34,241 nucleotides of DNA from a bacterium (GTDB lineage Bacteria; Patescibacteriota; Microgenomatia; UBA8517), in contig JAKAJP010000022.1 of the NCBI GenBank assembly GCA_021824915.1, positions 89,832 to 124,072 on the forward strand, in the 5' to 3' direction. Made by a program: the position numbers and the translations under genes. Below the pieces are notes generated by a model. That model ran no database searches. It was not told the origin of the DNA and saw only the letters and a list, made by a program, of their open reading frames with translations. Numbering within the stretch: the stretch's first letter is position 1; every line of letters starts with the position of its first letter. Below are positions 1-34,241 of the stretch, one piece after another.

Positions 1-45
1 CTCGGCCTCATTCCACGCAGGCATAACAATAACAACTTTATCCAT
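1..45 (-). CDS. Glycosyltransferase family 2 (DPM1-like), N-terminal 15 codons only; runs off the window edge
   Basis: Reverse complement of 45..1 reads ATG GAT AAA GTT GTT ATT GTT ATG CCT GCG TGG AAT GAG GCC GAG = MDKVVIVMPAWNEAE, matching the GT2 N-terminal 'vvIP.yNE' motif. Not in the ORF track. Confidence 0.8.
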   Translation of the reverse strand, partial: MDKVVIVMPAWNEAE

Positions 46-87
46 ACAAGTTAACTTTAACTCATGCTTAAGGTAGAATACAAGGAG

Positions 88-729
88 ATGTTGGAAATAG
101 ATATTTTGACATTATTCCCCGAAATGTTTGATGGACCTTTTCAAGCTTCGATTATTAAAAGGGCTGAAAGTCGTGATCTAATAAAAATTGATGTACACGA
201 TTTGAGAAAGTGGGGGGATGGTGAGCGAAAAAACGTTGACGACAGGCCCTACTCCGGAGGGCCGGGAATGATTTTGAGAGTAGATATAATTGATGCGGCG
301 TTAAAAGACCTAAAAACCAAAAATTCAAAAGTAATACTCTTAGATGCTACGGGGGCCAGATATACACAACAAAAGGCGGTGGAATTGGCAAAAACAAATC
401 ACTTGATTCTGATCGCGGGACACTATGAAGGTGTTGACCATAGAGTTCACGAACATTTGGTTGATGAGGTAATTTCCATCGGCGATTACGTTCTGACGGG
501 CGGAGAAATTCCAGCAATGGTTTTAGTTGATTCAATTATTAGACTCATCCCCGGAGTTTTGGGCAAAGATGAGTCTGCTGTTGACGAATCCCATAAAGAG
601 CCAGGATATCTTGAATATCCGCAATATACCCGTCCGGAAAATTACCATGGTTGGAAGGTTCCGAAAATTCTACTGGGCGGAAACCATGCCGAAATCGAAA
701 AGTGGAGAAAAGAAAAGTCAGGACTTTAG
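88..729 (+). CDS. trmD: tRNA (guanine37-N1)-methyltransferase
   Basis: IDILTLFPEMF, VDDRPYSGGPGM, GHYEGVD, SIGDYVLTGGE and LEYPQYTRP motifs. Start moved to ATG 88 (family N-terminus; -10 TAGAAT at 74-79). Confidence 0.98.
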   Translation: MLEIDILTLFPEMFDGPFQASIIKRAESRDLIKIDVHDLRKWGDGERKNVDDRPYSGGPGMILRVDIIDAALKDLKTKNSKVILLDATGARYTQQKAVELAKTNHLILIAGHYEGVDHRVHEHLVDEVISIGDYVLTGGEIPAMVLVDSIIRLIPGVLGKDESAVDESHKEPGYLEYPQYTRPENYHGWKVPKILLGGNHAEIEKWRKEKSGL

Positions 730-1614
730 CTGAAGAGCAAATTCGTCAATCATCTCACGCCAAGCCTTAAACTTCATATTAAGTTTTTCCTGGGTTTTCT
801 TGGTGGCAAGTCCACCCCAAACAGGTCTTTTATTTCTCTCCGGAGTTTTCAAAAATTCCAATAGCGAAGCTTTTTGGGCTACGTCTTTCACTCCTCGCGC
901 CTTTTCCAAAGCATAACTACCAACTTCAAAATAGGAACCAGTATCGGCGCTTACTATATGAAAATTTCCTTCAAGAGAATCGTCAATAATTTTTGTCAGG
1001 GGATCGGTTATATCATCAACAAAAATTGGAGTAATTATCTGATCTGTAAAAAGCGGAAAGAGATTTTTTTGGTCATAAAGATCTAAAATCTTTCTGATAA
1101 AGTCAGTCTTACCGGAAAACTCCGACCTAAACGGGTTTGCAATTCTTACTATTGCGTGAGGCGTCCCCACATTTGAAACTTCGACCTCACCTCTATTTTT
1201 CGTCCAGCCATACCAGCAAAGATTTTTATTATCATTGGGAAGAATTGTATCCTCATCAAATGGACCCTTTGAATCTTCTAAACCTTCGAAAACAAAATCA
1301 GTCGAAAAATGAATAAAAAACTTTTTATACTCCTTAGAGGCTTCAGCTAAATAACGGGGGGCTAAAACATTTAACTTCCAAGTAATTCCATTTTGATCAC
1401 CTGTTTCCTTTTCTGCACCGGCAACATCTGTATAAGCCGCAAGATTGACCACAACTTCAAACCCACCACCTGAAAAAAAATTCTTGATACTTTCTTTATC
1501 GGTTATATCAATTTGCTGCCGATCAACCGGAATAATATCAAATTTGTCCTTTGCCAACTCAATAAATCTTGAGCCAACTAAACCCGAAGAACCAATAACT
1601 AGGACTTTCTTCAT
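718..1614 (-). CDS. rmlD: dTDP-4-dehydrorhamnose reductase
   Basis: Rossmann GSSGLVG, VNLAAYTDV, HFSTDFVFEG, YxxxK (YGWTK), LFTDQIITP; adjacent to rmlC and rmlB. Confidence 0.92.
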   Translation of the reverse strand: MKKVLVIGSSGLVGSRFIELAKDKFDIIPVDRQQIDITDKESIKNFFSGGGFEVVVNLAAYTDVAGAEKETGDQNGITWKLNVLAPRYLAEASKEYKKFFIHFSTDFVFEGLEDSKGPFDEDTILPNDNKNLCWYGWTKNRGEVEVSNVGTPHAIVRIANPFRSEFSGKTDFIRKILDLYDQKNLFPLFTDQIITPIFVDDITDPLTKIIDDSLEGNFHIVSADTGSYFEVGSYALEKARGVKDVAQKASLLEFLKTPERNKRPVWGGLATKKTQEKLNMKFKAWREMIDEFALQLKS

Positions 1615-2186
1615 TTTTTGAATTTTTCAGGGAAAGCTTCGCGTAATGTAGAATTTTTCTTATCGCGTTCTGAAAGAATTGGGTTGTCTACCGGCCATTT
1701 AATATTCAGGTCGGGGTCGTCCCAAGCAATTCCGCGGGCCTTGGCATCATCCCAATATTCATCGATCAAATAGAAATAATGCATCATCTCCGTTCCCATT
1801 ACACAAATGGAATTTCCTATTCCTCCTGACGGCAAAAACAATGCCTGACGTTTTGTATCTTCCTTAGTGTTATCGATAGTTACGTATTCCACCTTGCCAA
1901 AAGTAGAACTTTCGGGTCTAAGATCAACTATCGGCGCATATAAAATTCCGGTTACCGGATAAATTAACTTATTCCAATTTTCGGTATGAATTGCTTTAAT
2001 GACACCGGGCTTAATATAAGCGTGTGTCCATTGTACGGGACTAAAGCTTACACCAGTTGCCTCTTCCAGCTCTTTTTTGTTGTAAGGTTCATGAACAAAT
2101 CCGCGAGCATCTCCGTGAATTGGTCTTTGTATTAAAACAACACCGGAAATGCCGGTTTTAATAATGTTAGATGATTTGTCAGTCAT
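1611..2186 (-). CDS. rmlC: dTDP-4-dehydrorhamnose 3,5-epimerase
   Basis: HGDARGFVHE, PGVIKAIH (catalytic His), VDLRPESSTFGK, GIAWDDPDLNIKWP, LSERDK. Confidence 0.93.
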   Translation of the reverse strand: MTDKSSNIIKTGISGVVLIQRPIHGDARGFVHEPYNKKELEEATGVSFSPVQWTHAYIKPGVIKAIHTENWNKLIYPVTGILYAPIVDLRPESSTFGKVEYVTIDNTKEDTKRQALFLPSGGIGNSICVMGTEMMHYFYLIDEYWDDAKARGIAWDDPDLNIKWPVDNPILSERDKKNSTLREAFPEKFKK

Positions 2187-4104
2187 TTTTTCTGCTATTC
2201 TCCGAAAGGTTAATCGTATAAATCCCGGACAGAGTTAATCTTGCCATTGCTGCTAAAAAGTAAGAGTCGTCACATTTATTAACCATCTCCGATATCTCAC
2301 CAACTGGCCAAAGAACAATTCCGACATTTTCTTCAAATTTATCTCCAGCCTGGACTTCCGGATATTTCTTCTCCTCAAAATCAACAATTACTGCGTACAA
2401 ATTTGGATGGTTATTCGTCATACCGGTGTCTGGGGAGACTCTACCTAAACTTATTATTTCATTTAACGTAACCCCGTTATTTCTAACATCAAGATTCAAA
2501 TCTCTTTTAAGAGACCTTATTATGAAATCCAAAACGCTTTCATTGAGACGAGGAAAACCTCCGGCCAGGTTATACATAACTCCCCCTGCAGGAAACTTTT
2601 GTTCTCTTTGAAACGCAAAGTGAGTTATTTCCCCCTTTCGCCTGACTAAAACTAAGAGCTTGGCCCCGGATTTAGGTCCCCAACCCCAGGAATAGAACCC
2701 CTCGGAGCGCATTTCTTTTTTATTATCAACGACCTCAAACCAAGTGGCTATGCCATAAATTCCAAACTTTTCTTCTGCGTGAACGATTTTAGTAAGTCTC
2801 AGGATTGTATCCCCCACAAGAGTATCAGCCCTAGCAGCTAAATCCTCCACATATCCAAAAGTTGAGGGATCTAAGGCAAGTTTATCAATCTCCTCCTTAA
2901 TCATACTTGAACTATCCTGATACCATTTCTTTGCCCTCAAATTTTTCATAACAATCTCGTGACGAACCAAATTTTCTTCAACAAAATGTTCTTTTAGATC
3001 ACTTTTCTTGACCTCAGACTTATCTTTTTCTTCAAATCTACCAAATATAAACTTAGTTTTACCTGTTTCCCTATCCAAAGTGATAAAGGCGCTAATTGCA
3101 CGGTTATCATCCGTAATCATGGCACGTCTTTTAAGAAGCGGTCTCCACCAATCCTGATTATTCCTATACCACTTAATGGTTTCCTTCAAACCGTCATCAA
3201 AATTTTCCCGACCGACTTTAGGCTTCCAACCAAGTTCCGTAATAATTTTCGTTGCGTCAATTGCATACCTTCTGTCATTTGAGTGCCTGTCCGGGACATG
3301 TCTTATTTCATCAAGCCCTTTTCCAAATAAAGTAACAACCCGTTCGGCAATATACTTGTTGTCGCGATCATTATTTGAACCAACTAAATATGTTTCCCCT
3401 TTTTTGCCTTTTTCCAAAATCAAATCTATTGCGGAAGCATGATCAGATGTATGAATCCAATCACGGACATTTCGTCCATCACCATGAAGCGGTACACGAA
3501 TTCCGTCAATTAAATTAGTCACCGCAATCGGTATAAATTTTTCAGGAAATTGATAAGGTCCGTAATTATTTGAACAATTTGAGATTGTGATGAACATATC
3601 AGTTTTTTTTGAAAAATCCAAAACGACATTATCCGCCTCTGCTTTACTTAGAGCATATAAATTGTCGGGCCTCGGTGAATAAGGGGTCTTTTCAGTAAAC
3701 TTCTCGTCCGAATTAAGTGGTAACTCTCCATAAACTTCATCCGTTGAAATGTGATGAAATCTGGGAACCTTTAGTTTCACTGCCTCGTCCAAAAGAAGTG
3801 CAGTTCCCCGAACATTTGTCTGCCAGTAACGGGAAGGGTCAAAAATGCTCCTATCGACATGGCTTTCTGCAGCAAAATGAACAATGGCATCCACCCCTTT
3901 AATGGCGTCGTGAACTTTAGCCCTGTCATTGATGTCGGCCTCAAAAAACTTAATCTTTTTGATTATTGGCCGAAGATTTTCAAGATTTCCAGCGTAGGTT
4001 AGCGCATCAATTACCCTGATTTCATCCCCTGGATGCTTTTCCAACCAATAATAAACAAAGTTGGCCCCAATGAAACCTGCCCCGCCCGTAACCAATAGCT
4101 TCAT
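2179..4104 (-). CDS. rmlB: dTDP-glucose 4,6-dehydratase fused to a C-terminal ~313-aa extension containing a degenerate Nudix-like domain
   Basis: N-terminal ~327 aa: TGGAGFIG, HFAAESHVDRSI, STDEVYG, YALSK, NCSNNYGPYQFPEKFIP, RDWIH, WYRNNQDWW. The frame continues without a stop into a region with GGFPRLNESVLDFIIRSLKRDLNL and LGRVSPDTG. Confidence 0.93.
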   Translation of the reverse strand: MKLLVTGGAGFIGANFVYYWLEKHPGDEIRVIDALTYAGNLENLRPIIKKIKFFEADINDRAKVHDAIKGVDAIVHFAAESHVDRSIFDPSRYWQTNVRGTALLLDEAVKLKVPRFHHISTDEVYGELPLNSDEKFTEKTPYSPRPDNLYALSKAEADNVVLDFSKKTDMFITISNCSNNYGPYQFPEKFIPIAVTNLIDGIRVPLHGDGRNVRDWIHTSDHASAIDLILEKGKKGETYLVGSNNDRDNKYIAERVVTLFGKGLDEIRHVPDRHSNDRRYAIDATKIITELGWKPKVGRENFDDGLKETIKWYRNNQDWWRPLLKRRAMITDDNRAISAFITLDRETGKTKFIFGRFEEKDKSEVKKSDLKEHFVEENLVRHEIVMKNLRAKKWYQDSSSMIKEEIDKLALDPSTFGYVEDLAARADTLVGDTILRLTKIVHAEEKFGIYGIATWFEVVDNKKEMRSEGFYSWGWGPKSGAKLLVLVRRKGEITHFAFQREQKFPAGGVMYNLAGGFPRLNESVLDFIIRSLKRDLNLDVRNNGVTLNEIISLGRVSPDTGMTNNHPNLYAVIVDFEEKKYPEVQAGDKFEENVGIVLWPVGEISEMVNKCDDSYFLAAMARLTLSGIYTINLSENSRKND

Positions 4105-4163
4105 ACTTTTGTGTGAGTTAAATTATACATTCAGGTGTGATTACGCTGCAAGCGAAGCATACG

Positions 4164-4646
4164 TTATGTATGCTTGTCAGCAACAGTCGAAGCTCCCCAG
4201 CTTTCAGGCTTGGTCTTAGCGGTATATCCATTACCACTAACCATACCAGTGACCTCCTTTATCATTTCGCGGGTAGCCCCCATTGGTCCCACATCAATGT
4301 GAATTTCAAAATCATATTTTGAAGGTGAGACTTTTTTTCTCAAGAGTGGAACCAATTCCTCCGCCGCCGCCAGAGATAAAAGTGTTTCCGTATAAATCTT
4401 TTCCCTCAAGACAGGCTTTTTGAATTCCTTCCGTTTTTTCCAGAAGTACCTGGCGCCATGCCCTTCTCTATGAACTATCACCGCGGTTACAAAATCAATC
4501 TCATTCTTGCCATTTACCCTCTTGGCCTGTGAATCGCTGCCTATTACTACACGATAAAACTTCCCGGGTTCCTCATCAACAAAATCGGAAATCTGGGAAA
4601 CCATGGCTTCAGGGGTCAACTCTCCCATGGTCGGGCTGTGAAACAT
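4164..4646 (-). CDS. Ribonuclease H-like YkuK-family protein
   Basis: VIGSDSQ, FVTAVIVHREGHGARYFW, EIHIDVG, KPESWGASTVADKHT. Start moved to ATG 4646, 8 nt after TATAAT. Confidence 0.85.
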   Translation of the reverse strand: MFHSPTMGELTPEAMVSQISDFVDEEPGKFYRVVIGSDSQAKRVNGKNEIDFVTAVIVHREGHGARYFWKKRKEFKKPVLREKIYTETLLSLAAAEELVPLLRKKVSPSKYDFEIHIDVGPMGATREMIKEVTGMVSGNGYTAKTKPESWGASTVADKHT

Positions 4647-4687
4647 TTCGCACAATTATACGACTAATTGAGGCTGAGGAGCAATTT

Positions 4688-5584
4688 TTAATCCAACCTG
4701 AGGCTTTTCAGATATTCGCGGAATTTGCCATTCAAATCTTTGTGTTCAAGCGCAAACTCAACAACAGTCTTGAGATATTCAAGCTTGTTTCCTGTATCGT
4801 AGTATTTTCCACCCTTAATCTCTACCGCAACAACCCGCTTTCCATCCTTAAGCATGTGCTTAAGCGCATCGTTATAATACAATTCCTCCCCCTCATCTAA
4901 TTGGTCCAAGACTTCATCTAGATAACTGAAGATGTCGGGTGTAAACAAGAAACCGGAAACATTAGCAAGGTCAGATGGTGCGCTTTCTTTACCGGGTTTC
5001 TCCACAACCGTCTCAACTTCCATAACCCCATCCTCAATCATTTTTCCACCCGTAAATCCATAACGCTTATAGTCCTCATCCTTGGTCGCACGGATGCTTC
5101 CTAAACAGGTACATTCATATTTTTCGTAAGCCTCAATTAGCTGCTTAATCCTACTCTTGGGTTTGGCCATTATAAAATCGTCACTCCATGTATAAATAAA
5201 TGGCTCATCGCCAACCAAGTGGCGCACATTAAGAAGTGGAGTTCCGTTGCCATAAGGTCCTTTTTGCCTGACGTAGACAAAATTTGCCAAGTCGGATATC
5301 TTCTCTACTTCTTCCAAAAGGGGCTTCTTCTTTTCTCCACCCTTCTTTAAGTTTTCGATCAAGTCTAAATTTGGATAATCGAAATGATCCTCAATTGTAC
5401 GCTTATGGTACCCGGTAACAATGATTATGTCCCTAATTCCGGCATCAACGAGCTCTTCGACTACATACTGAATAACTGGTTTATCTACAATCGGAAGCAT
5501 TTCTTTGGGCATAGCCTTGGTCTGGGGAAGAAAACGCGTACCAAAACCCGCTGCGGGGATGACTGCCTTTCTGATCTTTTTCAT
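4688..5584 (-). CDS. galU: UTP--glucose-1-phosphate uridylyltransferase (GalU-type nucleotidyltransferase)
   Basis: KAVIPAAGFGTRFLPQTKAMPKEMLPIVDKPVIQY, VVEKP, YYDTGNKLEYLK. Confidence 0.9.
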   Translation of the reverse strand: MKKIRKAVIPAAGFGTRFLPQTKAMPKEMLPIVDKPVIQYVVEELVDAGIRDIIIVTGYHKRTIEDHFDYPNLDLIENLKKGGEKKKPLLEEVEKISDLANFVYVRQKGPYGNGTPLLNVRHLVGDEPFIYTWSDDFIMAKPKSRIKQLIEAYEKYECTCLGSIRATKDEDYKRYGFTGGKMIEDGVMEVETVVEKPGKESAPSDLANVSGFLFTPDIFSYLDEVLDQLDEGEELYYNDALKHMLKDGKRVVAVEIKGGKYYDTGNKLEYLKTVVEFALEHKDLNGKFREYLKSLRLD

Positions 5585-5608
5585 TGGGTTCCTAGATTAT
5601 ATAAAAAA

Positions 5609-5869
5609 CTAGCCTCTAATGACAAGTGAAAAGAGAATTGTAAGCCCTAAAATTGCAACTGCCAAATATTCAATAAACGTTTCAAAATGCAGATCTTTAT
5701 GCAAAAAATGGTGCATTACCCCCCAAATCACATAAGAGGAAGCTGTGGCAATAGCGACAGCAATCTGAAAACCTTTATCATAAGAAAATAAAGTAAAACC
5801 AATAAATCCGGCAAATAGAATTCCGAAGAGTGTAAGGAAGTGTGGCAAATCTCGGGCGAATTTTTTCAT
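5609..5869 (-). CDS. Small integral membrane protein, 3 predicted TM helices, His-rich loop
   Basis: 86 aa, three hydrophobic stretches, loop MHHFLHKDLH; its ATG directly follows the CAP gene stop. Confidence 0.75.
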   Translation of the reverse strand: MKKFARDLPHFLTLFGILFAGFIGFTLFSYDKGFQIAVAIATASSYVIWGVMHHFLHKDLHFETFIEYLAVAILGLTILFSLVIRG

Positions 5870-6784
5870 TTATATAATACGGCCAGCTTTTAGTATTAAT
5901 ACTACTGCCAAAATCATTCCCAGAAAAGCAATGTGAGCCAGAGTCCTGCCGCCAATCCTTACTATCCTTCTTCTCCTGACTATTATCAAATCGATAGAAA
6001 GAACAGCAAGAAGTAAGCCTGTAACTGCCAGGGAGACGTCCTTTGTGGTCTTAAATGGAGAAACCAAAATACTTGAAGCTGAACCCACCTCCGGAACAGT
6101 AGTGGCCGCTATCGTTGGTTGTGGCGTTGATTGAATCTGTAAAGCGGCAACAGGTACCGGAGAAGGTGAGGGTAGAGTCTGGGCTTTGGCAACAGGAATT
6201 GAGGCTACAGTTTCCCCAGCACGTGCACCAAAAAACTGAACTATTATAGTTGAGTCACTACCGGCCAGATTACCTTGAACCACCCCAATCCCAATTTCCT
6301 TGTAATTTGGTGAGAGAATGTTTTCTTTGTGCGAAGGTGAGTTCATCCAGGCATTAACAGCATCACTTGCCGAACAAAAATCGCGGGCCAAATTTTCACC
6401 GGCAAACGTATATCTATACCCAAAGTTAATAAAAAAACTCCAGGGGCTTGTTCCATCGGGAGCAAAATGTGCCCAATACCCCTTATTCAGCATGTCTGTT
6501 CCTTTGGCTTGAGCCGCCGATGAGAGTGTTGAATTCTCAGATAAGGCATTTAGCCCATTTTGAAGTCTTTGTTCATTGGTTAACCTTATAACCTCTTCCG
6601 GAGAAATGCTTGAGGCGCAACCCAAAACACTTGGAAAAACTTTTGAGGCGCCGGAGATAATAATTTGAGAAAAAATAACAAAAACCGCTATCAACCAAAG
6701 ACTGCTTGAATGCAAAATTTTGGCCTTTTGATTATTGGATTCGTGGGGAAGAAATAAATGAACCAGGGTTTTGACTACCGACAT
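5870..6784 (-). CDS. CAP (SCP/Tpx-1/Ag5/PR-1) domain membrane protein
   Basis: LTNEQRLQNGL, YWAH, AGENLA, WMNSPSHKENIL, YKEIGIG; N-terminal TM, P/S/T linker and two C-terminal TMs. Start moved to ATG 6784, 2 nt after the galE stop. Confidence 0.9.
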   Translation of the reverse strand: MSVVKTLVHLFLPHESNNQKAKILHSSSLWLIAVFVIFSQIIISGASKVFPSVLGCASSISPEEVIRLTNEQRLQNGLNALSENSTLSSAAQAKGTDMLNKGYWAHFAPDGTSPWSFFINFGYRYTFAGENLARDFCSASDAVNAWMNSPSHKENILSPNYKEIGIGVVQGNLAGSDSTIIVQFFGARAGETVASIPVAKAQTLPSPSPVPVAALQIQSTPQPTIAATTVPEVGSASSILVSPFKTTKDVSLAVTGLLLAVLSIDLIIVRRRRIVRIGGRTLAHIAFLGMILAVVLILKAGRII

Positions 6785-6786
6785 TA

Positions 6787-7773
6787 CTATCCATTGTATC
6801 CCTTTGGATGGGTTTTGTGCCAGAGGTAGGCAGACTTCACAATTACCCCAAGATCGTATTTTGGATTCCAAGATAAGCCCGACTTAATTTTATCAATCGA
6901 TGCCCAAAGTTCGTCGGCATCCCCCGGTCGTCTTGATATAAATTTGGCTTTCACTTCCAATCCAGTTTCCTTTTGAATTGCGTCTATTATTTGTTTATTT
7001 GAATAGCCACTGCCCGATCCTGCATTATAAAAATCACTCTTAGCTCCACTAAAGAGAGCATTTAGCGCGAGGGTGTGATTATCCACCAAATCCAAAACAT
7101 GAACATAATCACGGATGCATGTTCTATCGGGAGTATTGTAATCGTCACCAAAAATTTCAACCTCCTCATTATTCAAAGCTTTTTTAATAACATTCGGAAT
7201 TAAATGAGATTCCTCCGGATGGTCTTCGCCAATACTCCCATCCATCGCTGCACCGGCAGCATTAAAATAACGTATACTCATAAACTTTAGGCCATAAGCG
7301 GAATCATAATCCTCAAGCATTCTCTCCATAATGTACTTAGTTTCGCCATAAGGATTTAATGGATTTTTGGGATCATCCTCTTTTATCGGCAGAGTTTTAG
7401 GATTTCCGTAAACACCTGCTGTCGAAGATAAAATTAATTTTAGAACGTTATTCTTGACCATAGAATCTACCAAGTTCATAAAACCGATGACGTTATTTTT
7501 GTAATATTTCGCGGGGTTTTTATACGACTCACCCATTTGGATGAAGCTAGCCATGTGAATTACCCCGTCAAATTTTTCATTTGCGAAAAGCGCACCAACT
7601 TTTTCTTTTTCGCTAACCAAATCTATTTTTTCAAGTCTAAACCCGGAAACTGCTTTTTCGTGACCTTGTGAGAGATTGTCCAAAATTACTGGGTCAAACC
7701 CAACTTCTTTGAGTTTTCGGACCATAAAGGACCCAATATACCCCGCCCCACCTGTAACCAATATCTTAGCCAT
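6787..7773 (-). CDS. galE: UDP-glucose 4-epimerase
   Basis: ILVTGGAGYIGS, LSSTAGVYG, PLNPYGETK, RYFNAAGA, DGTC-like TPDRTCIRDYVHV, RRPGD. Confidence 0.95.
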   Translation of the reverse strand: MAKILVTGGAGYIGSFMVRKLKEVGFDPVILDNLSQGHEKAVSGFRLEKIDLVSEKEKVGALFANEKFDGVIHMASFIQMGESYKNPAKYYKNNVIGFMNLVDSMVKNNVLKLILSSTAGVYGNPKTLPIKEDDPKNPLNPYGETKYIMERMLEDYDSAYGLKFMSIRYFNAAGAAMDGSIGEDHPEESHLIPNVIKKALNNEEVEIFGDDYNTPDRTCIRDYVHVLDLVDNHTLALNALFSGAKSDFYNAGSGSGYSNKQIIDAIQKETGLEVKAKFISRRPGDADELWASIDKIKSGLSWNPKYDLGVIVKSAYLWHKTHPKGYNG

Positions 7774-8195
7774 TAAATTAATTCCATCCTTTCTAGGATC
7801 TCACGAATACTTGCAGGCAATTTTGGAAAAAATTGATAGACAATATAGATCGCAAGCGCGGCCCCAATTGTATCAAAACCAACATCTCTCACACGAGCCT
7901 CCCGACCTTGTGTAAAAAGCTGATGAAACTCATCTGTAGCACCATAAAATGCAGTTAAAGCGACTGCCCAAATTGCAGCCTTTTTTCTTTTCATTCCCTC
8001 ACCGCGAAGAGCTCGATAAATCAGAATTGCCAAAAAACCAAAAAATGTAACATGGGCAAATTTTTTAACTGCAAAATCCTGCCAATAAACAGGTGAAGCA
8101 AGTGGAACCTTACCATTTGAAATCTTAAATATGACTGCCGCCCAAACAATCACCGGCAGCCAATGAAAAAGAAAATTAACGATCTTCGTTTTCAT
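7773..8195 (-). CDS. VanZ-family membrane protein
   Basis: KKFAHVTFFGFL, FYGATDEFHQLFTQGR, DVGFDTIG. Start moved to ATG 8195. Confidence 0.88.
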   Translation of the reverse strand: MKTKIVNFLFHWLPVIVWAAVIFKISNGKVPLASPVYWQDFAVKKFAHVTFFGFLAILIYRALRGEGMKRKKAAIWAVALTAFYGATDEFHQLFTQGREARVRDVGFDTIGAALAIYIVYQFFPKLPASIREILERMELI

Positions 8196-8202
8196 GCAAT
8201 AA

Positions 8203-9000
8203 TTATATCGTATTTTGAGGCAATGTTTCTTTTTGTTTTTTGAAGGCAAGATATCCGGAGAATCCCATCAGAACCACACCCGCACCCACCAAAGTAAAAG
8301 CCAAAACAGGAGATTTACTCTCCGAAACCTCTCGGGAAGAAGGTGAGGCCGTCGGAGTTTTAATATCTTCACTACCCAAAATCGATCCGGAAGATTGCGG
8401 GGTTGAGCTTGGAGATTTCGTCGAGCTCGGCTTTGGAGATGGACTTCTGGTCGGGGTAGGAATTGGAGAAGGGGATTTCGTCGGAGAAGGTGAAGAAGTC
8501 GGTTGTGCAGTTGGATCCGGACTTGGTGAGGAGGTGGGAGAAGGTGAAGAAGTTGGAACTGGAGTCGGGGACGGATTTTCCGAACCCTCGGTTACTTGAG
8601 TAAAAACAACAAAGTTACCAATTCCATTTGGACTTCTCCCAAACGTCCTTGAACCACTAATATCTTGGTCATAGGTAAAACTCTCTCCTGTACAACTTAA
8701 AGAAATAGTATCTCCTGAGTTGTTTAACCAATTTCCTATCCATGCGGATGTGACATCCTTTTTCAACACTCTATATCCCAGCGGTAAAATAATATCGCCC
8801 TCGACAAAAGATATTTGTTGAGTTGCACTTCCCATTGATAGAATGCAACCCGACATTGAAACTTCGGAACTGGATGTATTAAAAAGCTCAACCCATTCAC
8901 CATATGGGCTGACTTCATTTATTACAACCTGAGCAAAAACTTGTGAAGGAAATACCAAAAACAAAACAGCAGCGAACAATAACCAAATAAACTTATTCAT
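8203..9000 (-). CDS. Secreted lamin-tail-domain (LTD) protein with Pro/Ser/Thr linker and C-terminal membrane anchor
   Basis: Signal peptide ending VFA-Q; VVINEV, EWVELFN, LNNSGDTISL, GRSPNG; (TSSPSP)n linker; hydrophobic C-terminus followed by KKQK. Confidence 0.82.
   Translation of the reverse strand: MNKFIWLLFAAVLFLVFPSQVFAQVVINEVSPYGEWVELFNTSSSEVSMSGCILSMGSATQQISFVEGDIILPLGYRVLKKDVTSAWIGNWLNNSGDTISLSCTGESFTYDQDISGSRTFGRSPNGIGNFVVFTQVTEGSENPSPTPVPTSSPSPTSSPSPDPTAQPTSSPSPTKSPSPIPTPTRSPSPKPSSTKSPSSTPQSSGSILGSEDIKTPTASPSSREVSESKSPVLAFTLVGAGVVLMGFSGYLAFKKQKETLPQNTI
8483..8553. repeat. 17-bp direct repeat (ggagaaggtgaagaagt at 8483 and 8537) within the low-complexity PST linker
   Basis: Identical 17-mers 54 bp (18 codons) apart; both encode TSSPSP on the minus strand. 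Confidence 0.8.
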
Positions 9001-9053
9001 TAACTAGAAACTATGAATTTATATCAATTTAATAATAACATTAGAAAGAGAAT

Positions 9054-10211
9054 CTACTGGGGAATCATGTGTAAATACCAAACGGTATTTCCATCTCCGT
9101 TATCCACTTTTGCGTAATACAGAGTCCCAGGAAACGCGCCGCCACACTGAATCGCTCCGCCATAAAGCTTCCCGGAATGCACAGCTTTGACTTGAGTGGA
9201 AGAATCTGAGTCCATATCTATTCCGGCATGAACACCACCAGGATAACCAACATCTTTGCCATAACCAGTCTGACCAAACCCTTGATTTATTATTATTGGC
9301 TGCTCAATGGGCCAAGGCCAAGAACCATGAGGGCTAATTTGACCAAAATATCCATATTGATCAGAGCTGTATGAATAACTAAACGATGTCTGACTTAAAT
9401 AATCGTTTGGATTAGCCAGCGAATCTCCTTGATGAACCTCAAAATGCAAATGCCTTCCCGAAGAACATCCAGAAGCAGAGGATATTATATTACCAATTAC
9501 ATCACCCGTGTTTACATCCCTCATAAAAGTTTCTTTACCCAAACCAGAAACGGCAGCGAGCTCAGCGGCAGCCTCGTCCCTTAATTTCGCAAAAATACTC
9601 TCATTGTTTTGTGTAACTGCCAAAAGACTCGCTTTAGCTGCTTTTTGTTGATCAAGTTGAGCCTTTTGAGATATAAGCTGAGATTGTAATGTTTCTTGAT
9701 CAGTTTTCTGCCCTTTATAAACTGTTTGAGCTGTCTGAAGTTTTTCCATGAGATTTGTATCTTCCCGCTGGACCCTCTGTAAATAATGAAATCTCGAGAC
9801 AGCTTCACTCAAATCGGAGGCGGTCAAAATATAAACAAAACTATTCTCAAACCTTGAAAGTTTATAAGTTTCGATGGCTCTCGCGGAAAAAGCCTGAGTC
9901 AAACTAATAAGAGAGATCTCGAGCTGATCAATCCTACCTCCGAGCAATTGTATTTTTGCTTCCGTATCTGAAATCTTTAATTGAGTTAGATTTATCTGCG
10001 CATCGTATTGGGCAATTTGATTAGCCAAGGTTTTAGCTTGAGAATTAAGTAGATTAACTTGATTGTCATAACAACTGACTTTATCTTGACCACTTTTTGA
10101 CGAACAAGGATCGTCGATAGCAAAAGTTGTACCTCGAAATAGATTAACCCCGAAAAATAGTTGTGTTACTATGAAGATTGAAAGAAGTATTTTTTTTGCA
10201 TTATTTTTCAT
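9054..10211 (-). CDS. Coiled-coil plus M23/LytM peptidoglycan endopeptidase (EnvC/PcsB-like FtsEX partner), domain apparently circularly permuted
   Basis: N-terminal signal/TM, long heptad coiled coil, then GRHLHFEV..NPNDYL, followed by WPWP..QGFG..HAGID..WYLHM; overlaps the ftsX stop by 4 nt. Confidence 0.85.
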   Translation of the reverse strand: MKNNAKKILLSIFIVTQLFFGVNLFRGTTFAIDDPCSSKSGQDKVSCYDNQVNLLNSQAKTLANQIAQYDAQINLTQLKISDTEAKIQLLGGRIDQLEISLISLTQAFSARAIETYKLSRFENSFVYILTASDLSEAVSRFHYLQRVQREDTNLMEKLQTAQTVYKGQKTDQETLQSQLISQKAQLDQQKAAKASLLAVTQNNESIFAKLRDEAAAELAAVSGLGKETFMRDVNTGDVIGNIISSASGCSSGRHLHFEVHQGDSLANPNDYLSQTSFSYSYSSDQYGYFGQISPHGSWPWPIEQPIIINQGFGQTGYGKDVGYPGGVHAGIDMDSDSSTQVKAVHSGKLYGGAIQCGGAFPGTLYYAKVDNGDGNTVWYLHMIPQ

Positions 10212-11122
10212 CGTAACTTCTTAACTCTCGAAATTGCTATAGAGCTTCCGGCAAAGGCCAGTATTGAACCCAAAACAACTTCAAGCCCAAAAATAATTCC
10301 AAAAACTTCCAAAAGGCTTAATGTATCTTTCGGCAGTACTGGAATTTCTCCAAAATAAGAAACTATCGTCGGCGCGGAATACAAAACTGCGATAAATGCC
10401 AGAACCCAACCAATTAAAACTCCCACTAGTGCATAAATTAGCGATTCCAAGAAGATCGGCTTACTTATAAAGCCTTTTGTGGCACCAATTAACTTCAAAA
10501 TCTCAACTTCTTCTTTCCTTGTAGCAATTCGCATTGTAATTGTAATAAGCAGCATAAAGAATGATGCCAATGCTAAAATTCCGGTAAATACAATTCCTCC
10601 AACTCGCACGTAAGTTGTTATTGTCTTTAAGCGTCCCACAACGTCCTTGAGATTGTTTTCTCCACCAAGAGCCGCCGTGAAACCTACCGAATCAACAATT
10701 TTTTCTCCTTTGACTTCATCAATTATATTTTGAGTAAAACTTAAATCTTTTACTGAAAACTCCAGTGAGGCAGGAAAAATTGAAGGACTAACAAGCTCTC
10801 CCAAAAGCGGGTTGTCGCTGGTTGCATTTTTATAAATGGAAAGAGCCTCTTCTTTGCTTACATATTTAACGTCTTTAATCCTGCTATCACCTTCAAGTTT
10901 ATGTTGCAAAGCCGCAATGTCGGTATCGCTCGCGTCATCTTTAAGAAATGCAATTACCTGGGGTCGTGTTTCAAAATACATTAAAACTTTTGAAGAAGAA
11001 TAAACCAAAATTGAGACAAGAGTCGCGACAAAAAAAGTCAAAGTTAAAATAAATACTGCAGCAGCAGCCTGAAACGGCGCTCTCTTAATGTAATCCGTTG
11101 CAGTTTTTAGATGAATGTTCAT
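10208..11122 (-). CDS. ftsX: Cell division permease FtsX
   Basis: TM1, extracellular loop with VKYVSKEEAL and NPL, RKEEVEILKLIGAT..FI..PIFLE, three further TMs; next to ftsE. Confidence 0.93.
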   Translation of the reverse strand: MNIHLKTATDYIKRAPFQAAAAVFILTLTFFVATLVSILVYSSSKVLMYFETRPQVIAFLKDDASDTDIAALQHKLEGDSRIKDVKYVSKEEALSIYKNATSDNPLLGELVSPSIFPASLEFSVKDLSFTQNIIDEVKGEKIVDSVGFTAALGGENNLKDVVGRLKTITTYVRVGGIVFTGILALASFFMLLITITMRIATRKEEVEILKLIGATKGFISKPIFLESLIYALVGVLIGWVLAFIAVLYSAPTIVSYFGEIPVLPKDTLSLLEVFGIIFGLEVVLGSILAFAGSSIAISRVKKLR

Positions 11123-11225
11123 GCTTTAACTATTTTACAATAATTTCAAGAAAACCCCGAGCTTCCGCGAGGGGATGAATTGAATTTAGTGCCAAGATTT
11201 GCCTTAGGGCCGAAGCCAAAACCTT

Positions 11226-11900
11226 TCAGGTTTTGGAAATCTTACCACCCACAATATGAATGACTCTTTTCTGGTGCTTTTTAACAATTTCCTTGTTGTG
11301 TGTGGCCATAATCACGGTCTTGCCTTCCTTATTTATCTTTTCAAATAATTCCATCACCGAATCCGAGGTTTCCCAATCCAAATTTCCCGTTGGTTCATCC
11401 GCCAATAAAATCATCGGATTAACAACTAATGCGCGGGCTAACGAGACCCTTTGAAGTTCTCCACCAGAAAGTTGCGCGGGAAATAAATTGGTTTGCTTTG
11501 TTAAACCGACCAGTTTCAAAACATGCTTCACTCTTTCGCTCCATTCTTTTTCAGGTAATCCTATTACCGCCAAGGCTACCTCCACGTTCTCGGCAACGGT
11601 GCGTTCCATCAAAACTTTGAAATCCTGAAAAACCACTCCAATCTTCTGGCGAAACAATGGGGTTTCAGATTCTTTTAAATTTCCGGTATTTACTCCACCA
11701 ACCTCTACCTTTCCACTATCCGGAAGTAGCTCTGCCAAAATAAGTTTGAGGATTGTTGTTTTCCCTGCACCGGATGGACCAGTTATAAAAACAAATTCGC
11801 CGTGTCCAATCTCAAAAGAAACCTTATCAAGAGCGCTAACTACACCAAATTTTTTGCTTACATCACTAAATTTAACCAAGTGTTTTGAAGCTTCACTCAT
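11226..11900 (-). CDS. ftsE: Cell division ABC ATPase FtsE
   Basis: Walker A GPSGAGKT, RQKIGVVFQDF, LSGGELQRVSLARA, LADEPTGNLD, MATHN. Confidence 0.95.
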   Translation of the reverse strand: MSEASKHLVKFSDVSKKFGVVSALDKVSFEIGHGEFVFITGPSGAGKTTILKLILAELLPDSGKVEVGGVNTGNLKESETPLFRQKIGVVFQDFKVLMERTVAENVEVALAVIGLPEKEWSERVKHVLKLVGLTKQTNLFPAQLSGGELQRVSLARALVVNPMILLADEPTGNLDWETSDSVMELFEKINKEGKTVIMATHNKEIVKKHQKRVIHIVGGKISKT

Positions 11901-11926
11901 TACCTACCAGAGTATCACATGAAGCA

Positions 11927-12370
11927 CTATTGAACAACCTTAATCATGACCACATCCATTAACCACGGAGCGCTCTTTGCAGCCAAAGTATTTCCCCAAA
12001 CCTGAACCTTTTTACCAACAAAACTCCCCAAATCAACCACACTTGAAGTTAAATAGACATAGTGGCTGGGTCCTGCATCACTTGTAAGATGATACCTCCC
12101 CTCACCTTCGATTCCCCCTTCGGCCAACGTACCTGTAGCATTATCCCCCTTAAAATCCTTTGGCAAAACTCCGGCTTCCGTCTGAGTAACTTTTGCACCC
12201 GGCGCCCCTTTAGCACTGGAGCCTCCGGTAAGTTTTCCCGAAACCAGCCAGCCGGTGCCCAAACCTAATAAAACCACAATAACGGCGCCAATAATAAGGG
12301 GTGAGATACGCTTTACATCAAACTTTGGAAAACTCTTTAACATTTGGGGGGCTTGAAACTGCGTTTCCAT
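11927..12370 (-). CDS. Membrane-anchored hypothetical protein with a small beta-rich (OB-like) C-terminal domain
   Basis: One TM (IIGAVIVVLLGLGTGWLV); C-terminus YHLTSD..YLTSSVVDLGSFVGKKVQVWG. The OB-fold call is an impression only. Confidence 0.7.
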   Translation of the reverse strand: METQFQAPQMLKSFPKFDVKRISPLIIGAVIVVLLGLGTGWLVSGKLTGGSSAKGAPGAKVTQTEAGVLPKDFKGDNATGTLAEGGIEGEGRYHLTSDAGPSHYVYLTSSVVDLGSFVGKKVQVWGNTLAAKSAPWLMDVVMIKVVQ

Positions 12371-12379
12371 AATTAGACT

Positions 12380-13411
12380 TTAGTTTATTTTAAGCTCTGC
12401 GTCAATGAAATCTTCTATTTCTCCGTCCAGTACAGCTTCAGTTTTCCCTGTTTCTACCCCAGTACGAAGATCCTTGACCATTTTATATGGATGAAGCACA
12501 TAGCTTCTGATTTGTGTTCCCCAAGAAGCGGGGCGATAGTCACCCTTAAGTTCCTTCTTTTCCTTTCCCGCCCTCTCCTTTTCCAAAATCCAGAGTTTAC
12601 TTCGGAGCAAATTTAGAGCAATTTTTCTGTTTTGTTCCTGAAATCGCTCGCTTTGGGCAGTCACAACAATTCCCGTTGGAATGTGAGTCAGGCGAACCGC
12701 CGTAGAAACTTTATTTACGTTTTGGCCCCCATGCCCGCCGCTTCGAACAAACTGCCAAGACAAATCCTCATCTTTAATATTAATCTCGGGCAAGTCCACC
12801 TCCTCGAGTTCCGGAAGAACCTCAACAAGCGCAAATGAAGTCTGACGAAGTTTATCTGCATTAAAAGGCGATTGTCTAACAAGTCTATGAGTACCAGCCT
12901 CATTCTTCAAATAACCGTATGCATACTTTCCCGAAATCTCGAAAGTAATACTTTTAATCCCAGCTTCTTCCCCGGAAGTCATATCAATTACATCTAATCC
13001 CCAACCGCGCGTTTCAACATAACGGCTATACATCCTAAAAAGCATACTTACCCAATCCATTGCTTCGGTCCCACCCTGTCCGGCATGTATCGCCATCAAG
13101 GCGTTCTTTTGATCGTATTTTCCGGAAAGAAAAGAAAGAAGTTCAAGTTTACTCAAAGCCTTCTCGGCCTTGGCAACCTCGTTCTCGTCAGGAATTTCTT
13201 TAAGAATAGAAATCGTTTCACCTAATTCATCAATTTTTTCGATCTCACGTTTAAGATCGGCCAGTTCTTGGGTAACCGACCTTGCGCGATCAGCATCACT
13301 CCAAAGATCCGGTTTTGAGACTTCTGTTTCAAGAAGCCTGACTCTTTCCTTTTTGCCTTCGTAATCGATAGATTCCTTTAGTTTCACAAAACGATTTAGA
13401 AGATCTTCCAC
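12380..13411 (-). CDS. prfB: Peptide chain release factor 2
   Basis: SPF anticodon tripeptide (RLVRQSPF), GGQ (GGHGGQNVNKV), WGTQIRSYVLHPY; GTG start; single uninterrupted frame. Confidence 0.97.
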   Translation of the reverse strand: MEDLLNRFVKLKESIDYEGKKERVRLLETEVSKPDLWSDADRARSVTQELADLKREIEKIDELGETISILKEIPDENEVAKAEKALSKLELLSFLSGKYDQKNALMAIHAGQGGTEAMDWVSMLFRMYSRYVETRGWGLDVIDMTSGEEAGIKSITFEISGKYAYGYLKNEAGTHRLVRQSPFNADKLRQTSFALVEVLPELEEVDLPEINIKDEDLSWQFVRSGGHGGQNVNKVSTAVRLTHIPTGIVVTAQSERFQEQNRKIALNLLRSKLWILEKERAGKEKKELKGDYRPASWGTQIRSYVLHPYKMVKDLRTGVETGKTEAVLDGEIEDFIDAELKIN

Positions 13412-13428
13412 CCCTGAAGTATATCAAA

Positions 13429-13890
13429 TTATGGCTGACAGATTAGACTTTTTGCTTTTGCCGCCTCGACAGGGTTCAAACTCTGATAAACTGAAACCAC
13501 ATCCCGGGAGGTTGTTGGTGCTTGTGCGTTTGAGACCGGGATCTGATCCTGTATTCCTAATACCTGAATCAATTTTCCCTTACCCGCATCAAGCGCATTC
13601 GCAAGGGGTGCGGGAGCATTTTTCCAACCCAAAACTTCCGTTAGAGCAGTCTTTCCACCAATGAGCAAGAATCCCTCAATAATAAGCGCCAAAAGAAAAC
13701 CAAAAAATATTCCAAAGATTCCACCTTTAAGAGACCAATCAATATAGTGCCTTCTGAATTTTGCAATCAAAAGAAGTAGGAAGAAAATCAAAATGACTAT
13801 TGCTCCAACTTTTATTGTCGAGTTGGTTAAAGAGATGTGAAGAAATGATAAATCAAGATTTTTTTGCAAAAAATCCACTGCCTGCTGCAT
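13429..13890 (-). CDS. Hypothetical membrane protein (2 TM)
   Basis: 153 aa with two hydrophobic segments. Start moved to ATG 13890, 6 nt after TGcTACAAT. Confidence 0.7.
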   Translation of the reverse strand: MQQAVDFLQKNLDLSFLHISLTNSTIKVGAIVILIFFLLLLIAKFRRHYIDWSLKGGIFGIFFGFLLALIIEGFLLIGGKTALTEVLGWKNAPAPLANALDAGKGKLIQVLGIQDQIPVSNAQAPTTSRDVVSVYQSLNPVEAAKAKSLICQP

Positions 13891-13912
13891 GACTAAATTG
13901 TAGCACAACCAA

Positions 13913-14566
13913 CTACGGAGTTGAGGTTGGAGAGGCTTCCGGACTTGCCGACGGAGTATCAGTTGGTGAAGGAAGTGCTGTAGCACCCGTTCTTAGCCCG
14001 GTAACAATCACCACATCCGTTGTTGCCGAACTGGAAGTAGTTGTGGTGACACTCTGATAAATAGATTTTAACTTTTGAGTAATTTCATCAACAATCACCT
14101 GAGATACCGAATTTGCAAACGTAACTTCAGTTACCGTCCCGCTTTGATCGGGTGCATTACCAACTTTTATATTGCTGTAACCAAGATTACTTAACTGTGT
14201 CTGTAAGTACGCTGCCTCACCAGCAATACCTGTTCCATTTTGAACTTCGATGCTGACACCGCTCCGCGCCTCAGCACTTGGTGTTGAACTGGCAGCCGGT
14301 GTTGAAACAGAGACATTTCCGTCTCCGCTAAGGCCTTCAATCGGAGTCGCTTCACTGCTTGTACCCGCTTTCTTGGTGGCACTCTTGAAAATCGCAAAAC
14401 CCAAGATCGCAACAAGAATAAGTGCACCTAAAATAAGAAGAGTTTTTGCTCCACCAGATTTTTTAGCGGTCGGAGCCCCGGGAAAAGAAACACTCCCTGA
14501 AGGATTTTGTGCCGGTTCGTTGGCCATATTCTGATTTTGCACCGACTCGGATTGATTTTCTTCCAT
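13913..14566 (-). CDS. Membrane-anchored LytR_C-domain protein (no LCP catalytic domain)
   Basis: Single TM, S/T-rich linker, then VSIEVQNGTGIAGEAA..L..LGY..VGNA..T.V..DVVIVTG, the LytR_C signature. Confidence 0.85.
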   Translation of the reverse strand: MEENQSESVQNQNMANEPAQNPSGSVSFPGAPTAKKSGGAKTLLILGALILVAILGFAIFKSATKKAGTSSEATPIEGLSGDGNVSVSTPAASSTPSAEARSGVSIEVQNGTGIAGEAAYLQTQLSNLGYSNIKVGNAPDQSGTVTEVTFANSVSQVIVDEITQKLKSIYQSVTTTTSSSATTDVVIVTGLRTGATALPSPTDTPSASPEASPTSTP

Positions 14567-14583
14567 AATTAATTGAGTGCGCC

Positions 14584-14613
14584 AGTATAAACGGATATAT
14601 TATAGTTTGTCAA
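14584..14613 (-). promoter_or_regulatory. sigma70-type promoter of the LytR_C gene
   Basis: TTGACA (14613-14608), 18 nt, TATACT (14589-14584). Confidence 0.65.
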
Positions 14614-14622
14614 CCCCCGTGC

Positions 14623-15711
14623 TTAAGCGTTTCTCAATTTATCCAATAATAGAGAGTAGAAGCGTAAATTGTGAATTGAGGAAAGTCTCATAGCAATTAG
14701 GTTTTCTATCTTAAACAAATGATATAAGTATGATCTTGAATAGTTTTTACATAAAATACAGTCGCAATAATTGCTTATTTTTGAATTATCAGTCAAATTC
14801 TTTTCCTTTTTAGCATCATAAAAGTGATAAAAATCCCCTACGTTTATATTGATCTCGTCAATTGAATCAGAATTAAACAAATAAAGGCGGCCATGCCTGC
14901 CATCACGGGTCGGAAGCACACAATCAAAAATCGAAAAGCCCAATCCGAAACAATTTACAACATCTTCAGGTTTACCAATTCCCAACCCATAGAGTAAATA
15001 ATTACTCGGAGAAAACTTTGAAATAACTTTCGCACTCTCAAAATTAATCTTTCCGTTTTTTATCGGCCACCCACCCCAACCCAAACCGTCAAAACCGATC
15101 TTAACAAGCTCTTTGGTACATTTCTCTCTTAGGTCCATAAACTCTCCTCCCTGAACAACACCCAACAAATACGGTTTCTTATCACCCTTAAGACCTTTTT
15201 TCTTGCAAATTTTTTCAAATTCGGCCTTACTCCGCCTGGCCCAATCGATAGTTCTACTAACAGATTCGTCCGCCTTTTTGTGGCCGACACCGGGATCTGT
15301 AAAATCATCCAATACCACAACCATATCCGTTTCCAATTCCATCTGGAACCGAATAGACTCTTCCGGAGTAAAAATAAGTCGCTTGTTTCGCGAGGGATTG
15401 AGAATAACTCCCTCATCAGTGATCCTGCCCGAAGATATGCCTTTCTTGATTACGGACATCACCTGAAAACCGCCCGAATCGGATATGACAGCGCCATGAT
15501 ATCCCATAAATCCCCTAATACCTCCAGCTTTTTTCAAAATCTTCCTATTCATCAGCTGCCATAAATGAAACGTATTGACCAAAACCCCCTGGACACCCGT
15601 TTTCTTCACATCTAAAAAATCCAATGTTTTAACAAAACCACGGGTTGCATCCGGGAAAAATACAGGAAGGACCAACCTTCCACCATTAAACCTAAAGTAT
15701 TTGGGTCGCAT
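14623..15711 (-). CDS. tgt: tRNA-guanine transglycosylase (queuine tRNA-ribosyltransferase family)
   Basis: VNTFHL, DSGGFQ, GVVQGG, FDCVLPTRDGRHG, Zn site CDCILC..H. Confidence 0.93.
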   Translation of the reverse strand: MRPKYFRFNGGRLVLPVFFPDATRGFVKTLDFLDVKKTGVQGVLVNTFHLWQLMNRKILKKAGGIRGFMGYHGAVISDSGGFQVMSVIKKGISSGRITDEGVILNPSRNKRLIFTPEESIRFQMELETDMVVVLDDFTDPGVGHKKADESVSRTIDWARRSKAEFEKICKKKGLKGDKKPYLLGVVQGGEFMDLREKCTKELVKIGFDGLGWGGWPIKNGKINFESAKVISKFSPSNYLLYGLGIGKPEDVVNCFGLGFSIFDCVLPTRDGRHGRLYLFNSDSIDEININVGDFYHFYDAKKEKNLTDNSKISNYCDCILCKNYSRSYLYHLFKIENLIAMRLSSIHNLRFYSLLLDKLRNA

Positions 15712-15725
15712 GCCTGAAGTATATA

Positions 15726-16283
15726 CTAGTGAGAGTAAGTTCCAAACATTTCACCCCAACCCAGTTTGTGACCATTCATTGCCGCATCAACTTCACTTCT
15801 TTTTGCGCCGTCAGGCAGATCAAGCATTTTATCAATGGCATAAAGCCTAAAATAATATTTATGAGCCGAACCTTTTGGGGGACACGGACCGTCATATTCC
15901 ATTTTTCCAAAATCATTTGTTCCGATGGATGCCCCGATTAAGTCGCTTGGCCTGTCAATGTTTATTGTTTTAGGGTCGATATTAAAAACGATCCAATGTG
16001 TAAAACTGGGCTTTACGGTAACATCTTCGACAATAAAGACCAAGCTTTTTGCATCCGGAGTTACTCTATCCAGTAAAAATGGAGGGTTTGTATTAACGTC
16101 ATCGCAAGTAAATCTTGGCGGGATGACTCCTCCATTTACAAATTCCGTACTTGAAATATCAATTGTGGGATGACTTAGGAATGTCCTATCCAGACCAAAA
16201 GTATTTCCGGTCGTGTAATAATAATAAATACCCACTCCCAAGAGAAGTGAAAAAACAATTAATAAACCAATAAAAAATTTCAC
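15726..16283 (-). CDS. YbhB/YbcL (PEBP, Raf kinase inhibitor-like) protein with N-terminal membrane anchor
   Basis: IPPRFTCD, FTHWIVFNI, YDGPCPPKGSAHKYYFRLYAID; GTG start. Confidence 0.92.
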   Translation of the reverse strand: MKFFIGLLIVFSLLLGVGIYYYYTTGNTFGLDRTFLSHPTIDISSTEFVNGGVIPPRFTCDDVNTNPPFLLDRVTPDAKSLVFIVEDVTVKPSFTHWIVFNIDPKTINIDRPSDLIGASIGTNDFGKMEYDGPCPPKGSAHKYYFRLYAIDKMLDLPDGAKRSEVDAAMNGHKLGWGEMFGTYSH

Positions 16284-16289
16284 CTACTT

Positions 16290-16763
16290 TTATTCAACTT
16301 TCAGAAGCTCGACTTCAAAAATCAAAGTTGCATTTCCCGGAATTACACCGCCGGCACCAGCCGCACCATAACCCAGAGAAGGTGGGATTGTTAATTTTCT
16401 CTTGCCTCCCACCTTCATTCCGACAACTCCCTGATCCCAGCCTTTAATCACTTCTCCCGCCCCCAAATTAAAAGAAAATGGAGTTCCGCGATCATATGAG
16501 CTATCAAACTTAGTCCCGTCCGTAAGTGTCCCAATATAATTAACGGTAACCTTTTTACCCGCTACCGCCTCTACACCTGTTCCAATAACCTCATCTTCAA
16601 TTTTCAGTTGAGTATCCATATTTTGGTTCTCTACCATTGTAGCTGATGGAGAGGCCGATGAATAGACCGGAGAAGAGGAAGGCTTACTTACCAAAATGTA
16701 AATACCCCCCGCAACTATAAGAGCCCCAAGAAAAATAGTTACGAATAAATAATTTTTGTCCAT
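16290..16763 (-). CDS. FKBP-type peptidyl-prolyl cis-trans isomerase with N-terminal membrane anchor
   Basis: [50 protein letters not shown]. Confidence 0.96.
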
Positions 16764-16772
16764 TGGAAAATT

Positions 16773-17393
16773 TTATTTGTTATTTCTAAAAAAATCCAGA
16801 AGCTTTTGACTGGATGTTTCGGACTTTAATGTATCATACAAAAATGTTTGCCAGCCAAGATCCCGCGCGGCCGCAATATTCTTGTAACTATTGTCAACAA
16901 ATAAAATTTGGCTCCGATCAAATCCACTTTCCCTCTCCGCATATTCAAAAATTTCCTTATCCGGTTTCTGAAGGCTAATTTTGCTTGAATCGACAACTAC
17001 ATCCCAATCGATATCAGGGATTAGCTTTCTTTTTTCTATTTCTTCTAACATATGGGGATACATATTTGTTAGAAGCCCAATCCTAGAATATTTCTTAATT
17101 TCCTTAACTACGGGCCAAATTGATTTGTTTACAGCGAACCGATTCACAAAACCGTTGACCAAAAGGGAATAGTTTGGCGGAAATTTTACACCAAATTTCC
17201 TTTCCAATAACGGTTTCATGAGTTCTACATCGCGTGTTGTATTTATATCTCGAAAACCATCCCAATAGTTGTCAAATTCTTCGAAACGGTCCGGATTTAT
17301 GCCAATTTCAGCCTTTAACTCTTCCCATTTATTTGTTCCACTGAAGTCAAATTCGGCAACTCCTCCAACATCTAGATAAACAAATGAAATCAT
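16773..17393 (-). CDS. HAD-superfamily hydrolase (YihX-like, subfamily IA)
   Basis: Motif I YLDVGGV, II LLTN, III KPDKEIF, IV LFVDN. Start moved to ATG 17393, 1 nt after the secA stop. Confidence 0.88.
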   Translation of the reverse strand: MISFVYLDVGGVAEFDFSGTNKWEELKAEIGINPDRFEEFDNYWDGFRDINTTRDVELMKPLLERKFGVKFPPNYSLLVNGFVNRFAVNKSIWPVVKEIKKYSRIGLLTNMYPHMLEEIEKRKLIPDIDWDVVVDSSKISLQKPDKEIFEYAERESGFDRSQILFVDNSYKNIAAARDLGWQTFLYDTLKSETSSQKLLDFFRNNK

Positions 17394-17394
17394 A

Positions 17395-20097
17395 TTAATT
17401 AGGAGGTAATTGAGGATAATGACATTTTTTCCATTTTTTACCGCTTCCACACCAGCATGGATCGTTTCTGCCTATCTTCTTTCCGGCAAACGCAGGTTCC
17501 CCTGATTTAGCTGTTACTTCAGCATTTCCGTATAAACCGGTCTGATCCGAGCGGTCTACATTTTCTCTGGCCAAATTGAGAGGAATTTCAGATTGAGGCT
17601 GTACGACTCCAATCCTGAAAATTCTATGCGAAAGCTCTTCGTCAATTTTGTCGACTAAGCTTTCAAACAACCTATATGCCTCATTCTTAAATTCAACCAA
17701 CGGGTCTCGCTGACCATAAGCACGGAGTGTGACTCCTTCCCGAAGATCATCAATTGTGTCAATGTGGTCCATCCAAAGATGATCAATAGAACCCAGGTAT
17801 GCATACTTTTCAATATCCCTCATAACCTTTTCGCCCGTTTCCTTTTCGCGAGCATCATAAACATCAGTAAGAACTTTTTCCATAAATTCTCCTATTTGTT
17901 CCTTGTCATTTAACTTCGAAAGCTGATCTTTTATACGTCTAATAGAGGTGTCGTCAAAAGGAATCATGTCTGCTAAGCCTATGACAATCTTTTCATAATC
18001 TGGTTTATCTTCCACCTCCGGCCAGCTAATTAGCATTATTCTTTCAATTTGGTTTTTAAGTTTTTCAACAATTTCTTCCTTAACATCACTTGATTCGAGG
18101 ATTCTCTTTCTGAGTTTGTATATTATTTCCCTTTGTTGGTTTGCAACGTCGTCAAATTCAACCAACCTCTTCCTGATATCAAAATGGAAACCTTCAACCT
18201 TAACTTGTGCCTGTTCAATGGCACGGCTTATTAACGGATTTTCGATCGGCTGGTCTTCCGGAAGTTTCAGTTTGTCCATAATTCCTGATATTTGTTCGCC
18301 TCCAAAAATTCTCATCAAATCATCTTCCAATGAGAGATAAAAGCGACTACTTCCCGGATCTCCCTGACGTCCGCTCCTACCTCTAAGCTGGTTATCAACT
18401 CGACGAGCCTCATGGCGTTCGGTACCAATTACATGAAGACCCCCTGCACGGGTAACTTTCTCATGAAGTTCTTTCCATTTTTTATATTCCTTTGTTGATT
18501 CATATTTTTTATTATCCTCTTCCAATTTCCTTTCCGGCTGCGCACCTCCAAGAACGATATCAACCCCACGTCCGGCCATATTGGTCGCAACTGTTACAGC
18601 TCCGGGTTTACCAGCTTCCGCGATAATTTCGGCTTCTTTTTCATGATTTTTTGCATTCAAAACATTGTGAGGAATTTTCTTGTGCTTTAGATATTCTGAA
18701 ATTATCTCATTTTTCTCGATAGAAGTTGTGCCCACGAGAACCGGCTGACCTTTTTTATAGCTATCAGCAATTTCATCAACAATGGCTCCATATTTACCGC
18801 GCAAGGTTTTATAAATCATATCAGCACGATCGTCTCTAACCATTGGTCGATGTGTCGGAATTGCAACTACATCAAGTTTGTAAATTTTCCTAAACTCTTC
18901 CGCTTCTGTTGCAGCAGTTCCGGTCATACCACTTAAATGCTCGTACATCCTGAAGTAGTTTTGAAATGAAATTGTAGCCAGAGTTTTACTTTCCTGCTGA
19001 ATAGTTACACCTTCTTTTGCTTCAACAGCCTGATGAAGTCCGTCACTCCAACGCCTACCAACCATAAGCCGACCAGTAAATTCATCTACTATCGTTACTT
19101 GATTATCCTTGACAACATAATCTTTGTCCCGCAGGTAAAGAGATCTTGCCCGAAGCGCATTCTCAATGTGATGAATTGAGTCAAAATCTTTCTCATATAG
19201 ATTGTCCACTCCGAGTATCTTTTCTACTCGAGTAATTCCTGTTTCCGTTAGTGTTGCGCTCTTGGCTTTTTCATCAATCTTAAAATCTGTATCCGGATTC
19301 AGTTTATCAACCAGCTCAGCAAACTTGTAATACTTTTGGGTTGGCTCTGTATCGGGAGCTGAAATAATAAGCGGAGTACGCGCTTCGTCAATTAAAATTG
19401 AATCAACCTCATCAACTATTGCAAAATAATGTCCCCTTTGGACCATTTCAGCAAGTGCGGAAACCATGTTGTCGCGAAGGTAATCGAATCCAAACTCATT
19501 ATTGGTTCCGTAAAGGATATCGCTTTTATAAGCTATCTGGCGATCAACTGGTTTAAGGTGGCTCAAACGTTCATCACCATGACTTGAGTCCGTAAATTCA
19601 GGATCGTAAACAAACGATTTTGTCTCCTGAATAATAGACCCTGTGGTTAGACCCAAAAGATGAAAAATCGGTCCGTTCCAGCCGGCGTCACGCCTGGCTA
19701 GGTAATCATTAACAGTGACAAGATGAGACCCACGACCAGTCAATGCCCGCAAATAAAGGGCGGGGACAGCAGAGAGAGTTTTTCCTTCACCAGTTTTCTG
19801 CTCAGCAACTTTACCCTCAAAAAGCGCAACGGCGGCCATAAGTTGAACATCATAATGTCTCATCCCAAGAACACGATATGAAGCCTCTCGGACCAAGGCA
19901 TAAGCTTCAGGAAGTAGATCCTCCAACCTTTCACCCTTTTCAAGACGTTCCTTGAATTCCTCAGTCTTCTTGGCAAAATCTTTATCCTTTAACTTCTTGG
20001 TTTTTGCTTCAAAAGAGTTAATTTTCTCGACTATCTTTTTAAGCCTATCAACCTCCCGCGCATTGAGGTCTAAAATTTTTGAAAATATATTCAACAT
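17395..20097 (-). CDS. secA: Preprotein translocase ATPase SecA
   Basis: EQKTGEGKT, IVDEVDSILIDEARTPLIIS, ATNMAGRGVDI, QLRGRSGRQGDPG, C-terminal SEC-C motif GRNDPCWCGSGKKWKKCH. Confidence 0.99.
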   Translation of the reverse strand: MLNIFSKILDLNAREVDRLKKIVEKINSFEAKTKKLKDKDFAKKTEEFKERLEKGERLEDLLPEAYALVREASYRVLGMRHYDVQLMAAVALFEGKVAEQKTGEGKTLSAVPALYLRALTGRGSHLVTVNDYLARRDAGWNGPIFHLLGLTTGSIIQETKSFVYDPEFTDSSHGDERLSHLKPVDRQIAYKSDILYGTNNEFGFDYLRDNMVSALAEMVQRGHYFAIVDEVDSILIDEARTPLIISAPDTEPTQKYYKFAELVDKLNPDTDFKIDEKAKSATLTETGITRVEKILGVDNLYEKDFDSIHHIENALRARSLYLRDKDYVVKDNQVTIVDEFTGRLMVGRRWSDGLHQAVEAKEGVTIQQESKTLATISFQNYFRMYEHLSGMTGTAATEAEEFRKIYKLDVVAIPTHRPMVRDDRADMIYKTLRGKYGAIVDEIADSYKKGQPVLVGTTSIEKNEIISEYLKHKKIPHNVLNAKNHEKEAEIIAEAGKPGAVTVATNMAGRGVDIVLGGAQPERKLEEDNKKYESTKEYKKWKELHEKVTRAGGLHVIGTERHEARRVDNQLRGRSGRQGDPGSSRFYLSLEDDLMRIFGGEQISGIMDKLKLPEDQPIENPLISRAIEQAQVKVEGFHFDIRKRLVEFDDVANQQREIIYKLRKRILESSDVKEEIVEKLKNQIERIMLISWPEVEDKPDYEKIVIGLADMIPFDDTSIRRIKDQLSKLNDKEQIGEFMEKVLTDVYDAREKETGEKVMRDIEKYAYLGSIDHLWMDHIDTIDDLREGVTLRAYGQRDPLVEFKNEAYRLFESLVDKIDEELSHRIFRIGVVQPQSEIPLNLARENVDRSDQTGLYGNAEVTAKSGEPAFAGKKIGRNDPCWCGSGKKWKKCHYPQLPPN

Positions 20098-20158
20098 GAG
20101 CTCTTAATTGTAACAGATAAGGCTACTTTTGCCTTTAGCAAAAGATCTTATCAGCCGG

Positions 20159-20761
20159 TTACCGCGAACAGATAAACATCAAATTAGCCTCGGGATAAAA
20201 ATAAGTAACCTTCCTGAAAATTTTCTGAAGTTTCAAACCAAACTTAACCGCAAGCGGGCGTTTATCACCATAATAAGTCCTGTTAAAAATTACCAACTTA
20301 TTTTTTGTTAGTTTCTTAAGAAACTTCTCTCCTTCAAATTTTTCCGGAAACTTATCACCCTGATACAGATCCACAATCACCAAATCATAGCCGATTGTAT
20401 TAAAACGATACGCATCAACAGTCCTGATATCCAAATCGATTTGGTCCAAACCAAGATGTTTTTTCCCGAGATCAATAATTAATGGGTCTATATCAACTCC
20501 CGTTATTTTTACCTCCGGCCAATATTTTTTTACAAGCTTTGCAGCGGTTCCGCCCCCCAAACCCAGTATTAGACAATTTTGAATTTTTAATTTTGAATTT
20601 TTAACTTTCTTCAGCGTAGATTTCCATATCGATTCAACTATCCCTCCCGATTGAGTCAGGCCGTCCGCCTGAATATAAGTTCCAAGCCCCAGACTCCTCA
20701 AAACACGAAGATTGCCGTTAAATTTCGACTCTTTCTCCTCTAAAATTTTTGTTCCAAGCAT
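20159..20761 (-). CDS. Class I SAM-dependent methyltransferase (spermidine-synthase-like)
   Basis: LILGLGGG, VDIDP, DAY, YDLVIVDLY. Confidence 0.8.
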   Translation of the reverse strand: MLGTKILEEKESKFNGNLRVLRSLGLGTYIQADGLTQSGGIVESIWKSTLKKVKNSKLKIQNCLILGLGGGTAAKLVKKYWPEVKITGVDIDPLIIDLGKKHLGLDQIDLDIRTVDAYRFNTIGYDLVIVDLYQGDKFPEKFEGEKFLKKLTKNKLVIFNRTYYGDKRPLAVKFGLKLQKIFRKVTYFYPEANLMFICSR

Positions 20762-20809
20762 GAACTAATTATACTTGTTTCGTATTTTGTTTGGTGATAT
20801 ACCATGTTG

Positions 20810-21970
20810 ATGGCAAATGTACCCCTACCGGAACTTCTAAGACCTAAGACGTTAAAAGATTTTGTCGGACAAAATAATTTGGTTGGACGCGATGGAATTA
20901 TCACAAAACTTCTAAAAATCGATTCTTTTTTCCCCTCATTAATTTTCTGGGGACCACCAGGGTCAGGAAAAACAACCCTCGCAAGAATTGTTGCCAATAC
21001 TCTAAAGCGAGAATTTTTTGAATTTTCTGCAGTTAATACGAAGGTAAAAGATATTGAAACATTAATAAGCGAGAAAAAACAGCTGAAACTTACAAGAGCT
21101 CCGATTGTATTCCTTGATGAAATCCACAGGTTTAATAAGGCTCAACAGGATAAACTTCTTCCTCACGTTGAACGCGGCGATATTGTACTAATTGGTGCCA
21201 CAACCGAAAACCCCAGTTTTGAAGTAATCGGACCCTTACTTTCCCGTTGCCGCGTTCTTATTCTTGAGCAGTTATCCGAAAAAAATCTCCTAAAAATATT
21301 GAGCCGTGCCCTAAAACATCTTAAAAAGAAGTTGAACAAGGAATCGGAAAAATTCTTACTCGAGGCGAGCAATGGCGACGCCCGTGTAATGCTCAATGTT
21401 TTGGAAATCGCCGTACAAGTTCACCCGACGGGTGTACTTAAGCTAAAAGACATTGAGGATGCGCTACAAAGAAGACAATATACTTTCGATAAACGGGGGG
21501 AAGATTTTTACAACGTAATTAGTGCATTTATTAAATCTATGCGGGCAAGTGATGTCGATGCTGCGCTTTATTATCTCGCGCGGATGGTTGCAGCAGGCCA
21601 GGACCCGCTCTATATTGCAAGACGAATGGTAGTTTTTGCATCAGAGGATGTTGCCTCGCCAACGGCTCTGGTTGTCGCTAACGCAGTTTTTCAAGCTTGT
21701 AATGAAATTGGTTATCCTGAATGCCAGGAAAACTTAGCGGCGGGAGTTGTTTATCTTGCAATCGCCAAAAAAAATCGCTCCGCATATAACGCTTATATGG
21801 AAGCTTTAAACGATGTAAATAAGTTAGGCAATCTCCCCGTACCATTAAAGATTAGAAATCCGGTTACAAAACTTATGAAATCCGCCGGTTACGGAGATGG
21901 TTATAAAAAATATGAAAAATCCAGCCATCTACCAGAAAAATTAAAAGGAAAGAAATATTTCAGACCCTAA
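20810..21970 (+). CDS. rarA: Replication-associated recombination protein A (MgsA/RarA AAA+ ATPase)
   Basis: GPPGSGKTT, FLDEIHRFNKAQQD, GATTENPSF, FIKSMRASD, RRMVVFASED. Start is 20804 or 20810. Confidence 0.96.
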   Translation: MANVPLPELLRPKTLKDFVGQNNLVGRDGIITKLLKIDSFFPSLIFWGPPGSGKTTLARIVANTLKREFFEFSAVNTKVKDIETLISEKKQLKLTRAPIVFLDEIHRFNKAQQDKLLPHVERGDIVLIGATTENPSFEVIGPLLSRCRVLILEQLSEKNLLKILSRALKHLKKKLNKESEKFLLEASNGDARVMLNVLEIAVQVHPTGVLKLKDIEDALQRRQYTFDKRGEDFYNVISAFIKSMRASDVDAALYYLARMVAAGQDPLYIARRMVVFASEDVASPTALVVANAVFQACNEIGYPECQENLAAGVVYLAIAKKNRSAYNAYMEALNDVNKLGNLPVPLKIRNPVTKLMKSAGYGDGYKKYEKSSHLPEKLKGKKYFRP

Positions 21971-23204
21971 CTTCAATCTTCTCTTTCCCCATCCATTTTT
22001 GAAGCACTTCAGGAATTTTGATAGAGCCGTCTTTATTTTGAAAGTTTTCCAAGATTGCCAAGGGAAAGCGGGACATAACAATCGCTGTGCCATTGAGCAT
22101 GTGTACATATTCAGTCTCTCCAGTTTTTCTTCTGAATTTTATATTCAAATTTCTGGCTTGATAATCCGTGCAATTTGAAGTTGAAGTGACCTCGCCGTAA
22201 TCGTTTCTACCTGGCATCCAAACTTCGACATCAAATTTTCTTGCAGCCATCGCCCCAAGGTCACCCGTGCACATCTCAACTACCCGATAAGGAAGCCCCA
22301 ATTCCTGACAAATCTCTTCTTCCATTTTTAGAATTAGTTCGTGGAATTTTTCGGACTCCTCAGGTTTGCAGTAAATGAACATTTCGGCTTTGGTAAATTG
22401 ATGCACACGATATAGACCCTTTGAATATTTACCATAGGCTCCGGCTTCTTTTCTGAAACAGTGTGAATAGCCGATATATTTTAGCGGCAACTTCTCTTCC
22501 GGGATAACCTCATCTGCATGAGAACCAGCTAAAGTCACCTCAGCAGTTGCGATCAAACCCAAATCTTCGCCCTCGATTGTATAGGTTTGAGCTTCATTTC
22601 CTTTTGGTGCATAACCCGTGCCAAGATAATATCTGCTTTTTGCCAAATCCGGAGTAATCACTGGGAGAAAACCTAATTTTGAAAGTTTATCGAGTGAAAA
22701 GTGGGTGAGAGCAAGTTCAAGCATCGCCCCATCACCATAAAGAAAATAAAACTGTGATCCCGTGACTTTTGCCCCGGTTTCAAAATCCAAAATCCCCAAC
22801 CTTTTACCCAATTCCAAATGGTCCAGTGGCTTAAAATCAAATTTTGTCGGCGTCCCAACTTTTCTGACTTCGACATTTTCTTTGTCACTCTTCCCAATCG
22901 GAGCTTTTTTGTTTGGAAGATTTGGAATTTTGAAAAGAAGTTCTTTATATTCAGCCTCAACCTTTTCGTATTCAGGTTCTTTGTCTTTAAGTTCATCCTT
23001 AATTTTCTTACCCTCTTCCGAGACCTCCTTCTTTTCAGCAATCTTGTTTCTTTTTGCCCGTAGCGTCTCAACTTCCAAGATCAAACTTCTCCTCTTCTCG
23101 TCAAGCTGAAGAACACGATCGATTAATGAAGCATCAAACCCTTTATCTCCAACTCCTTTTTTAACAAGGTCTTTATTCTCGCGGATGAAGTTGATATCAA
23201 GCAT
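21960..23204 (-). CDS. serS: Serine--tRNA ligase
   Basis: MLDINFIREN, LIATAE, CFRKEAG, GLYRVHQF, EVTSTSNCTDYQAR, HMLNGT. Confidence 0.98.
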   Translation of the reverse strand: MLDINFIRENKDLVKKGVGDKGFDASLIDRVLQLDEKRRSLILEVETLRAKRNKIAEKKEVSEEGKKIKDELKDKEPEYEKVEAEYKELLFKIPNLPNKKAPIGKSDKENVEVRKVGTPTKFDFKPLDHLELGKRLGILDFETGAKVTGSQFYFLYGDGAMLELALTHFSLDKLSKLGFLPVITPDLAKSRYYLGTGYAPKGNEAQTYTIEGEDLGLIATAEVTLAGSHADEVIPEEKLPLKYIGYSHCFRKEAGAYGKYSKGLYRVHQFTKAEMFIYCKPEESEKFHELILKMEEEICQELGLPYRVVEMCTGDLGAMAARKFDVEVWMPGRNDYGEVTSTSNCTDYQARNLNIKFRRKTGETEYVHMLNGTAIVMSRFPLAILENFQNKDGSIKIPEVLQKWMGKEKIEVRV

Positions 23205-23218
23205 AGCTAATTATACAT

Positions 23219-23821
23219 TTATTGGGGCCAGATTTTCTTCATATTCTCAAAGGGGTTATGTTCAAAAGTAACATTACCGATCTTTTTGAGAGCTTCTTCT
23301 CCACTTATCCCATAAACCTTAGCACACAAACCATCCAAGGCCAGCAAAAGCTTATCTTCCCATCTAAAACCCAGCTTTTCAGCAATCTCTTTTACCTTTG
23401 CTTCTGAAGACGTTTCAATTTCCGAATAAGTTTCAAGACAAGGCCAAGTGTCTATCGTAATTGTCGCTCCATCAAACTCCCATTCTTCCCTTAAACTTTC
23501 CTGATATTTTGCAAACACTAAACCTGCTTGCTCAAGAATTTCTTTGGTTTTATCAAAATCCGCAACAATAACATCAGCCTCTTTTTGATCCCCAACATTT
23601 CCGTTTGCTTCCGCATGAATTTTTGCACTAAGCCTAACAACATCACCTTCATCACGAACTCTAATGTAATGACACTTAAGATCTTTATTATCATGATGAT
23701 CTGCAATTAGCCTGCGCATTTTCCGCTCGGGGATCCTCAGAACTGCCCCGATTTTCTGAAGTCTTTTTCGATACTCCTCTTTATTTACGGGATAAAATTT
23801 GGCTTCAAATTCCGTGTTCAT
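23219..23821 (-). CDS. CYTH/triphosphate tunnel metalloenzyme family protein
   Basis: ExExK (TEFEAK), IRVRDEG, QESLREEW, ITIDTWP, YSEIE. Start moved to ATG 23821. Confidence 0.85.
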   Translation of the reverse strand: MNTEFEAKFYPVNKEEYRKRLQKIGAVLRIPERKMRRLIADHHDNKDLKCHYIRVRDEGDVVRLSAKIHAEANGNVGDQKEADVIVADFDKTKEILEQAGLVFAKYQESLREEWEFDGATITIDTWPCLETYSEIETSSEAKVKEIAEKLGFRWEDKLLLALDGLCAKVYGISGEEALKKIGNVTFEHNPFENMKKIWPQ

Positions 23822-23822
23822 A

Positions 23823-24386
23823 TTAAAGCCCCAATTCCGAAGATATTCCCTGCATTGCGGAAAGAGCTGTAGCAATAAAATCCTGAAGTTTTATTCCAAG
23901 CTCTTTATCACAATTTTCGATATCTTCTCTTTTCACTCCGGCAGCGAAGCTTTTTGAGTTCCATTTTGAAAGAACATTCTCAACCGTAACAGAAGCCAGT
24001 TTTTTATCAGGACGTACTAAAGTAACAGCAATTATTAAACCTGTCAGTTCATCACAACAAAAAAGTGACCACTGCATCTTGGTTTTTGGTGATTTTCCCT
24101 CATGAAACCAGCCGTGTGACTCAATTCCGGTTAAAAGTTCCTCATCTGTCTCTCCCAGATCCCTAACCCAATTTGCCATCAATTTTGCATGATTGCCCGG
24201 ATCGGTTTTTGTGAATTCATAGTCCCCGTCATGAAGAAGTCCGACAATTTCCCATTTACTTTCATCTTCACCAAAATGGGAAGCCAGAGATTTCATAACA
24301 GCAGCAACAGAATAACAATGCTTCCGTAAATTAACGGACTGCATCTTCGAATGAAGCAGTTCTAATGCTTTGTCCTTAGAGATCAT
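23823..24386 (-). CDS. HD-domain (HDIG-type) phosphohydrolase
   Basis: LRKH, GLLHDGDYE, SHG, CDELTGLI, W..KSFAAGVKR. Confidence 0.85.
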   Translation of the reverse strand: MISKDKALELLHSKMQSVNLRKHCYSVAAVMKSLASHFGEDESKWEIVGLLHDGDYEFTKTDPGNHAKLMANWVRDLGETDEELLTGIESHGWFHEGKSPKTKMQWSLFCCDELTGLIIAVTLVRPDKKLASVTVENVLSKWNSKSFAAGVKREDIENCDKELGIKLQDFIATALSAMQGISSELGL

Positions 24387-24395
24387 TGCTAAAAA

Positions 24396-24689
24396 TTATT
24401 TTTTGGAAGTTTTCTTGGCTTTTACTTCTTTCCAATCACCTTTCATTCTCATGAGTTTCATCTTCATGACCATAAAAAGGAGATATTTAACAAAAGCAAA
24501 AACAAACATTACTCCAGCAACAATAATAATCCACTTGATCACTACATAAGGGTTGATCGTCGGAAAAACAAACCCCAAGCCGAAAATCAAAAGCATTCCA
24601 AAAACACTAAATGCTATGGACATTAAAATATCCATATGTGCCATTTTTCGCATTTTGTGCACTTTCCACATCATTTCTTCGTTCATCAT
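24396..24689 (-). CDS. Small Met-rich membrane protein (2 TM)
   Basis: 97 aa, 15 Met by hand count, two hydrophobic helices, basic C-terminus; tightly packed between lysS and the HD gene. Confidence 0.7.
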   Translation of the reverse strand: MMNEEMMWKVHKMRKMAHMDILMSIAFSVFGMLLIFGLGFVFPTINPYVVIKWIIIVAGVMFVFAFVKYLLFMVMKMKLMRMKGDWKEVKAKKTSKK

Positions 24690-24699
24690 TTTTTACGCG

Positions 24700-26166
24700 T
24701 TAAGCATTATCACCTCCCTTCGGCCTCATTGTCGGATATAGTATCACTTCTTTAATGCTCCATGTATTGGTAAAAAACATAGTAAGCCTATCGATACCAA
24801 TACCAATCCCTCCAGTTGGCGGCATCCCGTATTCCATTGCCTCCAAAAAATCTTCATCAACATGCTGAGCCTCTTCTTTATCTTTGCGGGCAATTTTCGT
24901 GTCGGAAACAAACCGCGACCTTTGTTCTTTCGGGTCAGTTAGCTCACTCCAACCGTCACAAATTTCTTTGCCCCCTATATAACCTTCAAATCTTTCGACA
25001 AACCCATCCTCCCCCGATTTATCTTTAGAAAGAGGCGAAACATCCTTTGGATAATCAATCACCCAAGTTGGTTGAATTAAAGTACCAGATATTTTCTTGT
25101 CAAAAATTGTAAAGATAAGTTGCCCTTTTGTTTCTTCTCCTAAAATCTCGATATCGTTCTTTCTGCAGTATTCAACCAAACTTTTTTGGGTTTCCTTTCC
25201 AACATCAAGCTTTAATTTGTCTTTCAAAAGATCAGTCATTTTAACCCTTGGCCAACTCCTACCAACGTCAATCGAGTGTTCTCCAACTTGCATAGTGGTA
25301 CCTCCAAAAATTGCTTTTGCAAGGTGCTTAAAAAGCCCTTCCGTTACGTCCATCACTTTTTGATAATCAGAGTAGGCAGAATAATATTCGATCATTGTAA
25401 ATTCGGGGTTATGGGTAAGGTCCATTCCCTCATTCCTAAAATCTTTACAAATCTCATAAACCTTACTGTACCCTCCAACCAGAAGACGTTTAAGATAAAG
25501 CTCATCTGCAATCCTCAGGTACATTTCTGCATCTAGGGCATTCAAGTGGGTCTTAAAAGGTTTTGCGTTCGCTCCACCATAAAGAGGTTGAAGAGTTGGA
25601 GTTTCAACTTCAAAATAACCTAGATTATCCAAATACCTTCTAACCTCACGGATAAGCATTGTTCGGGTATTAAAACGGGCTCGAACGTCAGGATTAAAGA
25701 GGAGGTCTAAATATCTTTTCCTATACCTGTCCTCCATGTCCTTGAGACCAAACCAATCGTTCGGGAGCGGGCGCACGGCCTTACCTAAAATTTGGAACTC
25801 GGAAGTATCGATGGTAACTTCTCCGGCCTGAGTTTTAACAACCTTACCCTTAACGGCCAGAAAATCACCTATATCAAAAAACTGAAGTGTTTCGTAATCC
25901 TCGCCCAAGACTTTTTCCTGAAACAAAACTTGAATTTTACCCGTCTCATCCACAATATCAAAAAACTTTACAGCGCCATGGCGCCTGATCGACCAAATCC
26001 GGCCTGGGACGAGCACTTCGTGACCGATTCTCTTGAGTGCTTCTTTTGTAGTAATGGGCTCCCCCGTAAGTTCAATTCCGGAAGGATATGGGTTTATACC
26101 CAATTTTTTGAGGGTCTCAAGTTTCTCAAGCATGACCTCACGTGTGGTTTGGGGTTCAGCTGACAT
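24700..26166 (-). CDS. lysS: Lysine--tRNA ligase (class II)
   Basis: OB anticodon domain, YRKRYLDL, EVETPTL, YLRIADELYLKRL, FRNEGMDLTHNPEF, YGMPPTGGIGIGIDRL. Confidence 0.98.
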   Translation of the reverse strand: MSAEPQTTREVMLEKLETLKKLGINPYPSGIELTGEPITTKEALKRIGHEVLVPGRIWSIRRHGAVKFFDIVDETGKIQVLFQEKVLGEDYETLQFFDIGDFLAVKGKVVKTQAGEVTIDTSEFQILGKAVRPLPNDWFGLKDMEDRYRKRYLDLLFNPDVRARFNTRTMLIREVRRYLDNLGYFEVETPTLQPLYGGANAKPFKTHLNALDAEMYLRIADELYLKRLLVGGYSKVYEICKDFRNEGMDLTHNPEFTMIEYYSAYSDYQKVMDVTEGLFKHLAKAIFGGTTMQVGEHSIDVGRSWPRVKMTDLLKDKLKLDVGKETQKSLVEYCRKNDIEILGEETKGQLIFTIFDKKISGTLIQPTWVIDYPKDVSPLSKDKSGEDGFVERFEGYIGGKEICDGWSELTDPKEQRSRFVSDTKIARKDKEEAQHVDEDFLEAMEYGMPPTGGIGIGIDRLTMFFTNTWSIKEVILYPTMRPKGGDNA

Positions 26167-26189
26167 ATAGCCTAAGTATAAGCGCGGGG

Positions 26190-26657
26190 TTATTCAATCG
26201 CAAGGATTTCATACCTGAGTTTCCCTGCAGGGGCCTCAACCTCGGCAGTCTCACCGACTTTTTTGCCGTAGAGGGCTTTTCCGAGAGGAGATTCAGGCGA
26301 AATGCGCTTATTTATTGGATCAGCCTCCCATTCGCCCACCATCTCATAGACATGTTTTGCTCCATTAAACTTAACCGTAATTTTGGTGCCGACGTCAATT
26401 CCACCTGCCGAAGAAGCCTTCGCTACAATGCTAGCGCTACGTAAGAGTTCCGTGAGCTCTTCAATCCTTCCGTCAAGAAACTCGAGCTCTTCCCGGGCGG
26501 ATTGATAATCGGCATTTTCCGACAAATCCCCTTGAGCACGGGCGTTAGATAAACGATCAACAAGCTTGGGCCTCTTAACATCCACAAGAGTAGAAAGCTC
26601 CTTTTTGAGAGCCTCCAAGCCTTCTTTAGTAAGTTTAACTTGTTTTCCGTCTTGCAT
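26190..26657 (-). CDS. greA: Transcription elongation factor GreA
   Basis: LTKEG, GDLSENADY, ISPESPLGKAL, APAG. ATG 26657 preferred over TTG 26663. Confidence 0.96.
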   Translation of the reverse strand: MQDGKQVKLTKEGLEALKKELSTLVDVKRPKLVDRLSNARAQGDLSENADYQSAREELEFLDGRIEELTELLRSASIVAKASSAGGIDVGTKITVKFNGAKHVYEMVGEWEADPINKRISPESPLGKALYGKKVGETAEVEAPAGKLRYEILAIE

Positions 26658-26668
26658 ACCCAAAAACT

Positions 26669-26698
26669 AAAAAATCCCTCTCTTTTTTGGAGAGGGAC
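26669..26698 (-). terminator. Intrinsic terminator inside the greA 5' leader
   Basis: Minus strand GTCCCTCTC-caaaaaa-GAGAGGGAT then TTTTT: 9-bp stem including one G-U, ending about 11 nt before the greA ATG. Confidence 0.8.
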
Positions 26699-26798
26699 TA
26701 GGTTTATTTCTCTCCAAATTAAAATGCCCTAATAAAGAGGGTCATCTTAACAATAATTTTGGAGGGATTACAAACCATATTTTGAACCAATGAGGCTG

Positions 26799-26827
26799 AT
26801 TGTAGACTCTATGTTTAGCCTTGTCAA
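26799..26827 (-). promoter_or_regulatory. sigma70-type promoter of greA
   Basis: TTGACA (26827-26822), 17 nt, TACAAT (26804-26799). Confidence 0.85.
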
Positions 26828-26864
26828 GAAATCAGAATAGATCAAAATGTGACCTAAATAACAG

Positions 26865-26937
26865 TGACCTCATTGGGACTCGAACCCAAGTTACCAGGAT
26901 GAGAACCTGGTGTCCTAGACCGCTAGACGATGAGGCC
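26865..26937 (-). tRNA. tRNA-Glu (anticodon CTC), 3' CCA not encoded
   Basis: GGCCTCATCGTCTAGCGGTCTAGGACACCAGGTTCTCATCCTGGTAACTTGGGTTCGAGTCCCAATGAGGTCA: 7-bp acceptor stem, CCAGG/CCTGG anticodon stem around TT-CTC-AT, GTTCGA T-loop; 73 nt. Confidence 0.97.
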
Positions 26938-26949
26938 AAGCTAACTGGT

Positions 26950-26958
26950 ATTATACCA
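26950..26958 (-). promoter_or_regulatory. Extended -10 promoter of tRNA-Glu
   Basis: TGgTATAAT ending 12 nt upstream of the tRNA 5' end. Confidence 0.7.
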
Positions 26959-26967
26959 CACCAAAAC

Positions 26968-26996
26968 TTGACTTTTGGCCCATAGTGTTGTATATT
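26968..26996 (+). promoter_or_regulatory. sigma70-type promoter of the VanW-like gene
   Basis: TTGACT (26968-26973), 17 nt, TATATT (26991-26996). Confidence 0.75.
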
Positions 26997-27004
26997 GCAG
27001 CCTC

Positions 27005-27030
27005 AGCCCCGATTTATATCGGGGCTTTTT
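27005..27030 (+). terminator. Terminator-like hairpin in the 5' leader of the VanW-like gene
   Basis: AGCCCCGAT-ttat-ATCGGGGCT perfect 9-bp stem, run of T through 27030, 7 nt before ATG 27038. Confidence 0.65.
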
Positions 27031-27037
27031 GGTAAAT

Positions 27038-27658
27038 ATGTTCACAGATTTACTCGTCCTGACATATCTATTTTCAGGCTCACTCATGCCCAAGACTCTG
27101 GGAGCTTCCAGCGTGGAAATAGCTACAAGAAGCTTCCCGATGACGGATAGGTACGATAACGCCTACGTAAACGAGGTTTTTAAGGACAACATCCTTCTAA
27201 CACTAAGGTATATGGATGGCTCGGTCAAAAACACCAAGGATATTTCCTGGCCGGAGGTTGAAAAACCTTTTCATACCGAATTTACATTAAAACCCGGTGA
27301 AGAGTTTGCATTCCATGATAAAGTCCTGCCGACTTACAAAAACGTAGTCAAAACTACAAACGCCCATTTTAACTGGGATGAAGGGTTCAAATCTGACGGG
27401 TTTTTGACTGGAGACGGGGTCTGTCACTTGGCCTCACTAATGTATTGGGCAGCTCGTGATGCAGGACTTACCACTTACGCGCCCTCCAATCACAACTTTG
27501 CCAAAATTAATGACGTTCCCAAAGAATATGGGGTAGCCGTGGAAAGCCCGCTTCCCATGGGTAATCTTTATATTACAAACAACTTTGACAAGGCAATTAC
27601 CTTTAGTTTTGACTATAAAGATCAGGGTCTAACTGTGAGTGTAACCAAAGCTAAATGA
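27038..27658 (+). CDS. VanW-like domain protein
   Basis: LKPGEEFAFH, GDGVCHLASLMYWAARDAGL (cf. GGGxCQxxSTLYxA), NH, NLYITNN. Start moved to ATG 27038. Confidence 0.75.
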   Translation: MFTDLLVLTYLFSGSLMPKTLGASSVEIATRSFPMTDRYDNAYVNEVFKDNILLTLRYMDGSVKNTKDISWPEVEKPFHTEFTLKPGEEFAFHDKVLPTYKNVVKTTNAHFNWDEGFKSDGFLTGDGVCHLASLMYWAARDAGLTTYAPSNHNFAKINDVPKEYGVAVESPLPMGNLYITNNFDKAITFSFDYKDQGLTVSVTKAK

Positions 27659-27660
27659 CG

Positions 27661-30078
27661 CTAGTTGGCAGCCAACAAGGTTGATATTGGGGTAACTTTT
27701 TCCTCAGTTCTTGTCCTCGGAGGCCACTTGACCATTGCCACTTTGAGCACGTCTTCTACTTCTTCAGCAAAAACAAATTTGATATCGCGCTTAACCTGAT
27801 CCGGAATATCCTCCAAATCCTTTTTATTTTCCTTGGGAACTATTATCGTTTTTAGACCCGCCGTATGCCCTGCGACACTCTTCTCTTTCAATCCCCCTAT
27901 TTCAAGAACACGACCTCTTAGCGTTACCTCACCGGTCATGCCTACCTCGCGCCTTACAGGAATACCGGTAAGAGCTGAGACTAAGGCTGTAGTAATTGAG
28001 ACTCCCGCACTCGGCCCGTCCTTTGGAACCGCACCTTCAGGGACATGTATGTGAACGTCAATATTTTCGGCAAAATTAGACTTTAACCCTAACTTGTCGT
28101 AGTGAGAACGGGTCCAGGTAAAAGCCGCTTTAGCACTCTCCCTCATAACATCCCCAAGCTGACCCGTAAGAGTCAATTTACCCTTCCCCGGCATTAGAGA
28201 TACTTCAATAAACAAGATTTCCCCCCCAAATGGCGTGACAGAAAGCCCTGTAGCCATACCGACCTCATCCTTCTTTTCGGCAATCTGAGAGTTAAATCTT
28301 TGTGAACCAAGAAACTTATAGACATCTGGAATTTCAACTTTCTTTGGATATCTCTTGCCTTCAGCCACCAAACGGGCAATTTTTCTTAAAACAGAAGCAA
28401 TACTCCTCTCCAAATTTCTTACCCCAGCCTCCCTTGTATAGCTATTTATAATCGCCCTTAGGGCGCCTTCTGAGATTGTCACCTTTTTATTTGTCAGCCC
28501 ATGCACCGCAAGCTGTTTTGGCCATAAAAACTTCTTGGCAATGGCAAACTTTTCAGCTTCCGTGTAACCTGGGAAAGTAATAACCTCCATACGGTCGCGA
28601 AGCGGGGCCGGAATTGTATCAAGCACATTACCGGTACAAATAAACATTACTTCACTCAAATCAAAAGGAACCTCAAGATAGTGATCAGAGAACTCCTTAT
28701 TTTGCTCAGGATCGAGCGCTTCCAGAAGAGCACTTGACGGGTCACCCCTAAAATCCACTCCGATTTTATCTATTTCATCAAGCATAAAAACCGGATTTTT
28801 GGTCCCTGCCGTCTTTATTCCTTGAATAATCCTACCCGGGAGTGCCCCAACATATGTCCGTCTGTGACCCCTAATTTCAGCCTCGTCTCTGATCCCTCCC
28901 AAAGACACTCTCACAAACTTGCGGTTTAACGCCTTGGCAATTGACCTTCCGATTGAAGTTTTACCAACTCCCGGTGGACCAATAAAACAGAGGATTGTTG
29001 GATGCACTTCTTCTTTTTTACTATCCTTTGACTTCCCCTTAATCTTCATCACGGCCAAAAACTCCAAAATTCGCTCCTTGGCCTTGTCTATGCCATAATG
29101 CTCATCCTCCAAGATTTTGGCAGCATTCGACATTGAAACATCATTCGGCGAGGAATTGCTCCAAGGCATATCACAAAGCCAATCGAGATAGTTTCTGATA
29201 TAACCCCCCTCAGGATTGTTTGGAGAAAGCTGTGATAAATGCTTAAGCTCTTTTTCTGCCCTCTCCCGAACCTCCACCGGCATACCAGCGGCCTTAATCT
29301 TGGTTTTGTATTCTTTTATCTCCTCGCTTGTTAACTCTCCTTCTCCTTCTTCCATCTCACCAAGCTCTTGTTCAATTGTTCTTTTCTTCTCCCTAAGCAT
29401 TGCCCGCCTCATTTGATCCTCAAACCTTTTTTGGGTCTTGCTGGATATAGTCCTTTCAATCTCAAGTGCGTTTACTTCCTTGCTCAAAAACTCGTGCACT
29501 TGATTTAGTCTGTTCTCAAAACTCAACTCCTCAAGAATTTTTTGTCTCTCCTGTGTTTTTACGTCTAAAAGTGAGGCAACTTGATCTACAAGTTCAACAG
29601 GCTCAACAATACCCGAAACCAATTTCATTACCGTCATTATTTCGGCTTGCTTACCAAGATTAACCGCCTTCTTAAAAAGTTCCTGAAGTCGACTCGACAA
29701 AACTTTTATCTCAGGTGTAATTTTTACTTCCTCAGCAATCTCCTCAACTTTACCAATAAGATGAGGTTCTGAAGCTATAATTTCACGAAGGCGCACCCTT
29801 GCTTGTCCACGAATGAGAGCATGAATTTCCCCCTCCGTTGACATCATTTGAGTTATTGTGGCGATGGTTCCGATTTTGAAGAGATCTTCTTCCCCAGGCT
29901 CAACCGTCCTTGGATCTTTTTGGGAAAAAATTGCAATGACACGATCTTCCTGAAAAGCAGTATTGATTGCAGAAACACTTTTTGGTCGGCCAAATGAAAG
30001 AAGACTATCTGTATGTGGAAAAACTACCGATCCTCGAATTGCAACTATCGGAACTCTTCTGATCGTATCTTTTTGCAT
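27661..30078 (-). CDS. lon: ATP-dependent protease La (LonA)
   Basis: N-terminal substrate domain, GPPGVGKTS, RGHRRTYVGALPG, LDEIDK, PKDGPSAG (catalytic Ser), TGEVTLRGRVLEIGGLKEK. Confidence 0.99.
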   Translation of the reverse strand: MQKDTIRRVPIVAIRGSVVFPHTDSLLSFGRPKSVSAINTAFQEDRVIAIFSQKDPRTVEPGEEDLFKIGTIATITQMMSTEGEIHALIRGQARVRLREIIASEPHLIGKVEEIAEEVKITPEIKVLSSRLQELFKKAVNLGKQAEIMTVMKLVSGIVEPVELVDQVASLLDVKTQERQKILEELSFENRLNQVHEFLSKEVNALEIERTISSKTQKRFEDQMRRAMLREKKRTIEQELGEMEEGEGELTSEEIKEYKTKIKAAGMPVEVRERAEKELKHLSQLSPNNPEGGYIRNYLDWLCDMPWSNSSPNDVSMSNAAKILEDEHYGIDKAKERILEFLAVMKIKGKSKDSKKEEVHPTILCFIGPPGVGKTSIGRSIAKALNRKFVRVSLGGIRDEAEIRGHRRTYVGALPGRIIQGIKTAGTKNPVFMLDEIDKIGVDFRGDPSSALLEALDPEQNKEFSDHYLEVPFDLSEVMFICTGNVLDTIPAPLRDRMEVITFPGYTEAEKFAIAKKFLWPKQLAVHGLTNKKVTISEGALRAIINSYTREAGVRNLERSIASVLRKIARLVAEGKRYPKKVEIPDVYKFLGSQRFNSQIAEKKDEVGMATGLSVTPFGGEILFIEVSLMPGKGKLTLTGQLGDVMRESAKAAFTWTRSHYDKLGLKSNFAENIDVHIHVPEGAVPKDGPSAGVSITTALVSALTGIPVRREVGMTGEVTLRGRVLEIGGLKEKSVAGHTAGLKTIIVPKENKKDLEDIPDQVKRDIKFVFAEEVEDVLKVAMVKWPPRTRTEEKVTPISTLLAAN

Positions 30079-30081
30079 ATT

Positions 30082-30108
30082 TTAGCAGTCTAACTAATTA
30101 AGTGCTAG
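30082..30108. promoter_or_regulatory. CIRCE element (HrcA operator) overlapping the lon promoter
   Basis: TTAGCAGTC-N9-AAGTGCTAG versus consensus TTAGCACTC-N9-GAGTGCTAA: 15/18 with the exact 9-nt spacer. Confidence 0.8.
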
Positions 30109-30115
30109 TTGTCAA
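30087..30115 (-). promoter_or_regulatory. sigma70-type promoter of lon
   Basis: TTGACA (30115-30110), 17 nt, TAGACT (30092-30087), then 8 nt to the ATG. Confidence 0.82.
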
Positions 30116-30573
30116 GAGAGGAATTTCCTAAAATGAACCTTTTCAATAACTACAGCTACAATTGTGCCTAAAAAGGCCCCGCCCACAATATCAACTGGAT
30201 AGTGAACGTTAGCAAGAACTCTGGAAATCCCGATAGCCACAGCTGCAATCAAATAAACCCAGCCGATTTTTTTATCGTGCATAAAAATCGTGGTCGCTAA
30301 AGCGAATGCTAAAGTGGTATGTTCAGAAGGAAAGGCCCCATCAGTTGGCCTTAACATAACCTCAATTTCTTTTCCATTTGTAACAAAAGGTCGTAGAGTC
30401 GGAAAAAAACGTTTAATAAGGAATGCTATAATCCATGCGACCGCACAAGCCGCAAGAGCGTGGACAACCTGCTCCTTTTTTATTTTACCATCAATAAACC
30501 AAAGAATTATTAATCCTGCAAACAAAAACCAGATTAGGAAAGTTGCAAAAAATTCAATTAAGATATCCTCCAT
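30112..30573 (-). CDS. PAP2-family phosphatase (undecaprenyl-pyrophosphate phosphatase, BcrC-like)
   Basis: C1 KRFFPTLRP, C2 FPSEH, C3 SRVLANVHYPVD; multiple TMs. Start moved to ATG 30573. Confidence 0.88.
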   Translation of the reverse strand: MEDILIEFFATFLIWFLFAGLIILWFIDGKIKKEQVVHALAACAVAWIIAFLIKRFFPTLRPFVTNGKEIEVMLRPTDGAFPSEHTTLAFALATTIFMHDKKIGWVYLIAAVAIGISRVLANVHYPVDIVGGAFLGTIVAVVIEKVHFRKFLS

Positions 30574-30609
30574 TTGATTCATGGTACCACATGTGCTAAC
30601 TTGAAATCG
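30574..30609. promoter_or_regulatory. Compact bidirectional extended -10 promoter pair
   Basis: Minus: TGgTACCAT-7nt-ATG. Plus: TGcTAACTT-7nt-ATG. Centred on the palindrome CACATGTG (30588-30595). Confidence 0.6.
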
Positions 30610-30993
30610 ATGCTCGCAAGTAAACATGCTCTATCAAAAAGTTTTGGATTTGCATTCGAAGGGCTTAAGACTGCCGTTTTGCAGGGCAGGAACTTCAGGG
30701 TCCAAATCATAATTGGTGCTTTGGCAACTATCTTGGGGTTTATTCTCAAACTCAACTACACAGAGTGGCTCCACCTTGTTTTAATAATTACAATCATCCT
30801 GGTTCTTGAACTAATAAACACATCTATTGAAGCAATAGTAGATATTGTTAGCCCGGAAAAACAGGAAAAGGCCAAGATTGCTAAAGATGTGGCCGCGGCG
30901 ACAGTACTTTTAGCCTCAATCGGATCGGTTATTATTGGAGTTATGCTCTTTTTACCTAAAATCCTAATCTTTCTTTCACAAGGATCAATGTAA
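30610..30993 (+). CDS. dgkA: Prokaryotic diacylglycerol/undecaprenol kinase (DgkA family)
   Basis: SFGFAFEGL, NFRVQ, ELINTSIEAIVD, AKIAKDVAAATV. Start moved to ATG 30610. Confidence 0.92.
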   Translation: MLASKHALSKSFGFAFEGLKTAVLQGRNFRVQIIIGALATILGFILKLNYTEWLHLVLIITIILVLELINTSIEAIVDIVSPEKQEKAKIAKDVAAATVLLASIGSVIIGVMLFLPKILIFLSQGSM

Positions 30994-31570
30994 TTCTACC
31001 CGGCTTAAACTCTTTATTGATTATTAAAAGTTTGCTGACATTACTCCCGTTGGGATTTCCTTTTTCTTTCTGCCTTTCGGATTCTTTCGGAAGCGAATAT
31101 TCATAAACTCTTCTAACTCCCTCATCCCAATTTTTAACAATTTTTTGGGTGCCGACCACCCAAATCACACGCCCGGCTGAATATGCATACGACGCAAGCT
31201 GACTTCCCGTGTTACTGGCAATAAAAATGTGTCCATCCTCGCTTACAGCATGAACGCTGCCGATAGCCCAATCTGGAGCCGCGCCAAGCTTTTGCATCTC
31301 ACGTCCTTGAGTATTTCTATCCATTTTAAGTAGTTTTGCTTTAATAGAATCAAAATTCCCTGTTTCATTTATTTCTTTTGTAATCCCAGTGGCCTCAAGA
31401 GTTTGGGAAGACATGGTCATCACCTCTGCCCCTTTGGGAACTATTTCTAAAACTTTTTCCTTTGCCAACTGCCCGTTTTCAACCACAAAAACATCAATTC
31501 CCTCGTTTTTTAATGAAGTCGCCGTCTTTTCAATAGAACTATCAAAGGCTAATTCTTCCCAGTTATTCAC
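30956..31570 (-). CDS. LUD-domain (YkgG/LutC-like) protein
   Basis: AIGSVHAVSEDG..IASNTGSQL..Y..VIWVVGTQKIV pattern; GTG start. Confidence 0.75.
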   Translation of the reverse strand: MNNWEELAFDSSIEKTATSLKNEGIDVFVVENGQLAKEKVLEIVPKGAEVMTMSSQTLEATGITKEINETGNFDSIKAKLLKMDRNTQGREMQKLGAAPDWAIGSVHAVSEDGHIFIASNTGSQLASYAYSAGRVIWVVGTQKIVKNWDEGVRRVYEYSLPKESERQKEKGNPNGSNVSKLLIINKEFKPGRITLILVKERLGF

Positions 31571-31581
31571 GCCTTATTGTA

Positions 31582-31851
31582 TCAGAAACCGGATGAAGCA
31601 GAGTTAAGTTGATTAAGTTGAGAGTCAATTTGAGTTGTATCTTGTGCATCAAGGCTGGCTGAAATTTTGTCCAAATCGCTCGAGTTTTGTACCGGAGCAA
31701 TCTGCGCTTCCGATGGTTGAGTCTGCTGCAACGAGTAATTGGGAACCTTGACACCCATTTTTTGAGAGTAAAAAATGTAACCAAGTGCCGCCAAAACAAC
31801 GATCACCCCACCTATTAATAAAATTTGAATAAATCCTTTTTGATTTTTCAT
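31582..31851 (-). CDS. Small membrane-anchored protein with a prepilin-like (class III) N-terminus
   Basis: MKNQKG|FIQILLIGGVIVVLAALGYIFY; 89 aa. Start moved to ATG 31851, 1 nt after the upstream stop. Confidence 0.72.
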   Translation of the reverse strand: MKNQKGFIQILLIGGVIVVLAALGYIFYSQKMGVKVPNYSLQQTQPSEAQIAPVQNSSDLDKISASLDAQDTTQIDSQLNQLNSASSGF

Positions 31852-31852
31852 A

Positions 31853-32554
31853 TTATGGTGTCGCTGTCGGCGTTGATGTCGGGCTTGGCGTTGGTGAGGC
31901 CGTGGCAACCGGTGTTCCCGAAGTCTCAGGTGAACCCCCAACCAAAGTCCTAATTGCAACTATTAAATTCTTAATCGACGTGCGATAGTCCTGCAAAGCC
32001 TTTTTAACCACCTGCATATCTAGCCTATATTGTGTAATTTGAGCCTTCGGATTATCTGCCGTACAACTAAATCCGGAGATATCATTTTGAGTGTTATTCA
32101 AAGCGGTTTGAACCGCAGCTCTTTTTGAAGCTATATCAGCAACCAAAGCATTGTAACTGGGAAGGGATTTACCGCTGGGGACAAGTTTATTTGTATAGAA
32201 GTCTTCGACTCTTTTTGCTATTTCGTCAAAGACACTAAGCATACGAGACGAAAGGTTATCCAAACTATTATGCCTCTCTTCTATTTCTTTTTCATGGACC
32301 TGGCAAAACTTCAGCCTTTTTTCTTCAAGCCGATCTAACACCCAAGCTTTTGGAGATCGCGAAGGATTCGGCGTTTCGTTTCTCTCCTCAAAACGCTTAA
32401 AGAAACCAAAAATACCCCCACTACGTGGCGCTGGCGATGATGTGGTTTCCGGAATTGCCGAAGGATTTGGGGTTTCTTCAGCGTTAGCCTTTGTTACATA
32501 AAAGGCAAAAAAGGACGATACGAGAAGTGTTGCGAGAATATATTTCAATCTCAT
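31853..32554 (-). CDS. Secreted helical hypothetical protein with Pro/Thr-rich termini
   Basis: Signal peptide ending ANA-EE, ETPNPS twice, amphipathic helical core with two Cys, (PT/PS)n tail. Confidence 0.78.
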   Translation of the reverse strand: MRLKYILATLLVSSFFAFYVTKANAEETPNPSAIPETTSSPAPRSGGIFGFFKRFEERNETPNPSRSPKAWVLDRLEEKRLKFCQVHEKEIEERHNSLDNLSSRMLSVFDEIAKRVEDFYTNKLVPSGKSLPSYNALVADIASKRAAVQTALNNTQNDISGFSCTADNPKAQITQYRLDMQVVKKALQDYRTSIKNLIVAIRTLVGGSPETSGTPVATASPTPSPTSTPTATP

Positions 32555-32559
32555 AATTT

Positions 32560-32589
32560 ACGCTATCAAATAGTTATACGTAATGTCAA
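32560..32589 (-). promoter_or_regulatory. sigma70-type promoter of the 32554 gene
   Basis: TTGACA (32589-32584), 18 nt, TAGCGT (32565-32560) preceded by TGa; 5 nt to the ATG. Confidence 0.6.
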
Positions 32590-32657
32590 CCTTTTTGTTA
32601 CGAAATTACTAAACTAAGCTGAGCAGTCGGGTCTAGGACCATTCTATCATATAACTC

Positions 32658-32713
32658 GTGTCTCACCTTGAGGCTAAATGAGACAAATGAGACACTATAA
32701 AAAGGGATATCCC
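32658..32713. repeat. Intergenic cluster of TGAGAC repeats and a palindrome
   Basis: GTGTCTCA (32658-32665) inverted against TGAGACAC (32688-32695); tandem AAATGAGAC x2 (32676-32693); perfect palindrome GGGATATCCC (32704-32713). Confidence 0.6.
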
Positions 32714-32784
32714 GTACTACTAATGATATATTTTGATACATTTACCAATAATCTTTGAAAATTTGATTGTTATATAATAAAAAT

Positions 32785-34221
32785 ATGGATTCAGAAAGCC
32801 TAATACGAAAAGATTCAGACGATGAATTTAGAGGAATTCAGAAATTACAGCAAAACTCCCCCGACTATCACCCCGTTAAATCCGAACAAAGCATGGCCGA
32901 AGAGAGAAAGGTACGCCACGATTTACAACTTCAACATGTCGATCCGGAAATTATAAAGGCTATTAGAGGTTACAAACCAGAAGAAATTCCGTTTGTTTAT
33001 AAAGATAATCCAAGCGAGGTTTACGCTCAGGTCAATCGTGGAGCAACAGCCAGTATGGAGGAAGGTCTTTCTGAACTTTGGGTTGGGTCGTCAGATGAAA
33101 TATGGAATTTGTATAACAAAAACGGCTGGACGGATCAGATTCCAGAAGTCTTAGTACAATGGAGAGGATTAGAGCTGAAAAAGAATAAAGGGAATAAAGA
33201 AGTTTCTAGACAGGAGATAAGGCATCTTAGTGGAGGAAGATTCTTGGAGTTGGAATATAGGGGGGTATCAAAGATGGGGGAATTTGATGGCCACCTTGAC
33301 CACATTTCTATTTACACACCGAAGGGAACTTTTCGCCCATATGGTGGCAATGAGAGAAATAGTTATGAGATAACTTCAATATCAAGAAGAAGGGACGTAG
33401 ATGTTAAGGGCCTCCCGGGTGGTAGAAAAGTAGTTGATAGTGGAAACGATATTGAGTGGGCTATCTCTGGTGGTTTTGGTCATGTTGAGGGCACCAGTAT
33501 GCTTAATGGTTTGGGGGAACTATTATGGCCACAACGAATAGCCTCAATTGGTTCAGTAAAATGGGATCCAGATAAGCGATATAGATTTAGTGAATTGCCG
33601 GAACCCGTTAAGAGAAAAGTTCCTGCTCTTCCACCGGCAAAGGCGGATTTAGTAGAACTTCAAAAAGGTTTGGCACCACAAGAAGATATTGGAGCCTTGC
33701 TTAACGATGCTCAGGAAATTATGGCCAAGCTGTACACCAACTTAAAGCCAAACTTAGGATCAAAAGGTATCCAGGGTGCGGGTGTGGAGATGGAGCTTGA
33801 TGGAATTGCAAACCATGCTGATAAAATCTGGGTTCTGGATAAATATCTTGATGAGGCGAATCTTCAAGCAAGGTTTGCATTGAGGATAGCGTTAGCAAAG
33901 TCTTTCAGCAAAGGTGATATTTCTAAGTGGATTAACGAAGTATTCCTAAAGTCAGAACCTTTGCAAAATGATTTGTTAACAAGGAATGCACGACATTTAG
34001 TTTTATGGTTGAAGCGCAGCAAATTTGATTACAATGGAATTAAATCAGCTTTGGCAAAAGCAAACTCTGTTTTGGAAGAGGGGGCTCAAAAAAATCCGGA
34101 CCAAATGGATCAGCTTACATTTGAGATATTGAGACGGGGAAATGAAGGATTAGGGTCATCACTAATTGAGCGGTATGTAGAATATCTTGCCCAAAGTTTC
34201 CTTGGAAAATATCTAAATTGA
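32785..34221 (+). CDS. Hypothetical cytoplasmic protein, 478 aa, no recognisable family
   Basis: Long open frame; ATG 32785 lies 6 nt after TATAAT (32773-32778); no TM or signal peptide seen. Confidence 0.8.
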   Translation: MDSESLIRKDSDDEFRGIQKLQQNSPDYHPVKSEQSMAEERKVRHDLQLQHVDPEIIKAIRGYKPEEIPFVYKDNPSEVYAQVNRGATASMEEGLSELWVGSSDEIWNLYNKNGWTDQIPEVLVQWRGLELKKNKGNKEVSRQEIRHLSGGRFLELEYRGVSKMGEFDGHLDHISIYTPKGTFRPYGGNERNSYEITSISRRRDVDVKGLPGGRKVVDSGNDIEWAISGGFGHVEGTSMLNGLGELLWPQRIASIGSVKWDPDKRYRFSELPEPVKRKVPALPPAKADLVELQKGLAPQEDIGALLNDAQEIMAKLYTNLKPNLGSKGIQGAGVEMELDGIANHADKIWVLDKYLDEANLQARFALRIALAKSFSKGDISKWINEVFLKSEPLQNDLLTRNARHLVLWLKRSKFDYNGIKSALAKANSVLEEGAQKNPDQMDQLTFEILRRGNEGLGSSLIERYVEYLAQSFLGKYLN

Positions 34222-34222
34222 A

Positions 34223-34241
34223 ATGGAAGCAAAAGATACAC
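34223..34241 (+). CDS. Probable start of the next gene (MEAKDT...), truncated by the window end
   Basis: ATG 1 nt after the previous stop, the same tight packing as elsewhere in the window; only 6 codons are visible. Confidence 0.4.

Follow-up and report, generated by a model that had tools for sequence, protein, structure and literature searches.

The window analysed here, a stretch of 34,241 nucleotides from an uncultured CPR/Microgenomates bacterium, raises the question of what is signalled by the hexamers resembling promoter -10 elements that stand only a few nucleotides before many of its start codons. A preliminary description had listed such boxes for 16 of about 40 genes, from trmD through the gene at 32785, and we located all 16 hexamer/gap pairs as given. 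Each of them is real, but the count was low: the loose motif TANNNT stands at a gap of 5-9 nt upstream of the start in 25 of 40 genes, and chance matches in such a 5-nt interval are expected for only ~7-12% of genes. Those overlooked precede the VanZ-like gene (8195), a hypothetical gene (12370), and the FKBP (16763), HD (24386), LUD (31570), ftsE (11900) and CAP (6784) genes. We consider 23 of the 25 credible, the doubtful pair being greA and LTD. Pfam agrees with the gene names used for the window.

The predicted -10 elements are on the minus strand unless the plus strand is named. At a gap of 6 nt we found TATAAT before the VanZ-like gene (8202-8207, ATG 8195) and a methyltransferase gene (20768-20773, ATG 20761), TATACT before tgt (15718-15723, ATG 15711; TTGGAA at a 16-bp spacer), TAAAAT before an FKBP isomerase gene (16770-16775, ATG 16763, 9 nt from the upstream stop), TAATTT before an HD-domain protein gene (24393-24398, ATG 24386) and, on the plus strand, TATAAT before a 478-aa hypothetical gene (32773-32778, ATG 32785). 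The same gap separates extended -10 elements from the release factor gene 'prfB' (TGaTATACT, hexamer 13418-13423, GTG 13411) and from a 153-aa hypothetical gene (TGcTACAAT, 13897-13902, ATG 13890). The stop of prfB lies just 9 nt from a 147-aa hypothetical gene with TAAAGT at 12377-12382 (gap 6 to ATG 12370; TTGACG, 17-bp spacer). At a gap of 5 nt stand the boxes of serS (TATAAT, 23210-23215, ATG 23204), where the Pfam alignment of the N-terminal domain begins at residue 1, of a LUD-domain protein gene (TGaTACAAT, 31576-31581, GTG 31570) and of the 32554 gene (TGaTAGCGT, 32560-32565, ATG 32554; TTGACA, 18-bp spacer).

Longer gaps are also represented. A full promoter, TTGACA-17-TAGACT (30087-30115, 10/12 matches), precedes lon with a gap of 8 nt to ATG 30078, and the same gap occurs at lysS (TATACT, 26175-26180, ATG 26166; TTGCGA, 17-bp spacer), ftsE (TGaTACTCT, 11909-11914, ATG 11900; TTGTTC, 17-bp spacer), a GT2 glycosyltransferase gene (TAAAGT, 54-59, ATG 45; TTGTAT, 18-bp spacer), an RNaseH-like/ykuK-type gene (TATAAT, 4655-4660, ATG 4646) and a CAP-domain protein gene (TACAAT, 6793-6798, ATG 6784), whose box is within the 3' end of the epimerase gene upstream. 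On the plus strand, trmD has TAGAAT at 74-79 (gap 8 to ATG 88) or, alternatively, TAACTT at 52-57 (gap 6 to ATG 64). The gap is 9 nt for ftsX (TAAAAT, 11132-11137, ATG 11122) and secA (TGtTACAAT, 20107-20112, ATG 20097). Gaps of 8-9 nt, as at lon, lysS, secA and ftsX, are thus common in the window and would leave leaders of 1-3 nt, not strictly leaderless mRNAs. Two divergent arrangements are especially compact: the methyltransferase gene lies opposite rarA, whose start is 42-48 nt off, and the start codons of PAP2 (TGgTACCAT, 30581-30586, gap 7 to ATG 30573) and dgkA (plus strand, TGcTAACTT at 30594-30602, hexamer 30597-30602, gap 7 to ATG 30610) are just 36 nt apart, so that each -35 region would fall inside the other gene. 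Overall, promoter-like sites are no more numerous in the window than in shuffled sequences (39 vs 37.8; 39 vs 33.4); what is special is only their placement relative to starts.

The same placement is found throughout the genome, as the preliminary description had supposed. TANNNT stands exactly at -12 (gap 6) in 104 of 714 genes (14.6%), compared with 16-44 genes at each neighbouring offset, 1.0% of deep internal ATG/GTG/TTG codons and 1.8-2.3% of shadow ORFs called by an identical longest-ORF rule; against the in-frame neighbouring offsets, the binomial p is 2e-25. Boxes at gaps of 5-9 nt precede 225 of 714 genes, a figure in which our home-made longest-ORF caller under-counts out-of-frame boxes, vs 68-85 in decoy windows of equal width farther upstream. 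Gap 6 is the sole sharp peak and, when alternative start candidates are allowed, the only class clearly above background. In scans from the promoter side, the next start most often lies 6 nt away and, after that, 8-9 nt; there is a tail to 17 nt, and the range of 20-40 nt is almost empty.

Such a peak might be an artefact, produced by the low GC content, by in-frame TAA and TAG codons shortly before longest-ORF starts, and by a start choice guided by the boxes themselves. Indeed, an in-frame stop (TAA/TAG) forms the first half of 59 of the 104 hexamers at -12, the in-frame offsets -15, -18 and -21 are mildly elevated, and the starts in the preliminary description were picked by eye. However, the non-stop TAT and TAC hexamers peak likewise (45 at -12, compared with 4-22 at the remaining offsets), and neither shadow ORFs under the same rule nor two Firmicutes of lower GC content (27-31%) in the same pipeline have the peak. 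A -35 or TGn element accompanies stop-type and other hexamers about equally (46% vs 49%; control 14%), and the statistics are based on blind longest-ORF starts, independently of those chosen by eye. On these grounds we rejected the artefact, to which we assign next to no probability.

The boxes look like promoters in features for which they were not selected. TTG with a 17-bp spacer accompanies 17.3% of the -12 set vs 1.7% (26.9% vs 7.3% for spacers of 16-18 bp, p = 1e-9), and the TGn extension 25% vs 7.4% (p = 3e-8). Start codons in this set open with A in 80%, G in 18% and T in 2% of cases, TTG starts numbering 2 of 104 vs 108 of 610 (p = 3e-6). Because the 17-bp TTG, the TGn and the start-codon bias all go with the boxes, we regard these as sigma-70 promoters. 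The genome encodes one primary-type sigma factor (365 aa) and one small one.

These same features bear on the idea that the hexamer is not a promoter at all, but a non-SD ribosome-binding site or translation enhancer of the kind described as GeneMarkS-2 'group B' for the Bacteroidota/FCB group (PMC6028130). The motif does lie at the distance expected of a ribosome-binding site, SD pairing is unused, and the relatives have bS1, a binder of AU-rich leaders; group B likewise combines a kept 16S anti-SD with little use of SD and AT-rich sequence upstream of starts. Yet a TTG exactly 17 bp upstream and a TG one base before the hexamer are unexpected for a translation signal, and the invariant T-A....T pattern corresponds to recognition by sigma region 2 (PMC6028130; MetaGeneMark-2 preprint, 10.1101/2022.07.25.500264). 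The untranslated tRNA-Glu gene has the same TGgTATAAT box. Furthermore, the group B motif precedes all genes, including those internal to operons, where it cannot be a promoter, whereas the motif of this genome comes with -35 and TGn elements and is under-represented at coupled genes: 15% of these have a box 5-9 nt before the start, compared with 44% (173 of 389) of the uncoupled ones. We therefore hold a translation signal to be very improbable, and favour promoters.

Gene layout agrees with this distribution. In all, 309 of 698 genes (44%, perhaps inflated by the longest-ORF caller) lie within 8 nt of the gene upstream or overlap it, and most of these lack a box. Among uncoupled genes with an unambiguous start, 71 of 136 have one. 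Where co-directional genes are separated by 13-30 nt, the intervening sequence has a box in 37 of 55 cases, in line with the earlier suggestion that individual promoters are a main mode of expression. At a separation of exactly 9 nt this rises to 8 of 9, the upstream TAA supplying the first three bases of the box. Divergent genes are separated by a median of 58 nt. The description of this pattern as gene-by-gene transcription was right in that many genes have promoters of their own, but overstated given the coupled, largely boxless genes. Terminator-like sites are no more frequent than in shuffles, so what the box promoters contribute is probably a set of nested, read-through transcripts and not monocistronic mRNAs.

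The scarcity of SD motifs noticed in the window extends to the genome. SD 4-mers at a spacer of 4-10 nt precede 8.0% of starts and 7.5% of internal controls, that is, the background level; they fall to 1.3% in boxed genes and reach 52-55% of genes in the two Firmicutes. Genes without a box are A-rich at positions -1 to -8. SD pairing is essentially unused, although same-family 16S rRNAs keep the anti-SD (3' end GGATCACCTCCTTTCT). The correlates that had been proposed in the ribosome, in the anti-SD, bS1 or bS21, did not materialize. This genome encodes bS21, and a 360-433-aa multi-S1-domain ORF, corresponding to a short four-domain bS1, was present in 15 of 15 related genomes checked, ~10 kb from the 16S gene in the placed relatives G003, G059 and G175. 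In this assembly, a search for S1 domains found them only in PNPase. As the 16S gene was not found in it either, the missing bS1 most likely reflects an assembly gap. The ribosome as such gives no sign of being specialised for leaderless mRNAs.

Leadered genes exist beside the boxed ones. The LytR_C gene has a near-consensus TTGACA-18-TATACT (14584-14613, minus strand) 17 nt upstream of ATG 14566, which implies a predicted leader of ~10 nt without SD. Similar cases are rmlB (TATAAT, 4122-4127, gap 17) and an NTP-transferase gene (TATAAT, 5596-5601, gap 11). In contrast, greA (upstream region 26658-26827, minus strand; promoter TTGACA-17-TACAAT at 26827-26799) has a structured leader of ~135 nt, the last element of which, directly before ATG 26657, is a terminator hairpin (26699-26673).

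The promoters could then be real and still give, in most cases, leaders of a few to ~10 nt that are translated independently of SD from an A-rich, unstructured start with the help of bS1, rather than by 70S leaderless initiation. Gaps of 8-11 nt occur often, both in the window and at the secA genes of relatives (mode 9), the tail of boxes at gaps of 10-17 nt has some -35/TGn enrichment (25-39% vs 14%), and the A-rich stretch in boxless genes and the short bS1 in all relatives checked would suit this mechanism. Against it, the sharpest and largest class is gap 6, in which the start codon opens exactly at the canonical transcription start. In 49 bacteria with mapped starts, transcription start sites centre 7 bp past the -10 element (PMC12641261). 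The near absence of TTG starts from the gap-6 class is also consistent with transcripts whose first nucleotide is a purine and belongs to the start codon itself. Leaders of 1-3 nt, moreover, act as leaderless in studied organisms, and in mycobacteria leaders of 0-5 nt are counted as such. We judge short-leader translation unlikely as the general explanation, though it is the strongest competitor of direct start-codon loading.

Comparison with relatives argues in the same direction as the -12 peak. TANNNT stands at -12 in 83 of 727 genes of family and class genomes, 52 of 309 in named Microgenomates loci and 19 of 89 in a Paceibacterota genome. A phylum sample of 60 genomes gave 74 of 945 vs a 4.1% background (p = 1e-7), with a patchy distribution. 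The -35, TGn and start-codon biases are alike in all these sets. At secA and tgt, the -10 box is mostly 6-9 nt upstream of a start fixed by homology: TGnTAnAAT lies 6-11 nt before the conserved ATG of secA in ~19 of 22 Microgenomates-type loci, with a modal gap of 9, and the tgt box is kept at a gap of 6-8 in most relatives across the class.

Taken as a whole, we find it likely that the hexamers are functional -10 elements giving leaderless or near-leaderless mRNAs by direct loading of a 5'-terminal start codon. Such initiation as a main mode of expression, proposed earlier for this organism, is favoured on sequence grounds by the -12 peak, the -35 and TGn partners, the purine starts, the lack of SD and the conservation at secA and tgt. 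The boxes would be housekeeping sigma-70 elements, often accompanied by a TGn or, across a 17-bp spacer, by a TTG -35. In the dominant gap-6 class RNA polymerase would begin with the A or G that opens the start codon, an exact position that we infer from geometry alone, and at gaps of 7-9 nt it would begin 1-3 nt upstream. Such mRNAs would be too short at the 5' end to accommodate a ribosome-binding site and would have to be translated in a leaderless way, the ribosome and initiator tRNA binding the 5'-terminal AUG or GUG directly. Roughly 15-25% of all genes in the genome appear to be expressed in this manner, or roughly 40-50% of those that stand clear of the gene upstream; most others overlap or abut the preceding gene and probably depend on termination-reinitiation coupling. 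In the absence of SD-led internal initiation, an uncoupled gene may be translatable only from a 5'-terminal start codon, which would explain the many internal promoters. We infer both this reason and the mode of ribosome loading.

The leaderless mechanism itself is already known from other bacteria. GeneMarkS-2 'group C' comprises leaderless transcription in Actinobacteria and Deinococcus-Thermus, e.g., Mycobacterium tuberculosis and Deinococcus deserti (Lomsadze et al., 2018, PMC6028130). The genome studied here is similar in having a Pribnow-type TANNNT at a sharply preferred distance, 6-8 nt upstream of the start in a large share of first genes, in having -35 and/or extended -10 elements (also in the relatives), in ATG/GTG starts without SD at boxed genes, and in the quarter to half of transcription units affected. 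It differs in that the remaining genes of group C use SD-type sites, whereas SD is here at background genome-wide; in that code-11 members are almost all high-GC (MetaGeneMark-2 preprint), compared with 40% GC here; and in that boxes fill most short gaps inside co-directional arrays, not operon fronts alone. Group C also contains 33 code-4 genomes of reduced Mollicutes, including four Mycoplasma, which the same preprint (10.1101/2022.07.25.500264) describes as small and low in GC, with 30-60% of genes predicted leaderless and TANNNT near the start. These are similar in kind, but belong to another phylum and genetic code, TGA being a stop here (186 TGA stops among called genes). The group C survey (PMC6028130) apparently did not include CPR/Microgenomates, and in the library that we searched no paper links them to leaderless expression. 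In this tiny uncultured CPR/Microgenomates bacterium and its relatives, leaderless-type promoters appear to precede some quarter of the genes, and SD sites go nearly unused.

The genome that holds the window spans 752 kb in 32 contigs (~40% GC, 97% complete), and the window is C1:89832-124072 (34.2 kb) of it, with one tRNA-Glu gene and 40 protein-coding genes, most of them encoded on the minus strand. The SecA sequence finds its nearest labelled matches in Gottesman-, Levy-, Collier-, Shapiro- and Roizmanbacteria, in agreement with a place in the CPR/Microgenomates, and the genome encodes two sigma factors, a primary-type one of 365 aa and a small one. Pfam upheld the gene names that had been proposed from the sequence: trmD, rmlBCD, ftsEX, a release factor, tgt, secA, serS, lysS, greA, lon, PAP2 and dgkA.

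A preliminary description of the window had listed 16 genes with a -10 hexamer (TANNNT, hereafter box) a few nucleotides before the start codon. All 16 pairs of hexamer and gap are present exactly as listed, yet the count was too low, as 25 of the 40 window genes are boxed. Those missed have TANNNT 5-8 nt before the start and include VanZ (8195), hyp147 (12370), FKBP (16763), HD (24386), LUD (31570), ftsE (11900) and CAP (6784); two of the 25, greA and LTD, are doubtful. Fourteen boxed window genes also show an extended -10 (TGn) or have TTG spaced 16-18 bp from the box. The divergent pair of PAP2 (minus strand) and dgkA (plus strand) at 30573-30610 is especially compact: the start codons are just 36 nt apart, the two boxes lie on opposite strands 10 nt from each other, and each -35 falls within the coding sequence of the other gene. 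The dgkA box, TGCTAACTT, occupies 30594-30602 on the plus strand, with the ATG at 30610. A scan of the window for TTGACA/TATAAT-like promoters of any placement gave a total not above shuffles; only where these sites lie relative to starts is informative.

We examined position across the whole genome. Genes were called from codon bias and the longest ORF (735 genes, 714 usable), and the start was always the most upstream ATG, GTG or TTG, which makes the choice of start blind to any motif. TANNNT begins exactly at -12, that is at a gap of 6 nt, in 104 genes (14.6%), against 16-44 genes at each neighbouring offset (n=714; binomial p = 2e-25 against the in-frame neighbour offsets). A box at any gap of 5-9 nt precedes 225/714 genes, compared with 68-85 genes when decoy windows of equal width are set further upstream. 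Because TAA and TAG are stop codons, such a peak could be an artefact of the longest-ORF rule. This is ruled out by three controls: non-stop hexamers (TAT/TAC) peak as well, with 45 at -12 against 4-22 at other offsets; 2,458 shadow ORFs delimited by the same rule give 1.8-2.3%; and two Firmicutes with 27-31% GC, treated in exactly the same way, have no -12 peak (5/161 and 2/58) and carry Shine-Dalgarno (SD) motifs in 52-55% of genes. In-frame start-like codons deep within genes likewise have TANNNT at -12 in only 72 of 7187 cases (1.0%). The absence of a peak in Firmicutes, shadow ORFs and internal codons shows that the signal stems neither from AT-richness nor from the method. The preliminary description had staked its reading on positional enrichment over background, and this is what we found (14.6% against 1.0-2.3% in the controls).

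The sequences flanking these hexamers have the features of sigma-70 promoters. The -12 set was picked on TANNNT alone, with no selection on its flanks, and it displays T, T and G at -35 to -33. Compared with hexamers inside genes, TTG lies exactly 17 bp upstream in 17.3% against 1.7%, and at 16-18 bp in 26.9% against 7.3% (p = 1e-9), and TG stands one base 5' of the hexamer in 25% against 7.4% (p = 3e-8). Hexamers of the TAA/TAG type have -35 or TGn features as often as the others (46% and 49%; control 14%), which identifies them as promoters whose sequence incidentally provides an in-frame stop. We also scanned from the promoter side with the patterns TTG-N16-18-TANNNT, TGnTANNNT and TATAAT-like; the next start most often lies 6 nt away, then 8-9 nt, with a tail to 17, and 20-40 is nearly empty. 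In 49 bacteria with mapped starts, the transcription start site (TSS) is centred 7 bp downstream of the -10 element (PMC12641261), so a hexamer at -12 to -7 would place the start codon at +1. The first base of the start codon in the -12 set is A in 80%, G in 18% and T in 2%; TTG starts number 2/104 there and 108/610 elsewhere (p = 3e-6), a scarcity expected if this base is also a purine transcription start. From these sequence features we infer that transcription of boxed genes begins at the start codon or a few nt before it. The boxes are very probably real promoters, from which roughly one gene in four, and about one in two of those not tightly packed behind a neighbour, would be expressed as an mRNA that is leaderless or nearly so.

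SD pairing appears to have little place in this genome. SD 4-mers with a 4-10 nt spacer precede 8.0% of starts and 7.5% of internal controls, and 5-mers 5.0% and 3.1%; in boxed genes the 4-mers fall to 1.3%. Since starts hardly differ from internal controls, SD pairing is essentially unused, and the scarcity of SD motifs first noticed in the window extends genome-wide. An altered ribosome was one possible cause, and the anti-SD, bS1 and bS21 had been suggested as correlates; none of them bore this out. The 16S rRNA gene is absent from this assembly, and in same-family genomes it ends in GGATCACCTCCTTTCT. Loss of the anti-SD is ruled out, because the 16S rRNAs of the same family end in CACCUCCUUUCU. 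The protein bS21 is present in this genome. As for bS1, PNPase holds the only S1 domain of the assembly, but a multi-S1-domain ORF of 360-433 aa occurs in 15/15 related genomes checked, and three of these (G003, G059 and G175) have it ~10 kb away from the 16S gene or rRNA operon. Together with the missing 16S gene, this led us to reject a true loss of bS1, whose apparent absence is most likely an assembly gap; as both genes are missing here and are neighbours in those three genomes, one rRNA-proximal segment was probably left out of the 97%-complete bin. A short bS1 of 3-4 domains is typical of CPR bacteria (PMC9297842). The disuse of SD motifs is thus not caused by an altered ribosome.

Boxes follow the arrangement of genes. 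We considered a gene coupled when it overlaps, or begins within 8 nt of, a co-directional upstream gene, and by this definition 309 of the 698 genes that have a neighbour are coupled, 61 of them through the ATGA overlap. Only 15% of the coupled set is boxed. Among the 389 uncoupled genes, 173 (44%) have a box at a gap of 5-9, 74 at a gap of 10-17, 11 an SD-like motif and 131 nothing detectable; where the start is unambiguous, the 5-9 box reaches 71/136 (52%). The chance rate is 7% in coding sequence and ~10-12% in upstream decoy windows. The boxes reported in short gaps inside apparent operons are a general feature, as 37 of 55 co-directional gaps of 13-30 nt contain one. When the co-directional gap is exactly 9 nt, 8/9 are boxed, and the hexamer takes its first three bases from the TAA stop of the upstream gene (TAAnnT, 6 nt, ATG). 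Divergent pairs have a median spacing of only 58 nt. The proposal of gene-by-gene transcription holds in so far as many genes own a promoter; that transcripts stop between genes is unsupported, since terminator-like hairpins in the window are not above shuffles (21 against 16.7, sd 4.7; 11 against 15.8, sd 3.9) and the only convincing intrinsic terminators there flank tRNA-Glu and greA. This lack of terminators gives no support for monocistronic transcripts and predicts nested read-through transcripts from internal promoters, which are more likely than strictly gene-by-gene units.

Several window loci depart from the common layout. We rejected greA (26658-26827, minus strand) as leaderless: its TAGTTT hexamer belongs to the T-run of a terminator, and a near-consensus promoter (TTGACA-17-TACAAT, 26827-26799) precedes a structured leader of ~135 nt. 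This leader folds at -42 kcal/mol (z = -4.0), and the intrinsic terminator at its end immediately precedes the ATG, a layout reminiscent of the E. coli greA leader/GraL attenuator. An Rfam search found the tRNA alone and assigned the greA leader to no family at threshold. Good boxes lie 11-17 nt upstream of rmlB, an NTP-transferase gene and a LytR_C gene, with predicted leaders of ~4-10 nt devoid of SD motifs, and no signal was detectable upstream of hyp97 and VanW. The tRNA-Glu(CTC) gene has its own extended -10, TGgTATAAT, ~12 nt before the mature 5' end (26938-26960, minus strand), suggesting that the same promoter type drives a non-translated gene. In rarA/mgsA (20795-20812, plus strand), TGaTATACC, an extended -10 with a final C instead of T, stands 6 nt before a second ATG (20810), and the longest start, annotated at 20804, may therefore be wrong. 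Outside the window, at C2:29205-30250 (minus strand), a short release-factor gene lies 12 nt beyond the TAA of the bL31 gene rpmE; it begins at domain 2 and keeps the PVT and GGQ motifs, the N-terminal domain being absent. Similar open frames of ~230-250 aa occur in relatives, and a truncated factor of the RF1 type therefore seems to be common in the class.

The -12 peak recurs in relatives. It was found in three complete genomes of the same family (15/127, 18/134 and 6/99) and four of the same class (15/103, 14/89, 9/94 and 6/81), with -12 boxes in 52/309 pooled named Microgenomates-type loci and 19/89 genes of one Paceibacterota genome; it is weaker in three other CPR genomes. Sixty further genomes of the phylum gave 74/945 at -12, where the in-frame neighbour offsets average 4.1% (p = 1e-7); this sample is heterogeneous, with 49/503 in SD-poor loci and 7/220 in SD-rich ones (p = 0.002). 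High-GC loci outside the CPR (Nitrospira, Chloroflexota and others) showed no -12 signal. Promoter features accompany the -12 genes of relatives in each of the three pools tested, which comprised the genomes of the family and class, the named Microgenomates loci and the SD-poor phylum loci: TTG at 17 bp in 10-18% against 1.5-1.9%, TGn in 31-36% against 7-8%, and few TTG starts. Two genes further support the placement of the box. The secA start is fixed by a conserved N-terminus, M-[LF]-x-x-[FL], and ~19/22 Microgenomates-type loci have a TGnTAnAAT-type box 6-11 nt upstream (mode 9). For tgt, TATAAT, TAAAAT or TATACT lies 6-8 nt before the homology-supported start in ~12/17 relatives from more than 12 families of the class; in several, the longest ORF is wrong and the boxed ATG is the start favoured by homology.

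The layout of this genome matches group C of GeneMarkS-2, typical of Actinobacteria and Deinococcus-Thermus, where 25-50% of operons are leaderless and a Pribnow box lies 6-8 nt ahead of the start (PMC6028130); some code-4 Mollicutes have likewise been placed there (10.1101/2022.07.25.500264). It differs in that the remaining genes show no SD model, the GC content is mid-to-low, boxes occupy most non-coupled junctions within gene arrays, and the CPR/Microgenomates lineage is new for leaderless architecture. Our literature search found no paper tying leaderless expression to CPR, Patescibacteria, Microgenomates, Parcubacteria or, in the transcript sense, Saccharibacteria. The one cited CPR TSS set, for Nanosynbacter lyticus, comprises 188 sites inferred from RNA-seq coverage and is described as imprecise. 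We tentatively propose, at a little short of even confidence, that much of the CPR/Patescibacteria is a third large leaderless-dominated clade after Actinobacteria and Deinococcus-Thermus, essentially SD-free despite a kept anti-SD and with a two-state gene layout; it would cover the Microgenomates and at least some Paceibacterota. SD-free translation with the anti-SD kept would force these two states: a gene would either be packed within 8 nt of the previous one and translated by reinitiation, or have its own promoter, so that an mRNA begins with its start codon. In that case the -10 box would often form part of the upstream gene's 3' end, or even of its stop codon, as in the TAAnnT of 9-nt gaps.

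Gene callers and annotators that expect SD motifs will misplace many CPR start codons, as the tgt relatives show directly. If confirmed, this architecture would provide simple rules for predicting promoters and starts across a huge uncultured radiation, explain the very short intergenic regions of the CPR, and bear on how a minimal translation apparatus chooses start codons without SD pairing. It would also guide expression design in the few CPR bacteria that can be cultivated and in their phages.

Follow-up and report, generated by a model that had tools for sequence, protein, structure and literature searches.

A dTDP-glucose 4,6-dehydratase-like protein of Woesebacteria fused to a decayed Nudix domain, a candidate nucleotide-sugar receptor

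Nudix-related domains with degenerate catalytic boxes are known to serve bacteria as ligand-binding modules. Those of NrtR and AraR bind ADP-ribose and arabinose, respectively (PMC2330246, PMC4666351). In the case of NrtR, the domains resemble ADPRases, carry perturbed boxes, and bind ADP-ribose without appreciable hydrolase activity, and in Slr1690 the catalytic rate rose 600-fold once the signature was restored (PMC2330246). In bacterial 4,6-dehydratases, the Tyr at the site of DesIV Tyr208 stacks on the thymine ring of the substrate. A His at the same site is a mark of eukaryotic UDP-glucose dehydratases; in the T. vaginalis enzyme UGD, which has this His, UDP-glucose is preferred 20-fold (PMC9741107).

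A degenerate Nudix box and a His at the stacking site occur together in one gene product of the window, by which we mean the whole stretch of 34,241 nt that was analyzed. An earlier note on this DNA had observed that an RmlB reading frame runs on for about 313 aa, in an architecture not known to have been described. Indeed, the frame is uninterrupted for 641 aa, passing through M329 (window position 3120) to a stop at 2179, and a literature search found no published description of an RmlB protein fused to a degenerate Nudix domain. The features of the gene and its operon are listed below in window coordinates.

4688..5584, minus strand: GalU-type sugar-1-phosphate nucleotidyltransferase, first gene of the operon (TIGR01099)
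2179..4104, minus strand: whole fusion gene, 641 aa, comprising dehydratase, hairpin, linker, and helical/Nudix module
3136..4104, minus strand: RmlB-type extended-SDR 4,6-dehydratase, residues 1-323 (TIGR01181, Foldseek, catalytic residues)
3484..3486, minus strand: His207 codon, at the site of the thymine-stacking Tyr of bacterial RmlB (alignment with DesIV Tyr208, 1r66)
3277..3285, minus strand: H274-S275-N276, in place of the P-G-H of DRPGHDxRY (fused versus unfused comparison)
3037..3123, minus strand: conserved beta-hairpin tail, residues 328-356, AFITLDRETGKTKFIFG (full-length model, conservation)
2968..3036, minus strand: charged linker, residues 357-379 (low pLDDT, poor conservation)
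2830..2967, minus strand: helical N-terminal subdomain, residues 380-425 (helices 380-424 in models)
2224..2814, minus strand: NUDT5/ADPRase-like two-part Nudix fold, residues 431-627 (Foldseek, profile)
2491..2559, minus strand: degenerate Nudix box, G516-x5-E522-x7-R530-S531-L-K-R534-D535-L-N-L, translating to GFPRLNESVLDFIIRSLKRDLNL
1611..2186, minus strand: RmlC-like 3,5-epimerase (TIGR01221, 1e-31), whose start overlaps the fusion-gene stop by 8 nt
718..1614, minus strand: RmlD-like 4-reductase (TIGR01214, 4.5e-44), with an ATGA overlap with rmlC

Proteins of this kind are labeled in databases simply as 'dTDP-glucose 4,6-dehydratase', which leaves about half of each chain without annotation. 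Single-sequence searches with the C-terminal extension gave no clear assignment. A direct Pfam scan matched no model, and NUDIX (PF00293) in particular had no match reaching its gathering score anywhere in the protein; NCBIfam returned only the Nudix half of NadM-Nudix at E 0.05-0.1, and phmmer against the PDB gave chance matches. The Nudix assignment therefore required that homologs be collected first. A profile of the resulting family found human NUDT5 as its best match in the PDB (E=0.003), with an alignment spanning the Nudix box, and AraR as the second-best sequence family (E 0.024). Among free-standing relatives, P0138 reaches 30.1 with Pfam NUDIX, above the gathering score of 21.1, and three others (P0151, P0199, and P0130) fall slightly under that threshold.

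Structure comparison gave the same answer once the extension was modeled separately. Foldseek with the predicted full-length model (pTM 0.70) retrieved SDR structures only, and a second AF2 model was made of the extension alone, in which residues 50-308 (model numbering) mostly have pLDDT >80. Against the PDB, this model matched NUDT5 (E 5e-11) and, with it, NudE, YffH, and ADPRases (E 5e-11 to 1e-7, probability 1.0); Bd3179 is also among the matches, for which the TM score (target) is 0.58-0.75. The best 50 matches all belong to the ADP-ribose/NDP-sugar pyrophosphatase group. The models contain a single Nudix core, and the fold elements comprise an N-terminal sheet, a SWGWGPKSGAK loop, the core, an LGRxxPDxGMTNN motif, and E591. 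Preceding them is the helical subdomain, marked by W394, L409, F416-G-Y-x-E-D-L422, and R425, which is common to the free-standing family, whose matches begin at about residue 382. Judged by profiles and predicted models, the extension is homologous to Nudix proteins of the ADP-ribose/NDP-sugar pyrophosphatase type, and the likeness is not due to chance. A resemblance to ADP-ribose pyrophosphatases had been proposed earlier from the strings GAKLLVLV, QREQKFP, LGRVSPDTG, and DDSYFLAAMARL, all of which are present.

The Nudix-family module occupies residues 380-627 and does not include roughly the first 50 residues of the extension. The latter comprise the beta-hairpin, in which the full-length model places strands at 328-331, 337-344, and 349-356 and whose residues A339, I341, R345, G348, K349, K351, F352, and F354 are invariant in the alignment of relatives, followed by a disordered linker (pLDDT <50 over 359-377) with indels and low conservation. 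Because two unfused RmlBs of 360-366 aa, P0263 and P0261, carry the hairpin as well, it lies outside the Nudix module. M329, at the start of the hairpin, was considered as an internal start and rejected, since relatives do not conserve it and no Shine-Dalgarno-like motif precedes it.

The box itself had been placed at 2559-2491 by the earlier note, and these coordinates translate exactly to the sequence listed above, with the metal-binding Glu residues lost. Of the active-hydrolase signature GX5EX7REUXEEXGU, only G516, E522, and R530 are kept. All three Glu residues of REUxEE are replaced, by S531, K/R534, and D535, on a predicted helix spanning residues 524-536, and fused relatives have N/G537 in place of the canonical Gly. 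These substitutions are themselves conserved among 53 relatives (S531 in 51, K/R534 in 48, and D535 in 50), as are the invariant G516, E522, and R530. Free-standing relatives have Glu at the three metal-ligand positions in 89%, 74%, and 80% of cases, and 56 of 88 keep the canonical E-U-x-E-E; the Glu that follows the box Arg is found in none of 25 fused proteins.

The loss of the box Glu residues is specific, and most positions conserved in the family are kept. The fused clade is identical to the family at 47 of 71 such positions, including the GPxSGxK loop, K503-F504, D559-x-G-M-T-N-N, E591, D613, and R622; E531S, E534K, and E535D are among the nonconservative changes. Because G516, E522, R530, D535, and E591 persist, a residual or altered metal site may exist. 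The sister clade of Woesebacteria, whose proteins are also fused, retains R-[QK]-L-x-E-E-L-G and with it two of the three Glu residues. These comparisons indicate that decay was stepwise, with fusion followed by loss of the first Glu and then of the other two.

The source of the domain is a previously unnamed family of about 100 clusters at 50% identity, which has no Pfam model and whose boxes are mostly canonical. In a tree, all fused domains group together (SH-aLRT 100), separated by a long stem from the free-standing relatives around them, which indicates that the fusion arose once, from this family. A genome-collection scan with the single fusion protein as query yielded four loci. Sequences from NCBI, JGI, ENA, and Logan include at least 158 full-length fused clusters at 90% identity, of 626-644 aa, so the fusion is not unique to the window. 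Among 53 relatives, the Nudix part has a mean pairwise identity of 68% and the RmlB part one of 80%, which, together with the number of clusters, points to purifying selection. Among sequences retrieved by search, the fusion appears to be a fixed trait of Woesebacteria and of their sister clade.

Matches to the dehydratase part at 78% identity or above are all fused or are fragments on short contigs. The nearest genuinely unfused RmlBs (P0263 and P0283, the latter from Roizmanbacteria) have no member of the Nudix family within 6 kb. Several apparent exceptions were set aside. Four 'C-terminal only' proteins (P0244, P0245, P0248, and P0253) look like fragments, from contigs of 1.3-3.7 kb, and P0124 and P0252 both start in RmlB sequence. 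The earlier note had also asked for split two-gene versions, and no genuine one was found. The only candidate, L001, is a frameshift, and its split stems from a small duplicated stretch upstream.

The N-terminal half of the fusion retains its catalytic machinery. Residues 2-323 pass the dTDP-glucose 4,6-dehydratase equivalog model TIGR01181 (395.7 bits against a cutoff of 365.1), and S. suis RmlB (1ker) matches the domain at 48% identity (Foldseek E 1e-35). The NAD motif GxxGxxG (G7-G-A-G-F-I-G13) is present, as are the catalytic T121-D122-E123 and Y150-x3-K154, which align with RmlB structures; all of these residues are invariant or nearly so in the 53 relatives. By these marks, the dehydratase part is predicted to be a catalytically intact NDP-glucose 4,6-dehydratase of the RmlB type.

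Two features by which RmlB membership can be judged, the thymine-stacking Tyr and the G-H of DRxGHD, are both absent. Position 207 is His in 26 of 26 fused proteins and Tyr in all 106 unfused relatives. Similarly, H-S-N occupies positions 274-276 in every one of the 26 and in none of the 106, which have P (95%), G (94%), and H (100%) there; RmlB structures in the PDB read R-x-G-H-D at this motif. The comparison indicates that the nucleotide pocket of the dehydratase changed in parallel with the fusion (Y207H, and PGH to HSN). The earlier note made no mention of this remodeling.

Genetic context bears on which nucleotide the pathway uses. The nucleotidyltransferase gene scores 272 bits with the galU model TIGR01099, which is below the cutoff of 326.8, compared with 49 bits for rmlA and 100 bits for rmlA_long, and the operon has no RmlA-type gene. 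In L001 and L004-L007, the gene immediately preceding the fusion is of the GalU type, and the order GalU-type, fusion, RmlC, RmlD, with stop/start overlaps, is kept in five loci. Together, His207 and the GalU-type partner suggest a pathway that runs on UDP-glucose and yields UDP-L-rhamnose. The free-standing relatives offer no such clue. None of five examined resides in an rml cluster, and because their neighborhoods are unrelated, the family as a whole hints at no ligand.

We propose, with a probability of about one half, that the fused Nudix part is a nonhydrolytic receptor for a nucleotide-sugar, attached to the enzyme that commits substrate to the pathway, possibly one leading to UDP-rhamnose. 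Given the lost metal-binding residues, the domain probably holds its nucleotide-sugar ligand intact. In this reading it would no longer hydrolyze, and would recognize one of the pathway's nucleotide-sugars without a metal; Lys534 may replace the missing Mg2+ beside the diphosphate. Most likely, the end product would thereby exert feedback or regulate flux. Control would fall on the dehydratase, as the first committed step, and not on the nucleotidyltransferase because UDP-glucose, the product of the GalU-type enzyme, has other uses. This proposal is close to a pseudo-Nudix nucleotide sensor that had been suggested earlier; the evidence favors that suggestion, which predicts both binding and regulation.

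A more specific form of the proposal is tentative, and we consider it somewhat doubtful as a whole. It holds that Woesebacteria and the sister clade make UDP-L-rhamnose, not dTDP-L-rhamnose, and that the pseudo-Nudix domain is an allosteric receptor for this end product or for UDP-glucose. The GalU-type enzyme would supply UDP-glucose, and the dehydratase, of the His207/HSN type and like the eukaryotic UGDs, would commit it to the pathway.

Alternatively, the domain might still be an enzyme, an NDP-sugar pyrophosphatase or glycosyl hydrolase with a noncanonical metal site (D535, E522, and E591) that removes NDP-sugars which the dehydratase makes in surplus or in aberrant form. The conservation of E522, R530, D535, and E591, the E-E pair and Gly retained in the box of the sister clade, and the fact that the closest folds are all active NDP-sugar hydrolases are consistent with this idea, and GDP-mannose mannosyl hydrolase functions with an incomplete Nudix box. 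We nonetheless judge it unlikely. The Glu after the Arg is missing from every fused protein compared, the clade of the window protein has Lys or Arg at a metal-ligand position, and an ADPRase-like protein whose signature is perturbed had a kcat of approximately 1e-4 per second (PMC2330246). Moreover, tying a hydrolase to the very enzyme that makes its substrate would set up a futile cycle.

A purely structural role, in which the domain binds no small molecule and serves as an oligomerization or scaffold module for the dehydratase with RmlC and RmlD, is harder still to credit. Nudix proteins of the ADPRase/NUDT5 type are obligate dimers, and RmlB is also a dimer. The translational coupling of the rml genes and the existence of a catalytically dead rml-like scaffold, C. 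elegans RML-5 (PMC9741107), are also in keeping with such a function. However, the pocket-type motifs GPKSGAK, KFP, and DxGMTNN, along with E591, are invariant in the fused clade, which would be unexpected for a mere scaffold, and the co-occurring changes in the dehydratase fall in its nucleotide pocket.

Far less probable is a second catalytic activity, also entertained by the earlier note, in which the domain would take up the 4-keto-6-deoxy intermediate and, as an EvaA-like 2,3-dehydratase or something similar, divert it to another deoxysugar. Nudix-fold 2,3-dehydratases do act on dTDP-4-keto-6-deoxyglucose (PMC8987622), and fusion would place the module beside its substrate. However, Pfam and NCBIfam give no hexose 2,3-dehydratase match, EvaA is absent from the best 50 Foldseek matches, the lone core differs from the tandem pair of EvaA, and RmlC and RmlD lie directly downstream in all loci compared. 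Finally, the notion that an error in sequencing or assembly fused two separate genes into one long ORF might appeal to the calling of L001 as two genes (333 and 299 aa), but it is refuted for practical purposes by the fused frame of L001, open across the supposed gap, by the 158 or more fused clusters, and by the junction (2900-3400), which Logan contigs from four runs in two studies reproduce without difference or indel.

The analysis has four outcomes. The unannotated half of these proteins can now be named as a decayed Nudix domain of the NDP-sugar type, its free-standing parent family has been defined, the order of fusion and Glu losses has been laid out, and a change in the dehydratase pocket (Y207H/HSN) has been tied to the fusion. 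As a ligand receptor, if it is one, the domain would be a compact natural case of a hydrolase turned allosteric sensor on a metabolic enzyme, and would reveal the site of flux control in a pathway to rhamnose encoded by an operon with no RmlA-type gene. Should the pathway run on UDP-sugars, annotation of the operon, both substrates and product, is wrong across the phylum. If the domain is an allosteric receptor for UDP-L-rhamnose or UDP-glucose in such a pathway, it would represent a new form of control in deoxysugar pathways and the first enzyme-tethered counterpart of NrtR-type Nudix sensors. Woesebacteria are tiny, uncultured, reduced, and probably host-attached organisms, and cell-surface glycans are central to their biology.

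Each of the known systems shares only part of this arrangement. Two-domain Nudix pyrophosphatases, including human NUDT5, E. coli NudE (1vhz/1vhg), the E. coli GDP-mannose hydrolase YffH/NudK (3o61), and the Bdellovibrio NDP-sugar hydrolase (5c7q), have a like fold over about 200 residues, and profiles reveal sequence similarity to the extension both in the Nudix box and in the D-x-G-[LM]-[ST]-N loop. In contrast to these enzymes, the domain described here has S, K/R, and D for the Glu residues of REUxEE, an extra helical subdomain (380-425), and a fused dehydratase. Bacterial RmlBs are 41-48% identical over their full length and share the catalytic Thr/Asp/Glu, YxxxK, and NAD motif, but differ from the fused enzyme with its His207, HSN, hairpin tail, and Nudix-family module of 260 aa. 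Eukaryotic UDP-glucose 4,6-dehydratases (T. vaginalis UGD and the N-domain of plant RHM) also have His at the stacking position (PMC9741107), and the GalU-type partner gene is a further point of likeness, whereas the overall sequence of the fused enzyme is closest to bacterial RmlBs, and separate RmlC and RmlD genes stand where the eukaryotic pathway has a bifunctional UGER.

EvaA-type NDP-hexose 2,3-dehydratases (PDB 4J7G) are likewise Nudix-superfamily members in deoxysugar metabolism that lack the canonical hydrolase box (PMC8987622), yet they show no sequence match, do not appear among the top 50 structures, and have two Nudix cores rather than one. NrtR and the Bacteroides protein AraR (PDB 5bs6) present a parallel in having a similarly decayed ADPRase-like Nudix domain, which there is a ligand-binding effector domain (PMC2330246, PMC4666351). 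The fusion protein is no member of the NrtR group; neither a Pfam scan nor the model revealed an HTH, and the chain ends at the Nudix fold. The output of NrtR and AraR is a winged-helix DNA binder, C-terminal in NrtR, whereas here it would be a metabolic enzyme. By analogy, the fused domain may work in an NrtR-like manner, as a ligand-binding pseudo-enzyme.

The RmlB-type dehydratase and its extension occupy a single open reading frame:

2179-4104, minus strand: fusion gene, an open frame of 641 codons

Residues 1-323 constitute a complete RmlB-type extended SDR (TIGR01181, 395.7 bits against a cutoff of 365.1) with 48% identity to S. suis RmlB, and the AlphaFold2 model of the whole protein hits RmlB structures in Foldseek (E 1e-35). 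Among 53 aligned relatives, the NAD motif, T121-D122-E123, and Y150-x3-K154 vary little or not at all. After this domain, the frame continues for another 318 residues. The degenerate Nudix box that had been read there from sequence alone was placed exactly, since 2559-2491 translates to GFPRLNESVLDFIIRSLKRDLNL, and the internal M329 does lie at 3120. Because this methionine is not conserved among relatives and no ribosome-binding motif was found upstream of it, the extension is made within the same chain as the dehydratase.

The earlier note had allowed that the junction could be an assembly artefact. It is not: four runs, drawn from two studies (mine drainage and soil), have Logan assemblies that match positions 2900-3400 without a difference or indel. 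A search with residues 328-641 alone recovered at least 158 clusters (90% identity) carrying the extension at 53-91% identity, almost all of them 626-644 aa long with an RmlB domain. These clusters come from NCBI, JGI, ENA, and Logan, on contigs of up to 950 kb, and their named members are mostly Woesebacteria or Microgenomates. When the dehydratase part alone was searched, all hits at 78% identity or above were fused proteins or their fragments on short contigs, and the nearest truly unfused RmlBs are at most 58% identical. Source annotations describe the fused proteins only as "dTDP-glucose 4,6-dehydratase," and full-text literature searches found no description of an RmlB-Nudix fusion architecture.

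One related locus, L001, was considered as a true two-gene version and rejected. The reading frame of the fusion stays open through the apparent gap; the gene is called as two ORFs because, in this one metagenome contig, a short stretch is duplicated upstream (5850-6000, …ETVNW / …KTVEW…) and shifts the frame immediately ahead of WWRPLL. This duplication is either a two-strain assembly chimera or a real pseudogene.

A Pfam scan of the extension gave no match, and NCBIfam offered nothing better than the Nudix half of NadM-Nudix at E 0.05. Exhaustive phmmer searching of 1.84 billion representatives yielded 107 relatives, the majority being free-standing, 240-300 aa long, and alignable to residues ~382-632 at 25-36% identity. 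Many of these have a textbook Nudix box, such as P0151 (G-x5-E-x7-REIDEEIG), P0199, and P0138, the last of which passes the Pfam NUDIX gathering score. The family profile matches human NUDT5 best (E 0.003), with the Nudix-type regulator AraR (E 0.024), NudF, and MutT next. In an AF2 model of the extension alone, most of residues 50-308 are above pLDDT 80. Foldseek matches this model to NUDT5 (E 5e-11), a Bdellovibrio NDP-sugar hydrolase, E. coli NudE, YffH/NudK, and several ADP-ribose pyrophosphatases, with probability 1.0 and TM (target) 0.58-0.75 for all of these. The degenerate box falls on the predicted Nudix helix (524-536). Thus, the proposed Nudix fold is borne out, but the extension is not one domain, as its hairpin and linker are separate:

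Residues 328-356: conserved beta-hairpin, AFITLDRETGKTKFIFG, which also ends the unfused proteins P0263 and P0261 (360-366 aa)
Residues 357-379: charged, variable, low-confidence linker
Residues 380-627: captured module, a helical piece (380-425) followed by a NUDT5-like sheet and Nudix core (431-627)

The presence of the hairpin on unfused P0263 (from a partly syntenic locus of a 99-kb contig) and P0261 indicates that it belongs to the dehydratase. The captured module shares its layout of helical piece, sheet, and core with the free-standing proteins, which make up a Nudix family that had no name before.

In a tree of 115 domains, 25 fused domains form a single clade (SH-aLRT 100) whose long stem (1.13 changes per site) is placed among free-standing relatives. 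None of the 25 keeps the Glu after the box Arg; among the 88 free-standing members, 56 retain E-U-x-E-E. Early-branching fused proteins (P0123, P0247-P0255) carry R-[QK]-L-x-E-E-L-G or have Asp or Asn at the first Glu of the pair (P0247, P0251, P0254), and the box in the window's clade is R-S-L-x-K-D-L-[NG]. These box sequences indicate that fusion came first, followed by loss of the first Glu and then of the other two. The free-standing family conserves 71 positions, of which 47 are identical in the fused clade and many others changed conservatively; the non-conservative changes include the three box glutamates (to S, K, and D). Among the residues kept are K482, H495, K503-F504, D559-x-G-M-T-N-N, E591, D613, and R622. 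The 53 fused proteins compared share, on average, 68% pairwise identity in the Nudix part and 80% in RmlB. Such conservation reflects strong purifying selection on a domain without the hydrolase signature.

A deep clade of 17 free-standing proteins (SH-aLRT 99; including P0140, P0146, P0149, P0159, P0174, P0240, and P0243) lost the Nudix glutamates independently, with boxes such as EICFHLG and ELKRQLG. The family has therefore given rise to pseudo-enzyme states on at least two occasions. Another protein, P0126 (571 aa, L008 7001-8716), carries the helical and Nudix module twice in tandem with at least one box degenerate, and lies near a HigB/HTH toxin-antitoxin pair.

The nucleotide pocket of the dehydratase is also remodelled. 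Y207H, P274H, G275S, and H276N occur in all 26 fused domains compared and in none of the 106 nearest unfused RmlBs; the hairpin-only relatives P0263 and P0261 likewise lack them. H207 aligns with DesIV Tyr208. In prokaryotic enzymes, Tyr at this site forms a stack with the thymine ring; eukaryotic UDP-glucose 4,6-dehydratases, T. vaginalis UGD among them, have His there (PMC9741107). The T. vaginalis enzyme binds UDP-glucose ~20-fold more tightly than dTDP-glucose (PMC9741107). The fusion protein thus resembles the eukaryotic enzymes in having His at the nucleotide-stacking site. The nucleotidyltransferase gene directly upstream of the fusion gene in five related loci, and separated from it by one ORF in the window, is GalU-type (galU 272 bits versus rmlA 49 bits). 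Its N-terminal motif, GFGTRFLPQTKAMPKEMLP, is of the GalU kind. Judged from these features, the rhamnose pathway may use UDP-glucose.

Unfused RmlBs of 360-366 aa (L009 2651-3733; P0261) keep the hairpin tail (…GHIKINREFGGVKFTE…) together with the ordinary Tyr and P-x-H motifs, and look like the pre-fusion state of the dehydratase. In L009 the next gene is TrmD, with no rmlC or rmlD after rmlB.

Five loci (L001 and L004-L007) share the order VanZ, GalE, CAP/YkwD, orf86, GalU-type gene, fusion gene, RmlC, and RmlD, with TrmD convergent. The fusion gene extends 8 nt past the rmlC start before it stops, and rmlC in turn shares an ATGA with rmlD. Neighboring ORFs in the window include the following:

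4164-4655, minus strand: PF04308 "RNaseH_like" (DUF458/YkuK) ORF, 163 aa, between the GalU-type and fusion genes
5870-6871, minus strand: CAP/YkwD ORF, TTG start at 6871
6787-7773, minus strand: GalE, its end overlapped by 85 nt by the CAP/YkwD ORF
8203-9000, minus strand: Lamin Tail Domain ORF, 265 aa (PF00932, 41.5 bits)

The PF04308 ORF is missing from this position in the five syntenic loci. In L009 a member of its family lies immediately 5' of the nucleotidyltransferase gene, and in Roizmanbacteria L010 and L011 one lies less than 6 kb from the unfused RmlB, so the family may be a recurring neighbor of rml genes in Microgenomates. The true CAP/YkwD start is probably further downstream than 6871. 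The Lamin Tail Domain ORF adjoins VanZ and lies upstream of an M23-like/FtsX pair. L004 (CAZWNZ010000003.1) is titled "uncultured Gammaproteobacteria bacterium," yet is syntenic with Woesebacteria loci at 72-82% protein identity; the label is probably wrong. Of five free-standing family members, one lies beside EF-Ts and GAPDH, a second near a methyltransferase and a HigB toxin-antitoxin gene, a third near an HD-domain protein, a fourth next to an amidinotransferase, and the fifth next to an ArsR-like HTH protein. Because these neighborhoods are unrelated, there is no general link between the family and rhamnose genes.

An NDP-sugar-hydrolase-type Nudix fold has been fixed beside an NDP-sugar dehydratase, with pocket-type motifs kept and metal ligands gone. 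We propose that this pseudo-Nudix domain binds a nucleotide-sugar without cleaving it. Given a GalU-type first enzyme, the dehydratase would catalyze the first committed step, so an end-product receptor on it would make regulatory sense. Less likely, in falling order, are a residual or altered hydrolase, which would have to act with those ligands gone, a pure scaffold, which would have little reason to keep those motifs, and an EvaA-like second catalyst. The last finds no counterpart among the best 50 Foldseek matches of the extension model, from which EvaA is absent.

Binding without cleavage has a precedent in the NrtR group of Nudix-related regulators. Their ADPRase-like domains, in which the Nudix signature is perturbed, bind ADP-ribose and show no appreciable activity; when the signature was restored in Slr1690, its rate rose 600-fold (PMC2330246). 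By analogy, the decayed domain of the fusion protein would likewise serve as a ligand binder. Pseudo-Nudix ligand domains are of a known kind, and what would be new here is the tethering of one to an enzyme, in the company of a newly recognized Nudix family and a possible UDP-type rhamnose pathway.

Follow-up and report, generated by a model that had tools for sequence, protein, structure and literature searches.

Intensive work on how the cell wall is cut safely during division uses M23/LytM enzymes and FtsEX-controlled hydrolases as models, and the same enzymes are lead scaffolds for enzybiotics. In the 34,241-nucleotide stretch of patescibacterial DNA analysed here (the window), the gene directly behind ftsE and ftsX encodes a coiled-coil protein whose M23 motifs stand in a swapped order. 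This raises the question whether the gene encodes a genuine FtsEX partner, whether its rearranged peptidase domain can be a complete enzyme, and what the rearrangement could mean for control by FtsEX.

A coiled-coil M23 gene overlaps ftsX

The gene is the first after ftsE-ftsX, and its ATG shares four bases (ATGA) with the TGA stop codon of ftsX, as read in the sequence. The locus and the N-terminal part of the encoded protein comprise:

11226..11900, reverse strand: ftsE, ABC ATPase of 224 residues (Pfam ABC_tran, E 3e-34; position kept in the syntenic locus L041)
10208..11122, reverse strand: ftsX, 304 residues (Pfam FtsX_ECD, E 8e-16, and FtsX permease, E 2e-14)
9054..10211, reverse strand: whole gene, coiled coil and circularly permuted M23 peptidase (385 residues and stop)
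10122..10211, reverse strand: putative N-terminal signal peptide or membrane anchor, residues 1-30 (AF2 helix 3-24 and direct sequence reading)
9549..10091, reverse strand: antiparallel helical hairpin, residues 41-221, presumed FtsX-binding stalk (AF2 secondary structure, Foldseek and a weak CC_PcsB match)

The gene order prfB-orf-ftsE-ftsX-M23-LTD-VanZ-epimerase is identical in locus L041, at 48% identity. An FtsX gene lies immediately upstream of the permuted genes in loci L001-L004, and this adjacency holds from 79% down to 26% identity, the lowest value belonging to the Berkelbacteria form (L004). Permuted forms behind ftsX occur in Microgenomates, Berkelbacteria and other CPR. The linkage to ftsEX put forward in the original prediction is thus confirmed by the four-base overlap, the Pfam assignments of FtsE and FtsX, the synteny with L041 and the adjacency in L001-L004. 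None of the sampled words of the gene was matched in metatranscriptomes from the same study.

The N-terminus (residues 1-30) carries KK, the hydrophobic helix and a TFA-ID sequence. As modelled by AF2, the hairpin consists of helices 41-121 and 134-221, and many of its positions are near-invariant in an alignment of 111 sequences. Foldseek with the full-length model, in which the coiled coil dominates, ranked Vibrio cholerae EnvC in its FtsEX complex first (8tzl_E), and further matches were EnvC 6tpi_A, PcsB 4cgk and RipA; EnvC is the best whole-protein match by phmmer as well. The Pfam CC_PcsB match is weak and covers residues 105-162. At its end the hairpin has a conserved Ala-rich stretch (L210, A214, A216 and E217; pLDDT 61-73), which, judging from the model, might act as an autoinhibitory element. 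Stalk and domain are not separated by a further helix of some 50 residues: helix 2 extends to residue 221, and the first strand begins at 228.

A gene that merely adjoins ftsEX could instead encode an independent autolysin or a predatory lysin outside FtsEX control. The permuted module does occur in architectures away from ftsEX (P0171, P0205 and P0238), and in Portnoybacteria (L007) and Minisyncoccota (L015) the coiled-coil M23 genes of canonical order have no ftsX neighbour. Nevertheless, the overlap of the start codon with the ftsX stop, the persistence of the adjacency as far as L004 and the strongly conserved stalk, which is EnvC- and PcsB-like, make such independence very unlikely.

The two parts of the M23 domain are swapped

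Behind the stalk, the peptidase domain divides into three segments:

9387..9536, reverse strand: M23 'C-terminal' third, now first, residues 226-275 (Pfam profile 62-96; hhalign canonical columns 99-145)
9327..9386, reverse strand: aromatic-rich structured linker TSFSYSYSSDQYGYFGQISPH, residues 276-295 (pLDDT 97-98 in the domain model)
9057..9326, reverse strand: M23 'N-terminal' two-thirds, now last, residues 296-385 (Pfam profile 2-52; lysostaphin 19-84; hhalign canonical columns 13-97)

The first segment reads VNTGDVIG ... GCSSGRHLHFEV ... NPNDYL and the last WPWP ... QGFG ... HAGID ... VKAVHSG ... WYLHMIPQ. Instead of the collinear M23 order (WP, HxxxD, YxH, GD hairpin, HxH, NPxxYL), the protein therefore presents GD hairpin, HxH, NPxxYL, linker, WP, HxxxD and YxH. 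The linker bridges the old C-terminus and the old N-terminus of the M23 domain; in the Berkelbacteria form L004 it is only five residues long (NPRDYL-GGVLS-WP).

Profile searches bear this out. The Pfam M23 profile gives two partial matches in reversed profile order, the outcome that the original prediction had expected of this check. Searched by itself, the N-terminal piece matches profile positions 62-96 with 24.7 bits and the C-terminal piece positions 2-52 with 18.4 bits; artificial re-ordering of the sequence yields one match that covers positions 2-96 of 96, with 43.6 bits. In a phmmer search of the PDB, residues 312-382 align to lysostaphin 19-84 and residues 233-259 to lysostaphin 95-119. 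With hhalign, the native order gives two alignments (query 52-140 to canonical columns 13-97, E 6e-22; query 3-51 to columns 99-145, E 1e-21), and the de-permuted form gives a single one over 132 columns (E 8.9e-44). By these alignments the permutation match is far above chance, with no residues lost at the cut, and the domain is a homologue of M23 (PF01551) with a non-canonical topology.

The cut falls between canonical profile columns 97 and 99, directly behind the strand of the catalytic His, and because of this placement the stalk enters the M23 fold at a different point. The predicted swap of the two halves and the altered attachment of the coiled coil thus both stand, and the coordinates given with them are correct throughout (HLH at 9452-9444, HAGID at 9230-9216, the last His at 9071-9069, then four codons and the stop at 9056-9054). 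We take the cut site to fall in one of the variable groove-wall loops that normal M23 enzymes have between HxxxD and HxH. This is consistent with PMC9662197.

A swapped order might also arise from a local assembly error or a chimera in the window. Logan contigs of two low-depth runs do stop at 9448-9506, and a 127-nucleotide contig shares 9432-9467, including the HLH motif, and diverges thereafter. Branching of the assembly graph at the most conserved M23 motif best accounts for these breaks. A 13,978-nucleotide contig from one run (X2) and a contig from a different study (X3) both span 8800-10500 with 0 differences, and the same order of halves recurs in more than 200 homologues from independent assemblies, which rules out mis-assembly for practical purposes.

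Zinc ligands and catalytic histidines are invariant

The residues that would make up the active site, and a pair of cysteines specific to the family, map as follows:

9444..9452, reverse strand: HLH motif, predicted catalytic H254 and Zn ligand H256 (invariant in 111 sequences)
9216..9230, reverse strand: HAGID, predicted Zn ligands H328 and D332 (invariant in 111 sequences)
9069..9071, reverse strand: H381, predicted catalytic His of the YxH motif (invariant; four codons, MIPQ, ahead of the stop)
9465..9467, reverse strand: C249, N-half member of the Cys pair (co-occurs and co-shifts with C356)
9144..9146, reverse strand: C356, C-half member of the Cys pair (co-occurs and co-shifts with C249)

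H254, H256, H328, D332 and H381 are all invariant in 111 homologues with identity to the query as low as 44%, as is Y379 of the YxH motif, and the Berkelbacteria form (L004), though distant, has all five as well. The earlier reading that every Zn ligand and catalytic His is retained, unlike in the degenerate EnvC, is upheld by this invariance. Of 189 family members, 175 end 2-4 residues past the His that corresponds to H381.

These data bear on whether the domain is an enzyme or a catalytically dead regulator that activates a separate amidase in the manner of EnvC and NlpD. The latter would be in line with EnvC, which works as an activator (PMC7668044), is the nearest FtsEX partner of characterised structure that has an M23-type domain, and is the top Foldseek match of the whole protein. 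However, EnvC itself has lost its catalytic residues (PMC7668044), whereas the three Zn ligands and both catalytic His are preserved here, so that the domain shows none of the losses of an EnvC-type dead domain; furthermore, the FtsEX partners of monoderms, PcsB, CwlO and RipC, are hydrolases themselves (PMC11627006). A dead regulator is thus improbable. We consider it likely that the gene encodes an extracytoplasmic FtsEX partner that combines an EnvC/PcsB-like hairpin with a complete, catalytically competent and circularly permuted M23 endopeptidase.

The halves are predicted to form one compact domain

AF2 models residues 224-385 as a single compact all-beta unit with a pLDDT of 96.0 and a pTM of 0.91. 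The two halves would accordingly fold as one M23-like unit in which the Zn site is rebuilt from H328, D332 and H256, with H254 and H381 serving as the catalytic His residues. Searched with the domain-only model, Foldseek retrieved no M23 structure from the PDB (best E 1.7) and none from BFVD, where nothing but weak matches to two cyanophage virion proteins (E 0.03-0.05) came up. Foldseek depends on chain order and may miss a permuted topology; with M23 structures not recovered by it, the assignment to the M23 fold draws on sequence homology and on the compactness of the AF2 model.

Coupling between the halves is also visible in the alignment. Both cysteines are present in 201 of 210 family members and neither in 5, with 4 discordant cases, a count that ignores phylogeny; C249 and C356 probably form a family-specific disulfide that holds the two halves together. 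By MI-APC, a statistic that likewise takes no account of phylogeny, 12 of the 25 top pairs link the N-half with the C-half, among them pairs that connect the C-terminal tail to the strand now at the N-terminus, and covarying pairs were found inside the linker (residues 276-295) too.

If the halves did not complement each other within one chain, the protein could be a domain-swapped dimer, or its halves could be relics of two truncated domains. The failure of Foldseek to recognise M23 in either database could be taken in this sense, as could the inhibited dimer in PcsB crystals (PMC11627006). Yet the single chain is modelled with high pTM, and the five-residue linker of L004 fits termini that are adjacent in the normal M23 fold. 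Relic halves would not retain five catalytic residues together with a covarying Cys pair, and the same permuted module terminates the unrelated large proteins mentioned above. We regard non-complementary halves as extremely unlikely, and favour one self-contained domain.

Relation to known FtsEX partners and a model of activation

The closest counterparts by position are proteins of Firmicutes, represented by loci from Clostridia MAGs (L006, L008 and L029), where the same slot behind ftsX holds canonical-order coiled-coil M23 genes. They share with the window protein a signal, a coiled coil of about 250 residues, a C-terminal M23 domain with intact HxxxD, YxH and HxH, and a similar length (390-425 residues). 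In contrast, their M23 domain follows the PF01551 order, with the stalk attached at the WP/L1 end and the chain leading out behind NPxxYL; the stalk of the window protein is attached immediately past the strand of the catalytic His, which is also where the chain ends.

EnvC of Escherichia coli, V. cholerae and Pseudomonas aeruginosa (6TPI, 8TZL and 8I6O) likewise is a secreted, FtsEX-bound hairpin with a C-terminal LytM/M23-type domain. Its LytM domain, however, has the normal order, is degenerate and activates AmiA and AmiB, and its stalk is separated from that domain by a restraining arm of 50 residues (222-278; PMC7668044). The window protein differs in keeping all catalytic residues, in its swapped order and in having only about six residues between helix 2 and the first strand. 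PcsB, CwlO and RipC of monoderms and mycobacteria also join an FtsX-bound coiled-coil stalk, matched weakly here by CC_PcsB, to a C-terminal domain, which cuts peptidoglycan itself and is autoinhibited (PMC11627006); these domains are CHAP or NlpC/P60 cysteine peptidases rather than M23 metallopeptidases. Lysostaphin, LytM and LasA (M23B, PF01551) share the homologous core and all motifs, aligning over the 132 columns once the window protein is de-permuted. They are nonetheless collinear, are kept latent by N-terminal pro-regions (PMC9662197), and have neither a coiled coil nor a link to FtsEX.

By analogy with PcsB, CwlO and RipC, the enzyme itself would cut septal peptidoglycan cross-links. 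The two-helix hairpin is presumed to dock between two FtsX extracellular domains, and the enzyme would stay latent until ATP-driven movement of FtsEX travels along the hairpin. Since the stalk is joined elsewhere, it is plausible from the sequence that the swap alters the mechanism of activation. In attachment point and in latency element alike the family departs from EnvC, PcsB and RipC, and it can be seen as a natural experiment on how force passes from the FtsEX stalk to a catalytic domain.

A more far-reaching proposal is that the permutation is an adaptive rewiring, not a neutral accident, and that FtsEX movement directly gates or assembles the active site. Here about six residues, and no restraining arm, would connect the last stalk helix to the hairpin ahead of HxH, and the catalytic His would sit on a free C-terminal tail that is kept at 2-4 residues. 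We make this proposal tentatively and think it less likely than not; if true, it would be a kind of latency new to both M23 enzymes and FtsEX partners.

Distribution and origin of the permuted domain

A word-indexed search returned 588 homologues. About 100 clusters at 50% identity have a single full-domain match, mostly proteins of 380-420 residues with the domain at the C-terminus. Among the retrieved proteins 210 are permuted and 31 canonical, and a scan of genome contigs, using a pattern that matches every M23, contained at least 4 permuted loci. Judged by these homologues, the swap is common to hundreds of ultrasmall CPR/Patescibacteria bacteria, and the permuted M23 domain could serve as a clade marker across much of Patescibacteria. 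The family further indicates that the M23 fold tolerates new termini beside the catalytic His.

As the original prediction had supposed, no description of a permuted M23 domain was found in the literature searched (M23/LytM, EnvC, and FtsEX in CPR/Patescibacteria), and the M23 review PMC9662197 does not mention permutation. Owing to the permutation, the members of this family in CPR genomes carry no more than a hypothetical or 'faint' M23 label, a shortcoming that a dedicated HMM would mend. A natural circular permutation of a peptidoglycan-peptidase domain with swapped catalytic order does have a parallel in NlpC/P60 (YaeF/poxvirus G6R, LRAT-like; Anantharaman and Aravind 2003, cited in PMC6403190); those domains differ from the window protein in fold and in catalytic type.

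The permuted module also ends unrelated large proteins away from ftsEX, one of which (P0205) carries Exo_endo_phos. P0171, with 1256 residues and the permuted domain at its end, has no relative among IMG/VR viral contigs, which leaves a phage origin unsupported.

A tree constrained to one permuted clade has the higher likelihood (p-AU 0.94), with the proviso that it was built from 142 columns and that de-permutation introduces an artificial junction, which may draw permuted sequences together; the data thus do not require two independent origins. The rearrangement most likely arose once, through duplication of the M23 domain and subsequent loss of the outer parts. This route is plausible because proteins with a coiled coil and tandem M23-M23 domains exist today (P0201, P0245 and P0233).

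A circularly permuted M23 domain follows ftsX

The 385-residue protein encoded directly behind ftsX carries a genuine, conserved topological variant of the M23 family in a known regulatory setting. Its gene is a single ORF, and its ATG shares four bases with the TGA of the upstream gene (ATGA).

Genes around the peptidase, from downstream to upstream
Beyond the Lamin-Tail-Domain gene: VanZ protein, epimerase
8203-9000, minus strand: Lamin-Tail-Domain protein, immediately after the peptidase gene
9054-10211, minus strand: permuted M23 peptidase, 385 aa
Directly upstream of the peptidase gene: ftsX (Pfam FtsX_ECD and FtsX permease)
Upstream, with ftsX: ftsE (Pfam ABC_tran)
11927-12370, minus strand: small unannotated 147-aa ORF between prfB and ftsE, with an N-terminal hydrophobic helix
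Farther upstream than ftsE, with the small ORF: prfB

A Pfam scan of the 147-aa ORF gave no match; a 145-aa unannotated gene occupies the equivalent position in the syntenic locus L041. The Lamin-Tail-Domain protein has a long Pro/Thr/Ser-rich spacer and a hydrophobic anchor at its C-terminus. The same gene type lies behind permuted M23 genes in the comparison loci L002 and L003 (Pfam LTD) and in L001 and L041 (sequence likeness). This gene may be part of the same envelope or division operon as the peptidase.

The coordinates of the original prediction, which had described an M23/LytM peptidase with exchanged halves, are correct throughout, placing HLH (H254-H256) at 9452-9444 and HAGID (H328-D332) at 9230-9216; the chain indeed terminates close to the catalytic His, H381 being followed by MIPQ and the stop codon. 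Pfam Peptidase_M23 matches the full protein with 34.8 bits, over the gathering score, split in two stretches, the better of which aligns residues 232-268 with profile positions 62-96 of 96. The two partial matches in reversed order that had been anticipated were thus found in the whole protein, and again in its separate pieces.

Pfam Peptidase_M23 matches of rearranged pieces
Residues 296-385 alone: profile 2-52, 18.4 bits
Residues 226-275 alone: profile 62-96, 24.7 bits
Artificial chain, 296-385 then 226-275: profile 2-96 in a single match, 43.6 bits

Likewise, phmmer against PDB sequences aligned residues 312-382 with lysostaphin 19-84 and residues 233-259 with lysostaphin 95-119. Profiles of 80 family members and 47 normal-order M23 domains were then compared with hhalign, the family profile being used in native order and de-permuted, that is, with its halves re-joined in normal order.

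Profile comparison with hhalign
De-permuted: 132 columns end to end, probability 100%, E 8.9e-44, score 248
Native order, first alignment: query 52-140 to template 13-97, E 6e-22, score 127
Native order, second alignment: query 3-51 to template 99-145, E 1e-21, score 125

Added together, the scores of the native-order alignments amount to the de-permuted score, and the cut falls between canonical template columns 97 and 99, the hallmark of a clean circular permutation without loss of any part.

Predicted structure

In the full-length AF2 model (pLDDT 87.5), a helix read as a signal peptide or anchor (residues 3-24) precedes a hairpin stalk (helices 41-121 and 134-221); a six-residue linker then leads into an all-beta domain, which starts at residue 228. 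Among PDB structures, the model most resembles FtsEX-bound V. cholerae EnvC (8tzl_E), E. coli EnvC (6tpi), PcsB (4cgk) and the RipA N-terminal domain. Modelled alone, residues 224-385 reach a pLDDT of 96.0 and a pTM of 0.91, a prediction that describes one rigid unit rather than two loose half-domains. Foldseek searches with this domain model returned no M23 structure from the PDB (best E 1.7) and no M23 from BFVD, where just two weak cyanophage matches appeared. Foldseek may be blind to the permuted fold, because its alignments follow the order of the chain and its structural alphabet draws on how far apart residues lie in the sequence. The predicted M23 fold is identified by the unambiguous sequence homology of both halves together with the compact model.

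The permuted form is a widespread family

A local mis-assembly, which could have exchanged the halves artificially, had been named as a possible objection to the original prediction. Five public metagenome runs contain the gene sequence; they belong to two studies, one of mine drainage and one of groundwater. The stretch 8800-10500 is spanned with zero differences by a 13,978-nt contig from one run and by a contig from the other study. Contigs of two low-depth runs (Logan) stop at 9448-9506, and a 127-nt contig of another run has 36 bases in common (9432-9467, the HLH motif) and diverges thereafter. These breaks at 9432-9506 probably reflect a branch of the assembly graph at the most conserved M23 motif, caused by the M23 gene of another organism. 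An assembly artefact is ruled out by the difference-free contigs from two studies and, more decisively, by the existence of a permuted homologue family.

A word-indexed search yielded 588 homologues, the best 120 of which are 43-79% identical to the query and named Woesebacteria, Gottesmanbacteria, Microgenomates group, Parcubacteria group and Patescibacteria group. Among all proteins retrieved, the motif order is permuted in 210 and normal in 31. Exhaustive phmmer with the domain only, against 1.84 billion representatives, gave 266 matches. About 100 clusters (50% identity) match the entire permuted domain without interruption, and almost all of these are 380-420 aa long with the domain at the extreme C-terminus; normal M23 proteins enter only from about E 1e-7, as two-stretch matches.

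The module also terminates three large unrelated proteins, with the Cys pair described below kept: P0171 (1256 aa, L038 6001-9771, surrounded by very large ORFs that lack annotation), P0205 (894 aa, which also has an Exo_endo_phos domain) and P0238 (2174 aa, with TSP3 repeats). The permuted M23 thus works as an autonomous domain. A Pfam scan of the 1424-aa and 455-aa ORFs neighbouring P0171 was without match, and no relatives of P0171 were found in IMG/VR.

Conserved residues and covariation

Two alignments, one of 21 and one of 111 sequences, show H254, H256, H328, D332 and H381 to be invariant, so that the Zn ligands and catalytic His originally read as retained are kept by all 111 members; G252, P268, W300-P301, Q310, G313 and G330 are invariant as well. 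Two cysteines, one in each half, are near-invariant: C249, which precedes HxH by five residues, and C356. Both are present in 201 of the 210 permuted proteins and neither in 5, with 4 discordant; when the first Cys lies at -6 instead of -5, the second shifts from +27/28 to +30-32. This covariation, which ignores kinship, is consistent with a putative C249-C356 disulfide that would staple one half to the other.

In 175 of 189 members, 2-4 residues follow the catalytic His before the chain ends. By MI-APC (208 sequences, Neff 142; the statistic ignores kinship), 12 of the top 25 pairs join the N-half to the C-half, and several tie the new first strand (227-241) to the C-terminal tail (382-384) and to strand 365-366. 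Uncorrected for kinship as it is, such covariation is what would be expected of two new termini lying side by side. A second conserved Cys pair, C36/C47 (window 10071-10106; consensus AxxC...IxCY), lies at the N-terminal base of the stalk in many homologues, though not all, and may form a disulfide.

Relatives linked to ftsX

A survey of ftsEX-adjacent genes, as had been proposed, places a permuted M23 behind ftsX in L001-L004 and L041. L041 lies on a 499-kb contig; its homologue, 48% identical, is embedded in the gene order of the window (prfB, small ORF, ftsE, ftsX, permuted M23, 256-aa protein, VanZ, epimerase). The precomputed Pfam M23 match of this protein is merely 'faint'; the permutation thus hides the domain from annotation, in line with the earlier expectation that standard HMMs would return split partial matches. 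Among species-representative genomes, the permuted gene immediately follows a Pfam-confirmed ftsX in at least four loci, L001, L002, L003 (Patescibacteria UBA10118) and L004 (Berkelbacteria). The L004 protein scores 94 bits on Pfam M23, also in two stretches, has motifs near consensus (GSTGFSTGPHLHFEV, and YGHMID at the end) and is without the Cys pair. Its old termini are linked by five residues (NPRDYL-GGVLS-WP), which fits their adjacency in the normal M23 fold. L001, in a record titled uncultured Gammaproteobacteria, shows the CPR-type order of ftsX, permuted M23 and LTD-like gene, at 42% identity to the window; the taxonomic label looks wrong.

In the Clostridia loci L006, L008 and L029, normal-order coiled-coil M23 proteins hold the slot behind ftsX. 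Two such genes, tandem paralogues, follow ftsX in succession in the MAG loci L006 (2560-5390) and L008 (2935-5387). Normal-order coiled-coil M23 genes of Portnoybacteria (L007) and Minisyncoccota (L015) come after a gltX-like gene, not ftsX.

Proposed mode of action

FtsEX passes ATP-driven movements to a coiled-coil partner. Since all its catalytic residues are invariant, we take the window protein to be an active endopeptidase, which by analogy with other monoderm systems would be switched on by FtsEX at the septum; an EnvC-like activator role was set aside on the same grounds. M23 enzymes bind Zn through H(x)nD and the second His of HxH, two further His being catalytic; their groove is formed by variable loops L1-L4, and N-terminal helices or pro-regions are commonly latency devices (PMC9662197). 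In EnvC, a restraining arm of 50 residues (222-278) occupies the LytM groove and keeps the protein inactive (PMC7668044). PcsB, CwlO and RipC act as hydrolases in their own right, with autoinhibition via their stalks (PMC11627006).

The window protein shares its slot and parts with the ftsX-linked coiled-coil M23 proteins of Firmicutes, whose topology is normal. It shares partner and stalk with EnvC, which has a dead domain and the arm; its logic with PcsB, CwlO and RipC, whose catalytic fold is different; and its catalytic core with lysostaphin and LytM, which lack the stalk. In the model, confidence is lowest at the end of stalk helix 2, a conserved Ala-rich stretch (L210, A214, A216, E217), from which about six residues lead to the hairpin running into HxH; the C-terminal tail that bears the catalytic His is short and free, and a separate restraining arm is absent. 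The end of helix 2 might occlude the groove or, alternatively, stalk motion might distort or assemble the active site. A further reading, on which the permutation would give rise to direct gating without any arm, we hold as somewhat doubtful.

A permuted peptidoglycan peptidase has a precedent in NlpC/P60, at least as cited in PMC6403190. Neither the full-text literature searched nor the M23 review (PMC9662197) mentions a permuted M23, in agreement with the original prediction, which knew of no description; the topology is apparently undescribed so far.

Origin of the permutation

A quick tree (142 columns) that combines 80 de-permuted domains with 47 normal M23 domains contains three state changes, of which its well-supported branches compel just one. 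Constraining the permuted domains to a single clade gave a tree 69.75 log-likelihood units above the quick free tree (p-AU 0.94). A single origin, which this test does not reject, seems likely, on 142 columns in which the artificial junction may draw permuted sequences together. Two or three tandem normal M23 domains occur in the retrieved proteins P0233, P0227 and P0249. In P0201 and P0245, a helical, coiled-coil-like stretch (judged by eye) precedes M23-M23, whose two domains are joined by about 30 residues; this architecture is the intermediate expected for a duplication-and-trimming route.

What the first reader, a model, noticed from the sequence alone, without database searches (positions are those of the whole stretch)
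26658..26798. greA leader folds as a two-state attenuator (terminator / antiterminator / anti-antiterminator)
Seen on the minus strand after TTGACA-17-TACAAT, a ~135-nt leader: segment 1 AATCCCTCCAAAATTA (26769-26754); inner hairpin ATGACCCT-ctttatt-AGGGCAT; segment 2 TAATTTGGAGAG (26721-26710); segment 3 GTCCCTCTCCAAA (26698-26686); segment 4 GAGAGGGAT+T-tract. 3:4 is an intrinsic terminator. 2:3 pairs 9 bp (TTTGGAGAG/CTCTCCAAA) and excludes it. 1:2 pairs about 10 bp with one bulge and frees 3:4. Established: E. coli greA is attenuated by a leader terminator releasing the GraL RNA. Inference: an independently built, switchable autoregulatory leader that senses RNAP pausing/GreA level; CPR riboregulators are little studied.
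Basis: partly seen in the sequence, partly recalled or inferred. Interest (0 to 1): 0.72.

Follow-up and report, generated by a model that had tools for sequence, protein, structure and literature searches.

The report
Small-ORF transcription attenuator before greA

Summary
The leader folds far better than shuffled copies (-42 kcal/mol, z = -4.0).

I compared 66 non-redundant greA upstream regions from related metagenome contigs.
- All 66 were kept for having a near-consensus promoter, and 63 also have an intrinsic terminator about 17 nt before the greA ATG.
- Leaders come in two lengths: 25 short (terminator only) and 41 long (like the window).
- On 31 long leaders, helices 1:2, the inner hairpin and 3:4 show clear covariation.
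- The 2:3 antiterminator pairing is kept in 34 of 35 leaders, mostly by sequence conservation, with modest covariation.

- In 32 of 40 long leaders the first ATG opens 15-21 codons.
- The stop codon ends 1-6 nt before segment 2, and TAA, TAG and TGA are used about equally.
- The other two frames do this in 0 and 2 of 40 leaders.

This is the geometry of a trp-type, ribosome-operated attenuator, but without tandem regulatory codons.

My best reading is a leader-peptide attenuator that reports ribosome progress. Direct sensing of GreA or of pausing is neither shown nor excluded. No RNA data could be found. I class it as a new variant of a known kind.

The parts
26799..26827 (-). Sigma-70-type promoter TTGACA-17-TACAAT; transcription start inferred near 26792
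   Evidence: Matches 11 of 12 consensus positions, the best site in 24000-30500. A promoter matching at least 10 of 12 is present in the 66 related greA upstream regions kept for analysis. The start site is inferred, not measured.
26719..26778 (-). Leader ORF (uORF), 19 codons plus TAA: MVCNPSKIIVKMTLFIRAF; starts about 13 nt after the inferred transcription start, with no Shine-Dalgarno sequence
   Evidence: Coordinates. In 32 of 40 long leaders the first ATG opens 15-21 codons and its stop ends 1-6 nt before segment 2; the other frames do so in 0 of 40 and 2 of 40. Stop usage is TAA 11, TAG 11, TGA 10. The four closest relatives all have 19 codons. Translation itself is inferred.
26754..26769 (-). 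Segment 1 (AATCCCTCCAAAATTA), uORF codons 4-9; pairs with segment 2 as the anti-antiterminator (P1)
   Evidence: Across 31 leaders, all 8 pairs of the 1:2 helix show changes on both sides and 85% of cells are paired.
26718..26751 (-). Inner hairpin P2 (GUUAAGAUG-A-CCCU / AGGG-CAUUUUAAU), lying inside the uORF; its 3' strand includes the stop codon
   Evidence: Minimum-free-energy fold. Compensatory changes in close relatives: ACCCU/AGGGU, GCCCU/GGGGC, GCCAU/GUGGC, UGCCU/AGGCG. All 8 P2 pairs show changes on both sides.
26710..26721 (-). Segment 2 (TAATTTGGAGAG): the shared strand of 1:2 and 2:3; begins with the uORF stop codon
   Evidence: A ribosome with the stop codon in its A site would cover it; this rests on the known ribosome footprint and is an inference.
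26686..26698 (-). Segment 3 (GTCCCTCTCCAAA): 5' arm of the terminator and partner of segment 2 in the antiterminator
   Evidence: The 2:3 duplex is 9 bp at -13.9 kcal/mol. It is <= -8 kcal/mol in 34 of 35 relatives, with a median z of -3.2 against shuffled segment 2.
26662..26699 (-). Intrinsic terminator: 10-bp stem (26699-26673), 7-nt loop, then UUUUUUAGUUUUU; ends 4 nt before the greA ATG
   Evidence: A terminator in the same place occurs in 63 of 66 related leaders, with a median hairpin energy of -11 to -12 kcal/mol. Helix 3:4 is 92.5% paired and 6 of its 9 pairs change on both sides. No 3'-end data exist.
26190..26657 (-). greA (155 aa), the controlled gene; there is no room for a promoter of its own after the terminator
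   Evidence: Pfam GreA_GreB_N (2.8e-25) and GreA_GreB C-terminal domain (1.7e-23). The promoter scan lists no site between the terminator and the ATG.
24700..26166 (-). lysS (class II lysyl-tRNA synthetase), 23 nt downstream of greA and probably co-transcribed
   Evidence: Pfam tRNA-synt_2 at 3.2e-85. lysS follows greA in 22 of 34 long-leader loci and 11 of 23 short-leader loci, so the leader travels with greA rather than lysS.
26864..26937 (-). tRNA-Glu(CTC) directly upstream (context); it has no terminator of its own before the greA promoter
   Evidence: ARAGORN and Rfam.

Best explanation
This is a ribosome-operated (leader-peptide) transcription attenuator that controls greA and, in this genome, the lysS gene behind it.

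**How it is built.** A strong promoter starts an RNA whose first roughly 13 nt are followed by a 19-codon ORF. Segment 1 lies inside that ORF. The stop codon is the first triplet of segment 2. About 50 nt further on lies an intrinsic terminator (3:4), 17 nt before greA.

**Predicted behaviour.**
- Naked RNA: 1:2 and the inner hairpin form first, segment 3 stays free, 3:4 forms and transcription stops.
- Ribosome that has reached the stop codon: it covers segment 2, so 3:4 forms and transcription stops.
- Ribosome still on the first half of the ORF while polymerase makes segment 3: it hides segment 1 and leaves segment 2 free. 2:3 then forms, the terminator cannot form, and greA is transcribed.

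**What is sensed.** The peptides have no run of any one codon. The likely input is therefore how far the first ribosome lags behind RNA polymerase, that is, general translation speed or coupling, and not the supply of one amino acid.

**Shown here:** the sequence elements, their conservation, covariation of 1:2, P2 and 3:4, conservation of 2:3, and the conserved ORF with its stop next to segment 2.

**Inferred:** the transcription start, termination at the U-tract, translation of the ORF, ribosome masking, and the nature of the signal.

**Short leaders.** These keep only the promoter and terminator, as in E. coli GraL. They appear to have lost the sensor module repeatedly.
For: **Anatomy.** All coordinates and energies check out.

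**Conservation.**
- Of 66 non-redundant related greA upstream regions, 63 have a terminator a median of 17-18 nt before the ATG.
- Leader length is bimodal: 25 are short and 41 are long.

**The ORF.**
- 32 of 40 long leaders have a first-ATG frame of 15-21 codons that ends 1-6 nt before segment 2. The other two frames do so in 0 and 2 of 40.
- All three stop codons are used about equally.
- The frame relative to segment 1 differs between lineages, yet the stop still lands beside segment 2.

**Structure.**
- A covariance model finds exactly one full-length hit per locus, at the expected place, in 31 sources.
- The terminator state is 86.5% paired against 70.0% when shuffled. 22 of 25 pairs change on both sides. 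The covariation score is 0.490 against 0.226 (0 of 500 shuffles reach it), and slid controls stay at or below 0.16.

**The 2:3 pairing.**
- The median duplex is -14.2 kcal/mol and it is <= -8 in 34 of 35 leaders.
- A leader's own segments 2 and 3 pair better than segments taken from different leaders: -13.8 against -11.2 kcal/mol, permutation p < 1e-4.
- Pairing is 82.4% against 78.9% shuffled (0 of 500), and covariation is 0.185 against 0.141 (2 of 500).

**Ribosome-masking model.**
- With the ORF masked up to codon 8, the probability of 2:3 exceeds 0.6 in 32 of 35 leaders.
- With a ribosome at the stop, segment 3 is mostly free.
- In the window, naked nascent RNA forms P1 and P2 and leaves segment 3 free. 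Masked RNA forms 2:3.

**Missing Shine-Dalgarno is normal here.** Only 6 of 32 large ORFs in the window have such a motif, and many have a TATAAT box 6-10 nt before the ATG.

**Modularity.** L104 (short) is its sister L137 (long) minus the stretch from the uORF to segment 2. Well-supported branches of the GreA tree force at least 5 long/short switches.
Against: - No transcript data exist. There are no 5' or 3' ends and no evidence that the ORF is translated.
- The 2:3 signal rests mainly on conserved GGAG/CUCC cores. Its covariation is modest, and by the tool's own caveat related sequences can beat shuffles without any structure.
- At equilibrium, 17 of 35 naked leaders already prefer 2:3. The anti-antiterminator role of 1:2 is therefore not uniform, and the behaviour without a ribosome is uncertain.
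- With a ribosome at codon 8 and segment 4 present, 3:4 is still thermodynamically preferred in the window. Antitermination must be kinetic.
- The ORF overlaps conserved helices, so part of its conservation could be carried by the RNA structure.
- Short leaders keep the same pyrimidine/purine asymmetry in their terminator arms without any segment 2. This model does not explain that.
Confidence: 0.62

Rival explanations
1. One reading: a translation-independent switch that reads RNA polymerase pausing or GreA level. GreA, alone or with a partner, changes how long polymerase dwells in the leader. That dwell time decides whether 1:2 or 2:3 forms, giving autoregulation. The small ORF is incidental or secondary.
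For: - E. coli GreA represses greA through its leader (GraL) in cis and needs catalytically active GreA (PMC6829880).
- The greA/rnk family ranks among the gene families most often preceded by attenuators with antiterminators (PMC2965389).
- Short leaders here have a terminator but no ORF, so some control or tuning exists without a ribosome.
- The alternative helices are real.
Against: - It does not explain the conserved ORF, whose stop sits 1-6 nt before segment 2 in 32 of 40 leaders with all three stop codons in use.
- No conserved pause signal or protein-binding motif was identified.
- The E. coli effect could not be reproduced in vitro and needs an unknown factor (PMC6829880).
- The window leader is not a detectable relative of the E. 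coli one.
- It is not mutually exclusive with the best explanation.
Confidence: 0.17
2. A constitutive attenuator or small-RNA generator. The terminator simply throttles a very strong promoter and releases a roughly 125-nt leader RNA that might act in trans, as GraL does. The alternative pairings follow from the repeated CUCC and GGAG words and do not switch.
For: - 25 of 66 relatives manage with promoter plus terminator only.
- 1:4 pairing is as frequent as 2:3 in raw pairing (82.6%) yet no better than shuffles. Composition alone therefore creates pairing potential.
- GraL has trans effects in E. coli (PMC2836576, PMC6829880).
Against: - 2:3 beats shuffled, slid and mismatched controls, whereas 1:4 does not.
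- 2:3 extends into the terminator loop, and those positions covary: UUGG:CCAA, GUGG:CCGC, UUAGAG:CUCUAA.
- The conserved ORF geometry would have no purpose.
Confidence: 0.12
3. An amino-acid-specific attenuator of the greA-lysS(-serS) operon. Stalling at Lys or Ser codons of the leader peptide reports the charging of the cognate tRNA, as in pheM-pheST.
For: - lysS follows greA in the window (23 nt gap) and in about 58% of relatives.
- K11 is conserved in the five closest leaders, at a position where a stall would free segment 2.
- Ser is frequent at codon 6.
- There is a sub-threshold Rfam match to Phe_leader (23.7 bits against a gathering score of 55).
Against: - No leader has tandem Lys or Ser codons. 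Mean Lys content is 1.55 per uORF with lysS downstream and 1.30 without, and three lysS-linked uORFs have no Lys at all.
- The commonest K/R position is the third-last codon, where a stalled ribosome would cover segment 2.
- The leader occurs equally without lysS.
- The Ser codon is simply the CUCUCC core of segment 1.
Confidence: 0.05
4. The hairpin is just the terminator of the upstream tRNA-Glu gene and has nothing to do with greA regulation.
For: tRNA-Glu(CTC) ends 36 nt before the -35 box and has no terminator of its own.
Against: - A consensus promoter lies between the tRNA and the hairpin.
- The same terminator precedes greA in relatives with no tRNA upstream or with the tRNA on the other strand.
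- greA has no other promoter.
Confidence: 0.02

Closest known systems
Classical ribosome-mediated attenuators of amino-acid operons (trpL, pheL/pheM, hisL, thrL, leuL, ilv leaders)
   Same: It has a short leader ORF close to the 5' end, segment 1 inside the ORF, and the stop codon placed so that a terminating ribosome covers segment 2. It has mutually exclusive 1:2, 2:3 and 3:4 helices and an intrinsic terminator just before the first structural gene.
   Different: It has no tandem regulatory codons, and the controlled gene is a transcription factor rather than a biosynthetic operon. An extra hairpin (P2) sits between segments 1 and 2. The ORF has no Shine-Dalgarno sequence and a very short 5' UTR. 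The lineage is CPR/Microgenomates. There is no Rfam membership; the best match is Phe_leader at 23.7 bits against a gathering score of 55.
Mycobacterial whiB7 5' leader (uORF-controlled terminator/antiterminator; bioRxiv 10.1101/2023.06.02.543512)
   Same: A uORF upstream of a regulator gene. Efficient uORF translation favours a Rho-independent terminator, and slowed translation favours an antiterminator and readthrough. The peptide sequence varies between species.
   Different: The whiB7 uORF is longer and enriched in alanine, and its output is a stress and antibiotic-resistance regulon with positive feedback. Here the output is GreA, and no amino-acid enrichment beyond that expected from base composition was seen. 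The two are not homologous.
E. coli greA leader / GraL, and the greA-leaders predicted in Proteobacteria, bacilli and clostridia (PMC2836576, PMC6829880, PMC2965389)
   Same: A strong promoter followed by an intrinsic terminator in the greA 5' leader, with greA expressed by readthrough. The short leaders found here (promoter, about 50 nt, terminator) resemble GraL closely in layout.
   Different: No sequence or structure homology was detected. GraL has only about 19 nt before the terminator and no ORF. Its GreA-dependent control and trans-acting role could not be tested here.
pyrBI / pyrE attenuation in enteric bacteria
   Same: The decision depends on the distance between RNA polymerase and the first translating ribosome, not on tandem codons for one amino acid.
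   Different: In pyrBI the ribosome physically blocks the terminator hairpin, and UTP-sensitive pausing is the signal. Here the ribosome would choose between alternative helices, and no nucleotide-sensitive pause site is evident.

Membership tests
Leader-peptide (ribosome-mediated) transcription attenuator | Conserved short ORF in the leader, upstream of the terminator | tested here: met
   32 of 40 long leaders have a first-ATG frame of 15-21 codons, against 0 and 2 of 40 for the other frames. All three stop codons are used. The ORF is present in all 5 members of the window's own clade.
Leader-peptide (ribosome-mediated) transcription attenuator | Mutually exclusive helices 1:2, 2:3 and 3:4, with 3:4 an intrinsic terminator | tested here: met
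   1:2, P2 and 3:4 covary. 2:3 is conserved and beats its controls modestly. The terminator is present in 63 of 66 leaders.
Leader-peptide (ribosome-mediated) transcription attenuator | Stop codon positioned so that a terminating ribosome masks segment 2 | tested here: met
   The stop ends 1-6 nt (median 3) before the UUGGAGAG core. In the window the TAA is the first triplet of segment 2. Masking itself is inferred from the known ribosome footprint.
Leader-peptide (ribosome-mediated) transcription attenuator | Tandem regulatory codons cognate to the regulated pathway | tested here: not met
   No codon runs were found. Lys content does not depend on lysS linkage. This fails the amino-acid-operon subtype but not the general mechanism; whiB7-type uORFs also lack such runs.
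Leader-peptide (ribosome-mediated) transcription attenuator | The ORF is translated and readthrough responds to ribosome position | not testable with these tools
   No RNA-seq, Term-seq or ribosome profiling covers this organism.
Rfam Phe_leader (RF01859) | Score at or above the family gathering threshold | tested here: not met
   23.7 bits against a gathering score of 55, E = 0.059 on a 261-nt search.
Enterobacterial greA leader / GraL | Sequence and structure homology to the curated enterobacterial family | tested here: not met
   No greA-leader family appears among the matches at E <= 10 on window 26600-26860, nor at gathering threshold on the whole window.
Enterobacterial greA leader / GraL | Intrinsic terminator between the greA promoter and the greA start, with greA expressed by readthrough | tested here: met
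   The 15-17 nt between the U-tract and the ATG leave no room for a promoter.
Enterobacterial greA leader / GraL | GreA-dependent autorepression acting through the leader in cis; trans-acting leader RNA | not testable with these tools
   This needs genetics or biochemistry. It is known only for E. coli (PMC6829880).
Intrinsic (Rho-independent) terminator | G+C-rich stem, short loop, U-tract immediately 3' | tested here: met
   A 10-bp stem with 5 G-C pairs, a 7-nt loop and UUUUUUAGUUUUU. The hairpin energy is -14.0 kcal/mol.
Intrinsic (Rho-independent) terminator | RNA 3' ends at the U-tract | not testable with these tools
   No transcript data are available.

The most novel reading that the evidence does not exclude
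The leader is a dedicated gauge of transcription-translation coupling that sets the level of the anti-backtracking factor.
- A codon-agnostic mini-ORF, started almost at the 5' end, lets the cell measure whether the first ribosome keeps pace with RNA polymerase over a fixed course of about 50 nt from the stop codon to the U-tract.
- When ribosomes lag, polymerases elsewhere in the cell lose their pushing ribosome and backtrack. In that state 2:3 forms and more GreA is made.
- When ribosomes keep up, the terminating ribosome masks segment 2 and greA is throttled.
- GreA's own effect on polymerase speed in the leader would close the loop.

This would be a homeostatic circuit widespread in CPR bacteria and not described in the literature I could search.
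Probability: 0.3. Interest if true: 0.8.

Novelty: new variant of a known kind. Interest (0 to 1): 0.6.

Why it matters
GreA removes backtracked RNA polymerase, and backtracking rises when ribosomes fall behind polymerase. A leader that reads ribosome progress and controls greA would tie the supply of the rescue factor directly to the failure it repairs. That logic has not been described for greA in the papers I could search. The E. coli greA autoregulation loop still lacks a mechanism (PMC6829880).

The element also gives a concrete, testable riboregulator for CPR bacteria, whose gene regulation is almost unstudied. It is small (about 135 nt) and self-contained. It comes in natural with-sensor and without-sensor versions in sister lineages, which act as ready-made controls. 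It also suggests that translation from very short, Shine-Dalgarno-less 5' ends is fast enough in these organisms to drive attenuation.

Tried and rejected
I used the search for related loci and the look-up of encoding contigs instead.
- **The genome-contig scan was saturated by the universal GreA motif AQGDLSEN.** It gave only two useful relatives, L001 and L002. The metagenome scan was then run with a C-terminal fragment alignment to avoid this.
- **RNA evidence: nothing usable.**
  - The four 'RNA?' runs hold only the tRNA and a relative's greA.
  - The three metatranscriptomes from the source study hold nothing.
  - A 4.65-kb contig from a greA relative in runs X8 and X18 ends about 7 nt past the aligned part, near the start codon. 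It comes from another organism and may be an assembly break, so I draw nothing from it.
- **MAFFT plus RNAalifold on 21 leaders recovered only the 2:3 core,** because the hairpins were misaligned. Covariance-model alignments replaced it.
- **1:4 pairing.** RNAalifold proposed it for the window's clade, but it is no better than shuffles. I rejected it as a selected helix.
- **Lys or Ser sensing for lysS/serS** was rejected.
- **T-box or riboswitch.** No Rfam match came anywhere near threshold.
- **tRNA-Glu terminator reading** was rejected on comparative grounds.
- **Purine-rich 3' arm as the greA Shine-Dalgarno sequence.** It lies 17-25 nt from the ATG, and the genome rarely uses such motifs.
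- **Crude census outside the clade.** A terminator-like hairpin lies within 120 nt of greA in 35 of 72 loci from other phyla. This was uncontrolled, so I did not use it.
- **Literature searches** for greA plus 'leader peptide' and for Patescibacteria plus 'transcription attenuation' found nothing relevant.

Full report
**What is there**

All features below lie on the minus strand.
- tRNA-Glu(CTC) at 26937-26864.
- A promoter, TTGACA-17-TACAAT, at 26827-26799. It matches 11 of 12 consensus positions and is the best site in 6.5 kb.
- A leader of about 135 nt.
- An intrinsic terminator: stem 26699-26673, a 7-nt loop and UUUUUUAGUUUUU.
- greA starting at 26657. Both Gre domains are found by Pfam.
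- lysS, 23 nt after greA.

The leader's minimum free energy is -42.0 kcal/mol, against -27.3 +/- 3.7 for shuffles (z = -3.99). That fold contains 1:2, the inner hairpin and 3:4. Forcing 2:3 gives -35.5 kcal/mol.

**Relatives**

I collected loci in three other ways:
- a genome scan;
- a metagenome scan with a clade-specific C-terminal GreA alignment;
- look-ups of the closest GreA proteins.

An earlier scan note places the genome in Microgenomates (CPR). This gave 66 non-redundant greA upstream regions with a promoter matching at least 10 of 12 positions.
- 63 have a terminator hairpin plus U-tract a median of 17-18 nt before the greA ATG.
- Leader length is bimodal: 25 short (35-101 nt, terminator only) and 41 long (130-202 nt).
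- On a GreA tree the two forms are interspersed. Well-supported branches force at least 5 switches.
- L104 (short) equals its sister L137 (long) minus the stretch from the small ORF to segment 2. The sensor part is therefore a removable module on a constant promoter-terminator core.
- lysS follows greA in 22 of 34 long and 11 of 23 short loci. The leader belongs to greA, not lysS.

**The overlooked small ORF**

The window leader contains ATG...TAA at 26778-26719, encoding MVCNPSKIIVKMTLFIRAF.
- In 32 of 40 long leaders, the first ATG after the promoter opens 15-21 codons (mostly 17-19).
- Its stop codon ends 1-6 nt before the UUGGAGAG core of segment 2.
- Starting from the same ATG, frames +1 and +2 do this in 0 and 2 of 40.
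- Stop codons are TAA 11, TAG 11 and TGA 10.
- The four closest relatives (GreA 76-90% identical) all have 19 codons with different sequences: MSRNLSQIITKMALFIGAF, MSRNLSQIIVKIAIFAVAI, MNRNLFQVLVKSTLFIRVI and MYRNFFRTTVKFCLIIKAI.
- The frame relative to segment 1 differs between lineages (for example L109 and L098), yet the stop stays next to segment 2.

The geometry is tight:
- -10 box to ATG: median 20 nt.
- Stop to U-tract: median 50 nt, interquartile range 47.5-53.5.
- U-tract to greA ATG: median 17 nt.

The ORF has no Shine-Dalgarno sequence, but that is normal for this genome. Only 6 of 32 large ORFs in the window have such a motif, and many have a TATAAT box 6-10 nt before the ATG.

**Structure tests**

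A covariance model built from six leaders, then rebuilt from 22, found one full-length match per locus at the expected place in 31 sources. The statistics for each candidate pairing follow.

| Pairing | Cells paired | Shuffled | Covariation score |
|---|---|---|---|
| Terminator state (1:2, P2, 3:4), 31 sequences | 86.5% | 70.0% | 0.490 against 0.226 (0 of 500) |
| 2:3, 31 sequences | 82.4% | 78.9 +/- 1.0% (0 of 500) | 0.185 against 0.141 (2 of 500) |
| 2:3, 22 sequences | 84.1% | 81.4% (5 of 500) | 0.178 against 0.143 (5 of 500) |
| 1:4, 22 sequences | 82.6% | 83.6% (434 of 500) | 0.292 against 0.320 (436 of 500) |

- In the terminator state, 22 of 25 pairs change on both sides, and slid controls stay at or below 0.16. 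That alignment was fitted to this structure, which favours it somewhat.
- For 2:3, the same alignment was not fitted to the pairing. Slid controls reach at most 72% pairing and 0.13 covariation.

Independent energy tests also support 2:3:
- The median 2:3 duplex is -14.2 kcal/mol, and it is <= -8 in 34 of 35 leaders. The median z is -3.2 against shuffled segment 2.
- A leader's own segment 3 pairs with its segment 2 better than other leaders' segment 3 does: -13.8 against -11.2 kcal/mol, permutation p < 1e-4.
- The 2:3 helix reaches into the terminator loop, and those positions change together: UUGG:CCAA, GUGG:CCGC and UUAGAG:CUCUAA.

RNAalifold proposed the 1:4 pairing for the window's clade, but it is no better than shuffles. 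It looks like a by-product of base composition.

My conclusion on structure: the terminator state is well established, and 2:3 is conserved with moderate support. Weak covariation is expected for strands that must satisfy two partners.

**Mechanism**

I masked RNA as a ribosome would and computed pair probabilities before segment 4 emerges.
- Ribosome at codon 8: the probability of 2:3 exceeds 0.6 in 32 of 35 leaders.
- Ribosome at the stop codon: segment 3 is mostly unpaired (median 0.31).
- Naked RNA: 18 of 35 leaders favour 1:2 and the rest favour 2:3.

In the window, naked nascent RNA forms P1 and P2 and leaves segment 3 free. Masked RNA forms 2:3. This matches the trp-type logic:
- a terminating ribosome, or no ribosome, leads to termination;
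- a ribosome lagging on the first half of the ORF leads to readthrough.

The peptides have no codon runs. Lys content does not depend on lysS linkage. The input is therefore probably general ribosome progress relative to polymerase, as proposed for the mycobacterial whiB7 uORF (bioRxiv 10.1101/2023.06.02.543512).

All of this is inference from sequence. I found no transcript data.

**Comparison with what is known**

- greA leaders with terminators and antiterminators were predicted in Proteobacteria, bacilli and clostridia. The greA/rnk family ranked seventh for 5' attenuators (PMC2965389).
- E. coli GraL is a short terminated leader (PMC2836576). GreA represses greA through it in cis, with an unknown helper and no effect in vitro (PMC6829880).
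- Neither the whole-window scan at gathering thresholds nor a permissive scan of the leader region lists a greA-leader family. The best weak match is Phe_leader, at 23.7 bits against a gathering score of 55.
- Searches of the held literature found no report of a leader ORF for greA, or of attenuation in Patescibacteria.
- Earlier notes of this scan describe the same kind of uORF attenuator before greA in other CPR lineages. They agree with my reading, but they are unchecked AI notes and do not count as independent evidence.

**Verdict**

The finding is real and conserved. The two-state attenuator reading holds. The proposed sensor (GreA or pausing) is not supported by anything in the sequence, and a conserved leader ORF offers a better-founded one. 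I class it as a new variant of a known kind.

Noticed in passing
window 26968-27040 (+ strand); L162 about 746-870 and L163 about 610-740 (reverse strand): The divergent VanW-like gene (ATG 27038) has its own promoter, TTGACT-17-TATATT. It is followed at once by a strong hairpin (AGCCCCGAT-ttat-ATCGGGGCT, -19.6 kcal/mol for the leader region as folded) plus UUUUGG, only 9 nt before the ATG. The same layout occurs in two relatives, with compensatory stem changes and no small ORF. This is a second promoter-proximal, terminator-like leader.
   Followed up: partly
window 26792-26798 and 26997-27004; the first 7 nt after the -10 box in 66 related leaders: Both promoters carry CA(G/C)CCTC directly after the -10 box. 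Across the greA leaders this stretch is 75% pyrimidine, with consensus near TCCCTCGTT. It may be a lineage-specific discriminator or initial transcribed element.
   Followed up: partly
whole window (32 ORFs of at least 150 aa): Only 6 of 32 large ORFs have a Shine-Dalgarno-like tetramer upstream, and many have a TATAAT-like box 6-10 nt before the ATG. Leaderless or near-leaderless mRNAs therefore seem common in this genome.
   Followed up: partly
terminator arms of 63 related leaders (window 26699-26673): The 5' arm is almost always pyrimidine-rich and the 3' arm purine-rich. In short leaders the G:C counts are 20:110 in the 5' arm and 135:12 in the 3' arm. The asymmetry persists where there is no segment 2 to pair with, so the alternative-helix model does not explain it.
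   Followed up: partly
uORFs of 35 long leaders (window codon 17, AGG at 26730-26728): Lys or Arg sits at the third-last codon in 20 of 35 leader peptides and at the last codon in 7 more. This could reflect the conserved AUUA(A/G)GG of the P2 loop and 3' arm, or an effect of the nascent peptide at termination.
   Followed up: no
L104 against L137; L122 against L109/L110/L119; L127 against L115: Short leaders nest inside long-leader clades. L104 looks like a clean deletion running from just after the 5' UTR to just before the terminator. These pairs are natural sensor-less controls.
   Followed up: partly
window 26864-26937 (-): tRNA-Glu(CTC) has no terminator before the greA promoter. Transcripts from the tRNA promoter would run into the leader and end at its terminator. 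The tRNA-Glu/greA adjacency recurs in several relatives.
   Followed up: no
L001 and L002 (genome contigs records): Both records are titled 'uncultured Gammaproteobacteria'. Their GreA nests within the Microgenomates-type set, and L001 carries the same leader with a uORF, so the bins are probably mislabelled. L002 has a divergent leader with a 23-codon ORF containing two KK pairs.
   Followed up: no
runs X8 and X18, laid on window 26104-26650: An abundant 4.65-kb contig from a greA-lysS relative (about 85% identical), in runs labelled RNA-Seq, ends about 7 nt beyond the aligned part, at the position of the greA start codon. This is either an assembly break at the U-tract or a 5' end, and I could not tell which.
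   Followed up: no
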